Below, piece by piece: positions 1 through 64,000 of a stretch of DNA of 64,000 nucleotides; positions within the stretch are counted from its first letter, which is position 1; the number at the start of each line of letters is the position of its first letter. The translations under genes and the position numbers were made by a program. Below the pieces are notes generated by a model, which saw nothing but the letters and a program-made list of their open reading frames with translations, was not told where the DNA came from and did not search any database. Source of the stretch: an uncultured Verrucomicrobiae bacterium (GTDB lineage Bacteria > Verrucomicrobiota > Verrucomicrobiia > Palsa-1439). The stretch is taken from positions 9,708 through 73,707 of the forward strand of contig CAWEWF010000011.1 in the NCBI GenBank assembly GCA_963812605.1, written 5' to 3'.

Positions 1-68
1 CTCCTCAAGTAGCCGCACCCGATCGGGTCCGCTACGGAACCAAAAACCAAAAAAGAGGAGACACACAA

Positions 69-434
69 ATGTGGAGCAGAACTGTAGAAACGGCGGTGAA
101 GCTTGGCTTCGCGGTAAATCGCGGCAGCGTGGACGGCAATGTCGTTCTCGCCGCTGATGGCACAAAGCCGACATTCCCCGTCTTTAGTGAACGCCCCGAC
201 GTGGGCACGATCATCGCCGTGGGCAGCACGGTCGCCATTGTCACGGACGACGGCGACCGCGAAATCTACGTCATCCTGGGCAACACCGTCACCGAATTCC
301 AATTCGGCATGTCGGATGCGAACGGCGCCTGGATCCCGGCCACCACCGGCAATTACACGGGCGTGCAATTCCTGCAAAGCGGCGTCGCCGGCAACGTCGT
401 CAAGGCCCGCGCCGCGCAATTCAAACTCCCATAA
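69..434 (+). CDS. Putative capsid cement/decoration protein (DUF2190-like)
   Basis: 121 aa, beta-rich, GAGGAG RBS, immediately upstream of the major capsid gene. Confidence 0.55.
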   Translation: MWSRTVETAVKLGFAVNRGSVDGNVVLAADGTKPTFPVFSERPDVGTIIAVGSTVAIVTDDGDREIYVILGNTVTEFQFGMSDANGAWIPATTGNYTGVQFLQSGVAGNVVKARAAQFKLP

Positions 435-485
435 CCAAAAATTGTAGGGCAGGCCTCTTGCCCGCCGACGAAAGGAAACAAGTAC

Positions 486-1505
486 ATGGCATCCGAACCA
501 CAACTCCTGACTCTCAACGCGCAGCTCACGACGTTCGTCGCGGGCGTGCAACCGCCCGATTTGCTCGGCCGCATCATCGCGCCGACTTCTCCCGCGCAAT
601 TGATTTCCGATGTGAAATTCAACTGGTGGAAATTTGATCCCGCCGAATACCTGCGCAAGCAGGACACGAAGGTCAACCGCCGCGGCACCATTCCCGTGAC
701 GGATTTCAGTTTCATCACGGACTCCGATGTCCTTGCCGATCACGGCCAGCAGATCGTCAACCCCAACGATATCAGTCTCCTCAGCGAAGGCCAACCACCG
801 CAGATTTTGCAGGCGCCGGTAAATGTCCGCATGGCAAAACTCAAGGCGTTGACCGAGACGTTCTGGTTCTCGCACGAGTTCGAGGTAAACAGCCTCGTCT
901 TCGGCGCGGGCAATTACGCCGCGGCCAACACCCGCGTTGCCGCCACCACCGACATGCTCGACAATGCCGACAACGAGCCCATTAAGATCATCCAGACGTT
1001 GATCGACACACCATTGATTCCACCAAATGCGCTCGTCATGGGCCTCGCCGTCTGGCGTCCGCTGCAGCGCCATCCGCAGATGGTCAGCGCGATCAAGGCC
1101 GTCCTTGGCAGCCGCGCCGCCGTCAGCGGTCAGGTGAACCAGGACGAAGTTGCCGCGTTCTTCGGCCTGAAGCAGGTGCTCGTGGGCAAACAGCGCACCA
1201 ACGACGCGAACCCCGGTCAGGTCGCCAGCTACAGCCGCATCTGGGGCAAGCACCTGGCCGCGATTCGCATCGAGGACGCGCCGCAGTCTACTGTCTCACC
1301 GTATCCCGGCACCGCCCTGACCGCCTACGGCAACATCATGAACGCCGGCCCGGTTTTCGTCGCCTCGCGCACGATCCAGCCCGGCGAGGAAAACGGCGGC
1401 CTCTACGGCGCCGTCGCCGACATCATCGGCCACACCCGCAAGGTTCTCATGGTCAACCAGGACTCCTGCTACCTGTTGCAGAACTGCGTCACAAACGATG
1501 TGTAA
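486..1505 (+). CDS. Major capsid protein
   Basis: 339 aa; 'PNALVMGLAVWRPLQRHP' motif typical of capsid protein E-like family; AAAGGA RBS; synteny. Confidence 0.85.
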   Translation: MASEPQLLTLNAQLTTFVAGVQPPDLLGRIIAPTSPAQLISDVKFNWWKFDPAEYLRKQDTKVNRRGTIPVTDFSFITDSDVLADHGQQIVNPNDISLLSEGQPPQILQAPVNVRMAKLKALTETFWFSHEFEVNSLVFGAGNYAAANTRVAATTDMLDNADNEPIKIIQTLIDTPLIPPNALVMGLAVWRPLQRHPQMVSAIKAVLGSRAAVSGQVNQDEVAAFFGLKQVLVGKQRTNDANPGQVASYSRIWGKHLAAIRIEDAPQSTVSPYPGTALTAYGNIMNAGPVFVASRTIQPGEENGGLYGAVADIIGHTRKVLMVNQDSCYLLQNCVTNDV

Positions 1506-1572
1506 ATCCGCCTCTGATCCCCTCTCCCCACCGGGGGAGAGGGTTGGGGTGAGGGGGAACATAAAAATATGA
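1498..1572 (+). CDS. Repeat-containing bridging mini-ORF (24 aa)
   Basis: ATG overlaps the capsid stop (ATGTGTAA); TGA overlaps the next start (ATGA); reads through a REP-like hairpin. Confidence 0.45.
   Translation: MCKSASDPLSPPGERVGVRGNIKI
1519..1557. repeat. REP-like element CCCTCTCCCC..GGGGAGAGGG-TT(G/A)GGGTGAGGGG
   Basis: Further copies at 2161-2196 and 4240-4275. Confidence 0.85.
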
Positions 1573-2045
1573 CCATCATCAACGCTTTCCTGGCAGCCAG
1601 CGACGTGACCGACAACTTCAGCCCCGCGCAGCTTATCGAGATGCTCGACGATCCCGTGAATCCCACGGGCGCCTTAAATACCACTCTCCGTGACAAAATC
1701 ATCGCCCGCGTCAACGGCGAAGCCAGCAGCCTCGCCTCGGGCAAGCTCCTCTTCCCGCTGCAAGTCGACGACACCGATGCGGACAACATCAAGGCCACAC
1801 TCGCGGGCTTCGCACTCGACATGTTCGAGTACTACGCGATGAAGGACAAACCTCACATCCTTCAAGCGTTCACCGGCGTGCAAGACGGCTACAACCGCGC
1901 CATCGCCTGGCTCGAAGCCGTCCGCGACGGTAAAGCCACCATCGGCACCAGCAAAACCATCCCCGGCGCCGAAGCCCGCACTGCCGCTGTCGAAACCAGC
2001 CCCCACAAAGGCACTTTCGAGCGCAAACGAATGAGAGGTTGGTGA
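1569..2045 (+). CDS. Mu gp36-like head-tail connector (DUF1320)
   Basis: 'YNRAIAWLEAVRDGKATI' motif and C-terminal 'FERKRMRGW'. Confidence 0.8.
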   Translation: MTIINAFLAASDVTDNFSPAQLIEMLDDPVNPTGALNTTLRDKIIARVNGEASSLASGKLLFPLQVDDTDADNIKATLAGFALDMFEYYAMKDKPHILQAFTGVQDGYNRAIAWLEAVRDGKATIGTSKTIPGAEARTAAVETSPHKGTFERKRMRGW

Positions 2046-2203
2046 TGATTCCCTCGACTTTAATTGTAGGGCAAGCGCTTCGCTTGCCGTCGCGAATTGT
2101 AGGACAAGCGGCCCGCTTGTCGTCGTCGTTGGTAGGGCGCGCTGGCCCAGCGCGCCGTCTCCTCTCCCCTCCGGGGGAGAGGATTAAGGTGAGGGGAATA
2201 TAA
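2045..2203 (+). CDS. Repeat-containing bridging mini-ORF (52 aa)
   Basis: TGATG overlap with the upstream stop; open through four REP-like elements; TAA 2 nt before the next start. Confidence 0.45.
   Translation: MIPSTLIVGQALRLPSRIVGQAARLSSSLVGRAGPARRLLSPPGERIKVRGI
2066..2196. repeat. Cluster of three GTAG-type REP hairpins plus one CCCTCTCCC-type element
   Basis: Hairpins at 2066-2088, 2099-2121, 2132-2156 and 2161-2196; relatives at 444-466, 24409-24431, 58334-58356 and 58525-58547. Confidence 0.85.
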
Positions 2204-2205
2204 CA

Positions 2206-2749
2206 TTGCCCTTCACCATCGAACCACGCGGCTTCGACGAACAAGGCCAGCGCCTCCGGCTCATCGACGCCCGTCTCGACAACCTTGATCCGATCTTGAA
2301 CGTCCTCGCCTCCGACCTCGCACAAATGTGGCGCGACAACATCGATGCCGGCCCCAATGATCGCTGGCAAGCCGGTCTCTCCTATCGAGCCGAATCCCTC
2401 GGCGGTGTCACGTTGCGTGACCGCGGCTTGATGCAGGATTCCATCGTCGGCCAGCAGACCGGCCCGGCAGAAATCAGCGTCGGTAGCCCGCTCACGGTCG
2501 GTAATGACTGGAACCTGCTCGCCATTCACGAATTCGGCGCGGACGTGAAAGCGACAAACAAGCCGTGGCTCATGTTCCGTTATCCACTCGCCTCAGCCAC
2601 CGACTCCGGTTGGGCGCGCAAAAAAGCCATCACGATTCCGAAGCGCCCAACCGCCCCCTTCAATTGGGACAGTGGCGAACTAATGCCCGGAGGCAGAAAT
2701 CGCGGTTCAATCGCGCATCAACATTTATTTGGCGGAGATCTCACAATGA
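2206..2749 (+). CDS. Phage virion morphogenesis protein (Mu gpG-like); probable 1-nt indel near 2686
   Basis: 'TLRDRGLMQDSI', 'AIHEFG' and 'IPKRP' motifs; removing one base gives the natural end EAEIAVQSRINIYLAEISQ* at 2749. Confidence 0.75.
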
Positions 2750-2868
2750 AAACGTGCTTTCTGTCATGCCGAGCTTGTCGAGGCATCTCCTGCCGTTACC
2801 GCCCATGTGTCCCTGCGCTAGGCGCCACAATCACATTGGTTTCATCCTTCGAACGGGCGCGATCATGA
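2746..2868 (+). CDS. Repeat-containing bridging mini-ORF (40 aa)
   Basis: ATGA overlaps at both ends (the upstream one depends on the indel correction); contains the GTCATGCCGAGCTTGTCGAGGCATCTC repeat, with relatives at 43223 and 53141. Confidence 0.4.
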   Translation: MKTCFLSCRACRGISCRYRPCVPALGATITLVSSFERARS

Positions 2869-3398
2869 GCAATTACCTCATCGACATCGAAGATGCCATC
2901 ATCACCAAGGTCAACTCCGCCCTGCGACCGGACGACTCCACGCGCAATTTCTTCAATCGCGTGGACATCTTTCGCGGCGAGAAGGCCGAAGTCTTTCTCG
3001 CAGTCGCGCGTGAGACCGCGCCTTCCGCCTGGCTGCGTCTCGACCGCATCCTCAATAAGCCCGAGGAATTCAAAGGCGCGCGCGGCCTCGGTCAACCCGT
3101 CCTGCAAGGCACGTTGCGCAACGAGATTGCCTGTGTCTGGTCGCTGTTCCTCTGTGCCCGCTCGTTGCGCGCCACCAGGGAACTTTCCCACGGCGGCCCC
3201 GGCGTCATCGGCGCGTACGACATGATCAACCTCGTCGTCGGCCCGTCGGGTTCCCCGCCATCAACCGCCGGCCAGTTGCGCGGCTGGCCCCCCATCGCGC
3301 AAGCGGAGCCATTCGTTTTTGTCGGTCTGGAACTGCTCGGCCAGACGACGACTGAGACCGTCTACGAAGCTCAGTTCCGAACCCGGGTGCAACTGTGA
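2865..3398 (+). CDS. Mu gp37-like tail terminator/completion protein
   Basis: 'IEDAII' N-terminus, 'GAYDMI' motif, position before the tail tube gene. Confidence 0.7.
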   Translation: MSNYLIDIEDAIITKVNSALRPDDSTRNFFNRVDIFRGEKAEVFLAVARETAPSAWLRLDRILNKPEEFKGARGLGQPVLQGTLRNEIACVWSLFLCARSLRATRELSHGGPGVIGAYDMINLVVGPSGSPPSTAGQLRGWPPIAQAEPFVFVGLELLGQTTTETVYEAQFRTRVQL

Positions 3399-3438
3399 AC
3401 GAAATCATTGTCCAAAACCAAAAACGGAGGAATAAAAA

Positions 3439-4224
3439 ATGAGTAACTTGGCCATCCGCAATCGGCTGACCGTCGGCAACGTCTGGCAGGGCGGCGCGGT
3501 CGCGCTGTTCGACAGCAACTATCTCGGCGTCCTGCTCGACCTCGGTAATGTCACCGATTCCACGTTCGACCAGGAATTGGAGGCGACCGATTTCCGCACC
3601 GCTCGCGCTACGGGCACGCTCGTCACCGAAGCCCGTCCGATCAAGCGGCTCGAATTGCCCATCACCATCAAGTGCAACGCGCCCGACCCGAAAGCGCTCG
3701 ACCTCGCATTGTTCGGCACGGGCCAGGCCGCCTTCAGCCAGGCCTCCGCTTCGGCCACCACCCAGAATATCACCGTCGCCGCGCTCGACCTGTGGCACAA
3801 AATCGCCGGCTTCGAAATCGCCAACGTCGTCGTGAAAAAAGCCAGCACCACCGCCGTGTTCGGCACCGATTACGATCTGGACACCGAACTCGGCGCTGTC
3901 AAGCCGCTCACGGGCGGCATGTTCTCCGTCAGCGATACCATGGCGCTGACCTACGACCTGACGGCGATCAGCAAGGTCGAGAACCGGCCGCAAACCCACA
4001 TCGGCTTCGTCTACGGCGAATTCTACCTCTACATGGTCCTCCCGCCCAACGAAGGCCGCACCACCGAGCAGGTCTGGCTCCGTCACATGGCCAAGTCCCG
4101 CTTGGAACCGACCGGCAACTTCGACTTCAGCCCCGACAAACCTGCCGAGCAGTCATTCAAAATTACCCCCGTCCCAAGTGGCGACACGACCTATCCCTTC
4201 GGTTACCTGCGCCAAATCAAATAG
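3439..4224 (+). CDS. Major tail tube protein
   Basis: 261 aa; 'LGNV' and 'GTDYDLDTELGAVKPL' motifs; GGAGG RBS; synteny. Confidence 0.8.
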   Translation: MSNLAIRNRLTVGNVWQGGAVALFDSNYLGVLLDLGNVTDSTFDQELEATDFRTARATGTLVTEARPIKRLELPITIKCNAPDPKALDLALFGTGQAAFSQASASATTQNITVAALDLWHKIAGFEIANVVVKKASTTAVFGTDYDLDTELGAVKPLTGGMFSVSDTMALTYDLTAISKVENRPQTHIGFVYGEFYLYMVLPPNEGRTTEQVWLRHMAKSRLEPTGNFDFSPDKPAEQSFKITPVPSGDTTYPFGYLRQIK

Positions 4225-4285
4225 CAACCAACTCCCGTTCCCTCTCCCCTCGGGGGAGAGGGTTAGGGTGAGGGGAACCATACAT

Positions 4286-4717
4286 ATGACTGACCAAGCC
4301 GTAAGACCAAACGTGGAAGGCGAGCTTCATCCCGACTCCGAGATCGGGACGCGCCGCCGACTTCGCGAGTCGATCGAAGTCACCTACGCCGACGAACGCC
4401 GCGAGACCATCATCGTCAAACGCCTTTCCAACACCGACATGATCAAGTGGGCCGACACCGGCCTCGACAAGGCTTTCCTCGTCTTCCGTTCCGTTGAGCG
4501 CTCTGAGATTTCCAATCTCCAATCTCAAATCGGGCAGCTCTGGTTCGACTCCCTCACGCAGGACAGCGCCTTCGCCGTCGTCGAAAAGGCGCTCGCGCTG
4601 AACCATTCGCCGCTTCAAAAAAAAATGCTGGAGGCCGTCCTGGAAAATCTGCGGTCGTGGTTGTCAGCGATGCCCTCGACTTCCTCCGCGCCCGCGGCCA
4701 TGACCCCGAAAAACTGA
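4286..4717 (+). CDS. Tail assembly chaperone (G-like)
   Basis: Lies between tail tube and tape measure genes; slippery A-AAA-AAA at 4618-4624. Confidence 0.7.
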   Translation: MTDQAVRPNVEGELHPDSEIGTRRRLRESIEVTYADERRETIIVKRLSNTDMIKWADTGLDKAFLVFRSVERSEISNLQSQIGQLWFDSLTQDSAFAVVEKALALNHSPLQKKMLEAVLENLRSWLSAMPSTSSAPAAMTPKN

Positions 4718-4941
4718 CCGACTATGAAATCGAAGAGACTTTCACCGTCGCATTCAAAAACTGGCAGCACGGCCTGGTCGAAGCCGCGTTTTACACCGGC
4801 CTGCCATGGGTGACCAAACCGCGTGACTGGAAAAAATACTGTGATGACCTCCACCAGGCAATCGAAGGGACCTCACAACGCGCCGTCGCCGAGGAACTGC
4901 TCTCCAGCTTCCTCGCCCAGGGTGTTCCGGTCGCGAATTGA
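4657..4941 (+). CDS. Chaperone frameshift extension (T-like, -1 frame)
   Basis: The -1 frame is open from the A9 run to TGA 4941, which overlaps the tape measure start. Confidence 0.6.
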   Translation: MVVSDALDFLRARGHDPEKLTDYEIEETFTVAFKNWQHGLVEAAFYTGLPWVTKPRDWKKYCDDLHQAIEGTSQRAVAEELLSSFLAQGVPVAN

Positions 4942-6044
4942 CGCTGAAAGGCGATGAGATGGCAGCCAACAACATTGCCGAAATCATCCTGAAAGTTACG
5001 ACCGAAGGTCAGGGGAATGCCCAGGCTCTGGCCGCGCAATTGACCCAGCTCGATCAAGTGACGAACAAGGTGATGACCACCACCGTGGCCGCTACCTCCG
5101 CGCAAAAAACGTTTAATGCGGAAATCGGCAAGACGTCACCAGCCGCGGGTCTTGTCGCCAAGGCGCAATTCCAACAGCCCCCTTCACAATTGGAAAAGCT
5201 GTCGCAGAACTGGGGCGACCTGCAAAAGCAGGTCGATGGTTTCACCACGCACACCCTCCGGGATTTCACTTCCACGTCCGCGCGCGCGTTGACGCAATGG
5301 ATCGAGGGCTCGAAGAACGCGAAGCAGGCCTTTGCCGGTTTCGTCACCTCCGTCCTCGAAGGCATCATTCAAATAATGCTTCAGCAGACGATTGCCCACG
5401 CGCTTGGCCTGACACAGGCGCAAGTCTCCGCGCAAACACAGACTGTCGCGAACACGGAAATCGCCGCCAGCGCCGCGCCCGCCGCCGCGCTCACGGGCGC
5501 CGCCACCTTCGGGGCGAATTCCATCGGCGTGGCGCTGGTGATTGCCGCCGTGCTGGGTGGCGTCGGCGCATTGCTGGCCCTGACGCGTAAAGCGGAGGGC
5601 GGTCCGGTGTTTGGCGCGGGCAGCGAAACCAGCGATTCGATTCCGGCGTGGCTTTCGCAAAACGAATTCGTGCAACCCGCCTCCGCCCATAATTACTACG
5701 GCACCGATGTCATGGAAGCGATGCGGACGCGTTCCATCCCGCGTGATGCCATCCGCGCTTCGATGGAGCACCGCACCTTCTCGCTGGGAGGTATGGTGGC
5801 ACAGGCGTCTCTGCCTGTGAGGGCCTTTGCCGAAGGCGGTATCGCCGTGCGCATGGCCGGTGGCGGCATCATCCCGAATGTCAGCGTCGGCGGCGCGACT
5901 GTCTTGATGGCCTTCGGTCCGCAAGAGATCGACCGCTTGATGGCCACCAGCGAAATGCAGAAGCACCTCGACGATCATCTGGACCGCAATCGCCACCGCA
6001 TCGTACGCCACGTCAAACGCAGCGGAGGGACCCGCCAGGAATGA
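4938..6044 (+). CDS. Tape measure protein (short, about 361-368 aa; start may be ATG 4959)
   Basis: Ala/Gln-rich; C-terminal 'GGPVFGAGSETSDSIPAWLSQNEFV' tape measure motif. Confidence 0.85.
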   Translation: MTLKGDEMAANNIAEIILKVTTEGQGNAQALAAQLTQLDQVTNKVMTTTVAATSAQKTFNAEIGKTSPAAGLVAKAQFQQPPSQLEKLSQNWGDLQKQVDGFTTHTLRDFTSTSARALTQWIEGSKNAKQAFAGFVTSVLEGIIQIMLQQTIAHALGLTQAQVSAQTQTVANTEIAASAAPAAALTGAATFGANSIGVALVIAAVLGGVGALLALTRKAEGGPVFGAGSETSDSIPAWLSQNEFVQPASAHNYYGTDVMEAMRTRSIPRDAIRASMEHRTFSLGGMVAQASLPVRAFAEGGIAVRMAGGGIIPNVSVGGATVLMAFGPQEIDRLMATSEMQKHLDDHLDRNRHRIVRHVKRSGGTRQE

Positions 6045-7912
6045 TCAGCGGCCTCACCATCTTCCCGTTCCGTGCGAATTGGTCCAAGCCGATCACGCTG
6101 AAGTCCACCTTCGCGACGAACGTCAAGCGTGAGTCGATCCCCGGCAGCATCACGCGCGATAGCGCCCGCGACTACGGCCAGCGATCCATCAAGTTCAACA
6201 TCCTGCCTTACAATGATGGTGGCGCAGGCGTCCCTGCCTGCGTCCGTGACTCGTGGGACGCCTTCCGCGAGGCGAATCCGCCGGGCACGATCCTCGGCAT
6301 TCCGTTGTGGAGCGAGGAAGGCATTTACCTGACCGCCGACGCCGCGATCGGCGCGACGACTCTCTCGCTCTCCGCGGTGAACTTCGTGGACTGGCGCGGT
6401 GAAGCCGTCCTCTGGCCGTTCGGTAGTGGCGCGGGCGTCTCGCCCGCGGTCGTTGAAGGCGTCACCATCGCCAGCATCAGCGGCGCCATGATCAATCTTT
6501 CAAGCGCCCTTACAATCGCCTTTAAGGCCGGTGATCAATTCCTTCCCTTGATGCGCGGCTTTCAAATCGACGACTACGCCGAGCGCGTCCTCAGCCCGGA
6601 GATCTCCGAGCTGGTGCTGGAGTTTGTCGAGGACCTCGCGCACATCGGCGCGTATGCGGTCCCCGGCACGGTCAACGCCGTGTCGTATCTCGGCATCCCG
6701 GTCCTGCCGCTCATCGCCGAATGGAGCGAGCCGCCAACCGTCGGCATCACCCAGGGCACGCACGTGGTTTCGCAAGGGATCAATCGCCAGGCGCTCGCCA
6801 CGCTCCGTCAATACGTCCGCCAGCGCCTCTCCTATCGCGTCGGTTGCGACGGTCGCCAGGACCGCGCGACCATCTGGGAGTTCTTTCACGATCGCCGCGG
6901 ACGGTGGGACCGTTTCTGGCTGCCGTCGTTCAAGGATGAACTGAAACTTTCTGCCGATGTCGGCGCGACCGATACCTTCCTGACGCTGGAGAATTTCGCG
7001 GACTACAGCAGCCGCTTCAATCTCGGCGGCGACCTGCGCGTCTCAATCTTCATCACGGATGGCTTCAACTTCTGGATTCGCCAGGTCAAGAGCCTTTCCA
7101 CCGACAACTCAAACAAAGTGACGATTGATTTCGCGATCGGCTCTCCGCTTTCCGCTTCCGCGACGATGATCGGCCTGTTGCCCCTCGTGCAGTTCGCCAC
7201 CGACGATATCGAGATCGAATGCCAGTCGCCGCTCGTCGCCACCGCGACCCTGGCCTTCACCGAACTGGAACGGGAATACGTCGAAGTGGACGCTACCTCG
7301 TGGCCGCCCGTGGGCGGCACCGCCGGCGGAACCGGTACCGGCGGATTGAACAATGCACCGCCTCCCCCAGCAACGCCTTGCAGTAATTTTGATTCGGGCA
7401 CCACGCCCAGCCAACTGCTGATCCATGTGAAGATTCAGGGGCCACCGCCCGGCGTGTGCACCGCCTACGAAGTCGGCAACACGCTGAAGATGGTCTACCA
7501 AAACGTGCCCGGCGACTTCGACGCGAACGGGCTCTTCGAGCACGACCTGGTTGCCACGCAGGTCTCGGGCAGTCCCTGTGTGTATGAGACGGCCACCGCG
7601 GACTATTTCGGCGGCGGCGGCGCGGTGTATATGGCCGCGCAAACCTACTCCGACAATCACTGCGGCACGGGCGGCGGCATCGGCGCAACCGTCAACGGTT
7701 TCTTCCGGCTCACCAAGCAGGCCACGTCGATGCTGATCCAGTGGGTCGTCGTGGGCAGCCCCACACACATCATCCGCGACCAAACGTTCACCTGCACCAG
7801 CGACGGCAACGCCCTCAACGGCGTCGGCGGCCAGCTCGCCAACGAGTATTCCTACGAGCAACTCTTTTCCCTAGTGCTCAGCACGTTCACCGTGGAGATC
7901 GTCCAGCCATGA
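6041..7912 (+). CDS. Distal tail-like protein with Cys-rich C-terminal extension
   Basis: 'FFHDRRGRWDRFWLP' motif; follows the tape measure gene with ATGA overlap. Confidence 0.7.
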   Translation: MISGLTIFPFRANWSKPITLKSTFATNVKRESIPGSITRDSARDYGQRSIKFNILPYNDGGAGVPACVRDSWDAFREANPPGTILGIPLWSEEGIYLTADAAIGATTLSLSAVNFVDWRGEAVLWPFGSGAGVSPAVVEGVTIASISGAMINLSSALTIAFKAGDQFLPLMRGFQIDDYAERVLSPEISELVLEFVEDLAHIGAYAVPGTVNAVSYLGIPVLPLIAEWSEPPTVGITQGTHVVSQGINRQALATLRQYVRQRLSYRVGCDGRQDRATIWEFFHDRRGRWDRFWLPSFKDELKLSADVGATDTFLTLENFADYSSRFNLGGDLRVSIFITDGFNFWIRQVKSLSTDNSNKVTIDFAIGSPLSASATMIGLLPLVQFATDDIEIECQSPLVATATLAFTELEREYVEVDATSWPPVGGTAGGTGTGGLNNAPPPPATPCSNFDSGTTPSQLLIHVKIQGPPPGVCTAYEVGNTLKMVYQNVPGDFDANGLFEHDLVATQVSGSPCVYETATADYFGGGGAVYMAAQTYSDNHCGTGGGIGATVNGFFRLTKQATSMLIQWVVVGSPTHIIRDQTFTCTSDGNALNGVGGQLANEYSYEQLFSLVLSTFTVEIVQP

Positions 7913-8022
7913 GAGGCTCACCCTCCATCCGCTGTAGCCGCGTCCCGATTCCGAGATCGGGACGCGCGCCGCGTTGGTGTAGCCACGGCTCTGTGAGCCG
8001 TGAGGGCCAGGATCGCCAATGA
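7909..8022 (+). CDS. Repeat-containing bridging mini-ORF (37 aa)
   Basis: ATGA overlaps at both ends; reads through two GTAGCC hairpins at about 7934-7966 and 7979-8002. Confidence 0.45.
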   Translation: MRGSPSIRCSRVPIPRSGRAPRWCSHGSVSREGQDRQ

Positions 8023-9512
8023 GAACACTTCCTCCAGCCTGGCTTGCACTGGAATTCACGCGCGAGCGCCAGGTCGCGCTGTTGATCCATATCTTCGCGC
8101 GGCGCGACGGACGCGTGACGCTGCCGAACGGCTGGGGCTCGTGGACGTATTCAGTCGGCTTTCAGGGCAACGTCAACTTCACCGACCTGGCCAACTACGC
8201 GAGCGACGGCATCCAGTCACGCACGTATGTCCCTGCCGCGATTGAATTCGACCCGAGCCAGGTCTTTCGCAAGGAGAGTACCGCCCTGGATCCGCACGAC
8301 ATTACCCTGACGGTTGATCCTTCGCTCGATCCGTTTGCCAATTACGTCAACCGCCAGTGGCCGCTGACCTTCGGCATCGTGATCTACAAAGTGCACCGCA
8401 ACGGCAATGCTGTGCTGACGGTGGACAACGGCAGCGGGACGCAGGTGCCTGTCGTGGACGTGGCGTTCATCGGCTATCTCGATGCCGACGATACGCTGGA
8501 GGTCAACAGCGCCGGCCTGCAGCAGACCATCGAGGGCGGCAAGCTGAAGCTGGAAACCAAGTGGGACCACATCACCAAGAAGTTTGATCGTCCGGTGCCG
8601 CGCCCCATCTTCAGCATCGAATGCCCCAAGGCGCTCTTCTCGTCATCGGGCACGGCGGCGGTCGATTGCAACGCGGACATGCAATACGTTCGCATCGACG
8701 GCCTCGTGTTGCAGGCCAGTGGCGCGGTGATCAGCGCCACGGAGTGGTATGGAAAGCCCGGAGGTTGGTTCGCGGAGGGTTTGCTCGAATATGTTGCGAC
8801 CGATCCGATCAGCGGCTTGGATTTCGGCTTCGCGCTGAGAATCATTTCCAGCACGCAGCACACCGCTTCCGGCGTGAACTACGGCGACCTGACGCTCGAA
8901 ATGTTTCCGCCATTGCCAATCATCGGCGCGGTCGTCTCCGCGTTCGGTGGTTGCGACCGCGTGCGGTCCACGTGCATCACCAAGCACATCCCGAGCGGCA
9001 CGGTCCCGCCCGCGCCGGGCACGCCGACGCCGGGCGATATTCGCGTGGCCCTGCAGCTCTTCAATAGCGTCCACGGCAACGCCAAGACCGCCTACGTGAT
9101 CATCACCCCGACGCTCCTGACGATCAAATACACCGGCACCGATACGACGCAGATCGGCAATTTCGCAATCAATAACGTGGACTGGACCACAACCACGATG
9201 GTCCCGCTCGGCGGCAGTTCGCTGATAACGAGTCCAGGCTTTACGCTGACAGCCGGCAGCACCGGACCGCCAAACGCGACCGGCTACGTCTTCACTCTCA
9301 CTAACAACGGATCAGGCAACCCGACGATCAGCCAGAAGCCCACTGCTGCCAACGGCTTCACCCTGATCGTCAAGATGAGCCACCAGGCGGCATACGATTT
9401 CACGGTCAATTGGGTGCCGAGCAATGGATCGCCCATCAATCTCGGCAACCTGCAAAACTTCGGCGGCACCGACATCCCCATCGAGCACCCATCCCTGGAG
9501 ACCACGAAGTGA
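8019..9512 (+). CDS. Baseplate hub protein (DUF2163/BR0599 family)
   Basis: Cys pattern C-x(14)-C ... GCDRVRSTC ... NLQNFGG. Confidence 0.8.
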   Translation: MRTLPPAWLALEFTRERQVALLIHIFARRDGRVTLPNGWGSWTYSVGFQGNVNFTDLANYASDGIQSRTYVPAAIEFDPSQVFRKESTALDPHDITLTVDPSLDPFANYVNRQWPLTFGIVIYKVHRNGNAVLTVDNGSGTQVPVVDVAFIGYLDADDTLEVNSAGLQQTIEGGKLKLETKWDHITKKFDRPVPRPIFSIECPKALFSSSGTAAVDCNADMQYVRIDGLVLQASGAVISATEWYGKPGGWFAEGLLEYVATDPISGLDFGFALRIISSTQHTASGVNYGDLTLEMFPPLPIIGAVVSAFGGCDRVRSTCITKHIPSGTVPPAPGTPTPGDIRVALQLFNSVHGNAKTAYVIITPTLLTIKYTGTDTTQIGNFAINNVDWTTTTMVPLGGSSLITSPGFTLTAGSTGPPNATGYVFTLTNNGSGNPTISQKPTAANGFTLIVKMSHQAAYDFTVNWVPSNGSPINLGNLQNFGGTDIPIEHPSLETTK

Positions 9513-9637
9513 GGAACGAAAAAACAAACGCTCAACATTCAACTTCCAACGTTGAACGTCCAACGGGGAAAACTGCCGGCGACTTCGACGTTGAGCGTTC
9601 AACGTTGAACGTTGGACATTCGGGAGTTTCCGCATGA
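9509..9637 (+). CDS. Repeat-containing bridging mini-ORF (42 aa)
   Basis: GTGA overlap upstream, ATGA overlap downstream; encoded by an inverted heptamer array. Confidence 0.45.
   Translation: MRNEKTNAQHSTSNVERPTGKTAGDFDVERSTLNVGHSGVSA
9527..9620. repeat. Inverted pair of heptamer tandem arrays (AACGTTC/G-like)
   Basis: aacgctc-aacattc-aacttcc-aacgttg-aacgtcc, a spacer, then reverse-complement-like units. Confidence 0.8.
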
Positions 9638-10185
9638 CACCGCACTGTCCATACTTCCCGAACAACCAGCCGCGCATCGATGCGCTCCTGGCGCAGCTCG
9701 CCGCGTGGGAAGGCACGCGCTGGCGGCACGCGGGCGCGCGACCCAACGACATGCGCTGTGGCATCAGTGGTGATTGCCTGTTTTGGGTTCACGCGTTCAA
9801 GGCCATCGGCGCGCTGCCGGCAAAGTTGGAGATCCCGGACTATCGCCTGCACGAAGCCAGCGCCGACGAAATGCAGACGCTCCGTCGTTGCATCGAAGCA
9901 ACCGGCCGCGCATTGCTGACGTGGGCGCGGCCTGGTAGCGCGAGCGTCCCGCTTGCGGTCGTTCCGAAGATGGCAAGCGGGACGCTCGCCCTACAAAATT
10001 TTGCGATCGGCGACGTGCTGCTCTTCAAGAACGGCACCAGCGGCGCCCACTGCGGCCTCGCAGTCAAGGAATCGCCGCTCCACTTCGTCCACCTCACCGG
10101 CAACGGCCTGCTCGAAGAGCCGTTCCACCAGTCCCATTACATCGCCGCGCTGGCATACGTGTATCGACTGTTGGAGGACGCGTGA
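9634..10185 (+). CDS. NlpC/P60 tail-associated peptidase
   Basis: 'WEGTRWRH', 'GDC' and 'HCG' catalytic motifs; position between hub and tip genes. Confidence 0.85.
   Translation: MTPHCPYFPNNQPRIDALLAQLAAWEGTRWRHAGARPNDMRCGISGDCLFWVHAFKAIGALPAKLEIPDYRLHEASADEMQTLRRCIEATGRALLTWARPGSASVPLAVVPKMASGTLALQNFAIGDVLLFKNGTSGAHCGLAVKESPLHFVHLTGNGLLEEPFHQSHYIAALAYVYRLLEDA
9935..9994. repeat. 60-bp REP doublet (GTAG...CTAC) in frame inside the NlpC/P60 gene
   Basis: Closely similar 60-bp copy at 13234-13293. Confidence 0.85.
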
Positions 10186-10274
10186 AACACGTATTCCGGT
10201 GTAGCCGCGCCTCTATGAGGCGCGTTCGTTCCGCACGGCTCGCAGAGCCGTGGCTACATAAGGAGGCGGCGTAA
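10182..10274 (+). CDS. Repeat-containing bridging mini-ORF (30 aa)
   Basis: GTGA overlap upstream, TAATG overlap downstream; contains the REP doublet 10201-10258. Confidence 0.45.
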   Translation: MKHVFRCSRASMRRVRSARLAEPWLHKEAA

Positions 10275-13218
10275 TGGGTTTTCTCGGCGGCTCCAACGCA
10301 GGTGTTAACTCGAACCGGCGCGCGGTCACGCAATCGCCTGTCGCTTCCAACATTCTCGGCACACCCTGGCCGACGCTGTGGGGCCTGCGCGACTTGAACG
10401 GGACCGTCATCGCCTGGACGAATCACCGATTCAGCAACGCGGGCTCTTCCGGCAAAGGCGGTGGCCAGGTTTCCTCCGGCGAGAAGGATTACCGCACGTT
10501 CGCGCTCGGCTTGTGCATCGGGCCGGTGGATCGCATCACGCAAATCTGGTACGACAATGAGTTGATCTGGGAAGGCAATGTTGGCGTAGCCTCCGCGGCA
10601 ACCGTCGCCACGGCCACGGTCGGTGTCGGCGGCGTCGTTCTTACCGACAACGTTGCGCGCGGGACGATCACGTTCTATTTCGGGTTGGACACACAGACCC
10701 AAGACCCGGTGCTCGCTCAATTCATTCCCGACGTGCCGTTCTACCGCGGCATGTGCTACGCAGTGTTCCACGGGCCCCGTAGTGGCTCTCGGGGCTTTCG
10801 CCTGGGCAACGCGGACACACTCGCGCAGGTCGCGCTGTACGTGGAGCGCATCCCGAAGACATTTGCGGGAATCTCGTTCACGGCCAGCGTCGAGGAGAAT
10901 CCCGGCAACGCGTCGAACGAATTGCAACCCATCACCATTATGGCTAGACGCGTCCGGCTTTCACGGGCACGAGCGATGTGGAGTACTCGCTGCTGGCCCG
11001 CGAGCAGATCGGTTCCAATTCACAACTGAACGTCGCGTGGGCTTCCGAGACGGGCAGTGACACAACCGGCTCGGCGCTCATCACCAACGGCACTCCTTTC
11101 GCTGTCGGCACGCTCGGTTTGATGGTCACGCTGTCGTGGGGCTCGAACGCATCGCCGCCACTGGAGACCGTCCTGGTCGCCATCTGGGAGATCTTCCTTA
11201 CCAGCGCCGTCAGCGCCATCGGCGGCGCGAACGTCGCGAGCATCATCTACGAGCTGCTTACCAGTAGCGTGCACGGCGTCGCGCTGGATGCTGCGGTCCT
11301 CGACATGCCCGCGTTCCAGAACGCCGCCGCCGCCGTGACACAGATGGGCCTTTCCTGGGCGGTCAAACAAAAGGGCGATGCGCGCACGCTCATCGAGGAC
11401 ATCCTGAAGAGCGTCCAGGGCGCGCTCGTCATCAGCAACGGCGCCATCGGGCCGCGCCTGCTCACCGGCGGTACGGTGGCGCTGACGCTTGAACCAGATG
11501 ACATCGTCGGCCTCAAGCAACGCCCCGGTTGCTGGTACGAGGTTCCGCAATACGCGACCGTCAAGTACGCGGACATCAATCGCAAGTTCCACGACACCAT
11601 TCTCCCGCTGCCAGGCGCGGGAGATTTTGGCGACGACGAAAAGACAATGGAGATCGCGTTGCCGATGGTCACCGACAACGGCGTGGCGCGCTTGATCGGC
11701 TCGCGGCTGCGCACGCTGGAGGCTCTCCCAAAGAATCCCGACACCATTCTCTGCGGTCGCGGCGCGTTTCAACTCCAGTTCGGCGACGTGCTTTTGATCA
11801 ACGATGCCGCGCGCGGCTTCGACCCGACCTTGCCGATGATCATCATCGCCATCCGCGAGCACGGCGCGGGCGATGAAGTGATCGAGATCGATGTCGTGCC
11901 CGACGTGTTCAGCCCGTTGCCGGCAACAACGGCAGTCGTCGGCGGCACAAACGGGCCAGGACAAGGCGCTTCAGGAACGCCCATTGACCCGATCTCGCTG
12001 CAGGAGCTTGTCGAGTTGCCATTCGATTTCGCCCCGGACGGCTCGAAACAGTTCACCTTGTTCGCCGCGCGTCCCGATCCCGACGTGCAGGGCATGACGC
12101 TCTACGCGTCCACCGAGAACCCGCCCGTCGATTACAACGGCGTGGACGATTCTGCTCCCTTTCACGCGGGCGGCACGTTCGTCGATGCGAGCCTTCCAAA
12201 ATTCACGATGGATCGCGAAGCCTACATCGACTTCACGCAGGGCAGCGACGACATCGAGGCGTTCTCGTCGCTCTCGGACAACGATTGGTTTGGATATCAA
12301 ATGCTCGTGCTCGTTGGCGCTGGCATCAACGCAGGACTCTACGCGGCGCGCGAGTTGGTGTTTCTCGGCGGCATAAGCTGGCGGCTACGAGGAATCTTTG
12401 GGCCGCTATCAGACACGCCAGTCCCCACGCCAAATCCCGGCGATCCCGTGTTCGTCTTCGCTGTCCGCCCGCTTTATAATCTGGCTGGCCAGCCATCGTG
12501 GGTGATCAATTCGCTCCTGACGTTCAAAGGGATTCCTTTCGGCAGTAGAATCTCCCCGACGCTGGCGCAAACGGTCGCCACCGGCCTCACGATCCTTTCG
12601 CGCGCCGCGTGCCCGCGCCCCGCGCAGAATCTCAACGCCAACGGTCGCGGCGGAATTGCCTCGCCGTTCTATAGTGGCGCGGGCGGCTCGCCCGCGAGTG
12701 ATATTAACCTGGCGTGGGACCTGTGCAATCGCGCGTCGGGTTTCGGCGCGGAGACCATCCCTTGCGAGTTTGATCCATCCGTCGCCACGGAGATCGCGAC
12801 GTGCGCCATCGAGATTTGGGTCGCTGGAACGCTCGTGCGCACCGACGCGGCCAATGTCCGCGCCGCCGTCGCGACCGCGGTGGCCACCGCAACCAGCGCC
12901 CTGCAATTCGATGTCGCTTCGGTCGCCGGATTACAGCCCGGCGACCGCATCAGTGTCGTCCACGGCGCGGCGCACGAATACTTCGGGCGTATCGCCTCGA
13001 TCAGTGGCCTGACGATCACGCTCGTCTCGCCGATCGCGATTCCGCCCGCGCTGGGCGACACCGTGAATTGCTACGAATCCGTCGGCTACATCTACACCGC
13101 CGCCAACAACGTCGCCGACAACGGCAGCCTCGCCGCCGCCGTGGACATCAAGGTCTACCCAATCTTAAACGGCCTGCGCGCCCTGCGCCCGGCAGAAATC
13201 CTGGTGACAAAGATATGA
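10274..13218 (+). CDS. Large tail tip/host-specificity protein (lambda J or RcGTA g15-like); frameshift near 10920-10970
   Basis: 'YRTFALGLCIGPVDRITQIWYD' and 'PFYRGMCYAVF' motifs; continues in ORF 10978-13218. Confidence 0.8.
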
Positions 13219-13310
13219 TCACATTTTCCGATGGTAGCGCGACCGTCCCGTTTGCGGTCGTTATGACCAGGGCAAGCGGGACGCTCGCCCTACGAGGCAG
13301 AACATCATGA
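13215..13310 (+). CDS. Repeat-containing bridging mini-ORF (31 aa)
   Basis: ATGA overlaps at both ends; contains the 60-bp REP doublet. Confidence 0.45.
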   Translation: MITFSDGSATVPFAVVMTRASGTLALRGRTS

Positions 13311-13774
13311 GCGTCCTCTCCAACGGCACCGAAGATCTCCAGGGCCAGAACCTCACGCCGGCAGCCGCGTATGCTGTGGCCAACACCGCTTTCCAAAAAA
13401 TCGCACTGATGTGTCTCCTCGACAAGGACGTGCCATTTTACGGCCTGCCGCGCGACGGCGCGATTCGCGGCACATCGCAGATCGCCATCGAACGTCTCAT
13501 CACCGCCGTCGAGATTCGCGCCGAAGGGTCCGCGCCCGTTGGCAGTTCCCTGATCGTGCAACTGATCGTCGGCGGCGTGCTGCAGTCGCAACAGTACGCG
13601 CTTCCCGCCGCCAGCGCCTACGCCCTGGTCGCCGTCATCAATGACGGCAACGGCGGCGCCTCCGGCTCGGGTCTCGTCGTCCCCGCCAACACGACGCTGG
13701 CCGTCCAGATCACCAGCGGCAACCAGGCCGTCGATGTCGTCGTCACTCCCAAAACCCAACTGAGGATTCTCTGA
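13307..13774 (+). CDS. Hypothetical phage tail-associated protein
   Basis: 155 aa beta-rich ORF within the operon. Confidence 0.65.
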   Translation: MSVLSNGTEDLQGQNLTPAAAYAVANTAFQKIALMCLLDKDVPFYGLPRDGAIRGTSQIAIERLITAVEIRAEGSAPVGSSLIVQLIVGGVLQSQQYALPAASAYALVAVINDGNGGASGSGLVVPANTTLAVQITSGNQAVDVVVTPKTQLRIL

Positions 13775-13776
13775 CC

Positions 13777-15720
13777 ATGAAACGCACTTTAATTCTCCTT
13801 TCACTGGTGGCGCAGGCGTCCCTGCCTGCGGTCGTCCGCGCCGGCAACGTCTACCCCGACCGCGTGATTGTCGGCGTCGCCACCGGCGAAGTTGACGAAA
13901 CGCAGTACAGCACCAACGACGTTTCGCTCACCGTCACCAATCTGCCCGGCGGCGGTCGTCGCGCCATCCTTGGGATCAGCGGCAGCGCTTCCAAAGAAAC
14001 CACCAACGCCGCCCTCGACAAGCTCCGCCTCAACGACGGCGGCTCGCTGACGAACGTTCCTTCGCCGGCAGGCATGGTCACCAACAATCAGCGCAATGTA
14101 AGTCTGGGATTTCCTCCCGACCTGTGGGTCTGGCCAACGTTCGTGGATGCCGACGACAATTTACAATTCTTCATCGGGGGACTCACCAACGCGATCCCGC
14201 TCGCGCCGAACCCGATACTAGTGGGCAATGCGAGTTGGTTTTTCCGCGACGGCAGCATGATTGAGGGAGCGGACGGTGTGTTCACCATCGCCAACACGAT
14301 CAACATCAATCCCACCAACGGCTTCGGGCTAACCAAGACAACCGACCTCAGGACGGCGCTTGCCAATACCTTCGTCTCTGTGGCCTCCGTATTGGCGAGC
14401 AATGGACTGGTATATGCGCCGGAAGAGGCGATCACGCCGTCAGCCACCACCAATATAGTCGTCACCATTGCCACGAATGGCACCAGCGGCCTGGCTCTCT
14501 TCGTCATGCAGGCCACCAATACGACGCTGACCGCATTCACCACGCCGACGGCGATCTCGATCACCAACAGCGGCATCTGGACGGTGCCTTCCAGCGGCAA
14601 CTTCAACGATGGGTTCTACAAGTACCGCAACGGCAAGCACTGGCTCCTTTTCACCGGCAACGACACGATGGTTTATGTCGCGTCCTCGACCAACGGCATC
14701 GGCGGTCCGTACGGCATGGCCGGCGCCTTTACCGGCCTGACCAACGCGACTCTCTCGGCAATTGAGGGTCCATCCATTTTCGATATCGCGCAGGCCAACG
14801 GGACCACCAACAGCTATTTGATCTGCGCCGCCGCGTTCGCGCCCTCGCGCCAGGAAGAGCGCATGGGCTGGTCGGTCACGACCAATGATTGGACCACGTT
14901 CACCACGACAAACCAGTGGGCATCCTTTTCGGCGCTCGTGCCGGTCAACGCCTCGCTCTTAATCAACCATTGCACTCCATTCCACGTGGAATCGATGACC
15001 GCGATGAAGGCCCTGCTGGCGCGCCTCTTTAGTGGACGTTACCCGGCCACGCCCATTCCGAAGTCGATCTCCTACACCGGCAGCTTCGGCCTGGATGTGC
15101 CGCAATTCGGGCTCCAGGACCCTATTTTCCAGCGATGGTCCGGCATGACTGTCTACACGAACGCTGGCGTCGGCTTGGTCGCCGGCAGCGACATCAAGTT
15201 CATCATGACCACCAACGGCAACTTCTACGCCGGCGGATTCGGCCAGACCGAACTGAATCCCGATCCGCCGGCCGAGTTCAACCCCAACGAGCGCTTCTGG
15301 ATGATGAGCAACCCGAACGCCAACGGCGATTCGTACTTTTGGTTCCGAGTCCTGACCGGCAGCGGAGTCGTGTTCGGCATTGGCAATCACAACGGCACGG
15401 GTTTCCTGGCGGAAGAAGGGGCCGCGCCGATTCAATTCTGGGTCAACGCCAACTCCGGCAGTTCGACGCCCTTCAGCGGCGCGACAATCACTTTCTCCGT
15501 GGACCAGGCCTCGGCCACCAGCCAGGTGCCGTTTGATGTGGAAGGCACGTTGACGGAGAAGGGGCATCCGGTGATTACGAACGGAGTGCCACTGGGAAGT
15601 TCACTGTCACAACGGTCCTCCATCACCAACGCACCCGCCGCCGCCGTTTCCTCGCCAACCGCGTGGGCGGACATCATCGGCACCAACGGCCAGCACTACG
15701 TTGTGCCGTTATACCAATAA
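13777..15720 (+). CDS. Signal-peptide-bearing Thr/Asn-rich protein with a putative GH43-like beta-propeller
   Basis: MKRTLILLSLV...VRA signal-like N-terminus; 'YKYRNGKHWLLF..YVASS..IGGPY..IEGPSIF' motifs. Confidence 0.55.
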   Translation: MKRTLILLSLVAQASLPAVVRAGNVYPDRVIVGVATGEVDETQYSTNDVSLTVTNLPGGGRRAILGISGSASKETTNAALDKLRLNDGGSLTNVPSPAGMVTNNQRNVSLGFPPDLWVWPTFVDADDNLQFFIGGLTNAIPLAPNPILVGNASWFFRDGSMIEGADGVFTIANTININPTNGFGLTKTTDLRTALANTFVSVASVLASNGLVYAPEEAITPSATTNIVVTIATNGTSGLALFVMQATNTTLTAFTTPTAISITNSGIWTVPSSGNFNDGFYKYRNGKHWLLFTGNDTMVYVASSTNGIGGPYGMAGAFTGLTNATLSAIEGPSIFDIAQANGTTNSYLICAAAFAPSRQEERMGWSVTTNDWTTFTTTNQWASFSALVPVNASLLINHCTPFHVESMTAMKALLARLFSGRYPATPIPKSISYTGSFGLDVPQFGLQDPIFQRWSGMTVYTNAGVGLVAGSDIKFIMTTNGNFYAGGFGQTELNPDPPAEFNPNERFWMMSNPNANGDSYFWFRVLTGSGVVFGIGNHNGTGFLAEEGAAPIQFWVNANSGSSTPFSGATITFSVDQASATSQVPFDVEGTLTEKGHPVITNGVPLGSSLSQRSSITNAPAAAVSSPTAWADIIGTNGQHYVVPLYQ

Positions 15721-15734
15721 CCCCGAAAGGAACC

Positions 15735-16106
15735 ATGAATCGAAAGATGAAACTCTCCGCCATCGCCGCCTCCATCGTCGCCGGCATCACGGCCATTGCC
15801 TGCGCCTCCCTGAGCACCGGGCCGGTTGGATCCGGCACAACTTCGGCCGGCGTTCCCCCCACGCCGCAGGCCCCGCTGATCTCAAACATCGGCGTGACAT
15901 CGATGACGGTATCGTGGGTCGGCGGCACACCTACCGCGAGCAATTCCGCCACCGTGTTCTATCTCGTGCAGATGTCCGCCACCAATCAATCGAACTTCGC
16001 GACCGTCGCCTCCAACGATGTCACCATCACCAGCGTCACGATCTCCAACCTGACACCGTCCACCACCTATTTCTTCCGCATTGTCGCCGGCGATGGAAAA
16101 CCGTAG
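15735..16106 (+). CDS. Exported or lipoprotein fibronectin type III domain protein
   Basis: 'SMTVSW' and 'ISNLTPSTTYFFRIVA' FN3 motifs; hydrophobic leader ending AIAC. Confidence 0.8.
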   Translation: MNRKMKLSAIAASIVAGITAIACASLSTGPVGSGTTSAGVPPTPQAPLISNIGVTSMTVSWVGGTPTASNSATVFYLVQMSATNQSNFATVASNDVTITSVTISNLTPSTTYFFRIVAGDGKP

Positions 16107-16239
16107 CGGGTATTCCTCCGTCGCCTGCTTGGTGCTCAAAGGCTTCTCCGCGGCGGTGCGGGAATTTCCATTCGGCATTATGCACTTGACAAACAATAAA
16201 CGCGGGTGGATATGTCAACCGAGAGGGCGGCCTCAAAAA

Positions 16240-16395
16240 CTACTTCCGTTTCGAGGTCTGGCGGCTTCTGGGCTTCTTCGTCCAGTAGTCAGGGACCGGC
16301 ACGAGCATGGCGCGTTTGAGTGCTTCCTTCGGGGGAAGGTCGCACTTCAGTGGGTCACGCTCGCGGGTCGCTGGCTTTTGTTTTTCATCGGCCAT
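16240..16395 (-). CDS. Small basic ORF inside the IS1595 (51 aa)
   Basis: MADEKQKPATRERDPLKCDLPPKEALKRAMLVPVP...; starts 5 nt after the passenger stop. Confidence 0.45.
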   Translation of the reverse strand: MADEKQKPATRERDPLKCDLPPKEALKRAMLVPVPDYWTKKPRSRQTSKRK

Positions 16396-16399
16396 CAAT

Positions 16400-17504
16400 T
16401 TACTCTAGCAAAATTCTGGGCGCGTGACAATTCATTCGGCCAAGACACCGGGATATTTCCAGTACGGATATTTGAAGATGCATTTTTGCTGCGAGAGGCT
16501 CAGTTGTGTATGGGTCTGGGCCGGGGACAACAAAGTGCTCCAAATTAGTGGAAGGCTTCGATGCCTGGATGTATGCGTTATAAGTGCCATTTGTTTGAAG
16601 GGAAAACAGAATGATCGTCGAGCCGAATACCGCGAGCGTATCATTGGTGTTCAAAACAAAAAGACCCGACACATCCATTTCATTAGACCTGCGGTAGAAC
16701 ACCTGCAATACCCGGTCGTCCGGATTCATTGACGATTTCAAATGCGTTAGCATTAAAATTCCTGTCCCAGCCGGTGGGTATTTTGGTATCCCACTCGTTG
16801 TTCATCTCGATTTTCCGCATTTCACCACCAATCGGGGTTTGGGCATAGACGAACAACCGTCTGTTCTTTACGTAAGGCATCACAGGCGTCGGGAAAGAGT
16901 GACCATTCACATCCATCACCGAGAATACTCTGAAAAACATGGGCTTAGTCTCGCGCCCCCAAAGGTTGGTAATTTCTATTGGCGCTTCACCCTTCTGAAA
17001 TTTGATGGAACTTCTCGTCGGTGGGATTGTCGCAGTCCAGACCGGTTCAGAGATTTCTTGAGCACCGAGATGGAGAAATACATTCGAGCAGTCGCTCGGA
17101 AGCTCTGGCGGTTGCCAGCCCGCGACTGGAGCGGCCTGTTCTGGTGGTTGTTGATCAGCCGGGTTCCTGTAGAACTTATTAAGCGGTATCGCCAACATGA
17201 CGCCACAGAGAATAATGTAAACAACCCAAACCTTTACTTGGCGCTTTGTGATCTCGGCAGTTTTGTGCGCTATGACCGCTGCACCTAATAGGCCACCACA
17301 TTTGGAAAACCAATGAATAAAGACAGCCACAAGCCCGGTAAAATCATCTGCTTCTTGCCAGAGAACGTAAGACACGATCTCAATGATTGTGACTGCAGCA
17401 GCAATGAACCTGACCCGTTTCCAATCGATACGTTTTTTGTGCTCATCTGCTGGGGTATCGTCGCCCTTCTTATTTTGGGAAGCCTGCTGTGACTCCGATT
17501 CCAT
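16400..17504 (-). CDS. IS passenger membrane protein of unknown function; frameshift near 16700-16720
   Basis: About 3 N-terminal hydrophobic helices; ORFs 16683-17504 and 16400-16753 join; low GC. Confidence 0.6.
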
Positions 17505-17511
17505 TATGAGA

Positions 17512-18507
17512 TTAAACGCTGAATTTCTTCCGCCGAATAGCGCGTCGTGGTACGTGCGGCTTATCCTCCACTACCGGACACTGGGGCTGGTAAGTCAAGC
17601 GTTTGCCTTCGACCATTTTCAGCCCCGCAACAGTACGCTCTCCATCCGTCGCCTTGCGGTAGTTGTGGCGATGGTCGAACTCGGCAAGGTACAAGGGCAA
17701 GTGTTGTTCGCTTACATGGTGGAACGTACCGACCACGCCACGCTTCAAGAGCGAAAAGAATCCCTCCACGCCATTGGTGTGCGCCAACCCGCGAACGTAT
17801 TCCTTGGAAGAACGGTTCACGGCCACATGCGCGGCGAATCCCTTGGTGGCCTTGCGGTATCCCCAAAAATCGTCGGTCATTATGGTTGCCGAAGGGTCAA
17901 TATGGTTCTGCAAGACCCTTTTCAGATTGTTGCCCGTTACATGCCGCACAACCTGCGAACGCACACGGCCCCCGCGCTCCAAGAGCGAAACCACCGGCAC
18001 GTTGTTGCCCATGAAGTGACGGCCTTTGCCATGGGCTTTCCCACCGACATACGTTTCATCGCATTCAACCGTGCCGTCCAGCTTGTCATTGAACGCAGGG
18101 TCTTGGAGCGCGTATCGGATGCGATGCGCCATGAAAAGGGCAGAGCGATAGCTGCCCAATTCCAACAGCCGTTGCAGTTGCAGCGAGGAAATTCCTTTCT
18201 TGGAACTGCAAATCAGATACCAAGCAATCAGCCACTTGCGGAGCGGGATATGCGAATCCTCAAAGATGGTTCCGATGGTCACGGTGAACTGCTTCTCACA
18301 ATTCGCGCACCAGCGGAGCCCGGCTCGAACCTTCTTTTCCGGGTTGGCCGCTATCTCCGAAAACTTCATTTGGTCAGTGCATTTGCAATGTGGGCACGCA
18401 ATGCCGTCAGACCAGCGAATGCTTTCCAGATGCTTGCGGGCCTTGTCGTCCGTCGCAAAGCGGTCGATAAGCTGAATCAGTGTCAAATCCAAGTTGTCCG
18501 TTTTCAT
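17512..18507 (-). CDS. IS1595-family (ISXO2-like) DDE transposase
   Basis: CPHC...C..C zinc ribbon; 'VECDETYVGG', 'IMTD', 'HTNGVEGFFSLLKR' and 'YLAEF' motifs. Confidence 0.95.
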   Translation of the reverse strand: MKTDNLDLTLIQLIDRFATDDKARKHLESIRWSDGIACPHCKCTDQMKFSEIAANPEKKVRAGLRWCANCEKQFTVTIGTIFEDSHIPLRKWLIAWYLICSSKKGISSLQLQRLLELGSYRSALFMAHRIRYALQDPAFNDKLDGTVECDETYVGGKAHGKGRHFMGNNVPVVSLLERGGRVRSQVVRHVTGNNLKRVLQNHIDPSATIMTDDFWGYRKATKGFAAHVAVNRSSKEYVRGLAHTNGVEGFFSLLKRGVVGTFHHVSEQHLPLYLAEFDHRHNYRKATDGERTVAGLKMVEGKRLTYQPQCPVVEDKPHVPRRAIRRKKFSV

Positions 18508-18720
18508 GGTGTAAATCTATGCGAAACTCTATTGTTTGTCAAGTGCATAGTCCCGTTTCCATTGCGGATCTTTGTCGCTTCTTGCTTTCATTCGCCTGCT
18601 TCACCCACTGAATCACGGTGGCCTCAGTCCCCTCCGCTGGCGATGAACCAAAGTCGTGACCGCAGCACTAGCACTGGCTTTGGCCGTATGGTTCTCCGCG
18701 CCGCAACTGACTCTCGCAGA

Positions 18721-19826
18721 TCATATCTTTTCACGAACCCAATTCCACGCCCGGGTATACCAAGGGGGCGGTGGCTCGGGCGGTGGCGGGCGGTGGGGGA
18801 GGCGGTTTGCTTTGGTGAGTAGTCTTTCGCCGGACCATTTGGGGCCGTGCCAGGTTTGCCCTGTGCGGTTGTTTCCGATAACTGTGCGAGCGCCACCTTC
18901 GATTCCTGCTCGCGCTGCGGGATCTGAGATTGAATATCCTTAATCTTCGCATCCATGGATCCTAACGTCCCTTGCCCCTGACTAATCTGCTGCTGGTAGA
19001 ACGTTATATCGCTCTGTAACTGGGCCTTTTCAGGATTGGGAACCGGACCCTGACCCATTGTTACTTGCTCCTGCTGCGGGGTAGTAACACCTGCCGTCAG
19101 GCGACCTGCCAAATCGCGACGGCCGCCACCCGAGCTCACGGTCGCGCCATAGGTAGATCCTCCGATGGTGTCGGGAACAGTTGGAAGTTGCGCCTGCGCT
19201 GCCGCCAGTTTCGCTTGCGTTGTGGTAATGGTGGCGCTGAGTTGGGCCCGCTGCACTTGAAGGTTGGTAAGCTGGCTCTTGAGGGATTGCAAGGCCGTCT
19301 GCGCTGTTTGAACTTCCGCCTGCTTCTGCGCGCGTTCCGCCTGGACCTTCTTTTCTTCCGGGGTCATCCACGTGTCCGCAAACTTGACCTTCCCGCTGGC
19401 CACGTTCGTTGCCTCCGCTCGCCAATCCACGAGGCGCTTGTCGATCTCCGCGGCCTCGGCGGAGTTCGTAAACTTTGCCTGGAACTTTTCGAAAGCGGCA
19501 ATCCCGACCGCATATTGATCTTTCGTCAACTCCTGGTTCGGATTGAGCGTGAATTTCGCCAGGGAGGCGTACGCCGCCTTCTCCTGCTTTTGCTCCAGGG
19601 TCTCGCGCGCAATGGACTGGATGTCGGACGTGTCCACCTGTCGCTTGGAGAAGATCGTGCCATGGTAAAGCGACACCTCGATTTCGATTTGCGTCTCCGT
19701 TTCCGAGAGGATTTGTCCTTCCAGCACTTCGCCGGATTTCAAAGTCAAGGTGTCGGCCTTGAGGGATGCCGACAGGCCAAGAAAAAGCAGGCCGGCAAAT
19801 ATCCAGAGCCGACGCTTGGGGGACAT
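18721..19826 (-). CDS. Exported coiled-coil hypothetical protein; probable indels near the 3' end
   Basis: Signal peptide, then 'ADTLTLKSGEVLEGQI'; likely natural end PEPPPPWYTRAWNWVREKI* in another frame. Confidence 0.7.
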
Positions 19827-20094
19827 CCCGCCCTTTTGTGCATTCTCACGTGTTCCCGGTATGGGCATTCGTTACTCCGCCGGTGTACGAATCCTGCTGC
19901 CGACCTTTGTGAAACGGAATTTTAGCAGCGCGGCTCCACCATCGCAAGGGGATTCGATTGTGATCTCGATTCGAGATGAAACATTGTCCGCTGAAATGAA
20001 AACAATCTTTATCGCGCCATCGATTCAAGTAAAATATTTTCCGTTACGAAACAAAAGAACTTGCGCCGGGAAATGCGCTCGCTAGAATCGCGAC

Positions 20095-20252
20095 TCAGTT
20101 CACCGAGGAGGAAGGGAATTTTGGAGGCGAGCGATACCACGGTGACAGCAGGTTCCCGGTAGGACGGCGGCCGTTCAGCTTTTGCTTCGACGGCTAAAAT
20201 CCACCGCAAATCTGCCCAAGACCGAAGGTGTGCTGCGGGAAATTGCCCGCAT
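20095..20252 (+). ncRNA. Candidate structured small RNA (possibly 6S-like)
   Basis: Upstream TTGCGC-16-TAGAAT; 5' CAGTTCACC can pair with 3' GGTGTGCTG; internal hairpin GCCGT..ACGGC; no convincing ORF. Confidence 0.3.
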
Positions 20253-20285
20253 TTGAAAAAATATTGAGCCGGGCGTACTTTTGAC

Positions 20286-20337
20286 TTGAAACACAACATA
20301 TGGGGTCATATAGTGCCGCCCGCACTATTAGCAGTGG
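20286..20337 (+). promoter_or_regulatory. sigma70 promoter of nrdJ with overlapping NrdR box(es)
   Basis: TTGAAA(20286)-17 bp-TATAGT(20309); ACACAACATATGGGGT at 20291-20306 resembles the NrdR consensus; a weaker box starts at 20322. Confidence 0.65.
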
Positions 20338-20398
20338 TTGCAAGCAAGACGTAGATCGCTGCTAATCGTCAACTGGCAGGCTTTTAAGGAGGGGGAAC

Positions 20399-23300
20399 GT
20401 GATCAACTTGAAGCAGAGTGTGGGGGAACTTTCCGCGGCCAAGGTTAAACTGGCCCGCAAGGACCCGGACATGGATATGCCGGGTTCAGCCGACACCAAC
20501 AAACGCGCCAAACGCGGCGCCCAAACGCACGAGCCCCGGAAAAACGGAGCGGTTGTGGCGCGGGTGTTTAGTCGTGCCGACGTGAAGCCGTTCGACGAGA
20601 TCGAATGGGAGCGGCGCACGGCGGAAATCACGGACGACGCGGGACGCATCATCTTTAAGCAGGAGAATGTGGAAGTCCCGAAGAGTTGGTCGATCCTGGC
20701 CACGAAAGTCGTCGTCTCCAAATACTTCTACGGCGAGAACGGTACCGCCTCCCGCGAGCACAGTGTTCGTCAGCTTATTCACCGCGTCACGCGCACGATT
20801 GCCGATTGGGGCAAACGGGATGGCTATTTTGCCAGCGAAAAGGACGCCGAGACCTTTTATGACGAGCTGACCTGGCTCTGCGTCAACCAACATGGTTCGT
20901 TCAATTCGCCCGTCTGGTTCAACTGCGGTCTCTTCTCCCAGTATGGCGTGGGCAAACACAGCGGCGCGGGGAATTTCTACTACGATGCGGACACCCGGGC
21001 CGTCAAACGCGCCTCGACGCAATACGAATATCCGCAGTGCTCGGCCTGCTTCATCCAATCCATCGGCGATACGATGGAAGACATCATGGAGCTCGCCCGC
21101 AGCGAGGCGATGTTGTTCAAGTATGGCAGCGGCACGGGCACGGACCTTTCGTCGCTGCGCAGTTCCCGCGAAAAACTTTCCGGCGGCGGCCGCCCCAGCG
21201 GCCCGCTCTCGTTCCTCAAGGTTTATGACGCCATCGCCAGCGTCGTGAAGTCGGGCGGCAAGACGCGCCGCGCCGCGAAAATGAACACCTTGAAAGTCTG
21301 GCATCCGGACATCAAGGACTTCATCGAGGCCAAGCCGAAGGAAGAACGCAAGGCCTGGGCCCTCATCGAGCAGGGATACGCGGGGGATTTCAACGGCGAC
21401 GCCTACGGTTCCGTCTCTTTCCAGAATGAAAACCTCAGCGTGCGCGTGACCGATGAGTTCATGCGCGCCGTGCTCGACGACAAGGATTGGACGACCCATT
21501 GGGTCACGAATCCGAACAGGCCCGGACCGACCTACAAGGCGCGCGAGTTGATGCGTGGCATCGCGGAAGGGACGTGGATTTGCGGCGATCCCGGCATGCA
21601 GTACGAGGACACGATCCAGCGCTGGCACACCTGCAAAAACACCGCCCCGATCAACTCGAGCAACCCGTGCAGCGAGTATATGTTCCTCGATAATAGCGCC
21701 TGCAATCTCGCGTCGCTGAACCTGATGAAGTTCGTGCGCGCGGACGGCGTGTTCGATGTCGAGCGCTTCAAGGCGGCCGTGGAAATCTTCATCACCGCCC
21801 AGGAGATTCTCGTCGATAACGCGAGTTATCCCACGGAAATGATCGGGCTGAACAGTCATTTGTACCGCCCGCTCGGCCTCGGCTTCGCCAATCTCGGTTC
21901 GCTGAGCATGTCGATGGGCCTGCCCTACGACAGCGATGAGGGCCGCGGGCTGGCCGGCGCGATCACCGCCATCATGCACCTGCACGCCTACACGCAGTCG
22001 GCGCACATCGCCGAGAAACTCGGCGCGTTCGAGGGCTTTGCCAAAAACCGCGAACCGATGTTGGAAGTCATGGAAATGCACCGCGACGCGGTGAAACGCA
22101 TCCACCCGAGTTGCCCGGATTACCTGCGCAACGCGGCGCAGCGTTGCGGCGATGAAGCCGTGGAACTGGGCCGGCGTTTTGGCTACCGCAACTCGCAGGT
22201 CACCGTCCTCGCGCCGACGGGCACCATCGCGTTCATGATGGATTGTGACACGACGGGCGTCGAGCCGGACATCGCGCTCGTGAAGTACAAGCTGCTGGCG
22301 GGCGGCGGCATGTTGAAGATTGTCAATCGCACGGTGCCGATGGCGTTGAAGAAACTTGGCTATACCGATTCGCAGATCACCGAGATCGTGAAGTACATCG
22401 ACGAGAAGGACATGATTGAGGGTGCGCCGCACCTCCAGGAAAAACATCTCACGGTGTTCGATTGCGCGTTCAAGCCCGCGAAAGGCCGGCGCAGCATCCA
22501 CTATATGGCGCACCTCAAGATGATGGCCGCCGCGCAGCCGTTCCTCAGCGGGGCGATTTCCAAAACGGTGAATATGCCGCAGGAGTCCACCGTGGAAGAG
22601 ATCATGCACAGTTACGCCGAGGGCTGGAAACTCGGGTTGAAGGCCGTGGCGATCTATCGCGACGGTTCGAAACGCTCGCAGCCGCTCAACACCTCCCGCG
22701 GCAGCGGCGACACACCCGCCGAAAAGGCCGCGAAGGAAGCGGATTGCTTCAAGTCGCGCATTGGCGAACTCGAAGAGGAAGTCGCGAGCTTGCGCGCCCG
22801 TCTGGGCGCCCCCGCGCGGCATCGCCTGCCAGACACGCGCCAGGCCGTGACCCATAAATTCGATATCGCCGGCCACGAAGGTTACATCACCGTGGGCCTG
22901 TTCGACGATGGCGTGCCGGGCGAACTGTTCATCACCATGGCGAAGGAAGGTTCGACCATTGGCGGCTTGATGGACACGATCGGGACACTCGTCAGCCTCG
23001 CGCTGCAATACGGCGTGCCGCTGGAAACGCTGGTGAAGAAATTCGCGCATCAGCGTTTCGAACCGAGCGGCTTTACCAAGAATCCCGATATCCCGATTGC
23101 GAAGTCGATCAGCGATTACCTGTTCCGCTGGCTGGGTTGCCAGTTTATCCCCGGCTACCGCGAGGCCAATTCCCCCAATCCCGGGCAGCCCGAGCTGCCG
23201 CTCAGGGAAGACGCCGAGCAGGAAAAAAAATTCGTCAATAAACCCGTCCAGGACCTGGAACAGACGGAAGAACCACCGGCGCGCCCGACCGGTCTTTCCG

Positions 23301-23437
23301 CCGTCCAGCAACTGAGCCGAACGGTCCAGCATTTCATGCAGGATGCGCCCGCCTGCGATACCTGCGGCGCGATCACCGTGCGCAATGGCGCCTGCTACAA
23401 ATGCCTCAACTGCGGTAATTCCATGGGGTGCTCCTAG
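20399..23437 (+). CDS. nrdJ: Class II (adenosylcobalamin-dependent) ribonucleotide reductase
   Basis: 'FNSPVWFN', 'SACFI', 'NPCSE', 'APTGTI' and 'AISKTVN' motifs; C-terminal CxxC...CxNCG..GCS. Confidence 0.95.
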   Translation: MINLKQSVGELSAAKVKLARKDPDMDMPGSADTNKRAKRGAQTHEPRKNGAVVARVFSRADVKPFDEIEWERRTAEITDDAGRIIFKQENVEVPKSWSILATKVVVSKYFYGENGTASREHSVRQLIHRVTRTIADWGKRDGYFASEKDAETFYDELTWLCVNQHGSFNSPVWFNCGLFSQYGVGKHSGAGNFYYDADTRAVKRASTQYEYPQCSACFIQSIGDTMEDIMELARSEAMLFKYGSGTGTDLSSLRSSREKLSGGGRPSGPLSFLKVYDAIASVVKSGGKTRRAAKMNTLKVWHPDIKDFIEAKPKEERKAWALIEQGYAGDFNGDAYGSVSFQNENLSVRVTDEFMRAVLDDKDWTTHWVTNPNRPGPTYKARELMRGIAEGTWICGDPGMQYEDTIQRWHTCKNTAPINSSNPCSEYMFLDNSACNLASLNLMKFVRADGVFDVERFKAAVEIFITAQEILVDNASYPTEMIGLNSHLYRPLGLGFANLGSLSMSMGLPYDSDEGRGLAGAITAIMHLHAYTQSAHIAEKLGAFEGFAKNREPMLEVMEMHRDAVKRIHPSCPDYLRNAAQRCGDEAVELGRRFGYRNSQVTVLAPTGTIAFMMDCDTTGVEPDIALVKYKLLAGGGMLKIVNRTVPMALKKLGYTDSQITEIVKYIDEKDMIEGAPHLQEKHLTVFDCAFKPAKGRRSIHYMAHLKMMAAAQPFLSGAISKTVNMPQESTVEEIMHSYAEGWKLGLKAVAIYRDGSKRSQPLNTSRGSGDTPAEKAAKEADCFKSRIGELEEEVASLRARLGAPARHRLPDTRQAVTHKFDIAGHEGYITVGLFDDGVPGELFITMAKEGSTIGGLMDTIGTLVSLALQYGVPLETLVKKFAHQRFEPSGFTKNPDIPIAKSISDYLFRWLGCQFIPGYREANSPNPGQPELPLREDAEQEKKFVNKPVQDLEQTEEPPARPTGLSAVQQLSRTVQHFMQDAPACDTCGAITVRNGACYKCLNCGNSMGCS

Positions 23438-23461
23438 GGTACGGAGCAAGTCGCAAACAGG

Positions 23462-23490
23462 AAGCCCCGGGAGTTAACCCGGGGCTTTTT
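23462..23490 (+). terminator. Rho-independent terminator after nrdJ
   Basis: AAGCCCCGGG-agttaa-CCCGGGGCTT followed by a T run. Confidence 0.85.
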
Positions 23491-23598
23491 GTTTGTAGCC
23501 GCGAAACGCTTTCGCGGCGGGTACTACGGGGCTTGACCTTCGTGCCCACAAGCGCTTAAATAGATGACCCTTACAACAGACAATTCAGGAGACACATT

Positions 23599-23916
23599 AT
23601 GGCAGCACCATCAGCACCCAAAGCAGGCACCACGAACGCGCGCCCGAAGGCGAAGGACGATAAAGGCGGTAAAAAAGAGGCGAAGGTCGTTTACCCGAGC
23701 GAATTCGGCTCGCACACGAGCATGGCGAATGAGGAATTGACCGGCAAGATCGCCGCGGCCAAGCAGGACGCGACGGATGCCTGGGTAATTCTTGCCGACG
23801 AACGCGGGCCCTACGCCACGCGCAAATCGCGGCTCGATACCGGCCTGGCCGACCCGAACCGCTTCGTGGACCAGCCCGCCCGCGACCAGTTCGTCAAAGA
23901 CCTGTCCGCGGCGTAA
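23599..23916 (+). CDS. Hypothetical protein
   Basis: AGGAG RBS; host-like codon usage; 'LADERGPYATRKSRLDTGLADPNR'. Confidence 0.75.
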   Translation: MAAPSAPKAGTTNARPKAKDDKGGKKEAKVVYPSEFGSHTSMANEELTGKIAAAKQDATDAWVILADERGPYATRKSRLDTGLADPNRFVDQPARDQFVKDLSAA

Positions 23917-24024
23917 CACAAGATCGGACTTTCCGAGCGTCAGGGTCTTGTGGCCCTGGCGCTCTTGCCGTTTATGCGGGGCGCTTGCCCTGTAATGCCG
24001 AGAATGGTATTTCCTAGTGACGCT

Positions 24025-25902
<1,878 letters not shown>

Positions 25903-25903
25903 A

Positions 25904-26467
25904 TTGCCGGAATCACAACCAATCATTTACTTGATTGCTGGCTGCAATGGCGCGGGCAAGACCACTTTCGCGAAGTCATTTCTTCCACACGAGGCGAAAT
26001 GCCTGAATTTTCTGAACGCCGATTTGATCGCACAAGGTCTTTCTCCGCTGGATGCTACAGCAGCAACAGTGAAAGCAGGGCGGTTGTTACTCGAGGAATT
26101 CGATTCGTTTATAACGAAACACGAAACGTTTGCTATTGAAAGCACGCTCAGTGGCACGACTTACATTCGGCGTTTGAAACAAGTCAAACGACAAGGCTTC
26201 CGTCTTTACCTCCATTATCTTTGGCTACCCAATTCGTTGATGGCTCTCGCTCGCGTGCGCGAACGCGTGAAGAAGGGCGGCCATAACGTCCCGGAAGCTG
26301 ATGTGCGCAGGCGATTTGGACGAAGTTTGCGACATTTTGTCGATGACTACGTCGCCTTGGCCGACCGCTGGGCTGTATGGGACAATCAGACGAGTCCGCC
26401 GCGACTCTTGGCTGAATCTGAAACTTGCTCCCACGAGCAACTTAAGACTATACTGAGGTTGCCATGA
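25904..26467 (+). CDS. Zeta-toxin-like/AAA_33 P-loop protein
   Basis: 'AGCNGAGKTT', 'NADLIA', 'ESTLSG' and 'RVKKGGHNVPE' motifs; lower GC. Confidence 0.85.
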   Translation: MPESQPIIYLIAGCNGAGKTTFAKSFLPHEAKCLNFLNADLIAQGLSPLDATAATVKAGRLLLEEFDSFITKHETFAIESTLSGTTYIRRLKQVKRQGFRLYLHYLWLPNSLMALARVRERVKKGGHNVPEADVRRRFGRSLRHFVDDYVALADRWAVWDNQTSPPRLLAESETCSHEQLKTILRLP

Positions 26468-26628
26468 AGAGCCGTAATGGACACCGCAAGAAGGACGATT
26501 TCATCGCACCTGCGCGCCGAGCTTTTCAACGCGTCGCGCGACAGCTCCGTGCGGAGAACGCCAAGCTCGGCCTGCCGCTTGTGTTTGGAGACAAGGGGCA
26601 GATACGATTGGTCCGCATCCGGCCCTAA
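26464..26628 (+). CDS. Small basic partner protein (54 aa)
   Basis: ATGA overlap with the zeta-like gene; 'ENAKLGLPLV'. Confidence 0.6.
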   Translation: MKSRNGHRKKDDFIAPARRAFQRVARQLRAENAKLGLPLVFGDKGQIRLVRIRP

Positions 26629-26793
26629 CGGTTAATCCGTCCAACGTGCCTCTGAAATGTTTTTCGGCGACGGCATTCGGATAGAAGATGCCGTTGATTT
26701 GGCGTCCCCAGAGGCTGGGGGCGGCAACTGCAAGAACCGCAACCCAGATGCTTTCTGATGAGCATATTCGGAAATCGCTTCCCGGCGATGGCC

Positions 26794-26818
26794 TGATACA
26801 TGGTAGTACCATGTATCA
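26794..26818. promoter_or_regulatory. Palindromic operator-like site TGATACAT-N9-ATGTATCA
   Basis: Perfect 25-bp palindrome; related copies at 27179-27203 and 27831-27855. Confidence 0.65.
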
Positions 26819-27175
26819 ACGATTCTGTGTGCTGTTGGATGGGCGGTTTAACAGGGCGGTGATCGCTTGAGTGGAGGTGGTCCACTGGTGGCGCAGTTGT
26901 TGGCAGACTCGTCGGCCGCGCGAGGTGAGGCGGTAGTAGCGGCGCTGTCGACCTTCCTTGGGGCCCTGCCATTGGCTCGTCAGCAAGCCCTGCTTCTCCA
27001 GATGGCGAAGGACGGGGTAGATGGTGCCATCTTGCCAGTTCAGGGTGCCTTTGGAGCGGGCGAAGATGCGCTTGCGGATGCCATAGCCGTAGCTCGGCCC
27101 GTCGCGGAGGATGTCCAGGACGATCAAATCGTACGTGCCCGCCGCCAAATTTCTCGCGAACTCATCACGCTTCAT
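26816..27175 (-). CDS. PadR-family transcriptional regulator
   Basis: 'GPSYGYGI', 'GTIYPVLRHLEKQGLL' and 'RRYYRLT' motifs. Confidence 0.92.
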   Translation of the reverse strand: MKRDEFARNLAAGTYDLIVLDILRDGPSYGYGIRKRIFARSKGTLNWQDGTIYPVLRHLEKQGLLTSQWQGPKEGRQRRYYRLTSRGRRVCQQLRHQWTTSTQAITALLNRPSNSTQNR

Positions 27176-27306
27176 AAGAGATGCATGGTAGTGCCATGTA
27201 TCATCCGGGGCAATCGTGCGCGGTCAAGGGCGCAATTCGTTACTGGTCGGTGGTTCATCTCTCCCGAGTAGTGCGGATGGCGGAGGTGGTATCCCTGTCG
27301 GTGAGG

Positions 27307-27669
27307 TCAACGCCTGAGGGCCAGTTGCCCAAATCGAGATTCACTAGATAGCGGCCGGGGCATTCTGGTCATAACAGTCACGTAATGACGGAGGTCTTTG
27401 GTTTCGTCGGGCGCATCTTGAAACGGGTCGCTGCGCGCGAGGGCGATGACATTCCGAGCGGGACAAATCATCAATTCGGGTTCGAATGGCAGTCGCCGGA
27501 GGATTTCCGCGCGCAATTTTGCCTGGCTGACGTTCTGACGGACGACAAATGTTCCCGCCGCGCCCACGTTGACCACTCCGAAATCCCCCAACTGCTTGGC
27601 CAGAACGCCTGGTTGAAACCGCTGGTGACCGCCGACGTTGACGGCCCTAAAAAATACGACCGATGCCAT
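27307..27669 (-). pseudogene. DUF1697-family protein, apparently truncated
   Basis: 'FFRAVNVGGH' and 'GAAGTFV' N-terminal motifs; only 120 aa. Confidence 0.6.
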
Positions 27670-28022
27670 GGAATTCTTCCAACCTTTCGATAAATCAAAT
27701 TGAGGTAAGGGAGAGCCGGTCTCAAGCAAGATCTTCGGCTCGCAGGGATCTCCAACTGTTCATCAAGATCGTTTCTTCACCGTAGTGCTCGGCAGCTTTC
27801 CCACCTTACCCATCGCCACCGCTAATGCCATGATACATATCTAAGATATGCATCATGGCTCAGCAAGCGGATACTGGCCGCAAGTCGATGAGAAGGCGTG
27901 TTCAGTAAGAGGGTGTATTCAAAGAGGAAGCGTGTTCCGGTTGTCCGACAGTCTCAGGCGGCGGCAAGGGCCGACCTGGGGCCGGATGCGGAGAACGCCT
28001 TTACCGGTTGGCCGGCGGAACG

Positions 28023-29973
<1,951 letters not shown>

Positions 29974-29976
29974 CCC

Positions 29977-32900
29977 CTACGGCGTGAGCCGGGCGCGATA
30001 GAACCGTTGCGGAACGGAAACGGCGCCGGGGTCGGTGACCTGGATGATGCCGTTATTCCCGGCGAGATTGTTCGTCACCAGCGTCCAGACGTTGCTCGAC
30101 AGGTTGTCGCAACTTTCCACTTCGTAGGTATTATCGCGAACACTGGTGAAACTCACGAGATAGTCGCTGCCGCTGGCCTGGATCGCTGTGATGCGGAAGA
30201 CCGATGCGGCACTGGTCGGGTCGGTGCCGGCGAGATACTCCTGCAAGTTGTTCATGCCGTCGCCGTCGGGATCGCAGAGGGCACAGGACACACTGTTCGT
30301 ATTGTTGCCAGCGCCGCCGAAATACTGGGCGCGCCACCAATCGGGAATACCATCCCCGACAGAATCTCCCGAGAGCGATTGCACGGTGTAAGCGAAGTTC
30401 GTGTCGATGAAGGTGAACCGATACGTCCCATTGAGAGCGCCGTTAATGAGAATGTTCGTCGACGAATTCGCTTTGCCGGTGCCGGCCAGCGGAACGGTGA
30501 ATTGCGACTGCGACCCGTTGTTCTCGCCCCAGTTCGAAGCCCAGGCGCCGTTGGCGGTGAACTTGAACTGGATATTGGTGAGACCGACGAGGTCGGCGTC
30601 GAATTGCCAGGTGTCATTGGCGATGAGCAGCATGTTGTTCAACGTTTGGTCCCAGCCGTTGAATGTGCCTGCGACGGTCATCGAGGCATACGGGCTGGCC
30701 AACAGCGGCACCACACTATAAGCCAGCGTCTGGTCATTGAACGTGAACCGATAGGTCCCGTTGAACATGCCGTTCACCAAAATATTCGTGGACGAATTCA
30801 GGATGGCCGTGCCGGAGGCCGGGACGGTTTGCGACTGCGTCGTGCCGCCCCAATTCGTGCCCCATCCGCCATTGGCGGCAAACTTGAACTGGAAGTTTGT
30901 GAGACCGCTGAAGCTGGCGTCGTACTGCCAGGTGCGAATGTCGACCAGTTGCATGTTGTTTAACGCCTGGTTCCAGCCGTTGAACGTGCCCGCCGCCGTC
31001 ATGGAACCATAAGGATCGCCCGTGTTCCAATCGACATGAACCGTCTGCAGGCCGGCGGTGTCCGCGATCTTGATCTCCAATTGGCCGGTGGGCGTCATCA
31101 ACCAGCCCGGAGCCGGCGCGTTCGTGTTGGGCAACTGACTGAGCGGTGAACCATTGAGCTTCACGTCCGACACGGTGTCGGGATTGTTCACGTAAATGTT
31201 GTAATTGGTGCGCCCCGGGTTGTACCCGCCCTGGCGCGCGCCAATCGTGAAATCCCAATTGCTCGTGGTGCGCGAGCTGGTGAACGTCGTCGTCGCAAAG
31301 ACGTTGTTCGTGAAATTCCAGCCTTCGCCTTCATCTTCGTAGAGCGTAAAGGAAGAATTGCCGTCCGGCCAACAATTCAGGTCGAGGTAGCCCGGCATGA
31401 ACTGGTTGGCATACTGCATCGAAGGCCCCATCGGGATGATCGCGCCCGAGCACACAAACAAGGGAAGAGTGCCGAGCGGCGCATTGACCGTGACCGTGTT
31501 GCCGCCGCCGTACTTCGTGTTCGTGGGCCAATAATACCAATTGGATGGCCACGGCAGGTACACGCTCCGGGTCGTGGCGCCCTGGGTATAGATGGGCGCC
31601 GCCAGCAGGTAATCACCGCACAGGAAATCGAAGTCATTGAGCGAATAGCTGTTCACGTCCGTATAGTAATCGAACACGGTCGGCGTATTCATCGGCGTGC
31701 CGTTGACGGCCGCATTGCGCATCAGCGTGTACAGATACGGCATCAGCTTGTAGCGAAACTGGATGTTCTTCCGCATAAGACTGCAGTAATCCGTGCCGTC
31801 CGCCGAGGGGCTGTTCTGCCACGGAGTGAACCGCCACGGCTCGCGTCCCTGGTTGCCATCTGGCCAAACGTTGTCGCCTTTTTGCGAGTGGTTCCGATAG
31901 AACGGCAACAGCGCGCCCCACTCGTGCCAGCGGGTCAACAATTCACCCGTGACGCTTCCCGAAAAACCGCCGAGATCGTGGCCGTACGTGGCCTGCCCGG
32001 AAATCATTGTGTTCACGCCCAGTCGAATACAGGCCTGCGCGTAGTACCAATTCGCCACGGTATCGCCGCTCCAGCCGGCCGCGTACTGCTGGACGCCGGG
32101 AAACCCGGAACGCGTCAGCACGAAAGGGCGGCGGTCGGGATATTGGGTGCGAAGGATGTCATAGCTCGAGGAGGCTTCCCGCAGGCTGAAATAATTCCTC
32201 TCGTTTGACCATTGACGGCGCGTGTCCGTGTTGGACGTTCCATAGCGGCCATCCAGCCAGAGGAGCCCGTTGATCGGGATCTGCTGGCTGTCCTCGGGTT
32301 CGCTCAGGTCGTTCCAAATGCCCCCGAACGGGAATGAATTCATCCAGTTCATGACCTTCGCCTTCCAGCGATTCCGAAATGGGGTGCTCGTATAATCGAA
32401 CCATGACACGTTCCCGACAAAAATACCGGCTGTAAACTCCGCGCCCGTATTGTCCTTGATGAAATCGAGGTTGGTGGAGGCGCCGGTGTACAAGGGATCG
32501 CCGGGTTCCAGCCACGGCTCGATCAACGGAATGAGTTTCACCCCGAAGCTCGCGGCATTCGTCGCCATGCCAAACGGGTCCGGATAGTTGGCGGTATTCA
32601 CCGTCAACTGGTCCAGCGGGCCAATGGTGTTGTGCGCCGGGTCCGTGCTGTAATTCATGTAATCGATGTCGAGGTAGATCGCCTCCAGGGGAATGTTGCT
32701 CGCGGTGGCCGTGCTGGCAATGTACTGGACCCAGTTTTGGTCCCAATACGAGTAACGGCCGAGATGATAGCCCATCGCCCATTTCGGCAGCATCGTCGGT
32801 CGCCCGGTCAATTCCGAGTAGCGATCGATCACCGACTTCATCGTGTGGTTGGTGCTGCCGCCGAGAAAGAAGTAGTCCATCTGCCCGTCGCCCGCCTCGA

Positions 32901-33756
32901 AGGAATACTCGTTGGCGATCTGCGTCCCCATGCGGAAGGTCGGACGGCAGGGATTGTCGAAGAAGATGCCGTAGACGAACGCGGGCGTGCTGCCGACGGC
33001 AGGTTGCACACCGTAGAAGAAGGGGGTGTTCATGTACATCGGGTTTTGCCCGTCACCCCAATGGTAGGACTGATTGTTCCAGCAAATGATGTTCAGTCCG
33101 CGCCGATTGGATGGCCCGGCGTATTCGCCAAAGCCGAAATACGCCTGGTTCGCCGGCATCAACTTGAGGCATTTGAGTTTCGAACTGCCCGTGGGTAGCG
33201 CCGTGCCGCCCGGCATGGAGTACGTGGGATCAAACTCCATGTGATCGTCCTGCAATAGATAGTAACCGGCGTTTCTGTCCAGGAAATCAACCTTGAACGG
33301 GTTTTTGGTGACGATGACATTGAGCTGCGGAGTCTGGATGAGGTAGTTGGTACCCTGGTCGAGGATCGTCGTCGCGACCGCCACCCAGTTGCTGAACTGC
33401 TGCGCGATCATCGGCTCCTCCTTGCTCCAGAGGCCCGTGAAATGATACCGCACCCGCACGACGTCGGGCGCCCACGGGGTAACTTCCGCGGCGCCGCCCG
33501 TGCTGATGCCAAAGATGTACATGCTGTTGCCCGAGGTTGGATCGTTGCTCACCGTGAGGCTGTTCACGGCGCCGACCTCCGTGACAGCCGCCATGAGGGA
33601 TCGAGTGGAAACGAGGAGCGATGGGATCAACAAAAGAATACAGGCGACGACATGCCTTGGTGGCAGTTTCTGCAGCATCATGGCTCGAAACCTTTCTGGA
33701 ACGTCCTTCTCACACGTAATCGCGCCCGTTAGGTAAATCGCTTTACGAGCATCCAT
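29977..33756 (-). CDS. GH31 glycoside hydrolase with two CBM-like repeats and a C-terminal DxDGDG domain
   Basis: 'IYLDIDY', 'IWNDLSEP', 'WSGD', 'GHDLGGF' and 'FYRNH'; duplicated 'AGTFNGW..FKF.ANG.W..NWG'. Confidence 0.9.
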   Translation of the reverse strand: MDARKAIYLTGAITCEKDVPERFRAMMLQKLPPRHVVACILLLIPSLLVSTRSLMAAVTEVGAVNSLTVSNDPTSGNSMYIFGISTGGAAEVTPWAPDVVRVRYHFTGLWSKEEPMIAQQFSNWVAVATTILDQGTNYLIQTPQLNVIVTKNPFKVDFLDRNAGYYLLQDDHMEFDPTYSMPGGTALPTGSSKLKCLKLMPANQAYFGFGEYAGPSNRRGLNIICWNNQSYHWGDGQNPMYMNTPFFYGVQPAVGSTPAFVYGIFFDNPCRPTFRMGTQIANEYSFEAGDGQMDYFFLGGSTNHTMKSVIDRYSELTGRPTMLPKWAMGYHLGRYSYWDQNWVQYIASTATASNIPLEAIYLDIDYMNYSTDPAHNTIGPLDQLTVNTANYPDPFGMATNAASFGVKLIPLIEPWLEPGDPLYTGASTNLDFIKDNTGAEFTAGIFVGNVSWFDYTSTPFRNRWKAKVMNWMNSFPFGGIWNDLSEPEDSQQIPINGLLWLDGRYGTSNTDTRRQWSNERNYFSLREASSSYDILRTQYPDRRPFVLTRSGFPGVQQYAAGWSGDTVANWYYAQACIRLGVNTMISGQATYGHDLGGFSGSVTGELLTRWHEWGALLPFYRNHSQKGDNVWPDGNQGREPWRFTPWQNSPSADGTDYCSLMRKNIQFRYKLMPYLYTLMRNAAVNGTPMNTPTVFDYYTDVNSYSLNDFDFLCGDYLLAAPIYTQGATTRSVYLPWPSNWYYWPTNTKYGGGNTVTVNAPLGTLPLFVCSGAIIPMGPSMQYANQFMPGYLDLNCWPDGNSSFTLYEDEGEGWNFTNNVFATTTFTSSRTTSNWDFTIGARQGGYNPGRTNYNIYVNNPDTVSDVKLNGSPLSQLPNTNAPAPGWLMTPTGQLEIKIADTAGLQTVHVDWNTGDPYGSMTAAGTFNGWNQALNNMQLVDIRTWQYDASFSGLTNFQFKFAANGGWGTNWGGTTQSQTVPASGTAILNSSTNILVNGMFNGTYRFTFNDQTLAYSVVPLLASPYASMTVAGTFNGWDQTLNNMLLIANDTWQFDADLVGLTNIQFKFTANGAWASNWGENNGSQSQFTVPLAGTGKANSSTNILINGALNGTYRFTFIDTNFAYTVQSLSGDSVGDGIPDWWRAQYFGGAGNNTNSVSCALCDPDGDGMNNLQEYLAGTDPTSAASVFRITAIQASGSDYLVSFTSVRDNTYEVESCDNLSSNVWTLVTNNLAGNNGIIQVTDPGAVSVPQRFYRARLTP

Positions 33757-33834
33757 CTATAAGCCACAACCGCGCCAAGCGCAAGCCATTTCCGGCTGAA
33801 TCAGCCGTACTTGGTGGCGCCAATGATGGATACT

Positions 33835-33863
33835 TGATTTCACTTTCGTCGGCGGGGTAGTAT
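33835..33863 (+). promoter_or_regulatory. Putative sigma70 promoter of hydA
   Basis: TTGATT-17 bp-TAGTAT; AGGAG RBS before ATG 33906. Confidence 0.4.
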
Positions 33864-33905
33864 CGCGTTTGTCAAAGAAAACAGTGCGAGCCCAGGAGAT
33901 TTCCC

Positions 33906-35292
33906 ATGTCACTCCTTATCAAGAATGGCCGAATCGTCACCGCCAGCGAACAATACACCGCGGACATTTATTGCGAAGGCGAACAAATCACCCGCATCGG
34001 CGCCAATCTCGAGCGCGCCTCCCAAAGCCACCGTGATCGACGCGACGGGCAAGTACGTGTTCCCCGGCTTCATCGATCCGCATGTGCACATCTATTTGCC
34101 GTTTATGGGAACGTACGCCAAGGACACGCACGAAACGGCGAGCAAAGCCGCGCTCATCGGCGGCACGACGACGCTGATCGAGATGGTCTGCCCGGCGCGG
34201 GCCCAGCAGCCGCTCGCCGACGGTTTCGAGTTGTGGCTTAACAAGGCCAAGGGCCATTGCGCGTGCGATTTCACCTTCCATCAGGGCGTGGCGCGTTACG
34301 ACAAGGAATGCGAAGACCAACTCACCGAGATCGTCAAGAAAGGCATCGCCAGCTTCAAGATCTTCCTCGCGTACAAGGGCGCGTTCGGCATCAACGACGA
34401 GGAGTTGTACCACACCTTGCGGCTCGCCAAGAAACTCGGTGTCATCACCACCGCCCACTGCGAGAACGCGGACCTCGTCTTCGAACTGCAGAAGAAGCTG
34501 ATCAGCGAAGGCAAGACCGGCACGAAATGGCATTACTGGAGCCGTCCGCCGCAGGTCGAGGCCGAGGGCGTGCATCACCTGATGACCTTCGCCGAAATGC
34601 ACGACGCGCACGTGTACACCGTGCACACCAGTTGCGAAGAATCGCTCAATGAGGCGTTGCGCGGCATGCAGCGCGGCGTGAAGGTCTGGGTCGAGACGCT
34701 CATCCAGTACCTCGTCCTCGACAAGAGCTACGCCGAGCTGCCGAACTTCGAAGGCTCGAAGTTCGTGATGTCGCCGCCGCTCCGCGACAAGAAAAACCAG
34801 GACGTGTACTGGAACGCGCTTCGCCAGCGGTTCGTCAGCACGGTGGCGACCGACCACGCGCCCTTCGATTTCAAGACCCAGAAGCCGATGGGCAAGGACG
34901 ACTTCACCAAAATCCCGAACGGCATCCCGTCGCTCGAAGATCGCGTGAATCTGTTGTACACGCACGGCGTCTGCGAAGGCCGGCTCGACCTGAACACCTT
35001 CGTCAACTGCGCCAGCACCCAGGCCGCCAAACTCTTCGGCCTCTTCCCGCGCAAAGGCTCGATCGCCGCCGGCAGCGATGCCGACCTCGTCGTGTACGAC
35101 CCGAAATATAAAGGCAAGATCTCCGCCAAGACCCAGACGATCAACGTCGACTACAGCGCCTTCGAAGGCTGGCCCATCAAAGGCCGCCCCCACGTCGTGA
35201 CCGTGAGCGGCGAAATCGCCGCCAAAGACGGCAAATTTGTCGGAAACACCAAGCGCGGCCAACTCCTCAAACGCGACCCGACGCATTTTTAA
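33906..35292 (+). CDS. hydA: Dihydropyrimidinase; 1-nt frameshift near 34010
   Basis: 'MSLLIKNGRIV' joins 'PGFIDPHVH'; 'SFKIF', 'HCEN' and 'ATDHAPF' motifs. Confidence 0.9.
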
Positions 35293-35336
35293 ACGGATTG
35301 TGTACGGACTTGTCCGAATGCTAAAGTAATTCTGCT

Positions 35337-35519
35337 ATGAAGACCATTTCACCGGCTAAGGCCTTGAAATTTAGCGGCGTTGCCGGCGTGCCAGAATCCA
35401 TGAGTCTGACGAAAGCTCAAAAGGAAGAGTTGGACCGCCGCCTTGAGGAATACCGTAAAAATGCGCAAGCCGGTTCCCCGTGGTCGGAGGTGAAGAAGAG
35501 AATTCAGGCGAGCAGATGA
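35337..35519 (+). CDS. Addiction-module antitoxin-like protein (TIGR02574-like)
   Basis: 'LTKAQKEELDRRLEEY...WSEVKKRI'. Confidence 0.75.
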   Translation: MKTISPAKALKFSGVAGVPESMSLTKAQKEELDRRLEEYRKNAQAGSPWSEVKKRIQASR

Positions 35520-35563
35520 ATCACCGTTGAGTGATTCGTCCCGTGGCTGAGTCTGAATTGTCA

Positions 35564-36310
35564 ATGGGAACCAATCAGGCGAACACCCGAATGCAGAAGC
35601 CATCAAGAGAGTCTATCATTGCTGCTTACAATGATCTTGTCGCAGAGAAAGGTGGCAAGGTTATCGGTGAGGGTGTCTTCACGAAGGAGTCCCACTTTTC
35701 CCGCTATTACTGGCACGGGGGTTTCTGGCGGTCATGGTCCGCATTTCAGGCAGATGCTGGACACACGCCAAACGAGCCGAATCAAAAGACCGAGGACGAA
35801 ACGCTTTTACAGCGCTTCGCCGAATTAGCTCTGGATCGAAAAGAGGTTCCCACAGAACCGGACCTAGTTCTGAAGCGAAAAGAAGATCCTTCTTTCCCGT
35901 CAAAAGGCTGCTTTCGTAGGTGGGGCAGTCGAGAATCGCTCTTATCGAAACTCGGTGAGTATTGCGAAGGAAAACCACAGTTCAAAGTGGTTTCTGATCT
36001 CTTAAAACAGGGTATCTCCGTTAACTTGGATCGCCGTCTCGATTCACTACAAATTAGGGGCTTCGTATACCTGCTTCGCTACGGCAAATATTACAAGCTA
36101 GGTCGTACGAATGCGGTAGGCCGTCGTCTCCGGGAACTTGCAATCCAGTTACCGAAAAAACCAGACACAGTGCATGTCATTGAAACAGACGATCCCGAGG
36201 GCATCGAACAGTACTGGCATCGCCGCTTTGCAGAAAAACGTCAAGAGGGGGAGTGGTTCGCTCTCTCCTCAGAAGAAGTGAAAGCGTTCAAGAAGCGGAA
36301 ATTCCAGTAG
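35564..36310 (+). CDS. GIY-YIG (T5orf172/MUG113-like) nuclease with N-terminal helical repeats
   Basis: 'GFVYLL...YKLGRT', 'IEQYWHRRF' and 'GEWF'; low GC. Confidence 0.85.
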   Translation: MGTNQANTRMQKPSRESIIAAYNDLVAEKGGKVIGEGVFTKESHFSRYYWHGGFWRSWSAFQADAGHTPNEPNQKTEDETLLQRFAELALDRKEVPTEPDLVLKRKEDPSFPSKGCFRRWGSRESLLSKLGEYCEGKPQFKVVSDLLKQGISVNLDRRLDSLQIRGFVYLLRYGKYYKLGRTNAVGRRLRELAIQLPKKPDTVHVIETDDPEGIEQYWHRRFAEKRQEGEWFALSSEEVKAFKKRKFQ

Positions 36311-36389
36311 TTCCATTTGGCTGTCTTTTTGGTTTCAGTTTTTCTGCTGCTTCTCTTGCTCGCTGAAGCGGGCTGTGATAGGTTGCTTC

Positions 36390-36538
36390 GTGATTCGAAA
36401 GCTTAAATCAGGCAAGTATCGCCTGTACTCGCGCAAGAAGAACCCGAAGACGGGGAGGCGGCGGAATCTTGGGACATTTAGTTCCCGAGCGCCGCGCAGA
36501 AGCACGAACGCGCAGTGCAGTATTTCAAAAGACATTAG
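36390..36538 (+). CDS. Small basic hypothetical protein; 1-nt frameshift near 36490
   Basis: VIRKLKSGKYRLYSRKKNPKTGRRRNLGTF...HERAVQYFKRH*. Confidence 0.6.
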
Positions 36539-37182
36539 GCACACTGGGAACCATTGTGACGTGGCGTGCCGCGCAGCAGGTGTTACTCTTATATCGGTAA
36601 TTGATAATTTGCTGGACAAGGTGTGCTGGGATGGGTATGGTCGGCGCAAAGGACATGAACGGTGAAAGGCAGAAGAGTGAAGAGTGAAGGGCAATGGGCG
36701 ATCTTTTTAATGAACGACGCGGCGCGATACCTAAATGGCAGGCATTGCACTGTACAATCGGAAGGCAGCACGGCGACAGAGCGCCGCGGCTAAAGGGAAA
36801 GAGTACAGGCGGGAGCCTACTTCGCGAAGACGCTACGAAGGCCAGGCTGCCTGTTCAACTCGAAAGCGGAAAGACACGGGCGGGACGCCCGCGCCACTAT
36901 CGGGAAAAAAGAGGCTGGAAAATATGTGTTTCTGCGAAACGAACCCCCCAGTTAAGTCGCGATTTGATAGAAGTTTATGAGAATGGGGTCGCGACTTTGG
37001 CTGGGTTGTTTCCCGGCATTTGCCCGATGAGTTCGCGAACGAGACAAGGCAGGCGAGATGGATGGTGAAGGCCCGGTCTTTTTCCTTTGCTCTCGCTGGC
37101 GCGCCGCATATAATTCGTTGACAGGGCGAGGGCAGTTGCGAACCCCGTCCAATGGGCCGCGCGAATCGGAGAATATCCATCA

Positions 37183-38616
37183 ATGATTAAGAATCTTGCC
37201 CCGAAGTTGACCGACGCGGAGTACGAGAAGAATTTTGCCGACATCAATCCGCCGTTCGCGCCCCACAACTCGAAGATCGAGGCCAACCGCTGCCTGTACT
37301 GCTTCGACGCGCCGTGCACGCGCGCCTGTCCGACGCATATCGACATTCCCGCGTTCATCAAGAAGATCGCCACGGGCAACATGCGCGGCAGCGCGAAGGA
37401 AATTCTCGATGCCAACATTCTCGGCATGAGCTGCGGGCGGATTTGTCCCGTTGATTCGCTGTGCGAAGGCGCGTGCGTCTACAACGAGCGCGACACCGAG
37501 GCGATTGAGATCGGCCGGCTCCAGCGTTACTCGATCGATTGGTTTTACGAGAACTGGGACAAGACGAAGCAGATGTTCAAGGCGGGCAAGTCCAACGGGA
37601 AAAAAGTCGCCTGCATCGGCGGCGGACCCGCGAGCCTTTCCGCGGCCTTTTACCTCGCGCAACTCGGCTATGCGGTCACGATTTACGACAAGAACGACAA
37701 GCCCGGCGGCCTGAATACGTACGGCATCGCGCGCTACAAGATGTCCGCCGAAGAAGCGCTCAAGGAAGTGAAGCTCGTCGAGCACGTCGGCGTGAAATTC
37801 AAACAGAAATGCGAAGTCGGCAAGGACGTGGCCATCGACAAGCTCACGAAGGACAACGACGCCATTTTCGTCGGCGTCGGCCTCGGGCAGACCGAAGACC
37901 TCGGGATTCCCGGCGAAGATTTACCCGGCGTGGTGGACGCCATCACGTTCATTGACGAACTCAAGCACAACAAGCTGCGCGATGTGCGGGTCGGCCGCCG
38001 CGTCGCGGTCATTGGCGCGGGAAATACTTCCGTGGACGCCGCCACGCAGTCGAAGCGGCTCGGCGCGGAGATGGTCATGGTGCTGTACCGCCGCACGGAA
38101 GCGGAGATGCCCGCGTACGATTACGAGTACGAGATCGCCAAGAAGGACGGCTGCGTTTACTACTTCCTCACGGCGCCGAAACGCATCGTCGGCAAAGGCG
38201 CCGTCGAAGGCATTGAATGCGTCCGCATGAAACTCGGCAAGCCCGACGCGTCGGGACGGCCGTCGCCCGAGCCGATTGCCGGGAGCGAATTCGTCCTCGA
38301 ATGCGACATGGTGATCAAGTCGCTCGGGCAGAAGAAGCAGGGTGAGTTTGCCCAGAAAGTGCTCGGCTTGAAAACCGACAATCGCGGCCGCATTACGGTT
38401 GACGAAATCACCATGCAGACCAGCAATCCGAAATTTTACGCGGGTGGCGATTGCGTCAATGGCGGCCGCGAAGTGGTCAACGCCGTGGCGCACGGCAAAC
38501 GCGCCGCGTGGGCGATCCACAAAAAACTGTCGGGCGAGGACATCGACCTGGATGGTTTGTGGAAAAATGAAACCATCCGCCGCAACGCGAATACGGCTGA
38601 GCACCAGTATGCGTGA
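37183..38616 (+). CDS. preT: Dihydropyrimidine dehydrogenase subunit PreT
   Basis: 'RCLYCFDAPC..ACP' and 'CGRICP..LCE'; FAD/NADPH motifs; adjacent to preA. Confidence 0.9.
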   Translation: MIKNLAPKLTDAEYEKNFADINPPFAPHNSKIEANRCLYCFDAPCTRACPTHIDIPAFIKKIATGNMRGSAKEILDANILGMSCGRICPVDSLCEGACVYNERDTEAIEIGRLQRYSIDWFYENWDKTKQMFKAGKSNGKKVACIGGGPASLSAAFYLAQLGYAVTIYDKNDKPGGLNTYGIARYKMSAEEALKEVKLVEHVGVKFKQKCEVGKDVAIDKLTKDNDAIFVGVGLGQTEDLGIPGEDLPGVVDAITFIDELKHNKLRDVRVGRRVAVIGAGNTSVDAATQSKRLGAEMVMVLYRRTEAEMPAYDYEYEIAKKDGCVYYFLTAPKRIVGKGAVEGIECVRMKLGKPDASGRPSPEPIAGSEFVLECDMVIKSLGQKKQGEFAQKVLGLKTDNRGRITVDEITMQTSNPKFYAGGDCVNGGREVVNAVAHGKRAAWAIHKKLSGEDIDLDGLWKNETIRRNANTAEHQYA

Positions 38617-38619
38617 ATG

Positions 38620-38755
38620 GCGAAAATCCGAATTTCGAAATATGAAACAAGCTCGAATGTTAGAAATCCCAAATACCACGGCGACTGCGAGACAACTCTT
38701 TGAAATTCGATTTTCGAATTTGATTCGTGCTTCGGTTTTTGAATTTCGGATTTAG
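38620..38755. repeat. Heptamer-based inverted-repeat element (AAATCCG/AATTTCG units)
   Basis: Homologous copy at about 51007-51155. Confidence 0.8.
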
Positions 38756-38765
38756 AAAGGAAGTC

Positions 38766-40055
38766 ATGGCAGATTTAAGCATCAATTGCGGCGGCATCAA
38801 ATCACCCAACCCGTTCTGGCTCGCCAGCGCGCCGCCGACCAACAGCGGCGGCCAGATCCAGCGCGCGTTCGACCTGGGGTGGGGCGGCGCCGTGTGGAAA
38901 ACGCTCGGCGAAACCATCATCAACGTCAACTCCCGCTTCTGGTCCCTCGACTACGGCTCGACCCGCATGATGGGCCTGAACAATATCGAGCTCATCACCG
39001 CGCGTCCTTGGGACACCAACATTCGCGAGATCAAGGAAACGAAAAAGAAGTATCCCAAGAACGCCGTCATTGTCTCGATGATGATCGAATCGAAGCAAGA
39101 GGCGTGGCACAAGGCCGTCAAGGAAGTTAATGACACGGGTTGCGACGGCATCGAGTTGAATTTCGGTTGCCCGCACGGGATGAGCGAACGCGGCATGGGC
39201 AGCGCCGTCGGCCAGGTGCCCGAGTACACGAAGATGATTACCGAATGGGTGAAGGAAGTCGCCGAAGTTCCCGTGCTGGTGAAGTTGACGCCGAACATCA
39301 GCAACGTCGCCGTCGTCGGGCGCGCGGCCGCCGCCGGCAAAGCCGACGGCATTTCGTTGATCAATACCATCAACTCGATCATGGGCATCAACCTCGACAA
39401 TTTCGCGCCGTACCCGAGCGTGGACGGCAAAGGCAGCCATGGCGGTTACTGCGGCCCCGCCGTCAAGCCCATCGCGCTCAACATGGTCAGCGCGATTGCC
39501 AAGGACGCGGAGATCGGCATTCCCGTTTCGGGCATCGGCGGCATCACGACCTGGCAGGATGCCGTGGAGTTCATGGTGCTCGGCGCGACGAGCGTGCAGG
39601 TCTGCACGGCGGTGATGCATTACGGCTACCGCATCGTCGAGGACATGATCGACGGGCTCTCGAACTGGATGGATGAGAAGGGCTATAAGAAGTGCACCGA
39701 CTTCATCGGCAAGGCGCTGCCGAACATCAAGGACTGGAGCGACCTTAACCTCAATTACAAACTCGTCGCCCGCATCAATGCCGATCTCTGCATCGGCTGC
39801 GAACTCTGCCACGTCGCCGCGTGGGACGGGTCACACCAGTGCATCGACCTCGAAATGGGCAACGGCCACCGCGTGCCGGTCATCAACGATCCCGAATGCG
39901 TCGGCTGCAATCTCTGCATGCTCGTCTGTCCCGTCGACGGCTGCATTCAAATGGTCGAGGTCGAAACCGGCAAGAAGTCGATGTCCTGGCGCCAATACCA
40001 GGCGGAACTCGGAAAGAACCCGAAGTGCGAGCCGCCCGGTTACATTGAGCACTAG
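38766..40055 (+). CDS. preA: Dihydropyrimidine dehydrogenase subunit PreA
   Basis: 'NPFWLASAPP', 'NNIELI', 'ELNFGCPHGMSERGMG' and 'KLTPN'; C-terminal 4Fe-4S motifs. Confidence 0.95.
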   Translation: MADLSINCGGIKSPNPFWLASAPPTNSGGQIQRAFDLGWGGAVWKTLGETIINVNSRFWSLDYGSTRMMGLNNIELITARPWDTNIREIKETKKKYPKNAVIVSMMIESKQEAWHKAVKEVNDTGCDGIELNFGCPHGMSERGMGSAVGQVPEYTKMITEWVKEVAEVPVLVKLTPNISNVAVVGRAAAAGKADGISLINTINSIMGINLDNFAPYPSVDGKGSHGGYCGPAVKPIALNMVSAIAKDAEIGIPVSGIGGITTWQDAVEFMVLGATSVQVCTAVMHYGYRIVEDMIDGLSNWMDEKGYKKCTDFIGKALPNIKDWSDLNLNYKLVARINADLCIGCELCHVAAWDGSHQCIDLEMGNGHRVPVINDPECVGCNLCMLVCPVDGCIQMVEVETGKKSMSWRQYQAELGKNPKCEPPGYIEH

Positions 40056-40107
40056 AACTCATCATACAAATGGTGGATAGGCCGCTGTGCCTGTCAAAAC
40101 CCATCGA

Positions 40108-40132
40108 CACAGGCAGGGACGCCTGTGCCACC
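40108..40132. repeat. GGTGGC-type REP hairpin (CACAGGCAGGGACGCCTGTGCCACC)
   Basis: Identical copy at 57640-57664; intragenic relatives at 5795, 6218 and 13806. Confidence 0.85.
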
Positions 40133-40159
40133 AAAGGTTTATGAGACTACTTCCAGTGC

Positions 40160-41605
40160 TTACTCGTAGACGTAACGGTTGAAGGTGCCGCGGGCCACGG
40201 TCGAGATCTTCACTTCCTCACCCCAGGCTGTCTCGACTTTGTCGTTCGCGGGTGCGGCGAGGATGTGTTTGCCGCCGCAGTTTACGACCGCGACCGTGTA
40301 AGCACCTTCGGGACTGCCCACTTGCGGGTAGACCGTCGTGGAAACTTCCAGGACTCCCTGCGGCAGCCGGGGCTTGTGCGGCTCGTTGTTGTGCGGGAGC
40401 GGCTCGGGCTGCCAGCGGCGAAAATGATGGCGATAGCGGCGGTTGCCGACCTTGTCGAGCACCGTGACGGCGATGTTGTTGCCGGGTCCGCCGATGCTGT
40501 GGCAGATGGCGACCTTCGCTTTTTTCACCTGCAACCCGGCCGGCGCTTCCCCGCGCAGTTGCCGGCAAGCTTCGATGATTTTGATCAAGCCAGTGCCGCC
40601 CAGCGCGTGCAGGTCTTTCAGTCCACCGGAGATGTTCGTCGGGATTGCGCCATCGCGTTCCAGCGTTCCTTTCTCGATCGCCTTGAGGGCTTCCGCATGC
40701 GTGAAGATGCCCAAGTCGACGAGGTTCAGCAAAAAGAGCGGCCCGAACGCATCATGCTGTTCGATGATCAGTCCGCTCAAGTCCTGTGGATGAAGAATAC
40801 CTGCCTGCTTATAGGCTTTGCGCGCGGCCCAGCGCGTAGCTTCGAGGTGATCGATGTAGTAGCGGTCGAAAATGCGCGAGCCATCCACCGCATGCCCGAC
40901 GCCGGAAATCTCGATGTCGCTCTCCTTACTGGTGACCAGGATCGCGCCGGCGGCGTCGCTCGTGGGACAGGAATCGAACACGTGCAGCGGCGTCGCGACG
41001 GGAGGGTTCCGCACCGGGTCGCGATACTCGGCGGCCGTGATTCCCTTGCCGGAGAATTGCGCGTCCGGATTGGCCGCCGCGTAGCGATAGGCGCGAATGG
41101 CGATCTTTTCCAGCAAGGCCTTGAAGTCCGGCGACGATACCTTGTTGACCCGCGCGTATTCCAGCGAGATCAACGCGATTGCCGATGGCATGGTCAGCCC
41201 GCAAGCGCGATCGATCGGATCGACCACCTCGCCGATGATTCGCGAGCGCTCGTCGCGTAGCACGGCGCTCATCTTCTCGCCGCCGACGGCGAGCACGCGT
41301 TTGCACCGCCCGCTCGCGACGGCGTCGAACGCGCGCAATAGCGCGGTGTGGCCGTTGGAAGCGGTCTCGACGCGTTCGGCTTCCGCGCCGCGCAAACCGA
41401 GACGGTCGGCGACCTTGGTGGCGATATTGCCTTCGCCGGTGAAGGAAGAAATGTTCTGGACGGAGACGAAGACGCCGTCGATCCGGCTCGGGTCAACCTT
41501 GGAAAGAATCTTCTGGGCCGGCTCACAGAGGAGGTCAACCAGCGACAAATCCGTCTTCTTATACGCCTTGGTGCGTTCCGCCTGCTGGATATAGACCTTC
41601 ATCAT
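40160..41605 (-). CDS. Thiolase-like protein (SCP-x/archaeal type) with short C-terminal extension
   Basis: 'PLHVFDSCPTSDAAGA', 'HDAF', 'NISGGLK' and 'HSIGG'. Confidence 0.8.
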   Translation of the reverse strand: MMKVYIQQAERTKAYKKTDLSLVDLLCEPAQKILSKVDPSRIDGVFVSVQNISSFTGEGNIATKVADRLGLRGAEAERVETASNGHTALLRAFDAVASGRCKRVLAVGGEKMSAVLRDERSRIIGEVVDPIDRACGLTMPSAIALISLEYARVNKVSSPDFKALLEKIAIRAYRYAAANPDAQFSGKGITAAEYRDPVRNPPVATPLHVFDSCPTSDAAGAILVTSKESDIEISGVGHAVDGSRIFDRYYIDHLEATRWAARKAYKQAGILHPQDLSGLIIEQHDAFGPLFLLNLVDLGIFTHAEALKAIEKGTLERDGAIPTNISGGLKDLHALGGTGLIKIIEACRQLRGEAPAGLQVKKAKVAICHSIGGPGNNIAVTVLDKVGNRRYRHHFRRWQPEPLPHNNEPHKPRLPQGVLEVSTTVYPQVGSPEGAYTVAVVNCGGKHILAAPANDKVETAWGEEVKISTVARGTFNRYVYE

Positions 41606-41698
41606 CCCCCTTTCCCCAAAGCACCTCCAGTGCCGAACGTCCTCTCACTGGGCGAGATTCTACCCTCTTTTGCAAGCAGCCTGCAATAAAAAGGCTTA

Positions 41699-41926
41699 AT
41701 GATCAGCATGGAACCGATCAAAGACAAACAGAAGACGCTCGCTGTCGCGGAAACCAAGGAAGTCCGGCGACTGTGCCGCGAAGCGGGTGTGTTGGTCGGC
41801 GCCGGCGGCACCTTCGCCAACGTCATCCGCCTCCAGCCACCCCTGACGCTGACCGCCGCCGAAGCCGACCGGGTTTGCGACGTGGTTAGCGATGCGGTGA
41901 GCAAGGTGGCTGGCGCGATGGAGTAG
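41699..41926 (+). pseudogene. C-terminal fragment of a class III aminotransferase
   Basis: 'CREAGVLVGAGGTFANVIRLQPPL' with no N-terminal part. Confidence 0.7.
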
Positions 41927-41949
41927 GACGCCGGTAGTAGCGACGGAAT

Positions 41950-42447
41950 ATGGATAACGCTCTATCCAACGACCAAATCCGAGCATGGATTGACGATCTT
42001 GTTGCCAAACTTGGCATTAAGGAACAATGCGATTGGAAGGAGTACGACTCACTCCTACAACGTGGAAAAACTAAGGAATGCGTCGAGGGCATCGCATCGT
42101 ATCTGGGGCTGCCCATCGCGATTGATTTCGCATACGTAGCGAACAACCCAAAGACTGGCGACAAAAACCGGTTCGAGAGCGACGGCTTGGTGAAAACCGA
42201 CTGGAGAGGTCGTGGAGTCGATGGCATCACAGCACAGGTGTCGATACCGGAACGGCTGCCTTTATACGGCAGTTCAAGCCTTAAGAATTATCCAATCCGA
42301 GTAAGGGTCAGCAAGAACTGCGGTCAAAATCCCGATTCGTTCATTGCAGTGATGGCGCACGAGCTATCTCACATAGTGCTAGCTTCACTTTACCACCCAG
42401 AAAAGGATAACTACATTAGCGTGCGAGCTTCGCGGTTCATCTCGTAG
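41950..42447 (+). CDS. Hypothetical HExxH protein, likely truncated
   Basis: 'MAHELSH' near the end; low GC; overlaps a convergent gene. Confidence 0.55.
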   Translation: MDNALSNDQIRAWIDDLVAKLGIKEQCDWKEYDSLLQRGKTKECVEGIASYLGLPIAIDFAYVANNPKTGDKNRFESDGLVKTDWRGRGVDGITAQVSIPERLPLYGSSSLKNYPIRVRVSKNCGQNPDSFIAVMAHELSHIVLASLYHPEKDNYISVRASRFIS

Positions 42448-43084
42448 CATGTCCTCACGTATTCCGCCGGAACCGGGACGAGATTCCTTTGTGAAGTCTC
42501 CGCCACAAAGAGGAAGTTGATAGCTGGGCCTCGCGTCCCAATCATTAGCTTCCCGAGACGAACCCAAGCTGGCCAAAGAAGATTCCCCATCACCGCGCGG
42601 CGCAATGCGTTGACGCATATGTGAGGACAATATCTCGAATGTGACAATCAACGAGTTCACCCATCAGGAAGAACTGTATGTAAAGTTGCGGCGATAAGTT
42701 TGCCAGTTGCCTGCTGACGTTGTGTAACTGATTGATCATACTTGGCTGGTGTTTTTCAGTCAGGTGCGCGAGCAACTGTTCTGCCTGTAGTCGCCGGTGT
42801 GTTATTACTTCAGATTCGGAAACACAGCCGAGGTCGGTTGGGCAAACGTGGAATACTGCGCCTAGTTGCTCCAACAGCTCGATAAACTCCATGATCTGAC
42901 TTTCGCCAAGCCTACCCCCCTTGACTTCCTTCCTGCCGTATCCCCACTTGTGCTTCAGTGCGATAAAGCGCTGCTCAAAATCAGAATGAAGTTCTTCCGC
43001 AATGGTCAGAGCACCGACGCAGCTAATACTGTGTTGGCCAAGTTGAGGAACAAAGACTCCGGATTCGTCGATATAAACAACCAT
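42385..43084 (-). CDS. DUF3800-like protein; frameshift near 42640
   Basis: N-terminal 'VYIDESG' and 'EVKG'. Confidence 0.65.
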
Positions 43085-43328
43085 GCAGAATTCCCCATTA
43101 CGCGGAGTATGCCAACGCATTCCGGCAGGGACAAGCCTGACGATATTTCAGCCGGTAAGACAAGCAGGCCGGGCGGGCGAGAGTTTTATGGCGTTACCGG
43201 AGAGGAAAGAATCGTAAACGACAGAGATCCTTCGACAAGCTCAGGATGACAACCGGGGGAGAAGGCAACGTTACCGGGCGGCGGCTGGGCCAGCCGTCCT
43301 TACCAACGACCTCGGCGATCTTTGCGTC

Positions 43329-44643
43329 TCAGCTCTTCTCGATAATCGTAAAGACCTCATCCAGCGTCTTGATGATGAAATCGCTGTCGGCATTCGTGAT
43401 GCAGAAGCGGGGGTTTGATGCGGATGGTGTTGGCGGCCATGCCGCCGCGACCGATGAGCAGACCCCGGTCTTTGCACAATTCCATCGCGCGCTGGACGTG
43501 TTGCGGCGCGACTTCCTTCGATTCCTTGTCCTTCACGATCTCCAGGCCGCGCATGAGACCCTTGCCGCGATGTTCGCCGACGATCTTGTGGTCGCGAACC
43601 AGCTTGTCGAAGCCGGCGGCCAGACGGTCACCCTGGACCTTGGCGTTGTGCATATAATTGTTGCGCTCGATGCATTCGACGACCGCGAGACCAGCGGCCA
43701 TCGAGACGGGATTGCCGCCGTAGGTATTGAAGTGGACCTTCTCGCGCATGGACTCGGCGATTTCCTTCGTGCAGGTCACGCCGCCGAGCGGGATGCCATT
43801 GCCCATGCCCTTGGCCATCGTGATCATGTCGGGCTTCACGCCCCATTGCTCGATGCCCCACCATTTGTCACCCGTGCGCCCGAAGCCCGTCTGTACTTCA
43901 TCGGAGATGAACACGCCGCCGTATTTCTTCACGATGTCGTAGGTGATTTCGAAATATTCCTTCGGCGGATCGATCACGCCGCCAAATCCCTGGATCGGTT
44001 CCGCGATGAACGCGGCGATCTTGCCGGACGTGTTGTACTTGATGACGTCCTCGAGTTCGCGCGCGCAAGCGACGTTGCAGGAGGGATACTTCAGGCCGAA
44101 CGGGCAGCGGTAACAGTAGCCCGGCGAAATGTGGGTGACCCCAAAGACGTACGGCAAGGAGTGCCGCCATTTCGACTGGCCCGTCATCGTCATCGCCATC
44201 AGCGTGCGCCCGTGGAAACTGTGGCGCAGGGCGATGAATTCCGTTTGCTTGGTGTAATTCTTCGCGAGCAGCGCGGCCAGTTCGTTCGCCTCGCAGCCGC
44301 TGTTCGTGAAGAAGCTGACCTTCAATCCGCCGGGCATGACCGTCGCCAGTTTTTCGGCGTAGCGGACCAAATTCGGGTGATAATACAATGTGGTCATGTG
44401 CTGCAGATTTTTCATCTGCTCGATGGTCGGGTTGGTCACTTCGGGATGGCAATGGCCGACGCTGATCGTGACCACCGCGGAAAATCCGTCGAGATACTTG
44501 TTGCCCTTGTCGTCATAGACGAACTGCATGTCGCCCTTCACGATGTTCATCGGAAAATACTTCATCGTGCTGGGCAGGATGTACTCGTCGCGCATCTGCC
44601 CGATCTGGTCGGGCGTCAAAGTTTCGGTTGGTTTCATGTGCAT
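43329..44643 (-). CDS. Class III aminotransferase (beta-alanine/beta-aminoisobutyrate transaminase candidate); frameshift near 43410
   Basis: 'FIAEPIQG', 'DEVQTGFGRTG' and 'MAKGMGNG'; pyrimidine catabolism context. Confidence 0.9.
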
Positions 44644-44802
44644 GGGGATTACCTCATAATCAAGATTTAGGTATTGCTACGAGCATACACCGCAAGCCTA
44701 TTTTTTTACCAGAGATTTTTCTCCGGGCGCTGCAAGTCATCGTTTACGGCTGAAATTGCCTAACCAGTTGACGTCGCCGCCAAGATTGGAGATACTACAA
44801 AC

Positions 44803-44985
44803 ATGAGCGGGCCCAGCGTGAAGCGTGAATTGAAAAGCATCGCGGCGCAACTGCCTGATTCGGCTACGTATTCCGACGCGATGTATGAGCTTTACGTGCG
44901 AATGAAGATCGCGGCCGGTCGAAAGGCCGCCACTGAAGGGCGTATCATCTCGCATGCTGCCGTGAAACGCCGCTTTGCCAAGTGA
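44803..44985 (+). CDS. Antitoxin
   Basis: 'QLPDSATYSDAMYELYV..KI..G....EGRIISH'; overlaps the toxin gene. Confidence 0.75.
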   Translation: MSGPSVKRELKSIAAQLPDSATYSDAMYELYVRMKIAAGRKAATEGRIISHAAVKRRFAK

Positions 44986-45272
44986 TGAAGGTCGTCTGGA
45001 CCGCTCCGGCCGTTTCTGATTTGGACGCAATTCGTGGCTACATCGCCCGTGACTCCAAAGTTTACTCCGACACGATGGTGGTGGAGATCTTCGAAGCGGT
45101 GGATCGTCTGATGAAATTTCCCCGGTCAGGCCGCATCGTGCCCGAAGAGAGCGACCCCAACACCCGCGAAGTAATCGTGGGTAACTATCGTGTGATCTAT
45201 GAGATCAGCGGCGCGACAGTGCGCATATTGACAGTTCTTCACAGCGCCCGGCTCTACCGGAAACCGTCCTGA
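44982..45272 (+). CDS. RelE/ParE-family toxin
   Basis: 'VVWT..A..DL..I..YIA', 'FPRSGRIVPE' and 'YRVIY'. Confidence 0.9.
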   Translation: MMKVVWTAPAVSDLDAIRGYIARDSKVYSDTMVVEIFEAVDRLMKFPRSGRIVPEESDPNTREVIVGNYRVIYEISGATVRILTVLHSARLYRKPS

Positions 45273-45388
45273 CCGCTTGCGCGAAGCCGGTGGCTGCGGC
45301 GACGTGGCCCATCTCAGCGAACCACATCTTCGCCATGCCCAGAAAGCACTCTTTGTCGCAGGGAGTTGACGTGTATAGCGCAATTTGG

Positions 45389-45724
45389 TTAGAGCACCAT
45401 CGAATAATTGTCGATGTATTTGTCTATATCTTGTCGCCCCAAATAGCACTTTCCAGCGCGTTCAAAAACGTTGAATTGGTCCTGCCCGCCGGACGATTTG
45501 CTGAGTAAATTTCGGTGCGTGTCAATGAAGCTTCTTGGGAGACAGACTGCCTTTATGTTGTCGTCGTCATATCCACACAGCAGCACAGCGCCTTGGAACT
45601 CTCCCTCAGGCAAGCCGAGCCACCATTTCCGTCCATCCGCCATTTTCCTTCCGGTACTATACGTGATCCCTACGCGCTCTCCTTTACTGTTTTGGTAAAT
45701 CGTCCCGCGAATGTGAGTCAACAT
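45389..45724 (-). CDS. Hypothetical protein
   Basis: 111 aa low-GC ORF with GGAGG RBS downstream of the NCS1 gene. Confidence 0.5.
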   Translation of the reverse strand: MLTHIRGTIYQNSKGERVGITYSTGRKMADGRKWWLGLPEGEFQGAVLLCGYDDDNIKAVCLPRSFIDTHRNLLSKSSGGQDQFNVFERAGKCYLGRQDIDKYIDNYSMVL

Positions 45725-45754
45725 CCCTCCGTGGTCAGCGAGCTTCCCGGCAGT

Positions 45755-47281
45755 TCACACCGCTGCTTGCGGCTTGCGCACGAGGGTCATCCAGGCCCAG
45801 TACACAACGAATGAAATGGAGAAGCCGACGAACCACGCGTAGCTGTACAGGTGCATCAGGAATGGCCCGACGGTTGCAGGGTCCACCAGCTTGATGGTGC
45901 CGAGGAAGCCGGGCACATTCGGGGCGATCCCGAGCACCAGTGCCACGATGGCCGCGGGGTTGAATCCGCTGCCGTAAAAATACCGGCCGTCGCGCAAATA
46001 AAGTTGAACCGGATTCAACCGCGTCTGCCGGATCACGAAGTAGTCGCAGATCAGAATCCCGCCGATGGGCCCGAGCAGGGCCGAGTAACCAACCAGCCAC
46101 GTGAAGATGTAACCGCTCGGGTCGGCCACCAGTTTCCATGGTTGGATCAGGATGCCGATGATGCCGGTGATCAGACCGCCGATGCGGAAAGTGATCCTGG
46201 ACGGCCAGAGGTTCGAAAAGTCATTGGCCGGGCTGACAACATTTGCGGCGAGATTGGTGGCCAGCGTCGCGAGGCACAAGGCAAACAACGAAATACCGAG
46301 CACGGCTGGGCTCTTGAATTTGGTAATGAGCACCACGGGATCCCAGATCGCGGAACCATAGATCACGATCGTCGCGGACGTTACGGCCACACCGATGAAC
46401 GAGTACAACGCCATGGTGGTTGGCAAACCAACCGCCTGGCCGATGACCTGATCACGTTGCGTGCGCGAGTAGCGGGTAAAGTCGGGGATGTTCAGGGAAA
46501 GCGTGGCCCAATAACCGATCATGCCGGTCAGTGCCGGGAAAAATATCAGCCAGAATTGCCCCGCTTTCGGGCCGCCCGGCACAAAGGCCGACGGTTGCGA
46601 GAGCATCGGCCCGAAACCGTTGGCGGCGCGATAGGCCCAGGCGAGCAGGGCCAACCCGAGGAGGATAAGCAGCGGCGCTTTAATATCGAGGAGGATGCGG
46701 ATCGACTCGATACCCTTGTAAATGACGAGCATGTTGATCCCCCAGAAAAACATGAAGCAGGCAAACTGCGCGATGTTGATGCCGCCCCACCAGCTCGGCA
46801 GGGAATTCCACGCGGGCACGTAGATGGTAATGATCTTGTAAATCGCCCAACCGCCAATCCACGTCTGGATGCCGAACCAGCCGCAGGCGACAAACGCGCG
46901 CAACAGCGCGGGGATGTTCGCGCCGCGAATGCCGAAGGATGCGCGGCAATAAACGGGGAAGGGGATGCCGTATTTCGTGCCGGCATGCGCGTTGAGAATC
47001 ATCGGCACCAGCACGATGGCGTTGCCAAAGAAAATCGTAAACACGGCCTGATACCAATTCATGCCCTCGGAGATCAGCGATGAGGCGAGCATGTAGGTCG
47101 GGATGCAGGCCGACATGGAAATCCACAACGCCGCGATGTCTTTCATGCCCCACTTGCGGTCTTTCACCAGCGTCGGGGCGATGTCCTCGTTCCAGTACGG
47201 CGAATGCGAGATATTGTCCGTGACCTCGTGGATGCCGTTGGTAACGCGGACGCCTTCGAGTTCCTGGATGGGCACGTTCAT
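45755..47281 (-). CDS. NCS1 nucleobase:cation symporter
   Basis: Multi-TM; 'GTKYGIPFPV', 'CGWFGIQ' and 'WATLSLNIPDFTRY'. Confidence 0.92.
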   Translation of the reverse strand: MNVPIQELEGVRVTNGIHEVTDNISHSPYWNEDIAPTLVKDRKWGMKDIAALWISMSACIPTYMLASSLISEGMNWYQAVFTIFFGNAIVLVPMILNAHAGTKYGIPFPVYCRASFGIRGANIPALLRAFVACGWFGIQTWIGGWAIYKIITIYVPAWNSLPSWWGGINIAQFACFMFFWGINMLVIYKGIESIRILLDIKAPLLILLGLALLAWAYRAANGFGPMLSQPSAFVPGGPKAGQFWLIFFPALTGMIGYWATLSLNIPDFTRYSRTQRDQVIGQAVGLPTTMALYSFIGVAVTSATIVIYGSAIWDPVVLITKFKSPAVLGISLFALCLATLATNLAANVVSPANDFSNLWPSRITFRIGGLITGIIGILIQPWKLVADPSGYIFTWLVGYSALLGPIGGILICDYFVIRQTRLNPVQLYLRDGRYFYGSGFNPAAIVALVLGIAPNVPGFLGTIKLVDPATVGPFLMHLYSYAWFVGFSISFVVYWAWMTLVRKPQAAV

Positions 47282-47285
47282 CGGG

Positions 47286-48161
47286 CTACGGGAGCAATTC
47301 GGACATTTCCTTGTAGGTCTCAGGACGGCGGTCGCGATAAAACTGCCAGACGTTGCGCACTTCGCGGATCACGTCGAGGTTCAGGTCGGCGACGATGATG
47401 GCGTCCTTTTCGCGCGGGCCTTCGGCGATGATTTTGCCGCGCGGATTGGCGAAATAGCTTTGCCCGTAAAATTCGCCGAAGTCCCAGGGCTTCTCCGTCC
47501 CGACGCGATTGATCGCGCCCACGTAAAAGATATTCGCCACCGCCGCCGCGGGTTGTTCGAGTTTCCACAAGTATTCGCTCAAGCCCGCCACCGTGGCGCT
47601 GGGATTGAAAACGATCTCGGCGCCGTTGAGGCCGAGCAGCCGCCAGCCTTCGGGGAAATGGCGGTCGTAACAAATATAAACGCCAATCTTGCCGACCGCC
47701 GTCTCGAACACAGGATAGCCGAGGTTGCCGGGCTTGAAATAAAACTTCTCCCAGAAGCCGGGCTGGCAGTGGGGGATGTGGTTCTTGCGATACTTGCCGA
47801 GATATTTGCCATCGGCATCGATAACCGCCGCCGTGTTGTAGTACGTGCCGGTGGCTTCCTCTTCGTACACGGGAACGATGAGCACCATCCCGTGTTTCTT
47901 TGCCAGCCGCTGCATCAACTTGATGGTCGGACCGTCCGGCACGCGCTCGGTTGACTCGTACCACTTGATCTCCTGTTCGCAACAGAAATACGGGCCGTAA
48001 AAAATCTCCTGCATGCAGAGCACTTGCACGCCCTTTTTCGCCGCCTGCTCGATCAGCTTCACGTGCTTCTCGATCATCGCCTGCTTGATCTTCTTGACGG
48101 ACGACGCGCCTGACTCCGGGTTGGTCGCTTGAATCAGTCCGCCGCGTACGATGCGTGCCAT
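47286..48161 (-). CDS. Beta-ureidopropionase (nitrilase family)
   Basis: E-K-C triad in 'QEIF', 'YRKNHIP' and 'ICYDRHFPE'. Confidence 0.9.
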   Translation of the reverse strand: MARIVRGGLIQATNPESGASSVKKIKQAMIEKHVKLIEQAAKKGVQVLCMQEIFYGPYFCCEQEIKWYESTERVPDGPTIKLMQRLAKKHGMVLIVPVYEEEATGTYYNTAAVIDADGKYLGKYRKNHIPHCQPGFWEKFYFKPGNLGYPVFETAVGKIGVYICYDRHFPEGWRLLGLNGAEIVFNPSATVAGLSEYLWKLEQPAAAVANIFYVGAINRVGTEKPWDFGEFYGQSYFANPRGKIIAEGPREKDAIIVADLNLDVIREVRNVWQFYRDRRPETYKEMSELLP

Positions 48162-48173
48162 GTTGCGCTCTCC

Positions 48174-49709
48174 TCAATAAATGTTTGTTTGACGCTTTAC
48201 CCCCGTGTAGTCGTAGAACACGGTCTTCAGTTGCGTGAAGAAATTCAGCCCTTCATCGCTCATTTCGCGGCTGCCGTAGCCGGTCGCCTTGAATCCGCCG
48301 AACGGCAATTGTGCTTCGCCGCCAACGGTCGGCGAGTTGATGTGTACCATGCCGGCTTCGATCCGGTCCGTGAACCGCATCACAAGATTTGCGTCGCCGG
48401 TGTAAATCGCACAGGTCAGGCCGAACTGCACGTTATTGGCGACGGCCATGGCTTCCTCGAAATCGCCCACGCGAAAGACGGCCAGCACCGGGCCGAAGAC
48501 TTCCTCCTGCGCCAGCGTGTGCTCGGGCTTCACGTTGTCGAACACGGTCGGCGCTACGAAATAGCCCTTCCCGAGTTTTCCGTCGGTAAGCGCGTTACCG
48601 CCGATCAAGCACTTGTTGCCCTCTTTTTTGGCGATCTCGATATACCGCAGGTCGGTTTCGTACTGCGCCTTGTCAACTGCCGGGCCCATGTGGACGCCGT
48701 CTTCCGTGCCGTCACCCACCTTGATCTTCTTGACGCGCTCGATCAGTTTTTCGAGAAACTTGTCCGCAATCGCCTTGTGCAGAACCAGGCGGCTGGTCGC
48801 GGTGCAGCGCTGACCGGTCGAACCGAAAGCGCCTTGCGCGCAGCCTTCGACGGCGAGGTCGATATCGGCGTCGTCCATCACCACCAACGGGTTTTTGCCG
48901 CCCATTTCGCATGTGACCTTTGCCAAATGCGCGGCGGCCTGCTTGGCGACCTGTCCGCCGGTTTCACAGGAACCGGTAAACGAGACCGCGCGAACGGTCT
49001 TGTTGTTCACGAACTCATCGCCGACGGTGCCGCCGCCGCCGTAGACGAGATTCAGCGCGCCTTTGGGCAGGCCGGCATCTTCATAAATTTTTGCGAGCAA
49101 TTCCGCGCAGCCGGGGGTATTGCTCGCGGCCTTGAAGACCACCGTATTGCCGGCGACCAGCGCGGGCGCCGTTTTCCACACGGGAATGCAGAAAGGAAAA
49201 TTCCAGGGCGTGACGCAGCTCACCACGCCGAGCGGCTGGCGAATCGTGTACACGAACGTGCTGGGCACCTCGCTCGGCGAGGTCCGACCCTCGATGCGAA
49301 AGGACTGGCCCGCATAATACTCGAGCAGGTTGATGCCTTTCTGGACTTCGCCGCGCGATTCGCTGAGGGTCTTGCCTTCCTCGCGCGTCATCGTGCGGGC
49401 GATTTCCTCTTTGCGCTCGTAAGTAAGTTGCACGGCCCTGGCGAGGATGCGACCGCGGGCGGGCGCGGGCGTATTGCGCCATGCTGGAAACGCGGCCTGG
49501 GCGGCGGCGATGCCTGCCTGCGCTTCTTCGCGGGTCGACTGCGGCGCGTGGCCGATGATGTCGTCGGTGTTGGCGGGATTGATGTTGGGTGTGGACTTAC
49601 CCGAGGACGAATCCACCCACTGTCCGTTGATGAAATTCTTGTAGCGGCGCGACTCAGCGGCGGGTTTTGCGGCGCTTTGCGGTTTGTCGGCGAGTGCTTG
49701 TGGCGGCAT
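48174..49709 (-). CDS. Aldehyde dehydrogenase (KGSADH-like, probably non-acylating)
   Basis: 'TPWNFP', 'FTGS', 'EMGGKNP', 'GQRCTA' and 'EEVFGP'. Confidence 0.9.
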
Positions 49710-50613
49710 GTTTGGAACTCCTCTTCTGGCTCCCTAAAATCTCGTTTGTCAGTTTCTCAACCGCGTCGTGCGGGTCAAGTTTTCTCTTGGCGACATCGGT
49801 CAGAACGGTTTGCGCCCGTGGCCCTTCTAGCGCACGAAGTATAGTGGCCGTCAGGCGCGATTGCAATAGTCGAGTCACCTCCGCGCGCACGGCCCGCGCG
49901 CGCCTTTTTGCCAATTCACCCGAATGCACAAGATAGGCGTGGTGGACGTCCATCGCCCCGCAAAGGGTTGGGATGCCTTCGCCGCTCTTGGCCGACGTGT
50001 GAATCGTTGGACGCTCCCATTTGATCGCGCTGTATCGGGGGCCGGCTGCGGGGGCGCGGGCATTGAACAAATCCACCTTGTTAACCACCAAAATGTCCGC
50101 GATCTCCATCAAACCGGACTTCGCCCGCTGGATCTCATCGCCCAATTCGGGCATGAGCACCACGACGACCGTGTCCGCAACTTCCGCAACTTCCACTTCA
50201 TCCTGCCCCGTGCCCACTGTTTCCACGATCACGATGTCGAACCCCGCGGCGTCCAGCGCATGGATGATCTGCGGTGTCGAATCGGTCACCCCGCCGTGAT
50301 GGTGGCGCGTCGCCAGGCTGCGGATGAACACCCCCTCGTCCTCGCTGTGCCGTTGCATTCGCAGCCGGTCCCCCAGCAGCGCGCCGCCCGAGATCGGACT
50401 CGTCGGATCGATCGCAATCACGCCGACGGTCTTGTGTTGGCGGCGCAAATTGTCGATGAGCCGGTCGATCAGCGAACTTTTCCCCACGCCGGGCGGTCCG
50501 GTGACGCCGAGAATGCGCGCCTTGCCCGTGCGCCGGTAAAGTTCCGTCGGCAACGGCTCGCCGCTATCGAGGCGGGTGATCAACTTGGTGAGTTCTTTGC
50601 CGTGCATGATCAT
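49654..50613 (-). CDS. meaB: Methylmalonyl-CoA mutase-associated GTPase
   Basis: 'GPPGVGKS', 'DPTSPISGGALLGDRLRM', 'ETVGTGQDE' and 'NKVD'. Confidence 0.92.
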   Translation of the reverse strand: MIMHGKELTKLITRLDSGEPLPTELYRRTGKARILGVTGPPGVGKSSLIDRLIDNLRRQHKTVGVIAIDPTSPISGGALLGDRLRMQRHSEDEGVFIRSLATRHHHGGVTDSTPQIIHALDAAGFDIVIVETVGTGQDEVEVAEVADTVVVVLMPELGDEIQRAKSGLMEIADILVVNKVDLFNARAPAAGPRYSAIKWERPTIHTSAKSGEGIPTLCGAMDVHHAYLVHSGELAKRRARAVRAEVTRLLQSRLTATILRALEGPRAQTVLTDVAKRKLDPHDAVEKLTNEILGSQKRSSKHAATSTRRQTAKRRKTRR

Positions 50614-51002
50614 CGCCGGCTGCTCTGGATGAACTCCACGATGCTGCCAATGGAACTGCCCGGGCCGAAGACTTCCTTGATGCCCAGCTTCTTCAATTTT
50701 TTCACGTCATCGTCGGGAATGATGCCGCCGGCAAATACCAACAGGCCCTTGACCTTTTCTTTTTTCAGCAATTCCATCACGCGCTTGAACTGCGCCATGT
50801 GGCCGCCCGAAAGCGAACTCAAGCCGATGACGTCCACATCTTCCTGTAGCGCGGCGGCGACGATCTGCTCGGGTGTGTTGCGAATGCCAGTGTACACGAC
50901 TTCCATCCCCGCATCGCGCAGCCCCATGGCCACGACGAGCGCGCCGCGCTCATGGCCATCAAGACCCGCTTTGGCAATCAAAACTTTAATGGGTCGGTTC
51001 AT
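50610..51002 (-). CDS. Cobalamin-binding subunit of acyl-CoA mutase
   Basis: 'GLDGHERG' and 'GGIIP' motifs. Confidence 0.92.
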   Translation of the reverse strand: MNRPIKVLIAKAGLDGHERGALVVAMGLRDAGMEVVYTGIRNTPEQIVAAALQEDVDVIGLSSLSGGHMAQFKRVMELLKKEKVKGLLVFAGGIIPDDDVKKLKKLGIKEVFGPGSSIGSIVEFIQSSRR

Positions 51003-51156
51003 AGTGGAAAATCCGAATTTCGAAATCCGAAACAAACTCGAATGACCGAAATCGGAAAACTCAAAAGGGGGCCGCCGGAACGATTTCCGCAATTGCATTC
51101 TTCGAATTTCGGATTTGTTTCGTGCTTCGAATTTCGGGATTCGGATTTGAGATTTG

Positions 51157-52665
51157 TCATATTGAATGATTTGCCCGATATTCGCCGAATGTTGCCCGCA
51201 ACACTTTGCAGATTTCGCCGACCGTGATGTAGTTGCGCACGCAGTCTACGACGATCGGCATCAGGTTTTCCGAACCCTTTGCTGCTTTTTCGAGGGTTGC
51301 GAGGCATTTGCCGACTTTGGCGGCGTTGCGTTTCTTGCGCAGCGCGGCCAGGTCGCGACGGCGGCGCGGCTCCAATTGCGGATCGATCTTTTGCCTTTGA
51401 ATCTTCAGCACCTTGTCGCTGACGCATTCGTTGACGCCGACAATGATCTTCTCTTTGCGCTCGACGGCCTTCTGGTGTTCGTACGCGGCGTGATAGATTT
51501 CCTTGTAAACGTAGCCACTCTCGATGGCCTTGAGCATCCCGCCCATGTTGTCGATTTTATTCAGGTATTCGCGGGCCTCTTGGGCGAGTTGGTCGGTGAG
51601 CGATTCGATATAAGGACTGCCGCCGAGCGGGTCGGGTTCGGTCGTCACGCCCGACTCGTAGGCGATGATTTGTTGGGTGCGCAACGCGAGCAATGCGGAT
51701 TCCTCGGTCGGCAGGGCAATCGCTTCGTCCTTGGCGTTGGTGTGCAGGCTTTGCGTGCCGCCGAGCACAGCCGCGAGCGCTTCGAGGGTGGTGCGGACGA
51801 CATTGTTGTCGGGTTGCTGGGCAGTGAGCGTCGAGCCGGCGGTTTGCGTGTGGAAACGCAACATCATCGAGCGTTCATGCTTTGCGCCAAAGCGGTCGCG
51901 CATGATGTGCGCCCAGAGCCGGCGCGCCGCGCGGAACTTCGCGATCTCCTCGAAGAAATTACTGTGGCAGTTGAAGAAAAATGCAAGACGTGGGGCGAAG
52001 TCGTCGACGTTCAGGCCACGCTCGACACAGGTCTGCACATAGGTGATGCCGTCGGCCAGCGTGAAGGCGATTTCCTGGGCGGCGGTGCAGCCGGCTTCAC
52101 GCATGTGATAGCCGCCGACGCTGATGGTGTTCCAGCCCGGCACTTCCTTTGCGCAGAATTCCACAATGTCGGCAATCAGGCGCAGGGAAGGTTTTGGCGG
52201 AAAAATGTAGGTGCCGCGCGCGATGTATTCCTTGAGAATGTCATTTTGTACAGTGCCCGAAACTTTGGCCCACGGGACGCGTTGCTTCTCGGCGACAGCG
52301 AGGTAGAGCGCCAACAAGATGCCAGCGGTCGCATTGATTGTCATCGACGTGCTGACCTTGTCGAGCGGGATGCCGGTGAAAACCTGTTCCATGTCCGCCA
52401 GTGACGAGATTGCGACGCCGACGCGACCGACTTCGCCAAGGGCCATCGCATCGTCGCTGTCGTACCCGATCTGCGTCGGCAAATCGAACGCCATCGAAAG
52501 ACCGGTCTGGCCCTGCCCGAGCAGATAGCGGTACCGCTGATTCGTTTCCTTTGCGGTGCCGAAGCCCGCATACTGGCGCATCGTCCAGAGCTTCCCGCGA
52601 TACATCGAAGCGTGGATCCCGCGCGTGAAGGGGAATTTGCCGGGTTGTTCGAGTGGCTCAGTCAT
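51157..52665 (-). CDS. Methylmalonyl-CoA mutase, large subunit
   Basis: '[16 protein letters not shown]', 'QNDILKEY' and 'HTQT'. Confidence 0.92.
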
Positions 52666-53062
52666 GCGGCTCGCAAAGTTCGACAAGCACGCCGTGGGCG
52701 GACTTTGGGTGGAGGAAGGCGATCTTGGCGCCACCGGCGCCGGTGCGTGGCTGTTCGTCGATGAGGCTGACGTTGGCGCTTTTCAGATTCTTCAGTTGCT
52801 CGGCGAGGTGGTCGGTTTGAAGGGTCAGGTGATGCAAACCTTCGCCGCGTTTATCGAGGAATTTCTGGATGGGGCTGTCGGGCGAGGTGGGTTCGAGCAA
52901 TTCAATGGTACTTTCGCCTGACTTCAGGATCGCAACGCGGACTTTCTGCTCGGGCACTTCCTCGATGTGCGAGAGTTTCAGGCCGAGCGCATCGACCCAG
53001 AATTTTTTGGCCTCGTCGATGCTCTTGACTGCGATGCCGATGTGGTCGATGCCGTTAATCAT
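52658..53062 (-). CDS. mce: Methylmalonyl-CoA epimerase
   Basis: 'DHIGIAV', 'IELLEP', 'GEGLHH' and '[14 protein letters not shown]'. Confidence 0.92.
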
Positions 53063-53182
53063 AAGACACCGTGTTTATATGGTAGCTGCGGCTGGAGAGG
53101 CAAAGCGGTGACGAGTCACCGCACTCCAAAAAGGAACGACAGAGATGCCTCGACAGGCTCGGCATGACAAGGATTTGCTGGA

Positions 53183-54403
53183 TCATACTGCGCCTGCCTT
53201 TTTCAAACCGGCGATGTCGTCATCTTTGTAGCCGAGATCGCGCAGAACTTCCGTCGTGTGCTGCCCGAGCAACGGCGGTGCGTCACCCGCGTCGCCGGGG
53301 GTCGCGGACAACTTCACGGGCACGCCGGTCATCTTCACCGACTTGAGTTTTGCGTGCGGACGCTCGACGACCATGTCGCGAGCGCGCACCTGCGGGTGCT
53401 CGAGCACTTCGGAGACGGAATAGATGGGGCCGCAGGGGATGCCGTTCTTTTCCAGCAACGCGAGCCATTCCTCGGCGGTCTTCTGCGCAAAAATCTTTTC
53501 CAGCACGGGGTACAACTCGGTATGATTCTCGACGCGCTTCGGATTGGTGGCGAATTTCTCGTGCGTCTTCAAGTCCGGCCGTCCGATGGCCTCGCAAAAC
53601 TGTTGCCAGAGACGGTCGTTGCCGGCGGCGAGGTTGAACCAGCGGTCGCTGGCCTTGAAGGTCTCGTAGGGCACGATGGTGGGATGCTGGTTTCCTTTGC
53701 GCGTCGGCGATTTGCCGGTGCCGAAATAAATACCGGCTTGATAGGTGAGGAACGAGACCTGTCCATCGAGCAGCGACACATCGACTTTTTGTCCGCGGCC
53801 CGTGCGCTGGCGGACCTGCAAGGCGAGGAGGATGCCGAGTGTCGCGTAGAGGCCGGCGGTGATGTCGGCCAGCGACGTGCCCGTTTTGAAGGGCGGACCG
53901 TTTGGTTCGCCCGTGAGGCTCATGATGCCACCTTGTCCCTGGATCGAGAGATCGTAGCCGGGGCGATCAGCCCAGGGACCGGTATGACCATAACCAGTGA
54001 CCGAGGCATAAATAATTTTCGGATTGAGTTTCACGACTTCGTCATAGCCGAAGCCGATGCTCGGCAGGAAGTCGCGGCGAAAATTTTCCACCAACACATC
54101 CGACTGTTGGATGAGCTTCTTCAGGATTTCGCGGGCCTCGGGTGTCTTGAGATTGAGCGTCAGGGATTTCTTGCCGCGATTGATGCTGAGGAAGTAGACG
54201 CTTTCGCCTTCGAGGAACGGCGGGCCGTAGGCGCGCGTGTCGTCACCCTTGTCGGGATTTTCTACTTTGATAATTTCCGCGCCGAAATCGCTCAAGAGCA
54301 TCGAGCAATAGGGCCCCGCCAAAATGCGCGAGAGATCCACAACCCGGATACCATCGAGAGGCTTCACATTGTCAAGGCTAACGATGCACGCTTGTTCTCG
54401 CAA
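53183..54403 (-). CDS. CoA transferase, family III (CaiB/BaiF)
   Basis: 'PLDGIRVVDLSRILAGP', 'NRGKKS', 'ENFR' and 'PGYD'. Confidence 0.92.
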   Translation of the reverse strand: MREQACIVSLDNVKPLDGIRVVDLSRILAGPYCSMLLSDFGAEIIKVENPDKGDDTRAYGPPFLEGESVYFLSINRGKKSLTLNLKTPEAREILKKLIQQSDVLVENFRRDFLPSIGFGYDEVVKLNPKIIYASVTGYGHTGPWADRPGYDLSIQGQGGIMSLTGEPNGPPFKTGTSLADITAGLYATLGILLALQVRQRTGRGQKVDVSLLDGQVSFLTYQAGIYFGTGKSPTRKGNQHPTIVPYETFKASDRWFNLAAGNDRLWQQFCEAIGRPDLKTHEKFATNPKRVENHTELYPVLEKIFAQKTAEEWLALLEKNGIPCGPIYSVSEVLEHPQVRARDMVVERPHAKLKSVKMTGVPVKLSATPGDAGDAPPLLGQHTTEVLRDLGYKDDDIAGLKKAGAV

Positions 54404-54426
54404 GTGTTTTCCGTTAGAAGGACGCC

Positions 54427-55173
54427 GTGCGCATTGTCGTCGATGACCTCAGCAAGTCCTACGGCCGCGTGATCGCTTTGCGCGACGTGTCGCTGTCGAT
54501 TGAGGCGGGGCAGATTGTGGCGTTGCTCGGCGCAAACGGAGCGGGGAAAACGACGTTATTACGCGCACTGGCGGGCATCGCCGCGCCCACGAAGGGGTCG
54601 ATCTATTACGACGATCAGTTGTTCCGTCGCGACCAATTGGCCTTGCGCCGGCGGTTGTTCTTTCTGCCGGATTTTCCGCCGATGTTCCCGACGATGAGGG
54701 TCACCGCGCACATTGGCATGTGCCTGCGCTTGTACGGACGGGATGACGATCGGCAAATTTCCAATTTGGGCGAGCGCGTAATCAGTCTGCTCGGCGACTT
54801 CGATCTCCTGCCATTGTCGGAAGCGCCGATCGGAACGCTTTCGCGCGGGCAGGCGTACAAGACCGCCCTGGTTGCGATGCTGGCGGTGGACCCGGACCTG
54901 TGGTTGCTCGACGAACCATTTGCTTCCGGCATCGACCCCCAGGGGATCCATGCCTTCAAGACCCATGTCACCGCGGCGGTGCGACGGGGACGGACGGTGA
55001 TCTACACGACACAGATTCTCGATATCGCCGAGAAATCATCCGACCGGGTTTGCGTGCTGGATCGCGGCGAGATGAAGGCGTTTGAGAACGTCGACCGGCT
55101 GCGCGCGTTGGCGGCCGGTACCCAGGAGGGCGCGTTGGAGGGGCTGTTTCGCCGGCTGCGGGAACAACCATGA
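54427..55173 (+). CDS. ABC transporter ATP-binding protein
   Basis: 'GANGAGKTT', 'LSRGQ' and 'LLDEP'. Confidence 0.9.
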   Translation: MRIVVDDLSKSYGRVIALRDVSLSIEAGQIVALLGANGAGKTTLLRALAGIAAPTKGSIYYDDQLFRRDQLALRRRLFFLPDFPPMFPTMRVTAHIGMCLRLYGRDDDRQISNLGERVISLLGDFDLLPLSEAPIGTLSRGQAYKTALVAMLAVDPDLWLLDEPFASGIDPQGIHAFKTHVTAAVRRGRTVIYTTQILDIAEKSSDRVCVLDRGEMKAFENVDRLRALAAGTQEGALEGLFRRLREQP

Positions 55174-56808
55174 TCGGCATCCGCTGGCGAAAGTTTGAGC
55201 GGGAATTGCGACGCCGGGTGCGCCGCAAGTTGCGCGGCTCGAAGGCGCGCTGGCGCGAGTATCGCCGGCGCAACAATCTCCGGCAACGCGTCATGCGCTG
55301 GTTCTCCTGGCCCATCGGCGTGATAGTGTATGCCGGGCTGGCAGTTTCGCCGCTGCTCCGGTTACGCGAAGGATTGGGCGATCACTCGTTTGGGGTAGCG
55401 CTCAATCTTGCGGCATTGATGTGGACGGGCATCGCACTGGTACGCTCGGCGAACCTTGTGAGCCAACTGCGCGGCGGACCGTACCTCGCGATGTTGTTGC
55501 GATTTCCGTTAAGCGATCGCGCGGTGTTTCGAATTGTGCTGGCCCGATTCCTAAGGGGTTCACTGGCCCTCGCAATCTACTTCTTTGCCGGGTCATGGTA
55601 TTTGGTCGTTTGGCAGCGTGGGAAGTCGGACTGGAACGCGGTAGGTTGGGCCGTCGTGGCGACTCTCTTGCAGTCCGTGGCGAACATGGCGCTCAGTCTG
55701 GCGGTACCCCAGCGGTTTCAGAAGGCGAAGCTGGGGCTTGCGGGTGTGCTTCTCTGCCTGGCGGGATTCATCTTCGGGTATGCCGCTGAATGGTTTGCGC
55801 CGTTGTTGCTACAGATGAGCGACTGGTTGTTGTGGGCGCAACCGGCCGGCTGGGTGCTGCTGCTCCTACACGCGGGCCAATGGCTCTTGTTCGTGCCGCT
55901 AGCGCTCCTGGTCGCGGCGGCGATTGGGAGCGTGCGCCAGTTGCAGGAGACCTATCAGGCGCCCAACTTGGAATCGCTGTTGCCCGTGGCGACGGTGGCG
56001 GAAAACTTCGAGGCGGTCAGCCCGACGGAGTTGCGCAAAGTCACGGAGACGCTGATGACCAAACGATTTCTGGAGGGGGTCGATTGGGGAAAGCAGCGGT
56101 GGATCGAACATCTCGTGGCGCGGTGGTGGACGGCGCGCGAACGGCTGCTCGCGGAGTTTCTCCTGGGAGGCCGGCCGCCTCGTTGGAGCCAAAACTGGCG
56201 GGCGGCGCTAAAGGCCGCGGCCTTCGGGCCGGCGCTGGCCCTTTTACCCGGCACGCTCGGCGCCGTGGCAAGTGTTGGCGCCTTCGGGGTGGCAACATTG
56301 GCTGCCACGGGAGTTTTCCTGACGGAGTGGCCCGGGTTAGCATGGCGTGCCGTCCGTTGGTCCCACCATTCCCGTCTACGCCCTTGCGCCGTGCGGTTTT
56401 TGGGAGATTGCCAGGATGGTAACCAAAGCCAACATCATTCGCACGCTCGCCTGGTTGCCGGCCATGGTGATTTGCGGTGCGGTGGCGGCGTGGCGGCTGC
56501 AGTTCGGCCCCGTCCAGGGCGCGGTTTTTGGGGTCCGGCTTTGTGGTGTTGAGTTGCTCGGTCAACCGATCGCGATCATGCTCCTTTTCTCGGCCCGCAC
56601 GAATGATACGAGCCGTCTTTGGCAACCCTGGGCGTGGATGCAGGCAGCTGCTCCTCGTGGGCGTCCTCTCGTCCGTGGTAATCGGATTCGTCATATTGTT
56701 TGCGCCAGTGTTGCCCGCCTTGATGGCCGCCGGTACTGTTTGGGCTGTGCACCGCCGGATGTCTCGGCCTGTATGCGCTGTGGTATCATCGGGGGGCTTT
56801 TGATTTGA
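55170..56808 (+). CDS. Putative ABC permease; frameshifts near 56345 and 56650
   Basis: Multiple TM helices; ATGA overlap with the ATPase gene. Confidence 0.65.
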
Positions 56809-56836
56809 TGAGGATTGCGCCAAAAGTAAGAGCGCC

Positions 56837-57674
56837 ATGAAATATTTTACCCTGATCGCAGTCCTGACCTCCTGGCTCTGCCTCAATGCGTCCGCCGATC
56901 CGGCGTCGACGAACCAGGATGCGCGGGTGATTCTTGGGACGGTTGCTCGCGAATCGGCCATTGAAGGATTTTTCCTTGAAGGCCCGTTTGTTCGTGGGTG
57001 AGGAAGATGCCGTCATGGTGGAGATCCTGGTCAAGAACACGGCGACGGACACGCGCACCATTTATCGGACGGCGCAAACGCAGGCGCTGGTCGTACAGCC
57101 TGTGAATGGCGACCCGCATTTTTACCTGCGCGGCATCGGTGAACTGGTCGGTCCGCAACGAGCGGAGAAGCTGCTCGGGTCGGAGTTTTCGTATTACGAC
57201 CTGGCATTGCCGTTTTTACGGTGGCCGAATCCGAAGCTGCTCGATGCGGACGACCGGGTGCGCGGCCGGGATTGTTTTGCGATTGAGATCTCGGCGGCGG
57301 GGGAGCCGTACGCGCGCGTGAAGGTCTGGATCGACAAGGAGTATTACGCGCTATTGCGGGCGGAAGCGTTCGATAAAAACGAGAATTTGGTGAGGCGTTT
57401 CGCGGTCACCAGCTTCAAGAAGATTGGCGACTTCTGGATTCCGCGGGGGCTGGAGGCGGCGATTTTGCCGCCGGGTCAATCGTTGCCAAACCAACAAAAA
57501 TCACGCCTGGAAGTGTATGAAGGCAATTACGAGACGCAATTGCCCGCGGAGTGGTTTGTCATCGAGCGGATTCGGCGCGACGGCGGCACACTAGAACTCA
57601 AACGCACAACGGACCTGTGCACTTATCAAAAACCATCGACACAGGCAGGGACGCCTGTGCCACCTAAGATTTAA
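56837..57674 (+). CDS. Outer-membrane lipoprotein-sorting (LolA-like) protein; indels near the 5' end
   Basis: 'LGSEFSYYDL', 'VRGRDC' and 'WIDK' motifs. Confidence 0.7.
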
Positions 57675-57695
57675 TTTATAAGGGCGATTTTAGAA

Positions 57696-58013
57696 TCAGC
57701 CAACAGTTTCGTGCTTGGGAACCCACTGCATGCCGCGGCGTTCCCAGTTTTTCAGTTTCATCTGCAGGTGCGTGACCTCGCCGAGACAACGGATCTGTTG
57801 TTCGATGTGGAGGAGGGTCCGTTTCAAGCCGAGGTCCTTCTCGGTCTTCTCATCGGAATTCTTCTTGCCGGGATGGTAGTCGAAAACGAGGAATTCACCC
57901 TCGATGTAGACGGAAGAGCCGATGACTTGCACGTCGAGTTTCTGGGTGTCGACGTAGTTGCGCACCAGGACACCTTGCACGACCCGCAGAAGTCTGAGTT
58001 CCTCGAGAGTCAT
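57696..58013 (-). CDS. Hypothetical protein
   Basis: 105 aa; GAGG RBS; host-like codon usage. Confidence 0.7.
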   Translation of the reverse strand: MTLEELRLLRVVQGVLVRNYVDTQKLDVQVIGSSVYIEGEFLVFDYHPGKKNSDEKTEKDLGLKRTLLHIEQQIRCLGEVTHLQMKLKNWERRGMQWVPKHETVG

Positions 58014-58563
58014 GGCCCCTCACTGACCGTTGACGCCTGAAGAACGAACGTAGTATAGCGTTTTAAGCGGGCGGAAGCAAGGCTGAGTTTTTGGGGGCAT
58101 ATGGCGATGAGGCATCATTTTTTTACCACGAAGACACGAAGGTTGCGAAAGGAATGGACGGACAATTTGGTTGATGATGTGCGGGATGTGAGTAATCGCC
58201 CGTCGATACTAAGTCTCCCAAAGGTGATCTCCGGTAAAAAGTTTCCAAACCTTCCAAAGCTTCCAAAGTGCGCGAACGGGATTTTGGAAGTTAGGGTAGG
58301 ATTGACACGTGAATTGTGGGCAGAACCAACGACGGCAAGCGGGCCGCTTGCCCTACAAGTCGGAGAAGCGCGCGGGACGCGCGCTGCTACACCAAACGCG
58401 GCGAACGACGAGGCATTGGGTCACCCCCCACTATACGTTTCTGCGAAACGAACCCAATTTTAGGGGGTTGCGGAGAGCAATGCGACGAGAGCAGCCCATA
58501 AATTCGATAGTCAATCCTACCGACGGCAAGCGGGCCGCTTGCCCTACAATAGGAGCGCGCGAT

Positions 58564-59553
58564 CTACGTGTTGATCGCCACTTTTTCGGCGGGCGAGGGA
58601 GAATCGGAAAATGGAGGCTGGGGGACAAGTCCCAAATCTTGCAGCAACTCGTGGTCGGCGTCGGTCTCGGGGTTTTGAGCGGTGAGGAGTTTGTTGCCGT
58701 AGAAAATGGAGTTGGCGCCAGCGAAAAAGCAGAGGGCCTGTGCTTCACGAGACAATCGCGAGCGTCCGGCAGAGAGACGCACTTTTGCATGGGGCAATGC
58801 GATGCGCGTCGTTGCGATCAGGCGCACCAGTTCGAAGACATCGACGGGCGGTTGATCTTCCAAGGGCGTGCCGGGCATGGCCATCAGGCAATTGATGGGC
58901 ACGCTTTCGGGCGGCGGATCGAAATTCGCCAGCACTTCCAGCATGCGCAGGCGGTCGGTGACGGTTTCGCCCATGCCGATGATGCCGCCGCAGCAAACGG
59001 ACATGCCGGCGGTCTGCACGGCGCGAATGGTGTCGAGGCGATCCTGGAAAGTGTGGGTGGTGATGATCTGCGGGTAGAACTCGGGGCTGGTGTCGAGGTT
59101 GTGGTTGTAAGCGGTGACGCCCGCCTCCTTCAATTGTTGCGCGGCAACATCGGTGAGCTGGCCCAGCGTGACGCAGACTTCCATCCCCAACTTGCTGACT
59201 TCGCGCACGGTTTCGAGGACGGAATCGAAAGCCTGTGTTCCCTCACGGACACCCTTCCATGCCGCTCCCATACAGAAGCGGGTCGAGCCGTTGGACTTGG
59301 CGCGGCGGGCGACTTCCAGCACTTCGGCGGTGGAGAGGAGGCGTTCGGTTTGCAGGCCGGTATCATAACGCGCGCTTTGCGAGCAATACGCGCAATCCTC
59401 GCTACAGCCGCCGGTTTTGATGCTCAAAAGGGTGCAAAGCTGGACTTCATTATTGGGCCAATTCCGCAAATAAACGGCCCGAGATTGCTGGATAAGGTCG
59501 AAAAAAGGTTGCGAATAAATTTGCTGAAGGCGTTCGAAGGGATGCGATTTCAT
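58564..59553 (-). CDS. bioB: Biotin synthase
   Basis: 'CSEDCAYC', 'RFCMGAAW', 'YNHNLDT', 'CCGGIIGMGE' and 'RLSAGR'. Confidence 0.95.
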   Translation of the reverse strand: MKSHPFERLQQIYSQPFFDLIQQSRAVYLRNWPNNEVQLCTLLSIKTGGCSEDCAYCSQSARYDTGLQTERLLSTAEVLEVARRAKSNGSTRFCMGAAWKGVREGTQAFDSVLETVREVSKLGMEVCVTLGQLTDVAAQQLKEAGVTAYNHNLDTSPEFYPQIITTHTFQDRLDTIRAVQTAGMSVCCGGIIGMGETVTDRLRMLEVLANFDPPPESVPINCLMAMPGTPLEDQPPVDVFELVRLIATTRIALPHAKVRLSAGRSRLSREAQALCFFAGANSIFYGNKLLTAQNPETDADHELLQDLGLVPQPPFSDSPSPAEKVAINT

Positions 59554-59685
59554 GCGTTGTCAGCCTCGCAAGAGACTGTCCTCCAAACACTTGTGCATTC
59601 AAAATGCCATGCCATGCGATGGAGTTTAGAAGAAACGCGCCCGCATTGCAAGTGCGCGGTCGTTCTGTTACCGTATCGCCCCGTT

Positions 59686-61359
59686 ATGGACAAAACCCTC
59701 CAGACCATTTGCGGCATGCTGCAGAGCCCGGACGGGATGCGGCGCTGCGCGGCGGCCATGGTTATCGCCGAACTGCGACCGAAGCAGGACGTGGTCATCA
59801 AGGCGCTGGGCGCGACCTTGAAGGACGCGAACCAACTGCTGACGCGCTATGTGCTGGAAGCGTTTGAGGCGCTCGATTCGCGCGCCGTTGTCCCATATGT
59901 GCTCCCGTTGCTGGAGGCGCCGGAAACCGAAACCAAGTTGCGCGCCGCCGCGATCATCGCCCGCACGGGCGGCGATAACGTCGCCAGCCTCCGCGCGCAA
60001 TTCTCCAAGGCCAACCCGCAGCAGAAGCGGGTGCTGGTGGATATCCTGGCGCGCATCCACAACCGCGACGCGATGCAGCTCATTCTTGACGCGCTGTTCG
60101 ACCCCGATTTCGAACTCGTCAAGGAAGCCTGCCAGGCCGTTCGTCGCCATATTGCTGATGCGCCGCCGAAGAACCAGTTGGCCCTGCACAAGCAGGTCGC
60201 CAAGTTTATGACGACCTCGGCGGTAAGAAAGAATGACCGGGTGCTGACTTCCTGCCTGTTGCTGATTGGTTACATCGGCGCGCCGGATGCCCGCAAGGTG
60301 TTGTTGAAATACAGCACGCCGCGGAATCTTGGCTACATCCGCCGCAATGCGCTTATTGGGCTCAAGGGCCTGCAGTATACCGGCGCGGCGGTCAACCAGA
60401 TCGCCCGCCAGATGCTCAAGTATCTTGGCGAGCCCGATTACCAGAACATCGTGCAGAACGCGCTGGACATTATCGAGAAGTTGCCGCTCGGCAAGTCGTA
60501 CGACGCCCAGTGGCGGAAGCTGCTCAAGAGCAAACACCCGAGCGTCCGCGCGTTCGCCACGCGCAAACTCGCGGCGAACGACAACGCGGCCACGAACCGG
60601 TTGATGATGACGCTGCTGGCGCACCCGGACACGCAGGTCAGCGAAATCGCCGCGGGCGCGCTCGCGCGACACAAGGGTGCGACCAAACTGTTGCTCGCCG
60701 CGCTGGCGCGCGAACGCAAATCCGAGCCCGCCTGGCGGTTGGCGAAAATTCTCAAGCCGCATGGTCCCGCGGTGGACCGCAAGACACTCAAGAAATTCGC
60801 CGCTCTGGCCGCGCGGGCCCTTCAGGCCGGCGATCAACGATATGAGACGTTGCTTTATTTCCTCCGCAACATCGACCCGAAGCTGGCCGACAACGTCTAT
60901 CGCGAGGTCGGCTTGAAATACAAGAAGGCGCGGAAATGGGCCAAGGCCGTGGATTGCCTGAAACAGGTGGCGCGTTCCGAGGCGTCTGACACGGAATTGC
61001 GTTTTGAGCTCAGCGTCTGCAACATCAAACAGTCCGCGAAGGACCTGACGCCGCATCTGCGGGCAGAAGACCAGGCGCTGCGGGGATTTCAGGCGCTGCT
61101 GCCGGACAAGAGCTTCAAGCTGTTTGACCGATTGAAGAAGGAAAAGGCGCTGGAAGCGGCGGACCTGAGTTACATCGGGTTCCACTTCAGCGAAGGCACG
61201 GGGGAAGAACAGAAATTTGGCCGCAAGATCCTGGAATACGTCGCCAAGCGATGGCCGAAGACCAAAGAGGGCAAGGCGGCCAAGAACAAGCTCAAGCTCG
61301 CACCGCGCTCACAGTCCATCACGCCCACGCCTGTTCCGCACCCCAGCGTCGGAGACTGA
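59686..61359 (+). CDS. HEAT/ARM-repeat protein
   Basis: Helical repeats 'MRRCAAAMVIAEL', 'VRAFATRKL' and 'SEIAAGALA'. Confidence 0.8.
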   Translation: MDKTLQTICGMLQSPDGMRRCAAAMVIAELRPKQDVVIKALGATLKDANQLLTRYVLEAFEALDSRAVVPYVLPLLEAPETETKLRAAAIIARTGGDNVASLRAQFSKANPQQKRVLVDILARIHNRDAMQLILDALFDPDFELVKEACQAVRRHIADAPPKNQLALHKQVAKFMTTSAVRKNDRVLTSCLLLIGYIGAPDARKVLLKYSTPRNLGYIRRNALIGLKGLQYTGAAVNQIARQMLKYLGEPDYQNIVQNALDIIEKLPLGKSYDAQWRKLLKSKHPSVRAFATRKLAANDNAATNRLMMTLLAHPDTQVSEIAAGALARHKGATKLLLAALARERKSEPAWRLAKILKPHGPAVDRKTLKKFAALAARALQAGDQRYETLLYFLRNIDPKLADNVYREVGLKYKKARKWAKAVDCLKQVARSEASDTELRFELSVCNIKQSAKDLTPHLRAEDQALRGFQALLPDKSFKLFDRLKKEKALEAADLSYIGFHFSEGTGEEQKFGRKILEYVAKRWPKTKEGKAAKNKLKLAPRSQSITPTPVPHPSVGD

Positions 61360-61370
61360 GCCCGCGCCCG

Positions 61371-62183
61371 TCAAATTTTTGACCGCAATGAATTCGCGAG
61401 CGTAATCCACTGGTCGATGGCCAATTCCTCAGCGCGAGCGGTGGCGGCGACGGAAACGGCGGCAAAGGCCGCGTCCACGTCGCCAAACCCCGCCAGCAGT
61501 TTGTGCAGCATCTTGCGACGCTGGCCAAATCCCGCCCGCACTACTTCATGAAACGGCGTGTTGGCCAGGAGTTTCACGCGCGGATCGCGCCGCTCCAGGA
61601 CCACGATGGCGCTGTCCACGTGCGGGGTCGGGTAGAAACAGCCCGGCGAGATGATATGGGCAATCGTGACGTGATACCAAAGTTGCGTGAACACCGTCAG
61701 CGCTCCGTAATCCTTGTGTCGCGGCGTCGCGGCCAGGCGGTTCGCGACCTCGCGCTGCAATGTGAGGACCATTGCGCGCGGCTGGTCCAGGCGCTCGACC
61801 AGCCGTTCGAGAATCGGCGTGGAGATGCTGTAGGGCAGGTTGGACACGACCTTGTAGGGCGCGGCGACATGGAAGTCCGGTTGCTCCAGCACTTTCACGG
61901 CATCCCCTTCGATCAATTCCACGCCGTCCACGTGGTCGCGCAGATACTGGCAGAGCCGCCTGTCTTTCTCGATGGCGACGACTCGTTTGGCGCGCGCCAC
62001 CAATTCCACCGTCAGTGCCCCCAACCCCGGGCCGATCTCCAGCACGGTTTCATCACCGCGAAGATCCGCCTGTTCGATGAGAATCCGCAGGATGTTGCCG
62101 TCGATGAGAAAGTTCTGCCCGAGCGCCTTGCTTGGACGGATGTCGAATTCGGCGAGTAATTGACGGACTTGTGTGAGCGTCAT
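61371..62183 (-). CDS. rsmA: 16S rRNA dimethyladenosine transferase
   Basis: 'LGQNFL', 'LEIGPGLG', 'NLPY' and 'FGQRRKML'. Confidence 0.93.
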   Translation of the reverse strand: MTLTQVRQLLAEFDIRPSKALGQNFLIDGNILRILIEQADLRGDETVLEIGPGLGALTVELVARAKRVVAIEKDRRLCQYLRDHVDGVELIEGDAVKVLEQPDFHVAAPYKVVSNLPYSISTPILERLVERLDQPRAMVLTLQREVANRLAATPRHKDYGALTVFTQLWYHVTIAHIISPGCFYPTPHVDSAIVVLERRDPRVKLLANTPFHEVVRAGFGQRRKMLHKLLAGFGDVDAAFAAVSVAATARAEELAIDQWITLANSLRSKI

Positions 62184-63023
62184 TTTGGAATCGCCAACCG
62201 CGCCGCCATGTTGATCGCGGCGATCATTCCTTCGGGCGGCGACGCCTTTGCCGGCGATGTCGGGGGCGGTGCCGTGGTCTGGCGACGTGCGGCTGAAGGG
62301 CAGTCCCAGCGTCAGATTCACGCCATTGCCGAACGCGATCAACTTGAATGGCGCGAGCCCCTGGTCGTGGTACATGGCCACGACGACGTCAAACTCCCCG
62401 TGCAGGGCGCGATAAAACAGCGTGTCGGCCGCATACGGTCCGCTGACGGCGATGCCGGTGCGCGCGGCGCGTTTCACCGCCGGCCTAATAATGCGCCGCT
62501 CTTCGTTCCCCAGCAGACCGCCTTCGCCCGCATGGGGATTCAAACCGGCGACAGCGATGCGCGGGCGACGGATTCCGAACCGTCGGCAAGCCTGGTTTGA
62601 GAGTTCGATCACATCCACGATCTTGCGCGCGGTAATGAGTTTCGCGATGTCGCGAAGCGGCGCGTGCGTGGTTACGAGCGCCACGCGCAAGCGGTCGCCC
62701 GCGAGCATCATCGCGAATCGTTTGGTGCGTGAAAGATGGGCCAGAAGTTCCGTCTGGCCGACAAACGGATAGCCCGCGCGGCGTAAAAGTTCCTTGGTGA
62801 TCGGTCCGGTGGTGAGCCCGGCAAGATCGCCGGCAAGGCAGCGTTTCGCGCCTTCAACGATCCAGTCCACGGCGTCGGCGCGACGTTTGGCACGGGGATC
62901 GCCGATGACCTCGTAATCGAAGTGCCGGTTGAGCCCGCCGGATTTCAACGCCTTGGCCACGACCTCCGGCCCGATGCCCGCGGGGTCGCCCAGCGTGATC
63001 CCAATGCAGGGGCGATTTGGCAT
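62180..63023 (-). CDS. pdxA: 4-hydroxythreonine-4-phosphate dehydrogenase; frameshift near 62237
   Basis: 'GDPAGIGPE', 'NPHAGE', 'MYHDQG' and 'RTSPDHGTA'. Confidence 0.9.
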
Positions 63024-63027
63024 GTGC

Positions 63028-64000
63028 TTAGAAAAGATGGATGTAGGCTTTGGCGCGGAGGTCTTTGACCCAGTCCTCCTGCATCTTCGCCCGTTGCTGT
63101 TGGAGGAGAATCTTCTCGATATCGTCACGCACCTCGGCCAGCGCGACCGTGTGCGCCGGTTTCACGTCTTCGACCTGAAGGATGTAATAGCCTTCCGCCG
63201 TCTCAATGACGCGACTGTGCTGGCCGGGTTTGAGTGAGAAAGCGATTTCGTTGAGTTCCTTGCGCAGGACATCCTTGCCGATCCAGCCCCAATCGCCGCC
63301 CTCCTTCGCTTCCTTGCCCTCGGAGTAAACACGCGCCATGCTTTCGAAGCTGTCGCCCGCATCCAGTTTCGCCAGGATTTCATCCGCGAGCTTGCGTTGC
63401 AGATCGACCTCTCGCGACGCGGACCGGGGCGTTCGTTTCGTTGGTGGAAGCGGTGGGCGGCGGCATTCGTTGTGGCGGCCTCGGCTGCGTTCGTAACGGT
63501 CGCCGTTGCTTGCGAGATCGTATTGGTCGAAGCGGCGGTGACTTCCAGGTTCGTGGCCGTGATGGCCGGGGTGGCATTCGTTGCGACGGCCTCGGGCGTG
63601 TTGGTCACTGTCGTTGTCGCTTGCGAAACCGCTGTCGTCGAAGCGGTGGCGGCGACAGTCGTTTCTGAGTTGGTCTGCGACAATTGGTTCGTCGAGGCCG
63701 TCGGCGTCTGTTCCGGGACACTCACGGTGGAAACCAGTTCGCCACGCTTGATGAAAATCATGCGAAGTTTGATCTGTTCGCCGAGTCTTATATTGATCGA
63801 GGTTTTCATTGTAGTATTTCTCCATTTTATAGGGAGAAACCACGATGGTTTGCTGCGTCTTGTGGCCGCGCATGGCCGGATAATCACGCGTTCTCGGACC
63901 TGATCGCGGTACTGCGACAGAGTGAGGTTTTCAGCCTCGAGGGTTTTTACGAAAGCCGCGCGATCCCCCCGTAATCGCTGGAGATGATGTCATTGATCTG
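63028..64000 (-). CDS. SurA/PrsA-like parvulin peptidyl-prolyl isomerase (partial, frameshifted)
   Basis: 'FESMARVYSE..KEGGDWGW' and 'AFSLKPGQHS'; surA-pdxA-rsmA synteny; Thr/Ala/Asn-rich linker. Confidence 0.8.

Follow-up and report, generated by a model that had tools for sequence, protein, structure and literature searches.

How much translational coupling matters to natural operons is generally deduced from a small number of reporter experiments. A short ORF serves ribosome delivery in the engineered 'bicistronic design'. Rickettsia palindromic elements (RPEs), attributed to Ogata et al. (2000), are said to be palindromic repeats lying in frame inside protein genes, and mycobacterial interspersed repetitive units (MIRUs) reportedly go back to Supply et al. 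(1997). In the available parts of two accounts, a MIRU is a short repeat between co-oriented operon genes with an internal ORF that overlaps the flanking genes (PMC12548453, PMC3184786), and its sites carry tetranucleotide direct repeats at both sides (PMC3184786). Termination-reinitiation coupling at overlapping stop and start codons, with a short upstream ORF delivering ribosomes, is described in the available text of PMC12548453. REP and REPIN elements tagged with GTAG form a superfamily with RAYT (Y1) transposases, and according to the accessible portion of PMC3733652, REPs may touch or sit inside ORFs, or supply stop codons (PMC3733652).

The window analyzed here, 64,000 nucleotides from an uncultured Verrucomicrobiae bacterium, contains a siphovirus-type virion operon (486..15720, + strand) with major head, adaptor, neck, major tail, tape measure and tail/baseplate genes, identified by PHROGs matches and by synteny with 21 related elements. 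These 21 non-redundant elements, representing a soil Verrucomicrobia phage-type gene cluster, made up the comparison sample. An earlier note had claimed that the gaps of this operon are spanned by relay mini-ORFs, at eight junctions named here J1 (1498), J2 (2045), J3 (2746), J4 (3395), J5 (7909), J6 (9509), J7 (10182) and J8 (13215). All eight mini-ORFs hold when checked in window coordinates, each with a length that is a multiple of 3 and zero internal stops. They start at an ATG or GTG overlapping or adjoining the upstream stop (ATGTGTAA, TGATG, ATGA, GTGA), and their stops overlap the downstream start or lie 2 nt before it (ATGA, TAATG, TAA-ca-TTG). The mini-ORF frame is the sole open + strand frame in six of the eight gaps, and of 56 other frames in bridged gaps, just 16 are open. 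No + strand terminator-like sites or Rfam families were found within the gaps. Three further gaps of the operon in the window lack a relay: 13-68; 435-485 (+), before the major head gene, with a GTAG REP inside; and 4225-4285 (+), after the major tail gene, with a third copy of the hairpin element that also lies at J1 and J2. Relays therefore occur in 8 of 11 window gaps, not in all of them. No start codon lies near the TAG stop of gap 4225-4285, and the true start after it is probably ATG 4286.

As previously claimed, seven of the eight gaps contain multi-copy repeats. Searches by blastn-short gave 13, 77, 11, 3, 14 and 24 extra genome matches for J1, J2, J5, J6, J7 and J8, respectively, and J3 contains a k-mer-masked repeat. 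The repeats at J2, J3 and J5-J8 all lie between + strand virion genes. The GTAG repeats have a GTAG head followed by a GC-rich palindrome and occur in many dispersed copies, as is characteristic of GTAG-type REP/REPIN elements; REPIN arms at ≤5 mismatches number 62 forward and 83 reverse (20 matches in another repeat search), and four Y1_Tnp homologs (PF01797) in the genome score above the Pfam cut-off. The GTAG REPs are indeed read in frames that avoid their TAG, as GTA-G.. or xGT-AGC. Repeats also lie in frame within + strand genes: a REP adding 4 residues to the tape measure gene (5794..5819), two in the tail gene 6041-7912 that add 8 residues (6217..6242, a gap in 4/4 aligned relatives) and 6 residues (6423..6447, a gap in 3/4), and a 60-nt REPIN doublet in gene 9634-10185 (9935..9994), whose reading frame matches that of the J8 copy. 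In relatives L003, L008 and L011, repeats form in-frame C-terminal extensions of this last gene (g9634) that end at ATGA. All four REPIN doublets on the prophage contig, three in genes and one in J8, are multiples of 3 in length; doublets of one family in intergenic DNA elsewhere measure 60, 60, 72, 61, 61 and 61 nt.

In most relatives, the stop and start at junctions 2746, 7909, 9509, 10182 and 13215 overlap directly as ATGA/GTGA, and relatives with the empty site were found for J3, J5, J6 and J8. Bridging was counted at six junction types with the -4 overlap as the majority state, for gaps of 15-260 nt. With a wider relay window (mini-ORF stop ending -4 to +12 nt from the downstream start), which like the junction classes was set after the sequences had been viewed, 28 of 32 gaps were bridged, against 14.3 expected from equal-length dinucleotide shuffles and 3.5 from the full set of 1-2 nt deletions. 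The loci are akin to one another, some J3 and J8 gaps being of common ancestry; after clustering at ≥60% identity, a crude correction, 21 of 24 were bridged (10.1 expected, P = 1.1e-8). The strict ATGA/TAATG definition at any length gave 24/34 gaps, those of the relatives and the other window gaps together, or 25/35 with the window J3 added. In the four unbridged gaps an ORF still reaches the downstream start, two overlapping it by 8 nt, one through a two-step ATGA chain and one through a real small gene that terminates in ATGA. Phase showed the same pattern: 25/32 gaps were in the sole phase permitting ATGA...ATGA, compared with phases of 12/9/9 in the head module. SD-like pairing at mini-ORF starts had a median of -7.4 kcal/mol, similar to the -7.7 kcal/mol for downstream genes at overlapped junctions (n = 64), which fits an inherited initiation region. 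Downstream genes of bridged gaps keep SD-like motifs (median -6.6 kcal/mol), and their dependence on coupling is therefore something we infer rather than observe.

At J3, the mini-ORF (ATGA...ATGA, 2746..2868, +) is the tail of an ORF, 2206-2868, in the literal sequence. Alignment with L001 and L002 shows an extra base at 2686..2696 (+), either a real change or an assembly error, that moves gene 2206-2749 into the mini-ORF frame; 2206-2868 is therefore literally a single ORF. The correction made earlier for this indel was justified, as the upstream gene of the relatives stops at the TGA equivalent to 2747-2749. Six of seven J3 gaps are bridged, and the ORF of the seventh stops 8 nt inside the next gene. 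The J5 mini-ORF (ATGA...ATGA, 7909..8022, +) spans two GTAG REPs, and 3/3 gaps are bridged where other relatives have a direct ATGA/GTGA overlap. The J6 mini-ORF (GTGA...ATGA, 9509..9637, +) spans a heptamer-built hairpin; two of three gaps are bridged, and the third gap's ORF again stops 8 nt inside the next gene. At J7 (GTGA...TAATG, 10182..10274, +), an inverted GTAG REP pair is spanned and both gaps are bridged, including that of L004, which carries a different repeat. The J8 mini-ORF (ATGA...ATGA, 13215..13310, +) spans a 60-nt REPIN doublet; 12 of 13 gaps are bridged, the 13th being the two-step ATGA chain, and 8/10 gap lengths exceed the 22 nt found in L009 by a multiple of 3. Unrelated repeat families thus have the same bridging outcome. 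At J2, the mini-ORF (2045..2203, +) crosses three GTAG REPs and the hairpin element, its TAA lying 2 nt before a TTG start. Bridging was found in four of nine J2 gaps (0.5 expected), and the hairpin element is common to all four. The window gap corresponds to the L015 gap plus 81 nt (27 codons), the empty site in relatives is a 3-nt spacer, and the three REPs, at 33-nt spacing, are the sole serial REPs. J3, J5, J6, J7 and J8 are bridged above chance and fit the relay explanation; J2 probably exceeds chance and is a probable relay.

The remaining two junctions match their nulls, and the earlier expectation of an excess over shuffled or frame-shifted sequence thus stood for J3 and J5-J8 but failed for J1 and J4. 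The J1 mini-ORF (1498..1572, +) crosses the conserved hairpin element (CCCCTCTCCCC..GGGGAGAGGG..GGTGAGGGG); a relay occurs in 1/17 of the relatives' gaps (1.3 expected), its ATG arises from a synonymous C>T change in the window alone, and no SD was found at its start (-0.1 kcal/mol). The 15-codon ORF at J4 (3395..3442, +) crosses a 40-nt spacer without repeats, where 7/11 gaps are bridged (5.0-6.0 expected); in the close relatives L003 and L015 the spacer is 39 nt and there is no relay. At the head-module junctions 0/30 gaps are bridged, although several carry REPs, and at these junctions and J1 several of the REPs lengthen the gap by a number of nucleotides not divisible by 3. The unbridged junction types were never overlapped, their downstream genes having their own spacer and Shine-Dalgarno sequence, and REPs persist there in any phase. 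Since SD-led junctions without overlap show no effect, 1498-1572 and 3395-3442 are best read as chance ORFs. The proposal that insertions persist only where ribosomes can relay across them agrees with the comparison at ancestrally overlapped junctions, without the 'only', as REPs remain unbridged elsewhere. Outside the operon, using gene calls from a simple custom caller that missed 1/12 known starts, relays were found in 8/69 REP gaps versus 3.75 expected (P = 0.015, a weak excess), and in 23/590 non-REP gaps versus 21.9 expected.

We consider it probable, judging from the sequences, that selection maintains a termination-reinitiation chain across the repeat insertions, in which the mini-ORFs would be translated and the downstream genes would depend on them. 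The late genes are ancestrally linked by 4-nt ATGA/GTGA stop-start overlaps, so that a ribosome ending one gene can restart on the next. Repeats of several families, among them GTAG REPs, REPIN doublets and heptamer-built hairpins, have entered the junctions repeatedly in separate lineages, each insertion shifting the downstream start codon 20-230 nt from the old initiation region, which stays behind where the upstream gene ends. In surviving insertions, the old start codon opens a stop-free frame through the repeat, with a stop on or a few bases from the displaced start. A ribosome would reinitiate at the old start, unfold the hairpin while translating across it, stop at the downstream ATG and initiate once more, and selection would remove frame-breaking insertions.

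The same frame data are compatible with a role in preventing polarity, the other half of the earlier interpretation, in which unbroken translation would shield the transcript over the repeat from Rho or nucleases rather than deliver ribosomes. Junction type should make no difference to polarity, but elsewhere the operon and its relatives tolerate unbridged gaps of 51-248 nt that hold REPs, at the SD-led head-module junctions and at 4225-4285 and 435-485. The contrast between overlap-type and SD-led junctions argues for coupling specifically and against polarity, which we regard as quite improbable. The earlier note had also suggested in-frame scars of deleted repeat-flanked genes, meaning small accessory genes, joined to both neighbors by ATGA overlaps, that later shrank. 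Real genes do occur at such junctions (a 169-residue lipoprotein-like ORF in L022, a 64-residue ORF in L019 and, in L033, a small gene preceded by an SD of its own), and L009 has a gap of 320 nt. This suggestion finds little support, since the sites are plain 4-nt overlaps in the majority of relatives; the window mini-ORFs consist almost entirely of host-type repeats, and shrinkage that always kept the frame would itself require selection for coupling, so we give it very little credence.

Bridging might instead be an inbuilt feature of the elements, an idea put forward for MIRUs: mobile units would target xTGA overlaps, duplicate the tetranucleotide and carry a fitting ORF, and later selection would be unneeded because bridging would arrive with the insertion. 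The xTGA at both insert ends recalls the tetranucleotide direct repeats of MIRUs in the part of PMC3184786 available. The heptamer hairpins of L004, L011, L022 and the window share a frame (...EFR.S.F..RV...) ending ~10 nt before ATGA, a recurrence that may stem from the element itself and not from selection; the family is rare outside prophages, with 3 partial matches in the two host genomes searched, and in L040 a host copy flanked by lysS and a permease gene looks bridged when read by hand. Several unrelated families take part, however, and we know of no target duplications for GTAG REPs. The J8 REPs sit at varied places within a pre-existing 9-codon mini-ORF, without repeated flanks, and like repeats at non-overlap junctions are unbridged, their added length not being divisible by 3. 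REPIN lengths in neutral DNA are mixed (60 and 61 nt), and the orthologous host site of L039 is unbridged. A built-in origin is on these grounds unlikely. Chance was considered in view of the GC-rich sequence, the common ATGA contexts and the flexible criteria: TGA is the stop of 1368/2454 upstream genes, A follows the start in 1217/2454, double-xTGA gaps are common outside the operon (161, phases 45/61/55), and J1 and J4 behave as chance predicts. For the overlap-type junctions J3 and J5-J8, it is rejected by the shuffle and deletion nulls and by the clustered count, and such ORFs occur in only 40/895 co-directional gaps of 30-249 nt, the operon's six included; we regard chance as extremely unlikely.

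Under selection for the termination-reinitiation chain, the roughly two dozen repeat insertions, many apparently independent, amount to a natural mutagenesis screen. Almost only frame-preserving inserts survive at overlap-type junctions, whereas any insert survives at the SD-led junctions of the same operon, and dependence on coupling may therefore be readable from sequence. Tentatively, a general rule is possible: DNA inserted at a stop-start overlap in a tightly coupled operon, such as a phage late operon, must become or extend an ORF ending at the next start. If so, selfish repeats would routinely be turned into translated sequence, as relay mini-ORFs, C-terminal tails and in-gene loops, and the frame-preserving fraction would be a genome-readable gauge of each gene's reliance on termination-reinitiation versus independent initiation. 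With the relays, the MIRU idea would come to cover phages and ordinary REP/REPIN elements as well, and they suggest a route from selfish repeats to translated peptides and protein extensions.

Like RPEs as reported, the in-frame repeats at 5794, 6217, 6423 and 9935 are palindromic and lie within genes, but the main feature here is intergenic. The GTAG head and GC-rich stem, the single and inverted-doublet forms and the multiple copies agree with REP/REPIN elements, for which the four Y1_Tnp homologs may supply a transposase; the available part of the description in PMC3733652 mentions no separate ORF that leads from a stop to the following start. As in the coupling systems described in PMC12548453, ATGA/TAATG overlaps are present and a short ORF would serve solely to deliver ribosomes and unfold local structure, but here the short ORFs stem from selfish-repeat insertions and are chained serially along one operon. 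MIRUs, which the earlier note did not name, share most, in the portions of the accounts available. At J2, J3 and J5-J8 a repeat lies between co-oriented genes of one operon. In both systems an ORF through the repeat overlaps the upstream stop and, at -4, the start of the next gene, relatives include filled as well as empty sites with the same tetranucleotide on each side, and the arrangement is read as tolerating the insert with little effect on expression. Unlike MIRUs, the repeats here do not form a single dedicated family with its own conserved ORF or tandem VNTR arrays of one unit, and kinship is judged by arrangement, not sequence. GTAG REPs, REPIN doublets, heptamer hairpins and other repeats all show bridging, which suggests that the site imposes the ORF and that the element does not carry it. 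MIRUs are the closest known system, and what is new here is the involvement of unrelated repeat families, in a different phylum and in a phage virion operon.

The eight mini-ORFs lie in a siphovirus-type virion module (window positions 486-15720) encoding major head, head-tail adaptor, neck, major tail, tape measure and tail proteins, within a 4.17 Mb genome of 15 contigs (G000), in which the window is positions 9708-73707 of contig C11. Directly 5' of the tape measure gene, two ORFs (4286-4717 and 4657-4941) overlap one another in differing reading frames, at the position usually taken by the frameshifted tail-chaperone pair. Of 17 other same-genus genomes, 10 have a capsid homologue (87-98% identity), and the capsid gene occurs in 14 of the 101 relatives searched, G000 counted. 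In a phylum-wide sample it was found in 1 of 401 genomes, G000 itself, and in none of the 400 others. Records of related loci carry Verrucomicrobia MAG titles.

An earlier note had described, in eight gaps, a tiny frame running from the upstream gene's stop to the downstream gene's start (a relay or bridging ORF). With their claimed start and stop contexts, all eight translate without an internal stop, and the relay frame is the sole open plus-strand frame in six of the gaps. The repeats reported in seven of them were confirmed. Repeat content was scored by blastn-short hit counts, replacing k-mer masks that were too permissive (12-mer; 17% of the genome, mostly genic) or too insensitive (14- and 16-mer); a tandem-heptamer regex search gave noise. 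No Rfam family was detected in window positions 1-16000, and no plus-strand terminator-like site in the gaps. Three further operon gaps in the window hold no relay ORF: 13-68, 435-485, which contains a GTAG-type palindromic repeat (REP), and 4225-4285. The indel correction that the note had applied at 2746-2868 (J3) was right, the upstream gene of the relatives stopping at the equivalent of TGA 2747-2749. Because of one surplus base near 2686-2696 compared with all relatives, 2206-2868 reads literally as a single ORF in the window. The neck-type gene is thereby shifted into the mini-ORF frame, with its last ~19 residues replaced and ~40 repeat-encoded residues added. The extra base could reflect a genuine mutation or a fault in the assembly; four DNA sequencing runs from one study yielded short low-depth contigs only.

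The junctions were compared among related elements drawn from two loci of the genome collection, eleven stretches from same-genus genomes and one other genome, 15 metagenome loci and seven viral-contig loci. Exclusion of near-duplicates (L016, L020, L021, L024, L025, L031, L032, L034, L035), of L001 and L002 (same contigs as L004 and L005), of a distant relative (L013) and of fragments without junctions (L023, L028) left the window and 21 loci. Gene ends were placed by tblastn against the window's proteins, taking as start the start codon closest to aligned residue 1. A gap was counted as bridged when a start codon at the upstream stop opened a frame whose stop ended -4 to +12 nt from the downstream start. 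Gaps shorter than 15 or longer than 260 nt were dropped (J6 of L009, 320 nt, and of L022, 508 nt, each with real ORFs), as were starts more than 6 nt off the expected place (L026 at J7; the g4657-g4938 junction) and J5 of L009 and L012, where the upstream stop could not be placed.

Six junction types are 4-nt stop-start overlaps in most elements: g2206/g2865, g4938/g6041, g6041/g8019, g8019/g9634, g9634/g10274 and g10978/g13307 (genes named by window start coordinate). J3 and the gaps at 7909-8022 (J5), 9509-9637 (J6), 10182-10274 (J7) and 13215-13310 (J8) fall among them. Where such a junction carries a gap, 28 of 32 gaps are bridged, compared with 14.3 expected from same-length dinucleotide shuffles and 3.5 from every possible 1- or 2-nt deletion. 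After gaps with ≥60% identity were merged, 21 of 24 were bridged, where 10.1 (P = 1.1e-8) or 2.3 would be expected, and a strict ATGA/TAATG definition without length filter gave 25 of 35, the window's J3 included. Of the 32 gaps, 25 have the sole frame offset compatible with ATGA...ATGA. None of the four misses truly lacks a bridge: in two the ORF runs 8 nt into the next gene before stopping (ATGTCTAG, ATGGCTAA), one holds two mini-ORFs chained by ATGA, and one a real small gene with an ATGA end. At mini-ORF starts the SD-like pairing was as strong as for downstream genes whose overlap is intact. Neither Shine-Dalgarno strength nor pairing of the start region distinguished bridged gaps from unbridged ones.

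J8 is the clearest junction. In L009 the gap there is 22 nt long and repeat-free, and holds an ORF of 9 codons. Eight further J8 gaps equal these 22 nt plus 18, 48, 51, 54, 54, 66, 69 and 81 nt, with differing repeats inserted at differing points between conserved flanks. L022 (g8019/g9634), L019 and L033 (both g4938/g6041) have real accessory genes at overlap-type junctions, among them a 169-residue lipoprotein-like ORF, with an overlap at one end or at both. The tail gene at 6041-7912, directly 5' of the J5 insert, has a ~189-residue C-terminal extension from ~7343 that is absent from relatives of the 434-residue type.

Bridging exceeds chance at overlap-type J3 and J5-J8 and probably at J2, and does not at J1 and J4. 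J1 (1498-1572), 3' of the capsid gene with a conserved hairpin and an SD-led downstream gene, is bridged in 1 of 17 elements, the window only, where the mini-ORF's start codon is the product of a window-specific synonymous change. J4 (3395-3442) is a 40-nt spacer without repeats, bridged in 7 of 11 (5.0-6.0 under the null); close relatives with a 39-nt spacer have no ORF. J2 (2045-2203) falls in between: 4 of 9 gaps are bridged where 0.5 would be expected, and all four carry a hairpin element whose open frame ends in TAA just 5' of the start. At four never-overlapped head-module junctions, upstream of the range of the eight gaps, 0 of 30 gaps are bridged; frame offsets are spread 12/9/9, and several gaps contain REPs adding 23, 23, 25, 64 or 68 nt. 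Further upstream, outside the window, a 288-codon ORF (C11:7607-8473) runs from the portal gene's stop (TGATG) to a point 8 nt into the following gene (ATGTCTGA), spanning a segment of variable length among relatives; our simple gene caller chose a minus-strand gene there.

This purpose-written caller gave 3422 genes genome-wide and placed 11 of 12 homology-supported operon starts correctly. Among 2454 co-directional neighbour pairs, a relay ORF by the earlier note's tolerances is present in 40 of the 895 gaps that are 30-249 nt long, six of the 40 lying in this operon, and the frame offset between neighbouring genes is approximately uniform. Outside the operon and under the wider definition, 8 of 69 REP-bearing gaps of 60-250 nt were bridged, with shuffles predicting 3.75 (P = 0.015), as were 23 of 590 repeat-free gaps, with 21.9 predicted. 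Beyond this operon, the pattern thus amounts to a weak excess at REP gaps and none at repeat-free ones, and bridging is not a strong genome-wide rule.

REP pairs (REPIN doublets) of the J8 family measure 60, 60, 72, 61, 61 and 61 nt where intergenic elsewhere. Four of the genome's 11 lie on C11, one in J8 and three within genes, and each of these prophage-contig doublets has a length divisible by 3; those inside called genes include C11:1364-1423 (60 nt) and 3358-3441 (84 nt), upstream of the window. Virion genes of the window contain in-frame REP insertions at 5794, 6217, 6423 and 9935 that the relatives are without, and in three loci (L003, L008, L011) the g9634 frame continues through a repeat as far as ATGA, giving a C-terminal extension. 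The hairpin element (CCTCTCCCC-loop-GGGGAGAGG then ATTAAGGTGAGGGG) has 25 genome copies. Its three operon copies (1522-1560, 2160-2196, 4232-4275) follow the capsid, adaptor and major tail genes, lying 9-37 nt 5' of a gene start; most others lie away from starts. The genome's commonest REP (CAGGCAGGGACGCCTG type, 58 copies) has a copy at 13804-13830, within gene 13777-15720. G000 contains four Y1-transposase homologues above the Pfam cut-off. A heptamer-built hairpin also lies between the host lysS and permease genes in two same-genus genomes, forming by hand reading an ATGA...ATGA bridging ORF in L040 and following a TAG stop, unbridged, in L039.

Because bridging is confined to junctions that were stop-start overlaps, the sequence comparison points to selection keeping the termination-reinitiation chain intact across insertions. 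The same confinement argues against the earlier note's other suggestion, prevention of polarity, under which untranslated repeats would have to be avoided in general. Bridging might instead be built into the repeat itself, as may be so for the heptamer hairpins with their single recurring frame; in pure form this explanation is countered by the variety of repeat families and by neutral copies of mixed lengths. Under selection on the chain, translation of the mini-ORFs is putative, and we only infer that downstream genes depend on coupling, because those of bridged gaps keep SD-like motifs. xTGA is present at both sides of inserts, and some flanks resemble true gene ends. In a comparison by eye for long target-site duplication, the resemblance was suggestive at two junctions (J5, J7) and weak at two others (J3, J8). 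The first short gap possibly arose by tandem duplication of the junction.

REPs overlapping ORFs or inside them are already on record (PMC3733652). Our literature searches found neither REP/REPIN-filled bridging ORFs nor such a pattern in phage operons; the one precedent that surfaced was that of mycobacterial interspersed repetitive units (MIRUs). In two reviews, MIRUs are described as mobile repeats at start codons whose internal ORF is coupled at -4, with tetranucleotide direct repeats and filled-versus-empty sites, an arrangement read as minimising harm to expression (PMC12548453, 2025; PMC3184786, 2011). The bridging inserts reported here work as MIRUs do. However, MIRUs are defined as one element family carrying an ORF of its own. 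The repeats here do not fit that definition and are therefore not members of the MIRU family. Since we found no description of them in the literature, REP/REPIN-filled bridging ORFs in a phage operon appear to be a new form of MIRU-like arrangement.

Follow-up and report, generated by a model that had tools for sequence, protein, structure and literature searches.

The window, by which we mean the whole 64,000-nucleotide stretch of soil-bacterium DNA analysed here, contains three gaps between same-strand genes of one pathway in which a mini-ORF runs through repeats, and all three mini-ORFs are present exactly as given in a preliminary description of this DNA (Table 1). Gap A separates preT- and preA-like genes, gap B the large and B12-binding subunits of methylmalonyl-CoA mutase, and gap C a family III CoA-transferase and a glyoxalase-fold protein of the epimerase type. 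The flanking assignments are supported by Pfam matches, which also uphold a MeaB identity alongside those of the mutase subunits, and the annotated start of the B12-binding subunit agrees with that of its relatives.

Table 1. Genes, mini-ORFs and inserted elements at gaps A, B and C (positions in the window)
Feature	Coordinates	Strand	Details
preT-like gene (dihydropyrimidine dehydrogenase small subunit type)	37183..38616	+	Pfam Fer4_20 1.3e-36, Pyr_redox_2 5.8e-33
Mini-ORF A	38609..38755	+	48 aa
MITE-like element, gap A	38624..38753	.	Inverted terminal arms 38624-38649 and 38728-38753 (26 nt, 77% complementary)
preA-like gene	38766..40055	+	Pfam DHO_dh 1.6e-38, Fer4_21 1.2e-15
B12-binding subunit of mutase	50610..51002	-	Pfam B12-binding 5.4e-26
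Mini-ORF B	50999..51160	-	53 aa; exact relay, ATGA at both ends (start -3, stop +3)
153-nt insert, gap A element family	51004..51156	.	TATGA flanks at 51161-51157 and 51003-50999 (minus strand)
Methylmalonyl-CoA mutase large subunit	51157..52734	-	Pfam MM_CoA_mutase 2.7e-220
Glyoxalase-fold protein (methylmalonyl-CoA epimerase type)	52658..53062	-	Pfam Glyoxalase_4 1.3e-26
Mini-ORF C	53055..53186	-	43 aa; start -3, stop +7, class 2; phase differs from ORF B
118-nt insert, two repeat families other than A/B	53064..53181	.	TATGAT flanks at 53187-53182 and 53063-53058 (minus strand)
Family III CoA-transferase	53183..54403	-	Pfam CoA_transf_3 1.2e-139

The preliminary description attributed the same relay architecture to all three gaps, and this holds in full only at gap B, where the frame is joined to both neighbours by an ATGA, its ATG (51160) with the mutase large-subunit stop and its TGA with the B12-binding start codon (51002-51000); this exact geometry recurs in at least nine other gaps of the genome. 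At gap C the ATG likewise overlaps the upstream stop (ATGA), but the frame is in another phase than at B and its TAA (53057-53055) lies inside the epimerase gene, ending 5 nt past the epimerase ATG at 53062-53060 (ATGATTAA). The ATG of ORF A lies inside ATGCGTGA, 7 nt before the preT stop codon (TGA 38614-38616) ends, but its TAG (38753-38755) leaves 10 nt before the preA ATG at 38766, and the frame is broken at codon 4 (ATG CGT GAA TAA) in relative G004. The preA gene has its own Shine-Dalgarno-like AAAGGAAG motif 5 nt 5' of its ATG, and with this ribosome-binding motif retained at the junction, ORF A is probably open by chance. That a frame is open is in itself weak evidence: four of the six frames are stop-free in gap B, and one of six in each of gaps A and C.

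Gaps A and B share one element family, about 130-153 nt long with inverted terminal arms of 26-30 nt that are 77-85% complementary; the elements contain the mini-ORFs only and no transposase, and both size and arms are those of a MITE. A 16-mer of this family occurs nine times in the window against 0.77 expected, the family occupies about six loci in the genome, and there are many partial matches in relatives (for example G019, G022 and G025). Gap C has no internal repeat, and the repeats of its insert match eight further intergenic loci in the genome. The insert of gaps A and B is shown to be a single MITE-like element, and that of gap C two REP-like units. REP-like palindromic units are present in most of the bridging gaps described below. 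The genome has four matches above cut-off to PF01797, the family of the Y1 (IS200-like) transposases that accompany REP/REPIN repeats as RAYTs; there is also one in-frame-like repeat case, on contig C3.

The origin of the mini-ORFs is shown by empty sites in relatives. The mutase junction is free of the insert in 14 of 18 same-genus relatives, and the junctions inspected are direct ATGA overlaps, with a single copy of TATGA where there is one on each side of insert B here. A direct ATGA overlap is likewise found at the CoA-transferase/epimerase junction of 15 of 17 relatives; another, G017, has an insert of a different kind. The preliminary description had raised the possibility of direct overlaps in orthologous operons, and at B and C they are there. 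In 12 of 17 relatives a short spacer of 13-27 nt stands in place of the gap A element, and G004 is the only relative having it, in the same place and with about 91% identity. Compared with these empty sites the inserts show duplications of the MITE target-site type, TATGA at B, TATGAT at C and 4-6 nt at further junctions. The comparisons show that ORFs A to C arose as by-products when small mobile repeats recently inserted at co-directional gene junctions, and that the ancestral junction at B and C was a 4-nt ATGA stop/start overlap, which the insertion duplicated. Because the junction is duplicated on both sides, the mini-ORF ATG is the old start codon of the downstream gene and the TGA of ORF B the old stop of the upstream gene. 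This identity of the ORF start and stop codons with copies of the ancestral junction is new relative to the preliminary description.

Eight further relay junctions of this genome were sought in relatives, of which seven were informative: in relatives, five of these are overlaps (ATGA, GTGA or TGATG) and the other two short spacers. Here too a copy of the junction motif stands on either side of the insert.

All co-directional gaps of 60-300 nt with repeats were surveyed under one fixed definition (n=118), using a home-made gene caller that placed at least one start 170 nt off and one 9 nt off. Bridging ORFs are present in 17 of the 118 (14%): four in the part of the window occupied by a Mu-like prophage, the three described above, and ten on other contigs. 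That such ORFs are not a phage peculiarity, as had been proposed, is borne out. The accompanying proposal of a genome-wide way of accommodating repeats is not, since 101 of the 118 repeat-bearing gaps (86%) have no such ORF, which is the outcome named beforehand as refuting it.

The number of bridging gaps nevertheless exceeds every control. An ATG lies near the upstream stop in 29 of the 118 repeat gaps and 17 of these bridge, against 7.0 by random phase, with none of 100,000 simulations reaching 17 or more; an antisense control gives 5 (2.67 expected, with uniform phases) and shuffled interiors give 6.6 ± 2.0. Beyond the window's contig there are ten against 4.0 expected (p ~6e-5). Where the ATG overlaps the stop, 14 of 21 repeat gaps bridge (5.67 expected), and 9 of 16 outside the discovery contig (3.67 expected). 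Gaps without repeats behave as chance predicts (12 of 104 bridge, 11.67 expected). Across the genome, start codons are not spread at random over the three phases set by the downstream start: outside the window's contig the phase classes number 20/6/7 in repeat-bearing gaps, compared with 61/63/55 where repeats are absent. Open frames are no commoner in the sense direction (0.67 per gap) than in antisense (0.81). A downstream Shine-Dalgarno-like motif score of at least 2 is found in 59% of relay gaps versus 29% of other repeat gaps; the downstream genes of relay gaps are not short of such motifs, and the relay is thus not required as a substitute for a missing ribosome-binding site.

The excess was replicated in two partial relatives, 1.6 Mb of G005 and 0.8 Mb of G012, where after exclusion of one locus seen beforehand six gaps bridge against 3.0 expected (p 0.008); G005 alone shows no clear excess (3 against 1.67, phases 4/4/1). 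At junctions already bridging in this genome, which were the sole places searched, all four other inserts found in relatives (two in G012 and two in G017) also bridge, each ORF ending on a TGA that overlaps the downstream start. One insertion common to this genome and G012 bridges in both, even though the copies differ by 4 nt in length. All of these insertion events come from one genus and are incompletely independent.

At B and C the upstream gene retained its stop after the insertion and the downstream gene its start, while the other copy of the former start codon, orphaned but with its old upstream context still in front of it, now opens a frame into the stop-poor repeat. We propose that ribosomes ending the upstream gene could restart at the orphan ATG, read across the hairpin-forming repeat, and terminate at or beside the downstream start; because they can restart there, translational coupling would survive the insertion, with the bridging peptide itself presumably meaningless. 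Insertions would be tolerated more often when their length brings the orphan ATG into frame with a stop codon located where the downstream gene begins. This would explain the enrichment of bridging ORFs at junctions of the overlap type, even though the majority of repeat gaps are without them. The repeat-bridging frames may in this way keep the flanking genes translated together. We regard this reading, in which coupling is carried across the inserted repeat by the bridging ORF and insertion length is filtered, as reasonably probable. More tentatively, and somewhat short of an even chance, coupling would act as a sieve, such that at overlaps an insertion persists mainly if the junction is duplicated and the orphan start shares its frame with a stop codon lying at the downstream start, the bridging ORF carrying ribosomes over the structured repeat.

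The best-surviving alternative, which we consider unlikely but far from negligible, is that the ORFs are neutral by-products: repeats insert where tolerated, a leftover ATG followed by stop-poor, low-complexity repeat gives an accidental open frame without translational effect, and the enrichment stems from the young age of the insertions, from ascertainment and from errors in gene calling. Much agrees with it, including the open frames of gap B, the broken ORF A of G004, the large majority of repeat gaps without a bridging ORF, the result for G005, the sense/antisense comparison and the presence of downstream Shine-Dalgarno-like motifs, and the absence of ORFs B and C from the closest relatives leaves little time for selection. 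However, age and composition leave the preference for one of three phases unexplained. The excess at overlapping starts, in the whole set and outside the discovery contig, the bridging of all four other inserts at the same junctions, and the insertion shared with G012 that bridges at both lengths also count against it.

It is improbable that the repeats act as RNA structures of the operon (stabilising hairpins, processing sites or attenuators, as with REP and ERIC) to which the ORFs are irrelevant. The RNA of gap B does form a single extended hairpin (-51.4 kcal/mol, z -2.24), the fold of gap C has z -2.26, and REP-like palindromes are widespread in the bridging gaps, but gap A is no more stable than its shuffles (z -0.29), a search of the window against Rfam gave no family match, and most relatives' operons are without the elements. 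A structural role also does not predict the start-codon phase bias, although such a role is compatible with coupling across the repeat rather than opposed to it.

That the mini-ORFs are functional small proteins carried by the repeats is already disfavoured and very improbable. Their ATGs are placed where translation could begin and 43-53 aa is within the known small-protein range, but codon scores are negative in all 17 bridging ORFs (-0.17 to -0.74 per codon), with ORFs A to C at -0.23 to -0.33 (ORF A at -0.33) falling below the level of a small-protein gene. No close relative has ORF B or C, ORF A is interrupted in G004, a single element family is read in opposite orientations relative to transcription in A and B, and different repeat families give unrelated peptides. 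The sequence of the bridging peptide thus appears not to be under selection. Least credible is an assembly or polishing artefact, for although the sequence belongs to a metagenome-assembled genome, about 90% complete, and none among short, low-depth soil contigs was shown to bridge a gap, element A stands at the same place in G004, the same family is found at other junctions in G012 and many relatives, one insertion is held in common with G012, and the flanking genes are intact with ends and starts exactly matching those of relatives.

Insertion at overlapping junctions accounts for the regular mini-ORFs with ATGA at both ends that are called hypothetical proteins in repeat-rich genomes. If the phase bias is real it would be population-genetic evidence that selection on translational coupling is strong enough to filter mobile-element insertions, and if the sieve operates generally, in unrelated repeat families and outside the mycobacteria too, such ORFs could by their presence and phase reveal coupling-dependent junctions from sequence alone, a cheap test applicable to all genomes. 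Little is lost if this is wrong, as the ORFs would simply count as annotation noise.

Small palindromic mobile repeats tolerated within transcription units are familiar as REP/BIME, ERIC and Correia-type repeats, and Rickettsia palindromic elements insert in frame into genes; the repeats described here resemble all of these in being small palindromic repeats inside transcription units. To our knowledge, those elements have been described as RNA structures or protein insertions and not as separate bridging ORFs.

Bicistronic design vectors, as mentioned in a review (PMC12548453), use a leader ORF ending on the target-gene start codon to cancel the effect of local RNA structure on initiation; those are engineered, whereas the ORFs here would come from insertion and, at most, selective filtering. 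Integrons offer a natural parallel, with ORF-11, ORF-17 and ORF-18 at attI and short attC ORFs that relieve stem-loop barriers between cassettes, according to a review (PMC8876359). As proposed here, these involve non-functional peptides and ribosomes passed to the next gene by termination-reinitiation, and bridged element B, like attC, is a long hairpin. There is no integron context at our loci, however, and the integron ORFs have a tested ribosome-binding site of their own and experimental support, whereas the bridging here is predicted from sequence.

The closest arrangement is that of the mycobacterial MIRUs, whose ORF is coupled at a spacing of -4 nt (Supply et al. 1997, as summarised in the review PMC12548453), a coupling read there as allowing the repeat to insert with minimal effect on expression. 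In both cases mobile short repeats lie between co-directional operon genes, and the -4 geometry is exact at ORF B, while ORFs A and C overlap the upstream gene but depart from this geometry at the downstream end. The host phylum differs (Verrucomicrobiota), several unrelated families are involved, made up of palindromes or of elements with inverted terminal arms in place of head-to-tail units, the ORFs take their start and stop codons from the duplicated host junction and not from repeat sequence, and the geometry is found in just 14% of repeat-bearing gaps. The likeness drawn here is one of arrangement, and a MIRU-like filter favouring coupling-compatible insertions, as opposed to a general rule, is partly supported. 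Should the phase bias prove real, what has been known of MIRUs since 1997 would also apply to palindromic repeats of unrelated families in the Verrucomicrobiota.

The three mini-ORFs, A (48 aa, in the preT/preA gap), B (53 aa, mutase/B12-subunit gap) and C (43 aa, CoA-transferase/epimerase gap), had been read from the sequence alone in the preliminary description, and all three were recovered in place, together with their overlaps with neighbouring stop and start codons; each does cross repeats, as that description had it. Pfam matches identify the neighbours of gap A as preT-like and preA-like genes, the operon around gap B as methylmalonyl-CoA mutase large subunit, B12-binding subunit and MeaB chaperone, and the neighbours of gap C as a family III CoA-transferase and a glyoxalase-fold epimerase-type protein. 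One element of ~130–153 nt with inverted terminal arms of 26–30 nt occupies both gaps A and B; its two copies have the same orientation on the window, yet the two operons are on opposite strands, and the family is found at only ~6 loci genome-wide. Gap C contains two further repeat families, with matches at 8 other intergenic loci. The RNA of element B folds as a single long hairpin (−51.4 kcal/mol) that ends ~10 nt upstream of the B12-subunit start, and an Rfam search of the entire window at the gathering threshold returned 0 matches.

Coordinates of the mini-ORFs and of other features discussed in the text
Feature	Sequence	Coordinates	Strand	Basis
Mini-ORF A	window	38609-38755	+	read from sequence
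Mini-ORF B	window	51160-50999	-	read from sequence
Mini-ORF C	window	53186-53055	-	read from sequence
Bridging gaps, Mu-like prophage	window	1506-1568, 2046-2205, 7913-8018, 13219-13306		
Phage_Mu_Gp36 match	window	1569-2045		Pfam
Y1_Tnp match	C1	452666-452992		PF01797
Y1_Tnp match	C9	94844-95173		PF01797
Y1_Tnp match	C14	62215-62541		PF01797
Y1_Tnp match	C6	71491-71718		PF01797
Locus L159	C9	14141-14278		
Locus L161	C3	117782-118018		
60-aa bridging ORF	C10	173622-173814		
61-aa bridging ORF	C4	69841-70018		
23S_rRNA_IVP insert, relative G009	L012	1114-1482		
23S_rRNA_IVP insert, relative G024	L008			
23S_rRNA_IVP insert, relative G008	L017			
23S_rRNA_IVP insert, relative G013	L018			

Comparison of the three junctions with those of 17–18 genomes of the same genus and family points to how the ORFs arose. 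The insert at junction B is absent from 14 of 18 relatives, and at junction C 15 of 17 have a direct ATGA overlap; the preliminary description had proposed looking for such overlaps in relatives, and ATGA is likewise present at those B junctions that were inspected, where it joins the mutase stop to the B12-subunit start. The window has a 153-nt insert with TATGA at either side at junction B, and a 118-nt insert with TATGAT at either side at junction C. An insert in a 4-nt overlap spares both genes only by duplicating the overlap, and at B and C a target-site-like junction duplication has left a separate copy of the signal to each gene, which explains the ATGA at both ends. The ATG of mini-ORFs B and C is the start codon that the downstream gene used formerly, stranded upstream of the insert (an orphan ATG), and the TGA closing mini-ORF B is the old mutase stop. 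Inserts B and C are missing from the closest relatives and are therefore recent. We regard this origin, repeat insertion with junction duplication, as very likely.

At junction A, 12 of 17 relatives have a short spacer of 13–27 nt bearing a GGAG-type motif, and four relatives have other repeats at the same site. The window's element is shared only with G004 (~91% identity), in whose copy the frame meets a stop after three codons, and the window preA retains a AAAGGAAG motif 5 nt upstream of its ATG. For mini-ORF A the best reading is a frame that is open by chance, where the junction needs no relay from upstream stop to downstream start. Eight more gaps of this genome that are spanned by such a short bridging ORF were sought in five relatives; five are insertions into ATGA, GTGA or TGATG overlaps and two are insertions into short spacers, and for the eighth, locus L152, no usable empty site was found. 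The same holds for locus L160. At locus L159 the post-insertion copy of the downstream start is ACG, as against ATG in relatives, and a GTG lying two codons upstream seems to serve as the downstream gene's start.

The mutase/B12-subunit junction is a hot spot for unrelated mobile DNA. Four relatives carry there a different insert of ~410–520 nt, in which inverted arms rich in CAGGAG enclose a 23S_rRNA_IVP (four-helix-bundle) gene (Pfam, 2e-35) and ATGA is preserved at the upstream side; in two of them (G008 and G013) this gene shares its frame with the orphan ATG and stops 18–21 nt short of the B12-subunit start. Between 12 and 42% of sampled words were present in three DNA runs from one soil study, whose contigs are short and low-depth, with none shown spanning gaps A, B or C; the runs listed for these words included none of RNA. 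At window position 51173 one soil contig (run X1) matches the 3' end of the mutase gene and then diverges into sequence resembling the CAGGAG-type insert of G009 and G013, and a strain with such an insert probably lives in the same soil. In contigs from all three runs, window positions 41488 and 43580 are separated by just 24 letters of other sequence, and related strains in those samples therefore seem to be without ~2.1 kb of the window, a stretch most of which has no called gene. The genome also has four Y1_Tnp (IS200/RAYT-type) matches above the Pfam cut-off, and these genes are candidate mobilisers of REP-like palindromes.

To the preliminary description the mini-ORFs were a genome-wide way of accommodating repeats in coupled operons rather than a phage peculiarity. 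We surveyed the genome with a home-made gene caller (codon log-odds, and start choice with a ribosome-binding-site term), which gave 3706 genes; its 50-codon limit misses real small genes, and two of its downstream starts were wrong on checking. Gaps were scored as repeat-bearing if they matched at least 2 other intergenic regions, and ORFs as bridging by a definition drawn from the three examples: an ATG beginning within −10 to +6 nt of the upstream stop codon's last base, and a stop ending within −15 to +10 nt of the downstream start codon's first base. The 17 bridging repeat gaps are more than expected despite their minority share. Seven lie on the window's contig (four in the Mu-like prophage region plus A, B and C) and 10 elsewhere, so that the ORFs are indeed not confined to phage, but the general rule fails on the description's own terms because 101 of the 118 repeat gaps have no such ORF. 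The four prophage gaps are all repeat-bearing, and most genes near the Phage_Mu_Gp36 match lack a Pfam match.

Bridging ORFs observed and expected in the genome under study and in relatives G005 and G012
Set	Size	Bridging	Expected	Remarks
Repeat-bearing co-directional gaps, 60-300 nt	118	17	6.6 +/- 2.0 (shuffled interiors)	antisense 5; max 11 in 50 shuffles
Non-repeat co-directional gaps, 60-300 nt	690	25	11.2 +/- 2.8 (shuffled interiors)	antisense 18
Repeat gaps, ATG near stop	29 of 118	17	7.0	0 of 100,000 simulations reached 17
Same, outside window's contig		10	4.0	p ~6e-5
Repeat gaps, ATG overlapping stop	21	14	5.67	
Same, outside window's contig	16	9	3.67	
Non-repeat gaps, ATG overlapping stop	104	12	11.67	
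Repeat gaps, antisense strand		5	2.67	phases 25/22/23
G005	1.6 Mb	3	1.67	not significant
G012	0.8 Mb	4	1.67	p 0.025
G005 + G012, minus one previously seen locus		6	3.0	p 0.008

The excess is one of phase. An earlier control, a 1- or 2-nt deletion inside the gap (expected 3.2 and 4.2), was judged too severe, since frames inside one element become mixed, and gave way to a random-phase null in which all sequences are kept and only the phase of the start codon is randomised; the expected counts in the table that are not from shuffled interiors come from this null. In repeat gaps the ATG lies 20 times in the phase that reads the TGA of the downstream ATGA, and 6 and 7 times in the other two; non-repeat gaps outside the window's contig are even in phase (61/63/55). 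When frames were compared for openness those of the sense strand were no more open, so that the signal resides in the phase of the start codon left behind and not in a general scarcity of stops. Some non-repeat bridging ORFs are real small genes missed by the caller, as shown by the 61-aa ORF on contig C4, which has an ATGA overlap at either end and no repeat, and which presumably resembles a HicA-type toxin. The 60-aa ORF on contig C10 has a positive codon score and bridges two called genes; it may be a detached piece of a split or frameshifted gene, and our impression, no firmer than that, is of the C-terminal end of a GyrB-type protein.

Relatives provide further cases. Junctions that bridge in this genome sometimes hold other inserts in relatives, in two cases from a different repeat family. 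Four such small inserts were found, two in G012 and two in G017 (at two junctions each, junction C being among those of G017), and 4 of 4 give an ORF ending on a TGA that overlaps the downstream start. One insertion common to this genome and G012 bridges in both although the copies differ in length by 4 nt, the ORF stopping 2 nt short of the start in one genome and on ATGA in the other. This locus, L161, has a 62-nt repeat just upstream of an ATGA overlap; the downstream start is conserved (the caller had placed it ~170 nt too far downstream), and the last codons of the upstream gene differ from those of relatives through a 1-nt shift. The recurrent cases, which were sought only at junctions already bridging in this genome and come from genomes that are kin, support a role in coupling without proving it. 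An unbiased mapping of all G005 and G012 gaps onto this genome, and the reverse, gave only 5, 1, 5 and 0 insertion events, those mapped for G005 and G012 being in short spacers, not overlaps, and without a bridging ORF.

The peptides themselves are without meaning of their own: codon scores are negative in every repeat-gap bridging ORF (−0.17 to −0.74 per codon), conservation is lacking, and the peptide changes with the repeat family. What the comparisons demonstrate is that a repeat poor in stops was inserted at the junction, that the junction was duplicated, and that a start codon was orphaned. Ribosomes ending on the mutase TGA would restart, as before the insertion, at the orphan ATG that overlaps it, would melt the hairpin while translating the 53 codons of mini-ORF B, and would terminate on the TGA overlapping the B12-subunit ATG and restart there. 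The stop of mini-ORF C is 5 nt past the epimerase start, and restart may still be possible. Insertions in the other phases would have ribosomes released inside the repeat or carried out of frame over the downstream start, and their more frequent loss would give the phase bias. That the relay substitutes for a missing Shine-Dalgarno motif was rejected, as the downstream genes of relay gaps have SD-like motifs (score at least 2) more often (59%, against 29% in other repeat gaps), perhaps because several repeats end in GGAG-rich arms. On balance, it is slightly more likely than not that bridging ORFs matter for coupling. The preliminary interpretation is partly supported, in that bridging arises as a MIRU-like result, and a minority one, when repeats insert into overlapping junctions, and is probably filtered by selection on translational coupling.

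Literature on MITE or REP elements combined with translational coupling was searched for and nothing relevant was found. Two known systems offer precedents. In integrons, according to a review (PMC8876359), attI contains ORF-11 and ORF-18, and short ORFs inside attC relieve stem-loop barriers through termination-reinitiation. For mycobacterial MIRUs, a 2025 review on coupled translation (PMC12548453, which cites Supply et al. 1997) describes mobile repeats whose insertion at a start codon brings an internal ORF into coupling, with −4 nt spacing and little effect on expression; as set out there, this is exactly the arrangement of the bridging ORFs described here. The principle is thus already known. 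What is new relative to these systems is the Verrucomicrobiota setting (searching public genomes with the B12 subunit gave mostly other phyla, the nearest named record being a Limisphaerales MAG of Verrucomicrobiota with 83% identity in that subunit), the involvement of several unrelated palindromic repeat families, the use of duplicated host signals as both start and stop of the ORF, and a quantitative phase bias with controls.

Follow-up and report, generated by a model that had tools for sequence, protein, structure and literature searches.

Arrangement of the gene cluster

In a soil Verrucomicrobium, pyrimidine breakdown genes and the gene set of a B12-dependent methylmalonyl-CoA mutase are joined in one operon. 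How do the two parts belong together, and where would the carbon of thymine go? We analyzed the stretch of 64,000 nt that carries this operon (in the following called the window) by open reading frames (ORFs) and matches to Pfam and NCBIfam models. The eight close-set minus-strand genes at 45755–54403 are all placed as a preliminary description of this DNA had stated, with gaps of 4–120 nt or overlaps of 4–77 nt between neighbors according to the ORF coordinates. The aminotransferase, PreT/PreA and dihydropyrimidinase reported close by were likewise recovered by Pfam and NCBIfam matches. The features are:

53183–54403, minus: family III CoA-transferase (CoA_transf_3), operon gene 1; PF02515 466 bits
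52658–53062, minus: methylmalonyl-CoA epimerase; TIGR03081 166.5 bits, cut-off 114.95
51157–52734, minus: methylmalonyl-CoA mutase large (substrate-binding) subunit, MM_CoA_mutase; TIGR00641 760 bits, cut-off 303.8
50610–51098, minus: B12-binding small subunit of the mutase; PF02310 90 bits; TIGR00640 147.3 bits, cut-off 57.45
49654–50613, minus: MeaB, G-protein chaperone of the mutase; TIGR00750 285.4 bits, cut-off 240.75
48174–49709, minus: aldehyde dehydrogenase (Aldedh, ALDH); PF00171 576 bits
47286–48161, minus: beta-ureidopropionase-like carbon-nitrogen hydrolase (CN_hydrolase); PF00795 221.6 bits
45755–47281, minus: NCS1 nucleobase:cation symporter; PF02133 395.5 bits; TIGR00800 381.5 bits, cut-off 353.1
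44982–45272, plus: ParE/RelE-type toxin gene; PF05016 69.5 bits
44737–45272: toxin insertion, consisting of the toxin gene and a small upstream ORF
43357–44643, minus: class III aminotransferase; PF00202 302 bits
40160–41605, minus: thiolase-like protein; Thiolase_N/Thiolase_C_1
38727–40055, plus: PreA, dihydropyrimidine dehydrogenase subunit; NF006183 659.4 bits, cut-off 335
37183–38616, plus: PreT, dihydropyrimidine dehydrogenase subunit; PF14691 125 bits, PF07992 115 bits
33925–35292, plus: dihydropyrimidinase; TIGR02033 470.7 bits, cut-off 393.25

The toxin insertion parts NCS1 from the aminotransferase gene in the window's genome only, whereas the aminotransferase gene follows about 17 nt after NCS1 in four relatives. 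In these four and in a fifth relative, the thiolase-like gene comes next as operon gene ten. Its product in the window is extended by about 95 residues at the C-terminus and has no nucleophilic Cys: aligned to 7yvy, it shows a gap where A-C-A-S-G has its Cys. PreT adjoins PreA in the window and in relatives. Mutase, epimerase, MeaB and transferase are each present as a single copy in the window's genome.

Proposed route from thymine to succinyl-CoA

The best reading of the cluster is a complete reductive pyrimidine pathway with an inferred back end that departs from the textbook route in its final steps. The front-end enzymes are assigned by family, and their activities are predicted. NCS1 would import the base, PreT/PreA would reduce thymine or uracil, the dihydropyrimidinase would open the ring, and the nitrilase-type beta-ureidopropionase would release beta-aminoisobutyrate or beta-alanine, from which the class III aminotransferase would form methylmalonate or malonate semialdehyde. 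The hydrolytic ALDH would turn the semialdehyde into the free diacid, using no CoA and releasing no CO2, and the family III CoA-transferase would move CoA from succinyl-CoA to methylmalonate, releasing succinate. Because methylmalonate is prochiral, the enantiomer of methylmalonyl-CoA would be set by which carboxylate is esterified; the epimerase would provide the (R)-form, and the B12-dependent, MeaB-assisted mutase would convert methylmalonyl-CoA to succinyl-CoA. Since the mutase gives back succinyl-CoA, the CoA donor would be regenerated, and the net reaction would be methylmalonate semialdehyde + NAD(P)+ -> succinate + NAD(P)H. MmsA, a biotin carboxylase and propionyl-CoA would all be dispensable.

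We lean toward this course for thymine, from methylmalonate semialdehyde through free methylmalonate and CoA transfer from succinyl-CoA to epimerase, mutase and succinyl-CoA. If true, the passage of thymine carbon to succinate via free methylmalonate is a route so far without description. The preliminary description had proposed this course, and it was left standing by the computational tests able to refute it (type of ALDH, mutase and transferase, carboxylase, distribution and synteny), while the release of free methylmalonate and its acceptance by the transferase are still steps that we infer. The term “carbon-conserving” used there is apt insofar as decarboxylation and recarboxylation would be avoided, but by our reasoning net carbon and ATP to succinate equal those of the route via MmsA and propionyl-CoA carboxylase where the carboxylase exists. 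Counting against the proposed route, the uracil branch would yield malonyl-CoA, for which the cluster has no obvious sink.

For the front end, the best solved relatives of the hydrolase are the beta-ureidopropionases 2vhh, 8pt4 and 6ftq (226–235 bits), ahead of N-carbamoylputrescine amidase (203) and D-carbamoylases (about 105). The best solved relative of the aminotransferase is the ethanolamine-phosphate phospho-lyase 6tor (274 bits), which we take to be a member of the AGXT2 family, and we propose a beta-alanine/beta-aminoisobutyrate aminotransferase. Other substrates might be considered, with the ALDH and the aminotransferase serving another omega-amino acid (GABA to succinate, 5-aminovalerate to glutarate), or the hydrolase, hydantoinase and NCS1 serving hydantoins or carbamoyl amino acids. 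Such a reading would suit the best NCBIfam matches of ALDH and hydrolase, which stay under cut-off, and the ALDH homologs at ≤51% identity that pair with class III aminotransferases outside pyrimidine contexts (four loci). It is nevertheless very unlikely: dihydropyrimidinase and PreA exceed equivalog cut-offs, the hydrolase is nearer to beta-ureidopropionases than to D-carbamoylases, ALDH orthologs at ≥56% identity retain the pyrimidine context across phyla, and glutaryl-CoA dehydrogenase is absent from the cluster.

A putatively hydrolytic aldehyde dehydrogenase

An alignment reproduced the ALDH motifs C-E-M-G-G-K-N-P and G-Q-R-C-T-A given earlier. The enzyme keeps Glu268 (general base) and Cys302 of hydrolytic ALDHs, and Arg301 and Lys124 are also present:

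48906–48908: ALDH codon for Glu268
48804–48806: ALDH codon for Cys302

Position 268 is Ala or Gly in two true MmsA proteins from relatives, both over the TIGR01722 cut-off. The MmsA of relatives read G-G-A-K-N-V and G-Q-R-C-M-A and so differ from the strings quoted in the preliminary description, while its point that MmsA lacks the Glu still holds. The ALDH of the window scored 371.5 bits against the MMSDH model TIGR01722, below the cut-off of 448.5. Its best NCBIfam family is KGSADH GucD (577.6 bits, below the cut-off of 770), and its nearest curated families are 2,5-dioxovalerate dehydrogenases, under cut-off, which counts against the proposed route. We propose a hydrolytic, non-CoA-acylating enzyme, a (methyl)malonate-semialdehyde dehydrogenase freeing the diacid, with the substrate suggested by the gene context.

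Acidobacteriota and Wallbacteria have orthologs of 56–57% identity within pyrimidine clusters. At four of five loci of other phyla, such an ortholog adjoins a dihydropyrimidinase, PreTA, hydrolase, NCS1 or aminotransferase gene, without a mutase, and a quick tree placed the ALDHs with pyrimidine linkage outside a 59-row clade of other contexts. That the acidobacterial clusters have the ALDH without transferase or mutase was counted against the proposed route. Of the 10 genomes in the 31-genome family sample that carry the ALDH, 5 contain a true MmsA as well, which in one of them (G345) is part of a PreT-PreA-MmsA operon; the ALDH is thus not simply a replacement of MmsA.

Mutase and CoA-transferase

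In the alignment, the mutase shares the RQ-Y-AGF and IA-R-GTY segments with human MCM; HcmA shows Ile and Gln instead of the Tyr and Arg. The two substrate positions therefore match methylmalonyl-CoA mutase and do not carry the residues of 2-hydroxyisobutyryl-CoA mutase.

For the transferase, the best NCBIfam match is succinate--glutarate CoA-transferase (379 bits, below the cut-off of 750). Among solved structures, human SUGCT (9br6, 343.6 bits) comes closest, with one query Asp aligned to a conserved Asp, and other solved relatives are the acetyl-CoA:oxalate enzyme YfdE (314.6 bits) and formyl-CoA transferases. By sequence, we place the transferase in the dicarboxylate/succinyl-CoA branch of family III and propose a succinyl-CoA:(methyl)malonate CoA-transferase. 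Its nearest homolog outside the taxonomic family (G099, 50–51% identity) counts against the proposed route. There, the gene sits between a fused mutase and a methylmalonyl-CoA decarboxylase match (NF008506 347.8 bits, cut-off 257); this locus is an Sbm-type succinate-to-propionate operon, in which the transferase would act on propionyl-CoA and succinate.

Enzymes of alternative routes

In the window's genome (90% complete), we found no MmsA over cut-off, no PrpD and no YgfG-like decarboxylase, and the search for propionyl-CoA carboxylase with PF01039 gave two partial AccA/AccD-like matches only (69–72 bits). A propionyl-CoA carboxylase-type carboxyltransferase was absent from all 31 family genomes, with PF01039 yielding only partial AccA/AccD-like matches of ≤105 bits. 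The methylmalonyl-CoA decarboxylase model NF008506 was over cut-off in 0/31 family genomes, a weaker result since control genomes were also not over it; none of the 11 genomes with a mutase matched it at E ≤ 1e-20. Propionyl-CoA appears unusable by these organisms.

A propionyl-CoA without sink (no PF01039 carboxylase, no PrpD) would favor sparing the methyl-branched aldehyde from MmsA and thereby a division of labor. Free (methyl)malonate would come from the ALDH and methylmalonyl-CoA would be consumed by the mutase, with the transferase using another donor (e.g., acetyl-CoA) or mainly activating malonate; MmsA, where present, would take uracil-derived malonate semialdehyde, leaving only the thymine-derived aldehyde to the ALDH branch. 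The genomes with both MmsA and ALDH, the operon shared by MmsA and PreTA, and YfdE and the formyl-CoA transferases among the relatives of the transferase fit this arrangement. On the other hand, the adjacent mutase itself yields succinyl-CoA, so that this donor makes the cycle self-contained, even if sequence does not fix the donor, and no MmsA was seen in the window's genome. We regard this division as improbable.

Distribution and conserved neighborhood

The mutase is present in 11 of the 31 family genomes. This type of ALDH occurs in 10 of these 11 and in none of the 20 others; the transferase was found in eight genomes, all inside the 11, and PreA in ten, nine of them with the mutase. Conservation of the neighborhood had been named as a check on the proposed route, and the arrangement came back: with the ALDH as query, at each of 11 verrucomicrobial genome loci, and with the transferase as query, on 16 metagenome contigs. 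It is not due to chance. ALDH followed by hydrolase is kept at all 11 loci, and the full transferase-to-ALDH run at 6 of them and on the 16 metagenome contigs. A second, independent arrangement, a three-gene operon of transferase, epimerase and dihydropyrimidinase, is found on three other contigs.

Two genomes (G349 and G352, 94–95% complete) count against a simple reading, as mutase and B12 subunit lie in another context there and neither transferase nor epimerase was found. Contig L167, with the mutase directly after the transferase and without epimerase, counts against the proposed route. Since the cluster-bearing genomes all come from one family, one acquisition with linked losses may account for the co-distribution, which also counts against the proposed route.

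Inherited linkage of this kind would also suit a reading with two independent modules side by side: an Sbm-type succinate/propionate set with a propionyl-CoA:succinate CoA-transferase, and a separate pyrimidine part of ALDH, hydrolase and NCS1, with malonate or methylmalonate going elsewhere. The G099 locus, with mutase, CoA-transferase, methylmalonyl-CoA decarboxylase and MeaB, points in this direction, as do the acidobacterial pyrimidine clusters that manage with an ALDH ortholog but no mutase. We nevertheless consider two modules rather unlikely. Neither decarboxylase type was found (PF01039 across 31/31 genomes; NF008506 in 0/31, with the weaker weight given above), the carboxylase for the reverse direction is absent too, in 10 of its 11 genomes the family mutase is accompanied by the ALDH/pyrimidine cluster, transferase and epimerase also form an operon with dihydropyrimidinase, and MeaB and ALDH abut or overlap in the window as on every contig seen.

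Comparison with known systems

For published bacterial Pyd clusters, MSDH or PydE is given as the last enzyme (PMC7332683), and acetyl-CoA formation by a Pseudomonas MSDH with CoA is reported to be about 10-fold faster than hydrolysis without CoA (PMC4907197). The window shares with the canonical route of Pyd, MmsA/MSDH and propionyl-CoA carboxylase the PreTA/PydA, dihydropyrimidinase, beta-ureidopropionase and beta-alanine-type aminotransferase, with epimerase and mutase last. Unlike that route, it has a dehydrogenase with the hydrolytic Glu268 that fails the MmsA model, a CoA-transferase at the operon head and no carboxylase; propionyl-CoA would be bypassed, and the window's mutase and pyrimidine genes share an operon.

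The sbm-ygfD-ygfG-ygfH (scpABC) operon of Escherichia coli is a succinate-to-propionate operon. Like the window, it and the verrucomicrobial equivalent at locus L156 of G099 combine mutase, MeaB-type GTPase and a succinate/succinyl-CoA-handling CoA-transferase in one locus. In contrast to G099, neither the window's genome nor the cluster-bearing relatives yielded the defining methylmalonyl-CoA decarboxylase; the window has an epimerase instead, plus the fusion to pyrimidine genes.

The glutarate route of lysine/5-aminovalerate catabolism runs through an aminotransferase, glutarate-semialdehyde dehydrogenase, succinyl-CoA:glutarate CoA-transferase and glutaryl-CoA dehydrogenase. It resembles the route proposed for the window in its omega-aminotransferase, hydrolytic ALDH, free dicarboxylate and family III CoA-transferase. 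Locus L089, with aminotransferase, ALDH, CoA-transferase and acyl-CoA dehydrogenase, offers a precedent for the logic of ALDH, free diacid and family III transferase. The glutarate route differs in using an acyl-CoA dehydrogenase (glutaryl-CoA dehydrogenase) and a C5 acid, where the window has a B12 mutase and the acid would be C4-branched.

MatB or ACSF3-type ligases activate malonate or methylmalonate at the expense of ATP. As in the proposed route, they lead from free methylmalonate to methylmalonyl-CoA for epimerase and mutase, whereas in the window the donor for the transferase would be what the mutase itself produces. The window's cluster encodes no ligase. At one acidobacterial locus, an AMP-binding enzyme is encoded near the ALDH, with a score of 355 that is below the malonyl-CoA synthase cut-off of 558.

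Gene content and arrangement of the cluster

The window was taken from contig C11 (positions 9708–73707) of an assembly of 4.17 Mb in 15 contigs that is approximately 90% complete. Using ORF calls and Pfam and NCBIfam assignments, we found eight ORFs on the minus strand between 45755 and 54403. The gene content read in the preliminary description, pyrimidine breakdown genes next to a B12-dependent methylmalonyl-CoA mutase set, was correct in every item.

Genes of the cluster and nearby pyrimidine genes
Operon, 45755–54403, minus strand:
family III CoA-transferase (Pfam/NCBIfam)
methylmalonyl-CoA epimerase (over the NCBIfam cut-off)
split methylmalonyl-CoA mutase, large and B12-binding subunits (both over cut-off)
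MeaB (over cut-off)
aldehyde dehydrogenase, ALDH (Pfam/NCBIfam)
carbon-nitrogen hydrolase (Pfam/NCBIfam)
NCS1 permease (over cut-off)
Nearby genes:
43357–44643, minus strand: class III aminotransferase
40160–41605, minus strand: thiolase-like gene
PreT and PreA: convergent, PreA over cut-off
dihydropyrimidinase: past a T5orf172-domain gene, over cut-off

Neighboring operon genes overlap by 4–77 nt or are separated by 4–120 nt. A scan of positions 43000–55500 yielded 7 promoter-like sites (4.3 expected) and 11 terminator-like sites (15.1 expected); these counts are uninformative, and the operon status therefore rests on spacing and synteny. A search of RNA sequencing runs with the entire operon as query yielded no match. 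In relatives, the aminotransferase directly follows the NCS1 gene and is itself followed by the thiolase-like gene. By this order the ancestral operon has ten genes, and the ParE-family toxin gene lying between NCS1 and the aminotransferase in the window is part of an insertion (44737–45272).

Small mobile or defense cargo enters the cluster at differing points among genomes. In the related genome G345, two genes lie between the B12 subunit and MeaB, one with a SocA/Panacea antitoxin domain and one of the Eco57I-like methylase/restriction type (L153:9004–14428), and on a second contig of that genome an integrase and an HNH gene are located just upstream of the mutase (L154:5258–7081). In the window, a MUG113/T5orf172-domain gene (35531–36310, plus strand) between the dihydropyrimidinase and PreT splits the pyrimidine genes. 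The thiolase-like protein, kept as the final operon gene in relatives, has 481 amino acids and lacks the nucleophilic cysteine: when it is aligned to 7yvy, the Cys of A-C-A-S-G falls opposite a gap. About 95 further residues at its C-terminus form an extension that by eye only resembles a DUF35-type OB fold.

Enzymes of the pyrimidine front end

The front end of the cluster corresponds to that of the known Pyd/Pre pathway, with a putative beta-ureidopropionase. PreA scored 659.4 bits on NF006183 (cut-off 335), as expected of a dihydropyrimidine dehydrogenase of this pathway, PreT has Fer4_20 and Pyr_redox_2 domains, and the dihydropyrimidinase scored 470.7 bits on TIGR02033 (cut-off 393.25). 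The hydrolase belongs to the CN_hydrolase family, with no NCBIfam equivalog over its cut-off. Among solved structures it matched beta-ureidopropionases best (226–235 bits), followed by N-carbamoylputrescine amidase (203 bits) and D-carbamoylases (about 105 bits). We rejected a role in an N-carbamoylputrescine/agmatine route because beta-ureidopropionases score higher and both PreTA and a dihydropyrimidinase are present. The best solved relative of the aminotransferase is the ethanolamine-phosphate phospho-lyase 6tor, a member of the AGXT2 family, to which the mammalian beta-aminoisobutyrate:pyruvate aminotransferase also belongs.

The aldehyde dehydrogenase is predicted to be hydrolytic

According to PMC7332683, published bacterial Pyd clusters end in methylmalonate-semialdehyde dehydrogenase (MSDH, or MmsA) or in the PydE reductase, and PMC4907197 describes a characterized bacterial MSDH as CoA-dependent. 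The ALDH of the cluster is predicted not to be such a CoA-acylating terminal enzyme. It matched PF00171 over its full length (576 bits) but reached only 371.5 bits on the MmsA model TIGR01722, below the cut-off of 448.5, while true MmsA proteins of relatives scored 570–635 bits. Its best NCBIfam matches, 2,5-dioxovalerate dehydrogenases, were likewise below cut-off, and a comparison with solved structures gave no close match.

We aligned the window ALDH with its acidobacterial orthologues and with two over-cut-off MmsA proteins of relatives (from genomes G007 and G022). The window ALDH and the acidobacterial orthologues share the motifs C-E-M-G-G-K-N-P and G-Q-R-C-T-A, where the MmsA proteins have A-[AG]-G-G-A-K-N-V and G-Q-R-C-M-A. 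In hydrolytic ALDHs, Glu268 activates the deacylating water. At this site the MmsA proteins of G007 and G022 read A-A-G-G-A-K and A-G-G-G-A-K, respectively, and the window protein reads C-E-M-G-G-K; all three residues of hydrolytic ALDHs, C302, E268 and N170, are present in it. On these residues, the window ALDH is a predicted hydrolytic NAD(P)+-dependent enzyme, set apart from MmsA both by score and by Glu268, which MmsA lacks. The window ALDH has Lys124 and Arg301 at two positions that are both Arg in MmsA and that bind the carboxylate in the Bacillus MSDH. A profile search of the window's genome, an approximately 90% complete assembly, found no MmsA over cut-off.

Mutase and CoA-transferase

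The mutase set exceeded the cut-offs of TIGR00641, TIGR00640 and TIGR00750, corresponding to the catalytic domain, the B12-binding domain and MeaB. Like human MCM, the mutase has Tyr in RQYAGF and Arg in IARGTY; HcmA (4r3u) has Ile and Gln. These Tyr and Arg residues hold the substrate carboxylate; in the mutases for hydroxyisobutyryl-CoA and isobutyryl-CoA, Ile/Gln or Phe/Gln take their places, and on this pattern we rejected a 2-hydroxyisobutyryl- or isobutyryl-CoA mutase. The protein is a predicted methylmalonyl-CoA mutase that would interconvert (R)-methylmalonyl-CoA and succinyl-CoA, the Tyr/Arg pair alone being also compatible with ethylmalonyl-CoA mutase.

PF02515 covers the transferase over positions 1–366 of 366 (466 bits), that is, the full-length family III fold. 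Its Asp180, the catalytic residue of family III CoA-transferases, aligns with an Asp of SUGCT. The best solved relative is the human succinate--hydroxymethylglutarate CoA-transferase (343.6 bits) and the best NCBIfam model is the succinate--glutarate CoA-transferase NF052585 (379.4 bits, below its cut-off of 750); the CoA:oxalate (342.9 versus 522) and mesaconate (312.6 versus 700) models were also below cut-off. Because SUGCT and succinate--glutarate enzymes are the best matches, we regard the transferase, judged by sequence, as a dicarboxylate-type family III enzyme. The window's genome has one copy each of the mutase, the epimerase, MeaB, the B12 subunit and the transferase.

Enzymes of propionyl-CoA metabolism

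In the window's genome, PF01039 gave only two partial matches of 69–72 bits, one in a frame of 264 residues and the other in a frame of 347 residues. Their pattern is that of putative AccD/AccA, not of a propionyl-CoA carboxylase, transcarboxylase or biotin-dependent decarboxylase. Across the 31 sampled genomes of the family, PF01039 matches were likewise only partial, with at most 105 bits, in all 31. Assimilation of propionate was rejected, as these searches found no carboxylase. PrpD was not found in the window's genome, and the 11 mutase-bearing genomes yielded one 35-bit fragment in a single genome. No YgfG-type decarboxylase is encoded in the cluster, and the ECH_1 (crotonase-family) proteins of the genome match ordinary hydratases. 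The YgfG model NF008506 was over cut-off in none of the 31 family genomes and likewise in none of the control genomes; PF05292 (malonyl-CoA decarboxylase) had no match in the window's genome, nor in the control genomes. As neither a carboxylase nor a methylmalonyl-CoA decarboxylase was found, nor PrpD beyond this fragment, propionyl-CoA would in these organisms serve the mutase neither as a source nor as a sink, and the only evident partner of the mutase is methylmalonyl-CoA that the transferase makes from, or converts to, the free acid.

The trio of mutase, MeaB and transferase is similar to the Sbm operon of E. coli, which converts succinate to propionate, and the window's transferase may retain the Sbm-type specificity for propionyl-CoA and succinate. 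Its nearest homologue outside the family, with 50–51% identity, lies in genome G099 between a fused mutase and an over-cut-off methylmalonyl-CoA decarboxylase, with MeaB nearby. The decarboxylase of Sbm is, however, absent from the window cluster, in which neither a crotonase-type nor a biotin-dependent methylmalonyl-CoA decarboxylase is predicted.

The Sbm-like locus of the distant verrucomicrobial genome G099 (L156, G099:C132:2000–21900) extends over approximately 6799–16219. It encodes a 706-aa fused mutase, the family III CoA-transferase and a YgfG-type decarboxylase (348 bits, cut-off 257), followed by MeaB a few genes on, and it adjoins genes of a 2-oxoacid:ferredoxin oxidoreductase. In place of the family III enzyme, the E. 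coli Sbm locus has a transferase of a different family.

Distribution and synteny

Within the family sample, the ALDH and the transferase occurred only in mutase-bearing genomes, although all cluster-bearing genomes are kin, so that the counts overstate independence.

Occurrence among the 31 family genomes
mutase: 11/31
ALDH of the window's type: 10/31, all 10 within the 11 with mutase, 0 of the other 20
CoA-transferase: 8/31, all 8 within the 11 with mutase
PreA: 10/31, 9 within the 11 with mutase

G022 has PreA and MmsA, and no mutase, ALDH or transferase. ALDHs with 76–91% identity to that of the window (L035–L045) came from metagenome-assembled genomes of Verrucomicrobiia/Verrucomicrobiota. 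The ALDH is followed by the hydrolase in all 11 verrucomicrobial loci retrieved with the ALDH query. Six of the 11 have the full run from transferase to ALDH; the rest reach contig borders or, in one case, have no transferase within 10 kb. With the transferase as query, the same run was found on 16 metagenome contigs, and a further three contigs end within the cluster; one contig (L167) lacks the epimerase.

Outside the Verrucomicrobiota, ALDH orthologues with 56–57% identity were found in Acidobacteriota and one Wallbacteria genome. Four of five such loci adjoin a dihydropyrimidinase, PreTA, hydrolase, NCS1 or aminotransferase gene and none has a mutase, while homologs with at most 51% identity lie in other gene contexts. 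In a quick IQ-TREE search, which gave long-branch warnings for L049, L050, L089 and L062, the pyrimidine-linked ALDHs fell outside a 59-row clade of other contexts. By genomic association, the cross-phylum orthologues link the ALDH as such with the pyrimidine pathway. Two metagenome contigs and one genome of the family (L184, L190, L248) carry a three-gene operon of transferase, epimerase and dihydropyrimidinase with unrelated flanks; by the same kind of association, this operon ties the transferase and epimerase to this pathway independently of the mutase. Together with the sole evident partner of the mutase, these two observations exceed inherited synteny as evidence of functional linkage.

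True MmsA also occurs in five of the 10 ALDH-bearing genomes, among them G345 with its PreT-PreA-MmsA operon (L243, G345:C109, 1105–5523). The ALDH is thus not a simple substitute for MmsA. A division of labor is possible, in which MmsA takes the uracil branch and the ALDH, transferase and mutase set takes the thymine branch. Two contigs of G345 also bear the ALDH/mutase cluster, and the transferase-epimerase-dihydropyrimidinase operon is present as well; as this genome is listed with 5% contamination, the gene copies may stem from more than one population.

In two genomes from a single genus of the family, G349 (L158, G349:C24) and G352 (L152, G352:C6), the genes for the mutase and its B12 subunit have a radical SAM gene on one side and a ferritin-like gene on the other, and in one of these loci a gene encoding a 23S rRNA intervening-sequence protein separates the pair. 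Neither an epimerase nor a transferase was found anywhere in these two genomes.

Proposed route of thymine breakdown

From the family assignments and comparative patterns, we infer which substrates the ALDH and the transferase use and in which direction flux runs; the most likely route is as follows. The base would be imported, reduced, ring-opened, decarbamoylated and then transaminated, so that thymine would give methylmalonate semialdehyde and uracil malonate semialdehyde, and the hydrolytic ALDH would release the free diacid. The transferase would shift CoA from succinyl-CoA onto methylmalonate, and epimerase and mutase would restore succinyl-CoA, so that methylmalonate semialdehyde would yield succinate and one NAD(P)H in net terms. 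Methylmalonate is prochiral, which would account for the presence of the epimerase. By our own reckoning, succinate is reached with the same ATP balance as on the route via MmsA, carboxylase and succinyl-CoA synthetase; the advantage would be freedom from biotin carboxylation and propionyl-CoA. Glutarate metabolism follows the same logic of ALDH, free dicarboxylate and family III transferase, which also appears at locus L089.

The proposed route is plausible and well supported by comparative genomics. We give an even chance to the full proposal that soil and peat Verrucomicrobia have an undescribed thymine route, in which two so far unassigned activities, a non-acylating methylmalonate-semialdehyde dehydrogenase and a succinyl-CoA:methylmalonate CoA-transferase, form with the epimerase and the B12 mutase a self-regenerating CoA cycle that converts methylmalonate to succinate and needs neither MmsA nor biotin carboxylase nor propionyl-CoA, and that the hydrolytic ALDH alone marks a wider undescribed ending in free (methyl)malonate, also in Acidobacteriota. 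A search of full-text literature, with most subscription journals outside its scope, returned no description of a route from methylmalonate semialdehyde via free methylmalonate and CoA transfer to the mutase, nor of a "methylmalonate CoA-transferase".

If true, MmsA and the PydE reductase would be joined by a third way of ending the reductive pyrimidine pathway, and free methylmalonate, usually regarded as a by-product that is toxic or leads nowhere, would gain a physiological role. Two large, poorly resolved families, the hydrolytic ALDHs and the family III CoA-transferases, would have members with assigned functions, and the presence of a B12-dependent mutase in organisms without propionyl-CoA carboxylase and methylcitrate cycle would be explained. 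The B12 demand of abundant soil Verrucomicrobia would be linked to the recycling of DNA-derived thymine, and pathway engineering would gain an ATP-free step from methylmalonate to methylmalonyl-CoA.

Other genes in the window

Successive ORFs at positions 4938–19868 match no known families, apart from one with a phage-tail domain (10978–13218), and the run is possibly a prophage remnant. An IS1595-family transposase gene (17512–18507) comes after that run, and the G+C content dips to 0.52–0.56 at 16–20 kb. A second B12-dependent enzyme, a class II ribonucleotide reductase with a TSCPD domain, is encoded at 20399–23437 (plus strand). PdxA and RsmA/KsgA are usually encoded by two adjacent genes. 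A single ORF of 585 amino acids at 61371–63128 (minus strand) combines a PdxA domain (residues 74–298) with an RsmA/KsgA rRNA dimethylase domain (residues 334–581), and in a relative the RsmA/KsgA-type methylase is a stand-alone gene (L153:181–1056).
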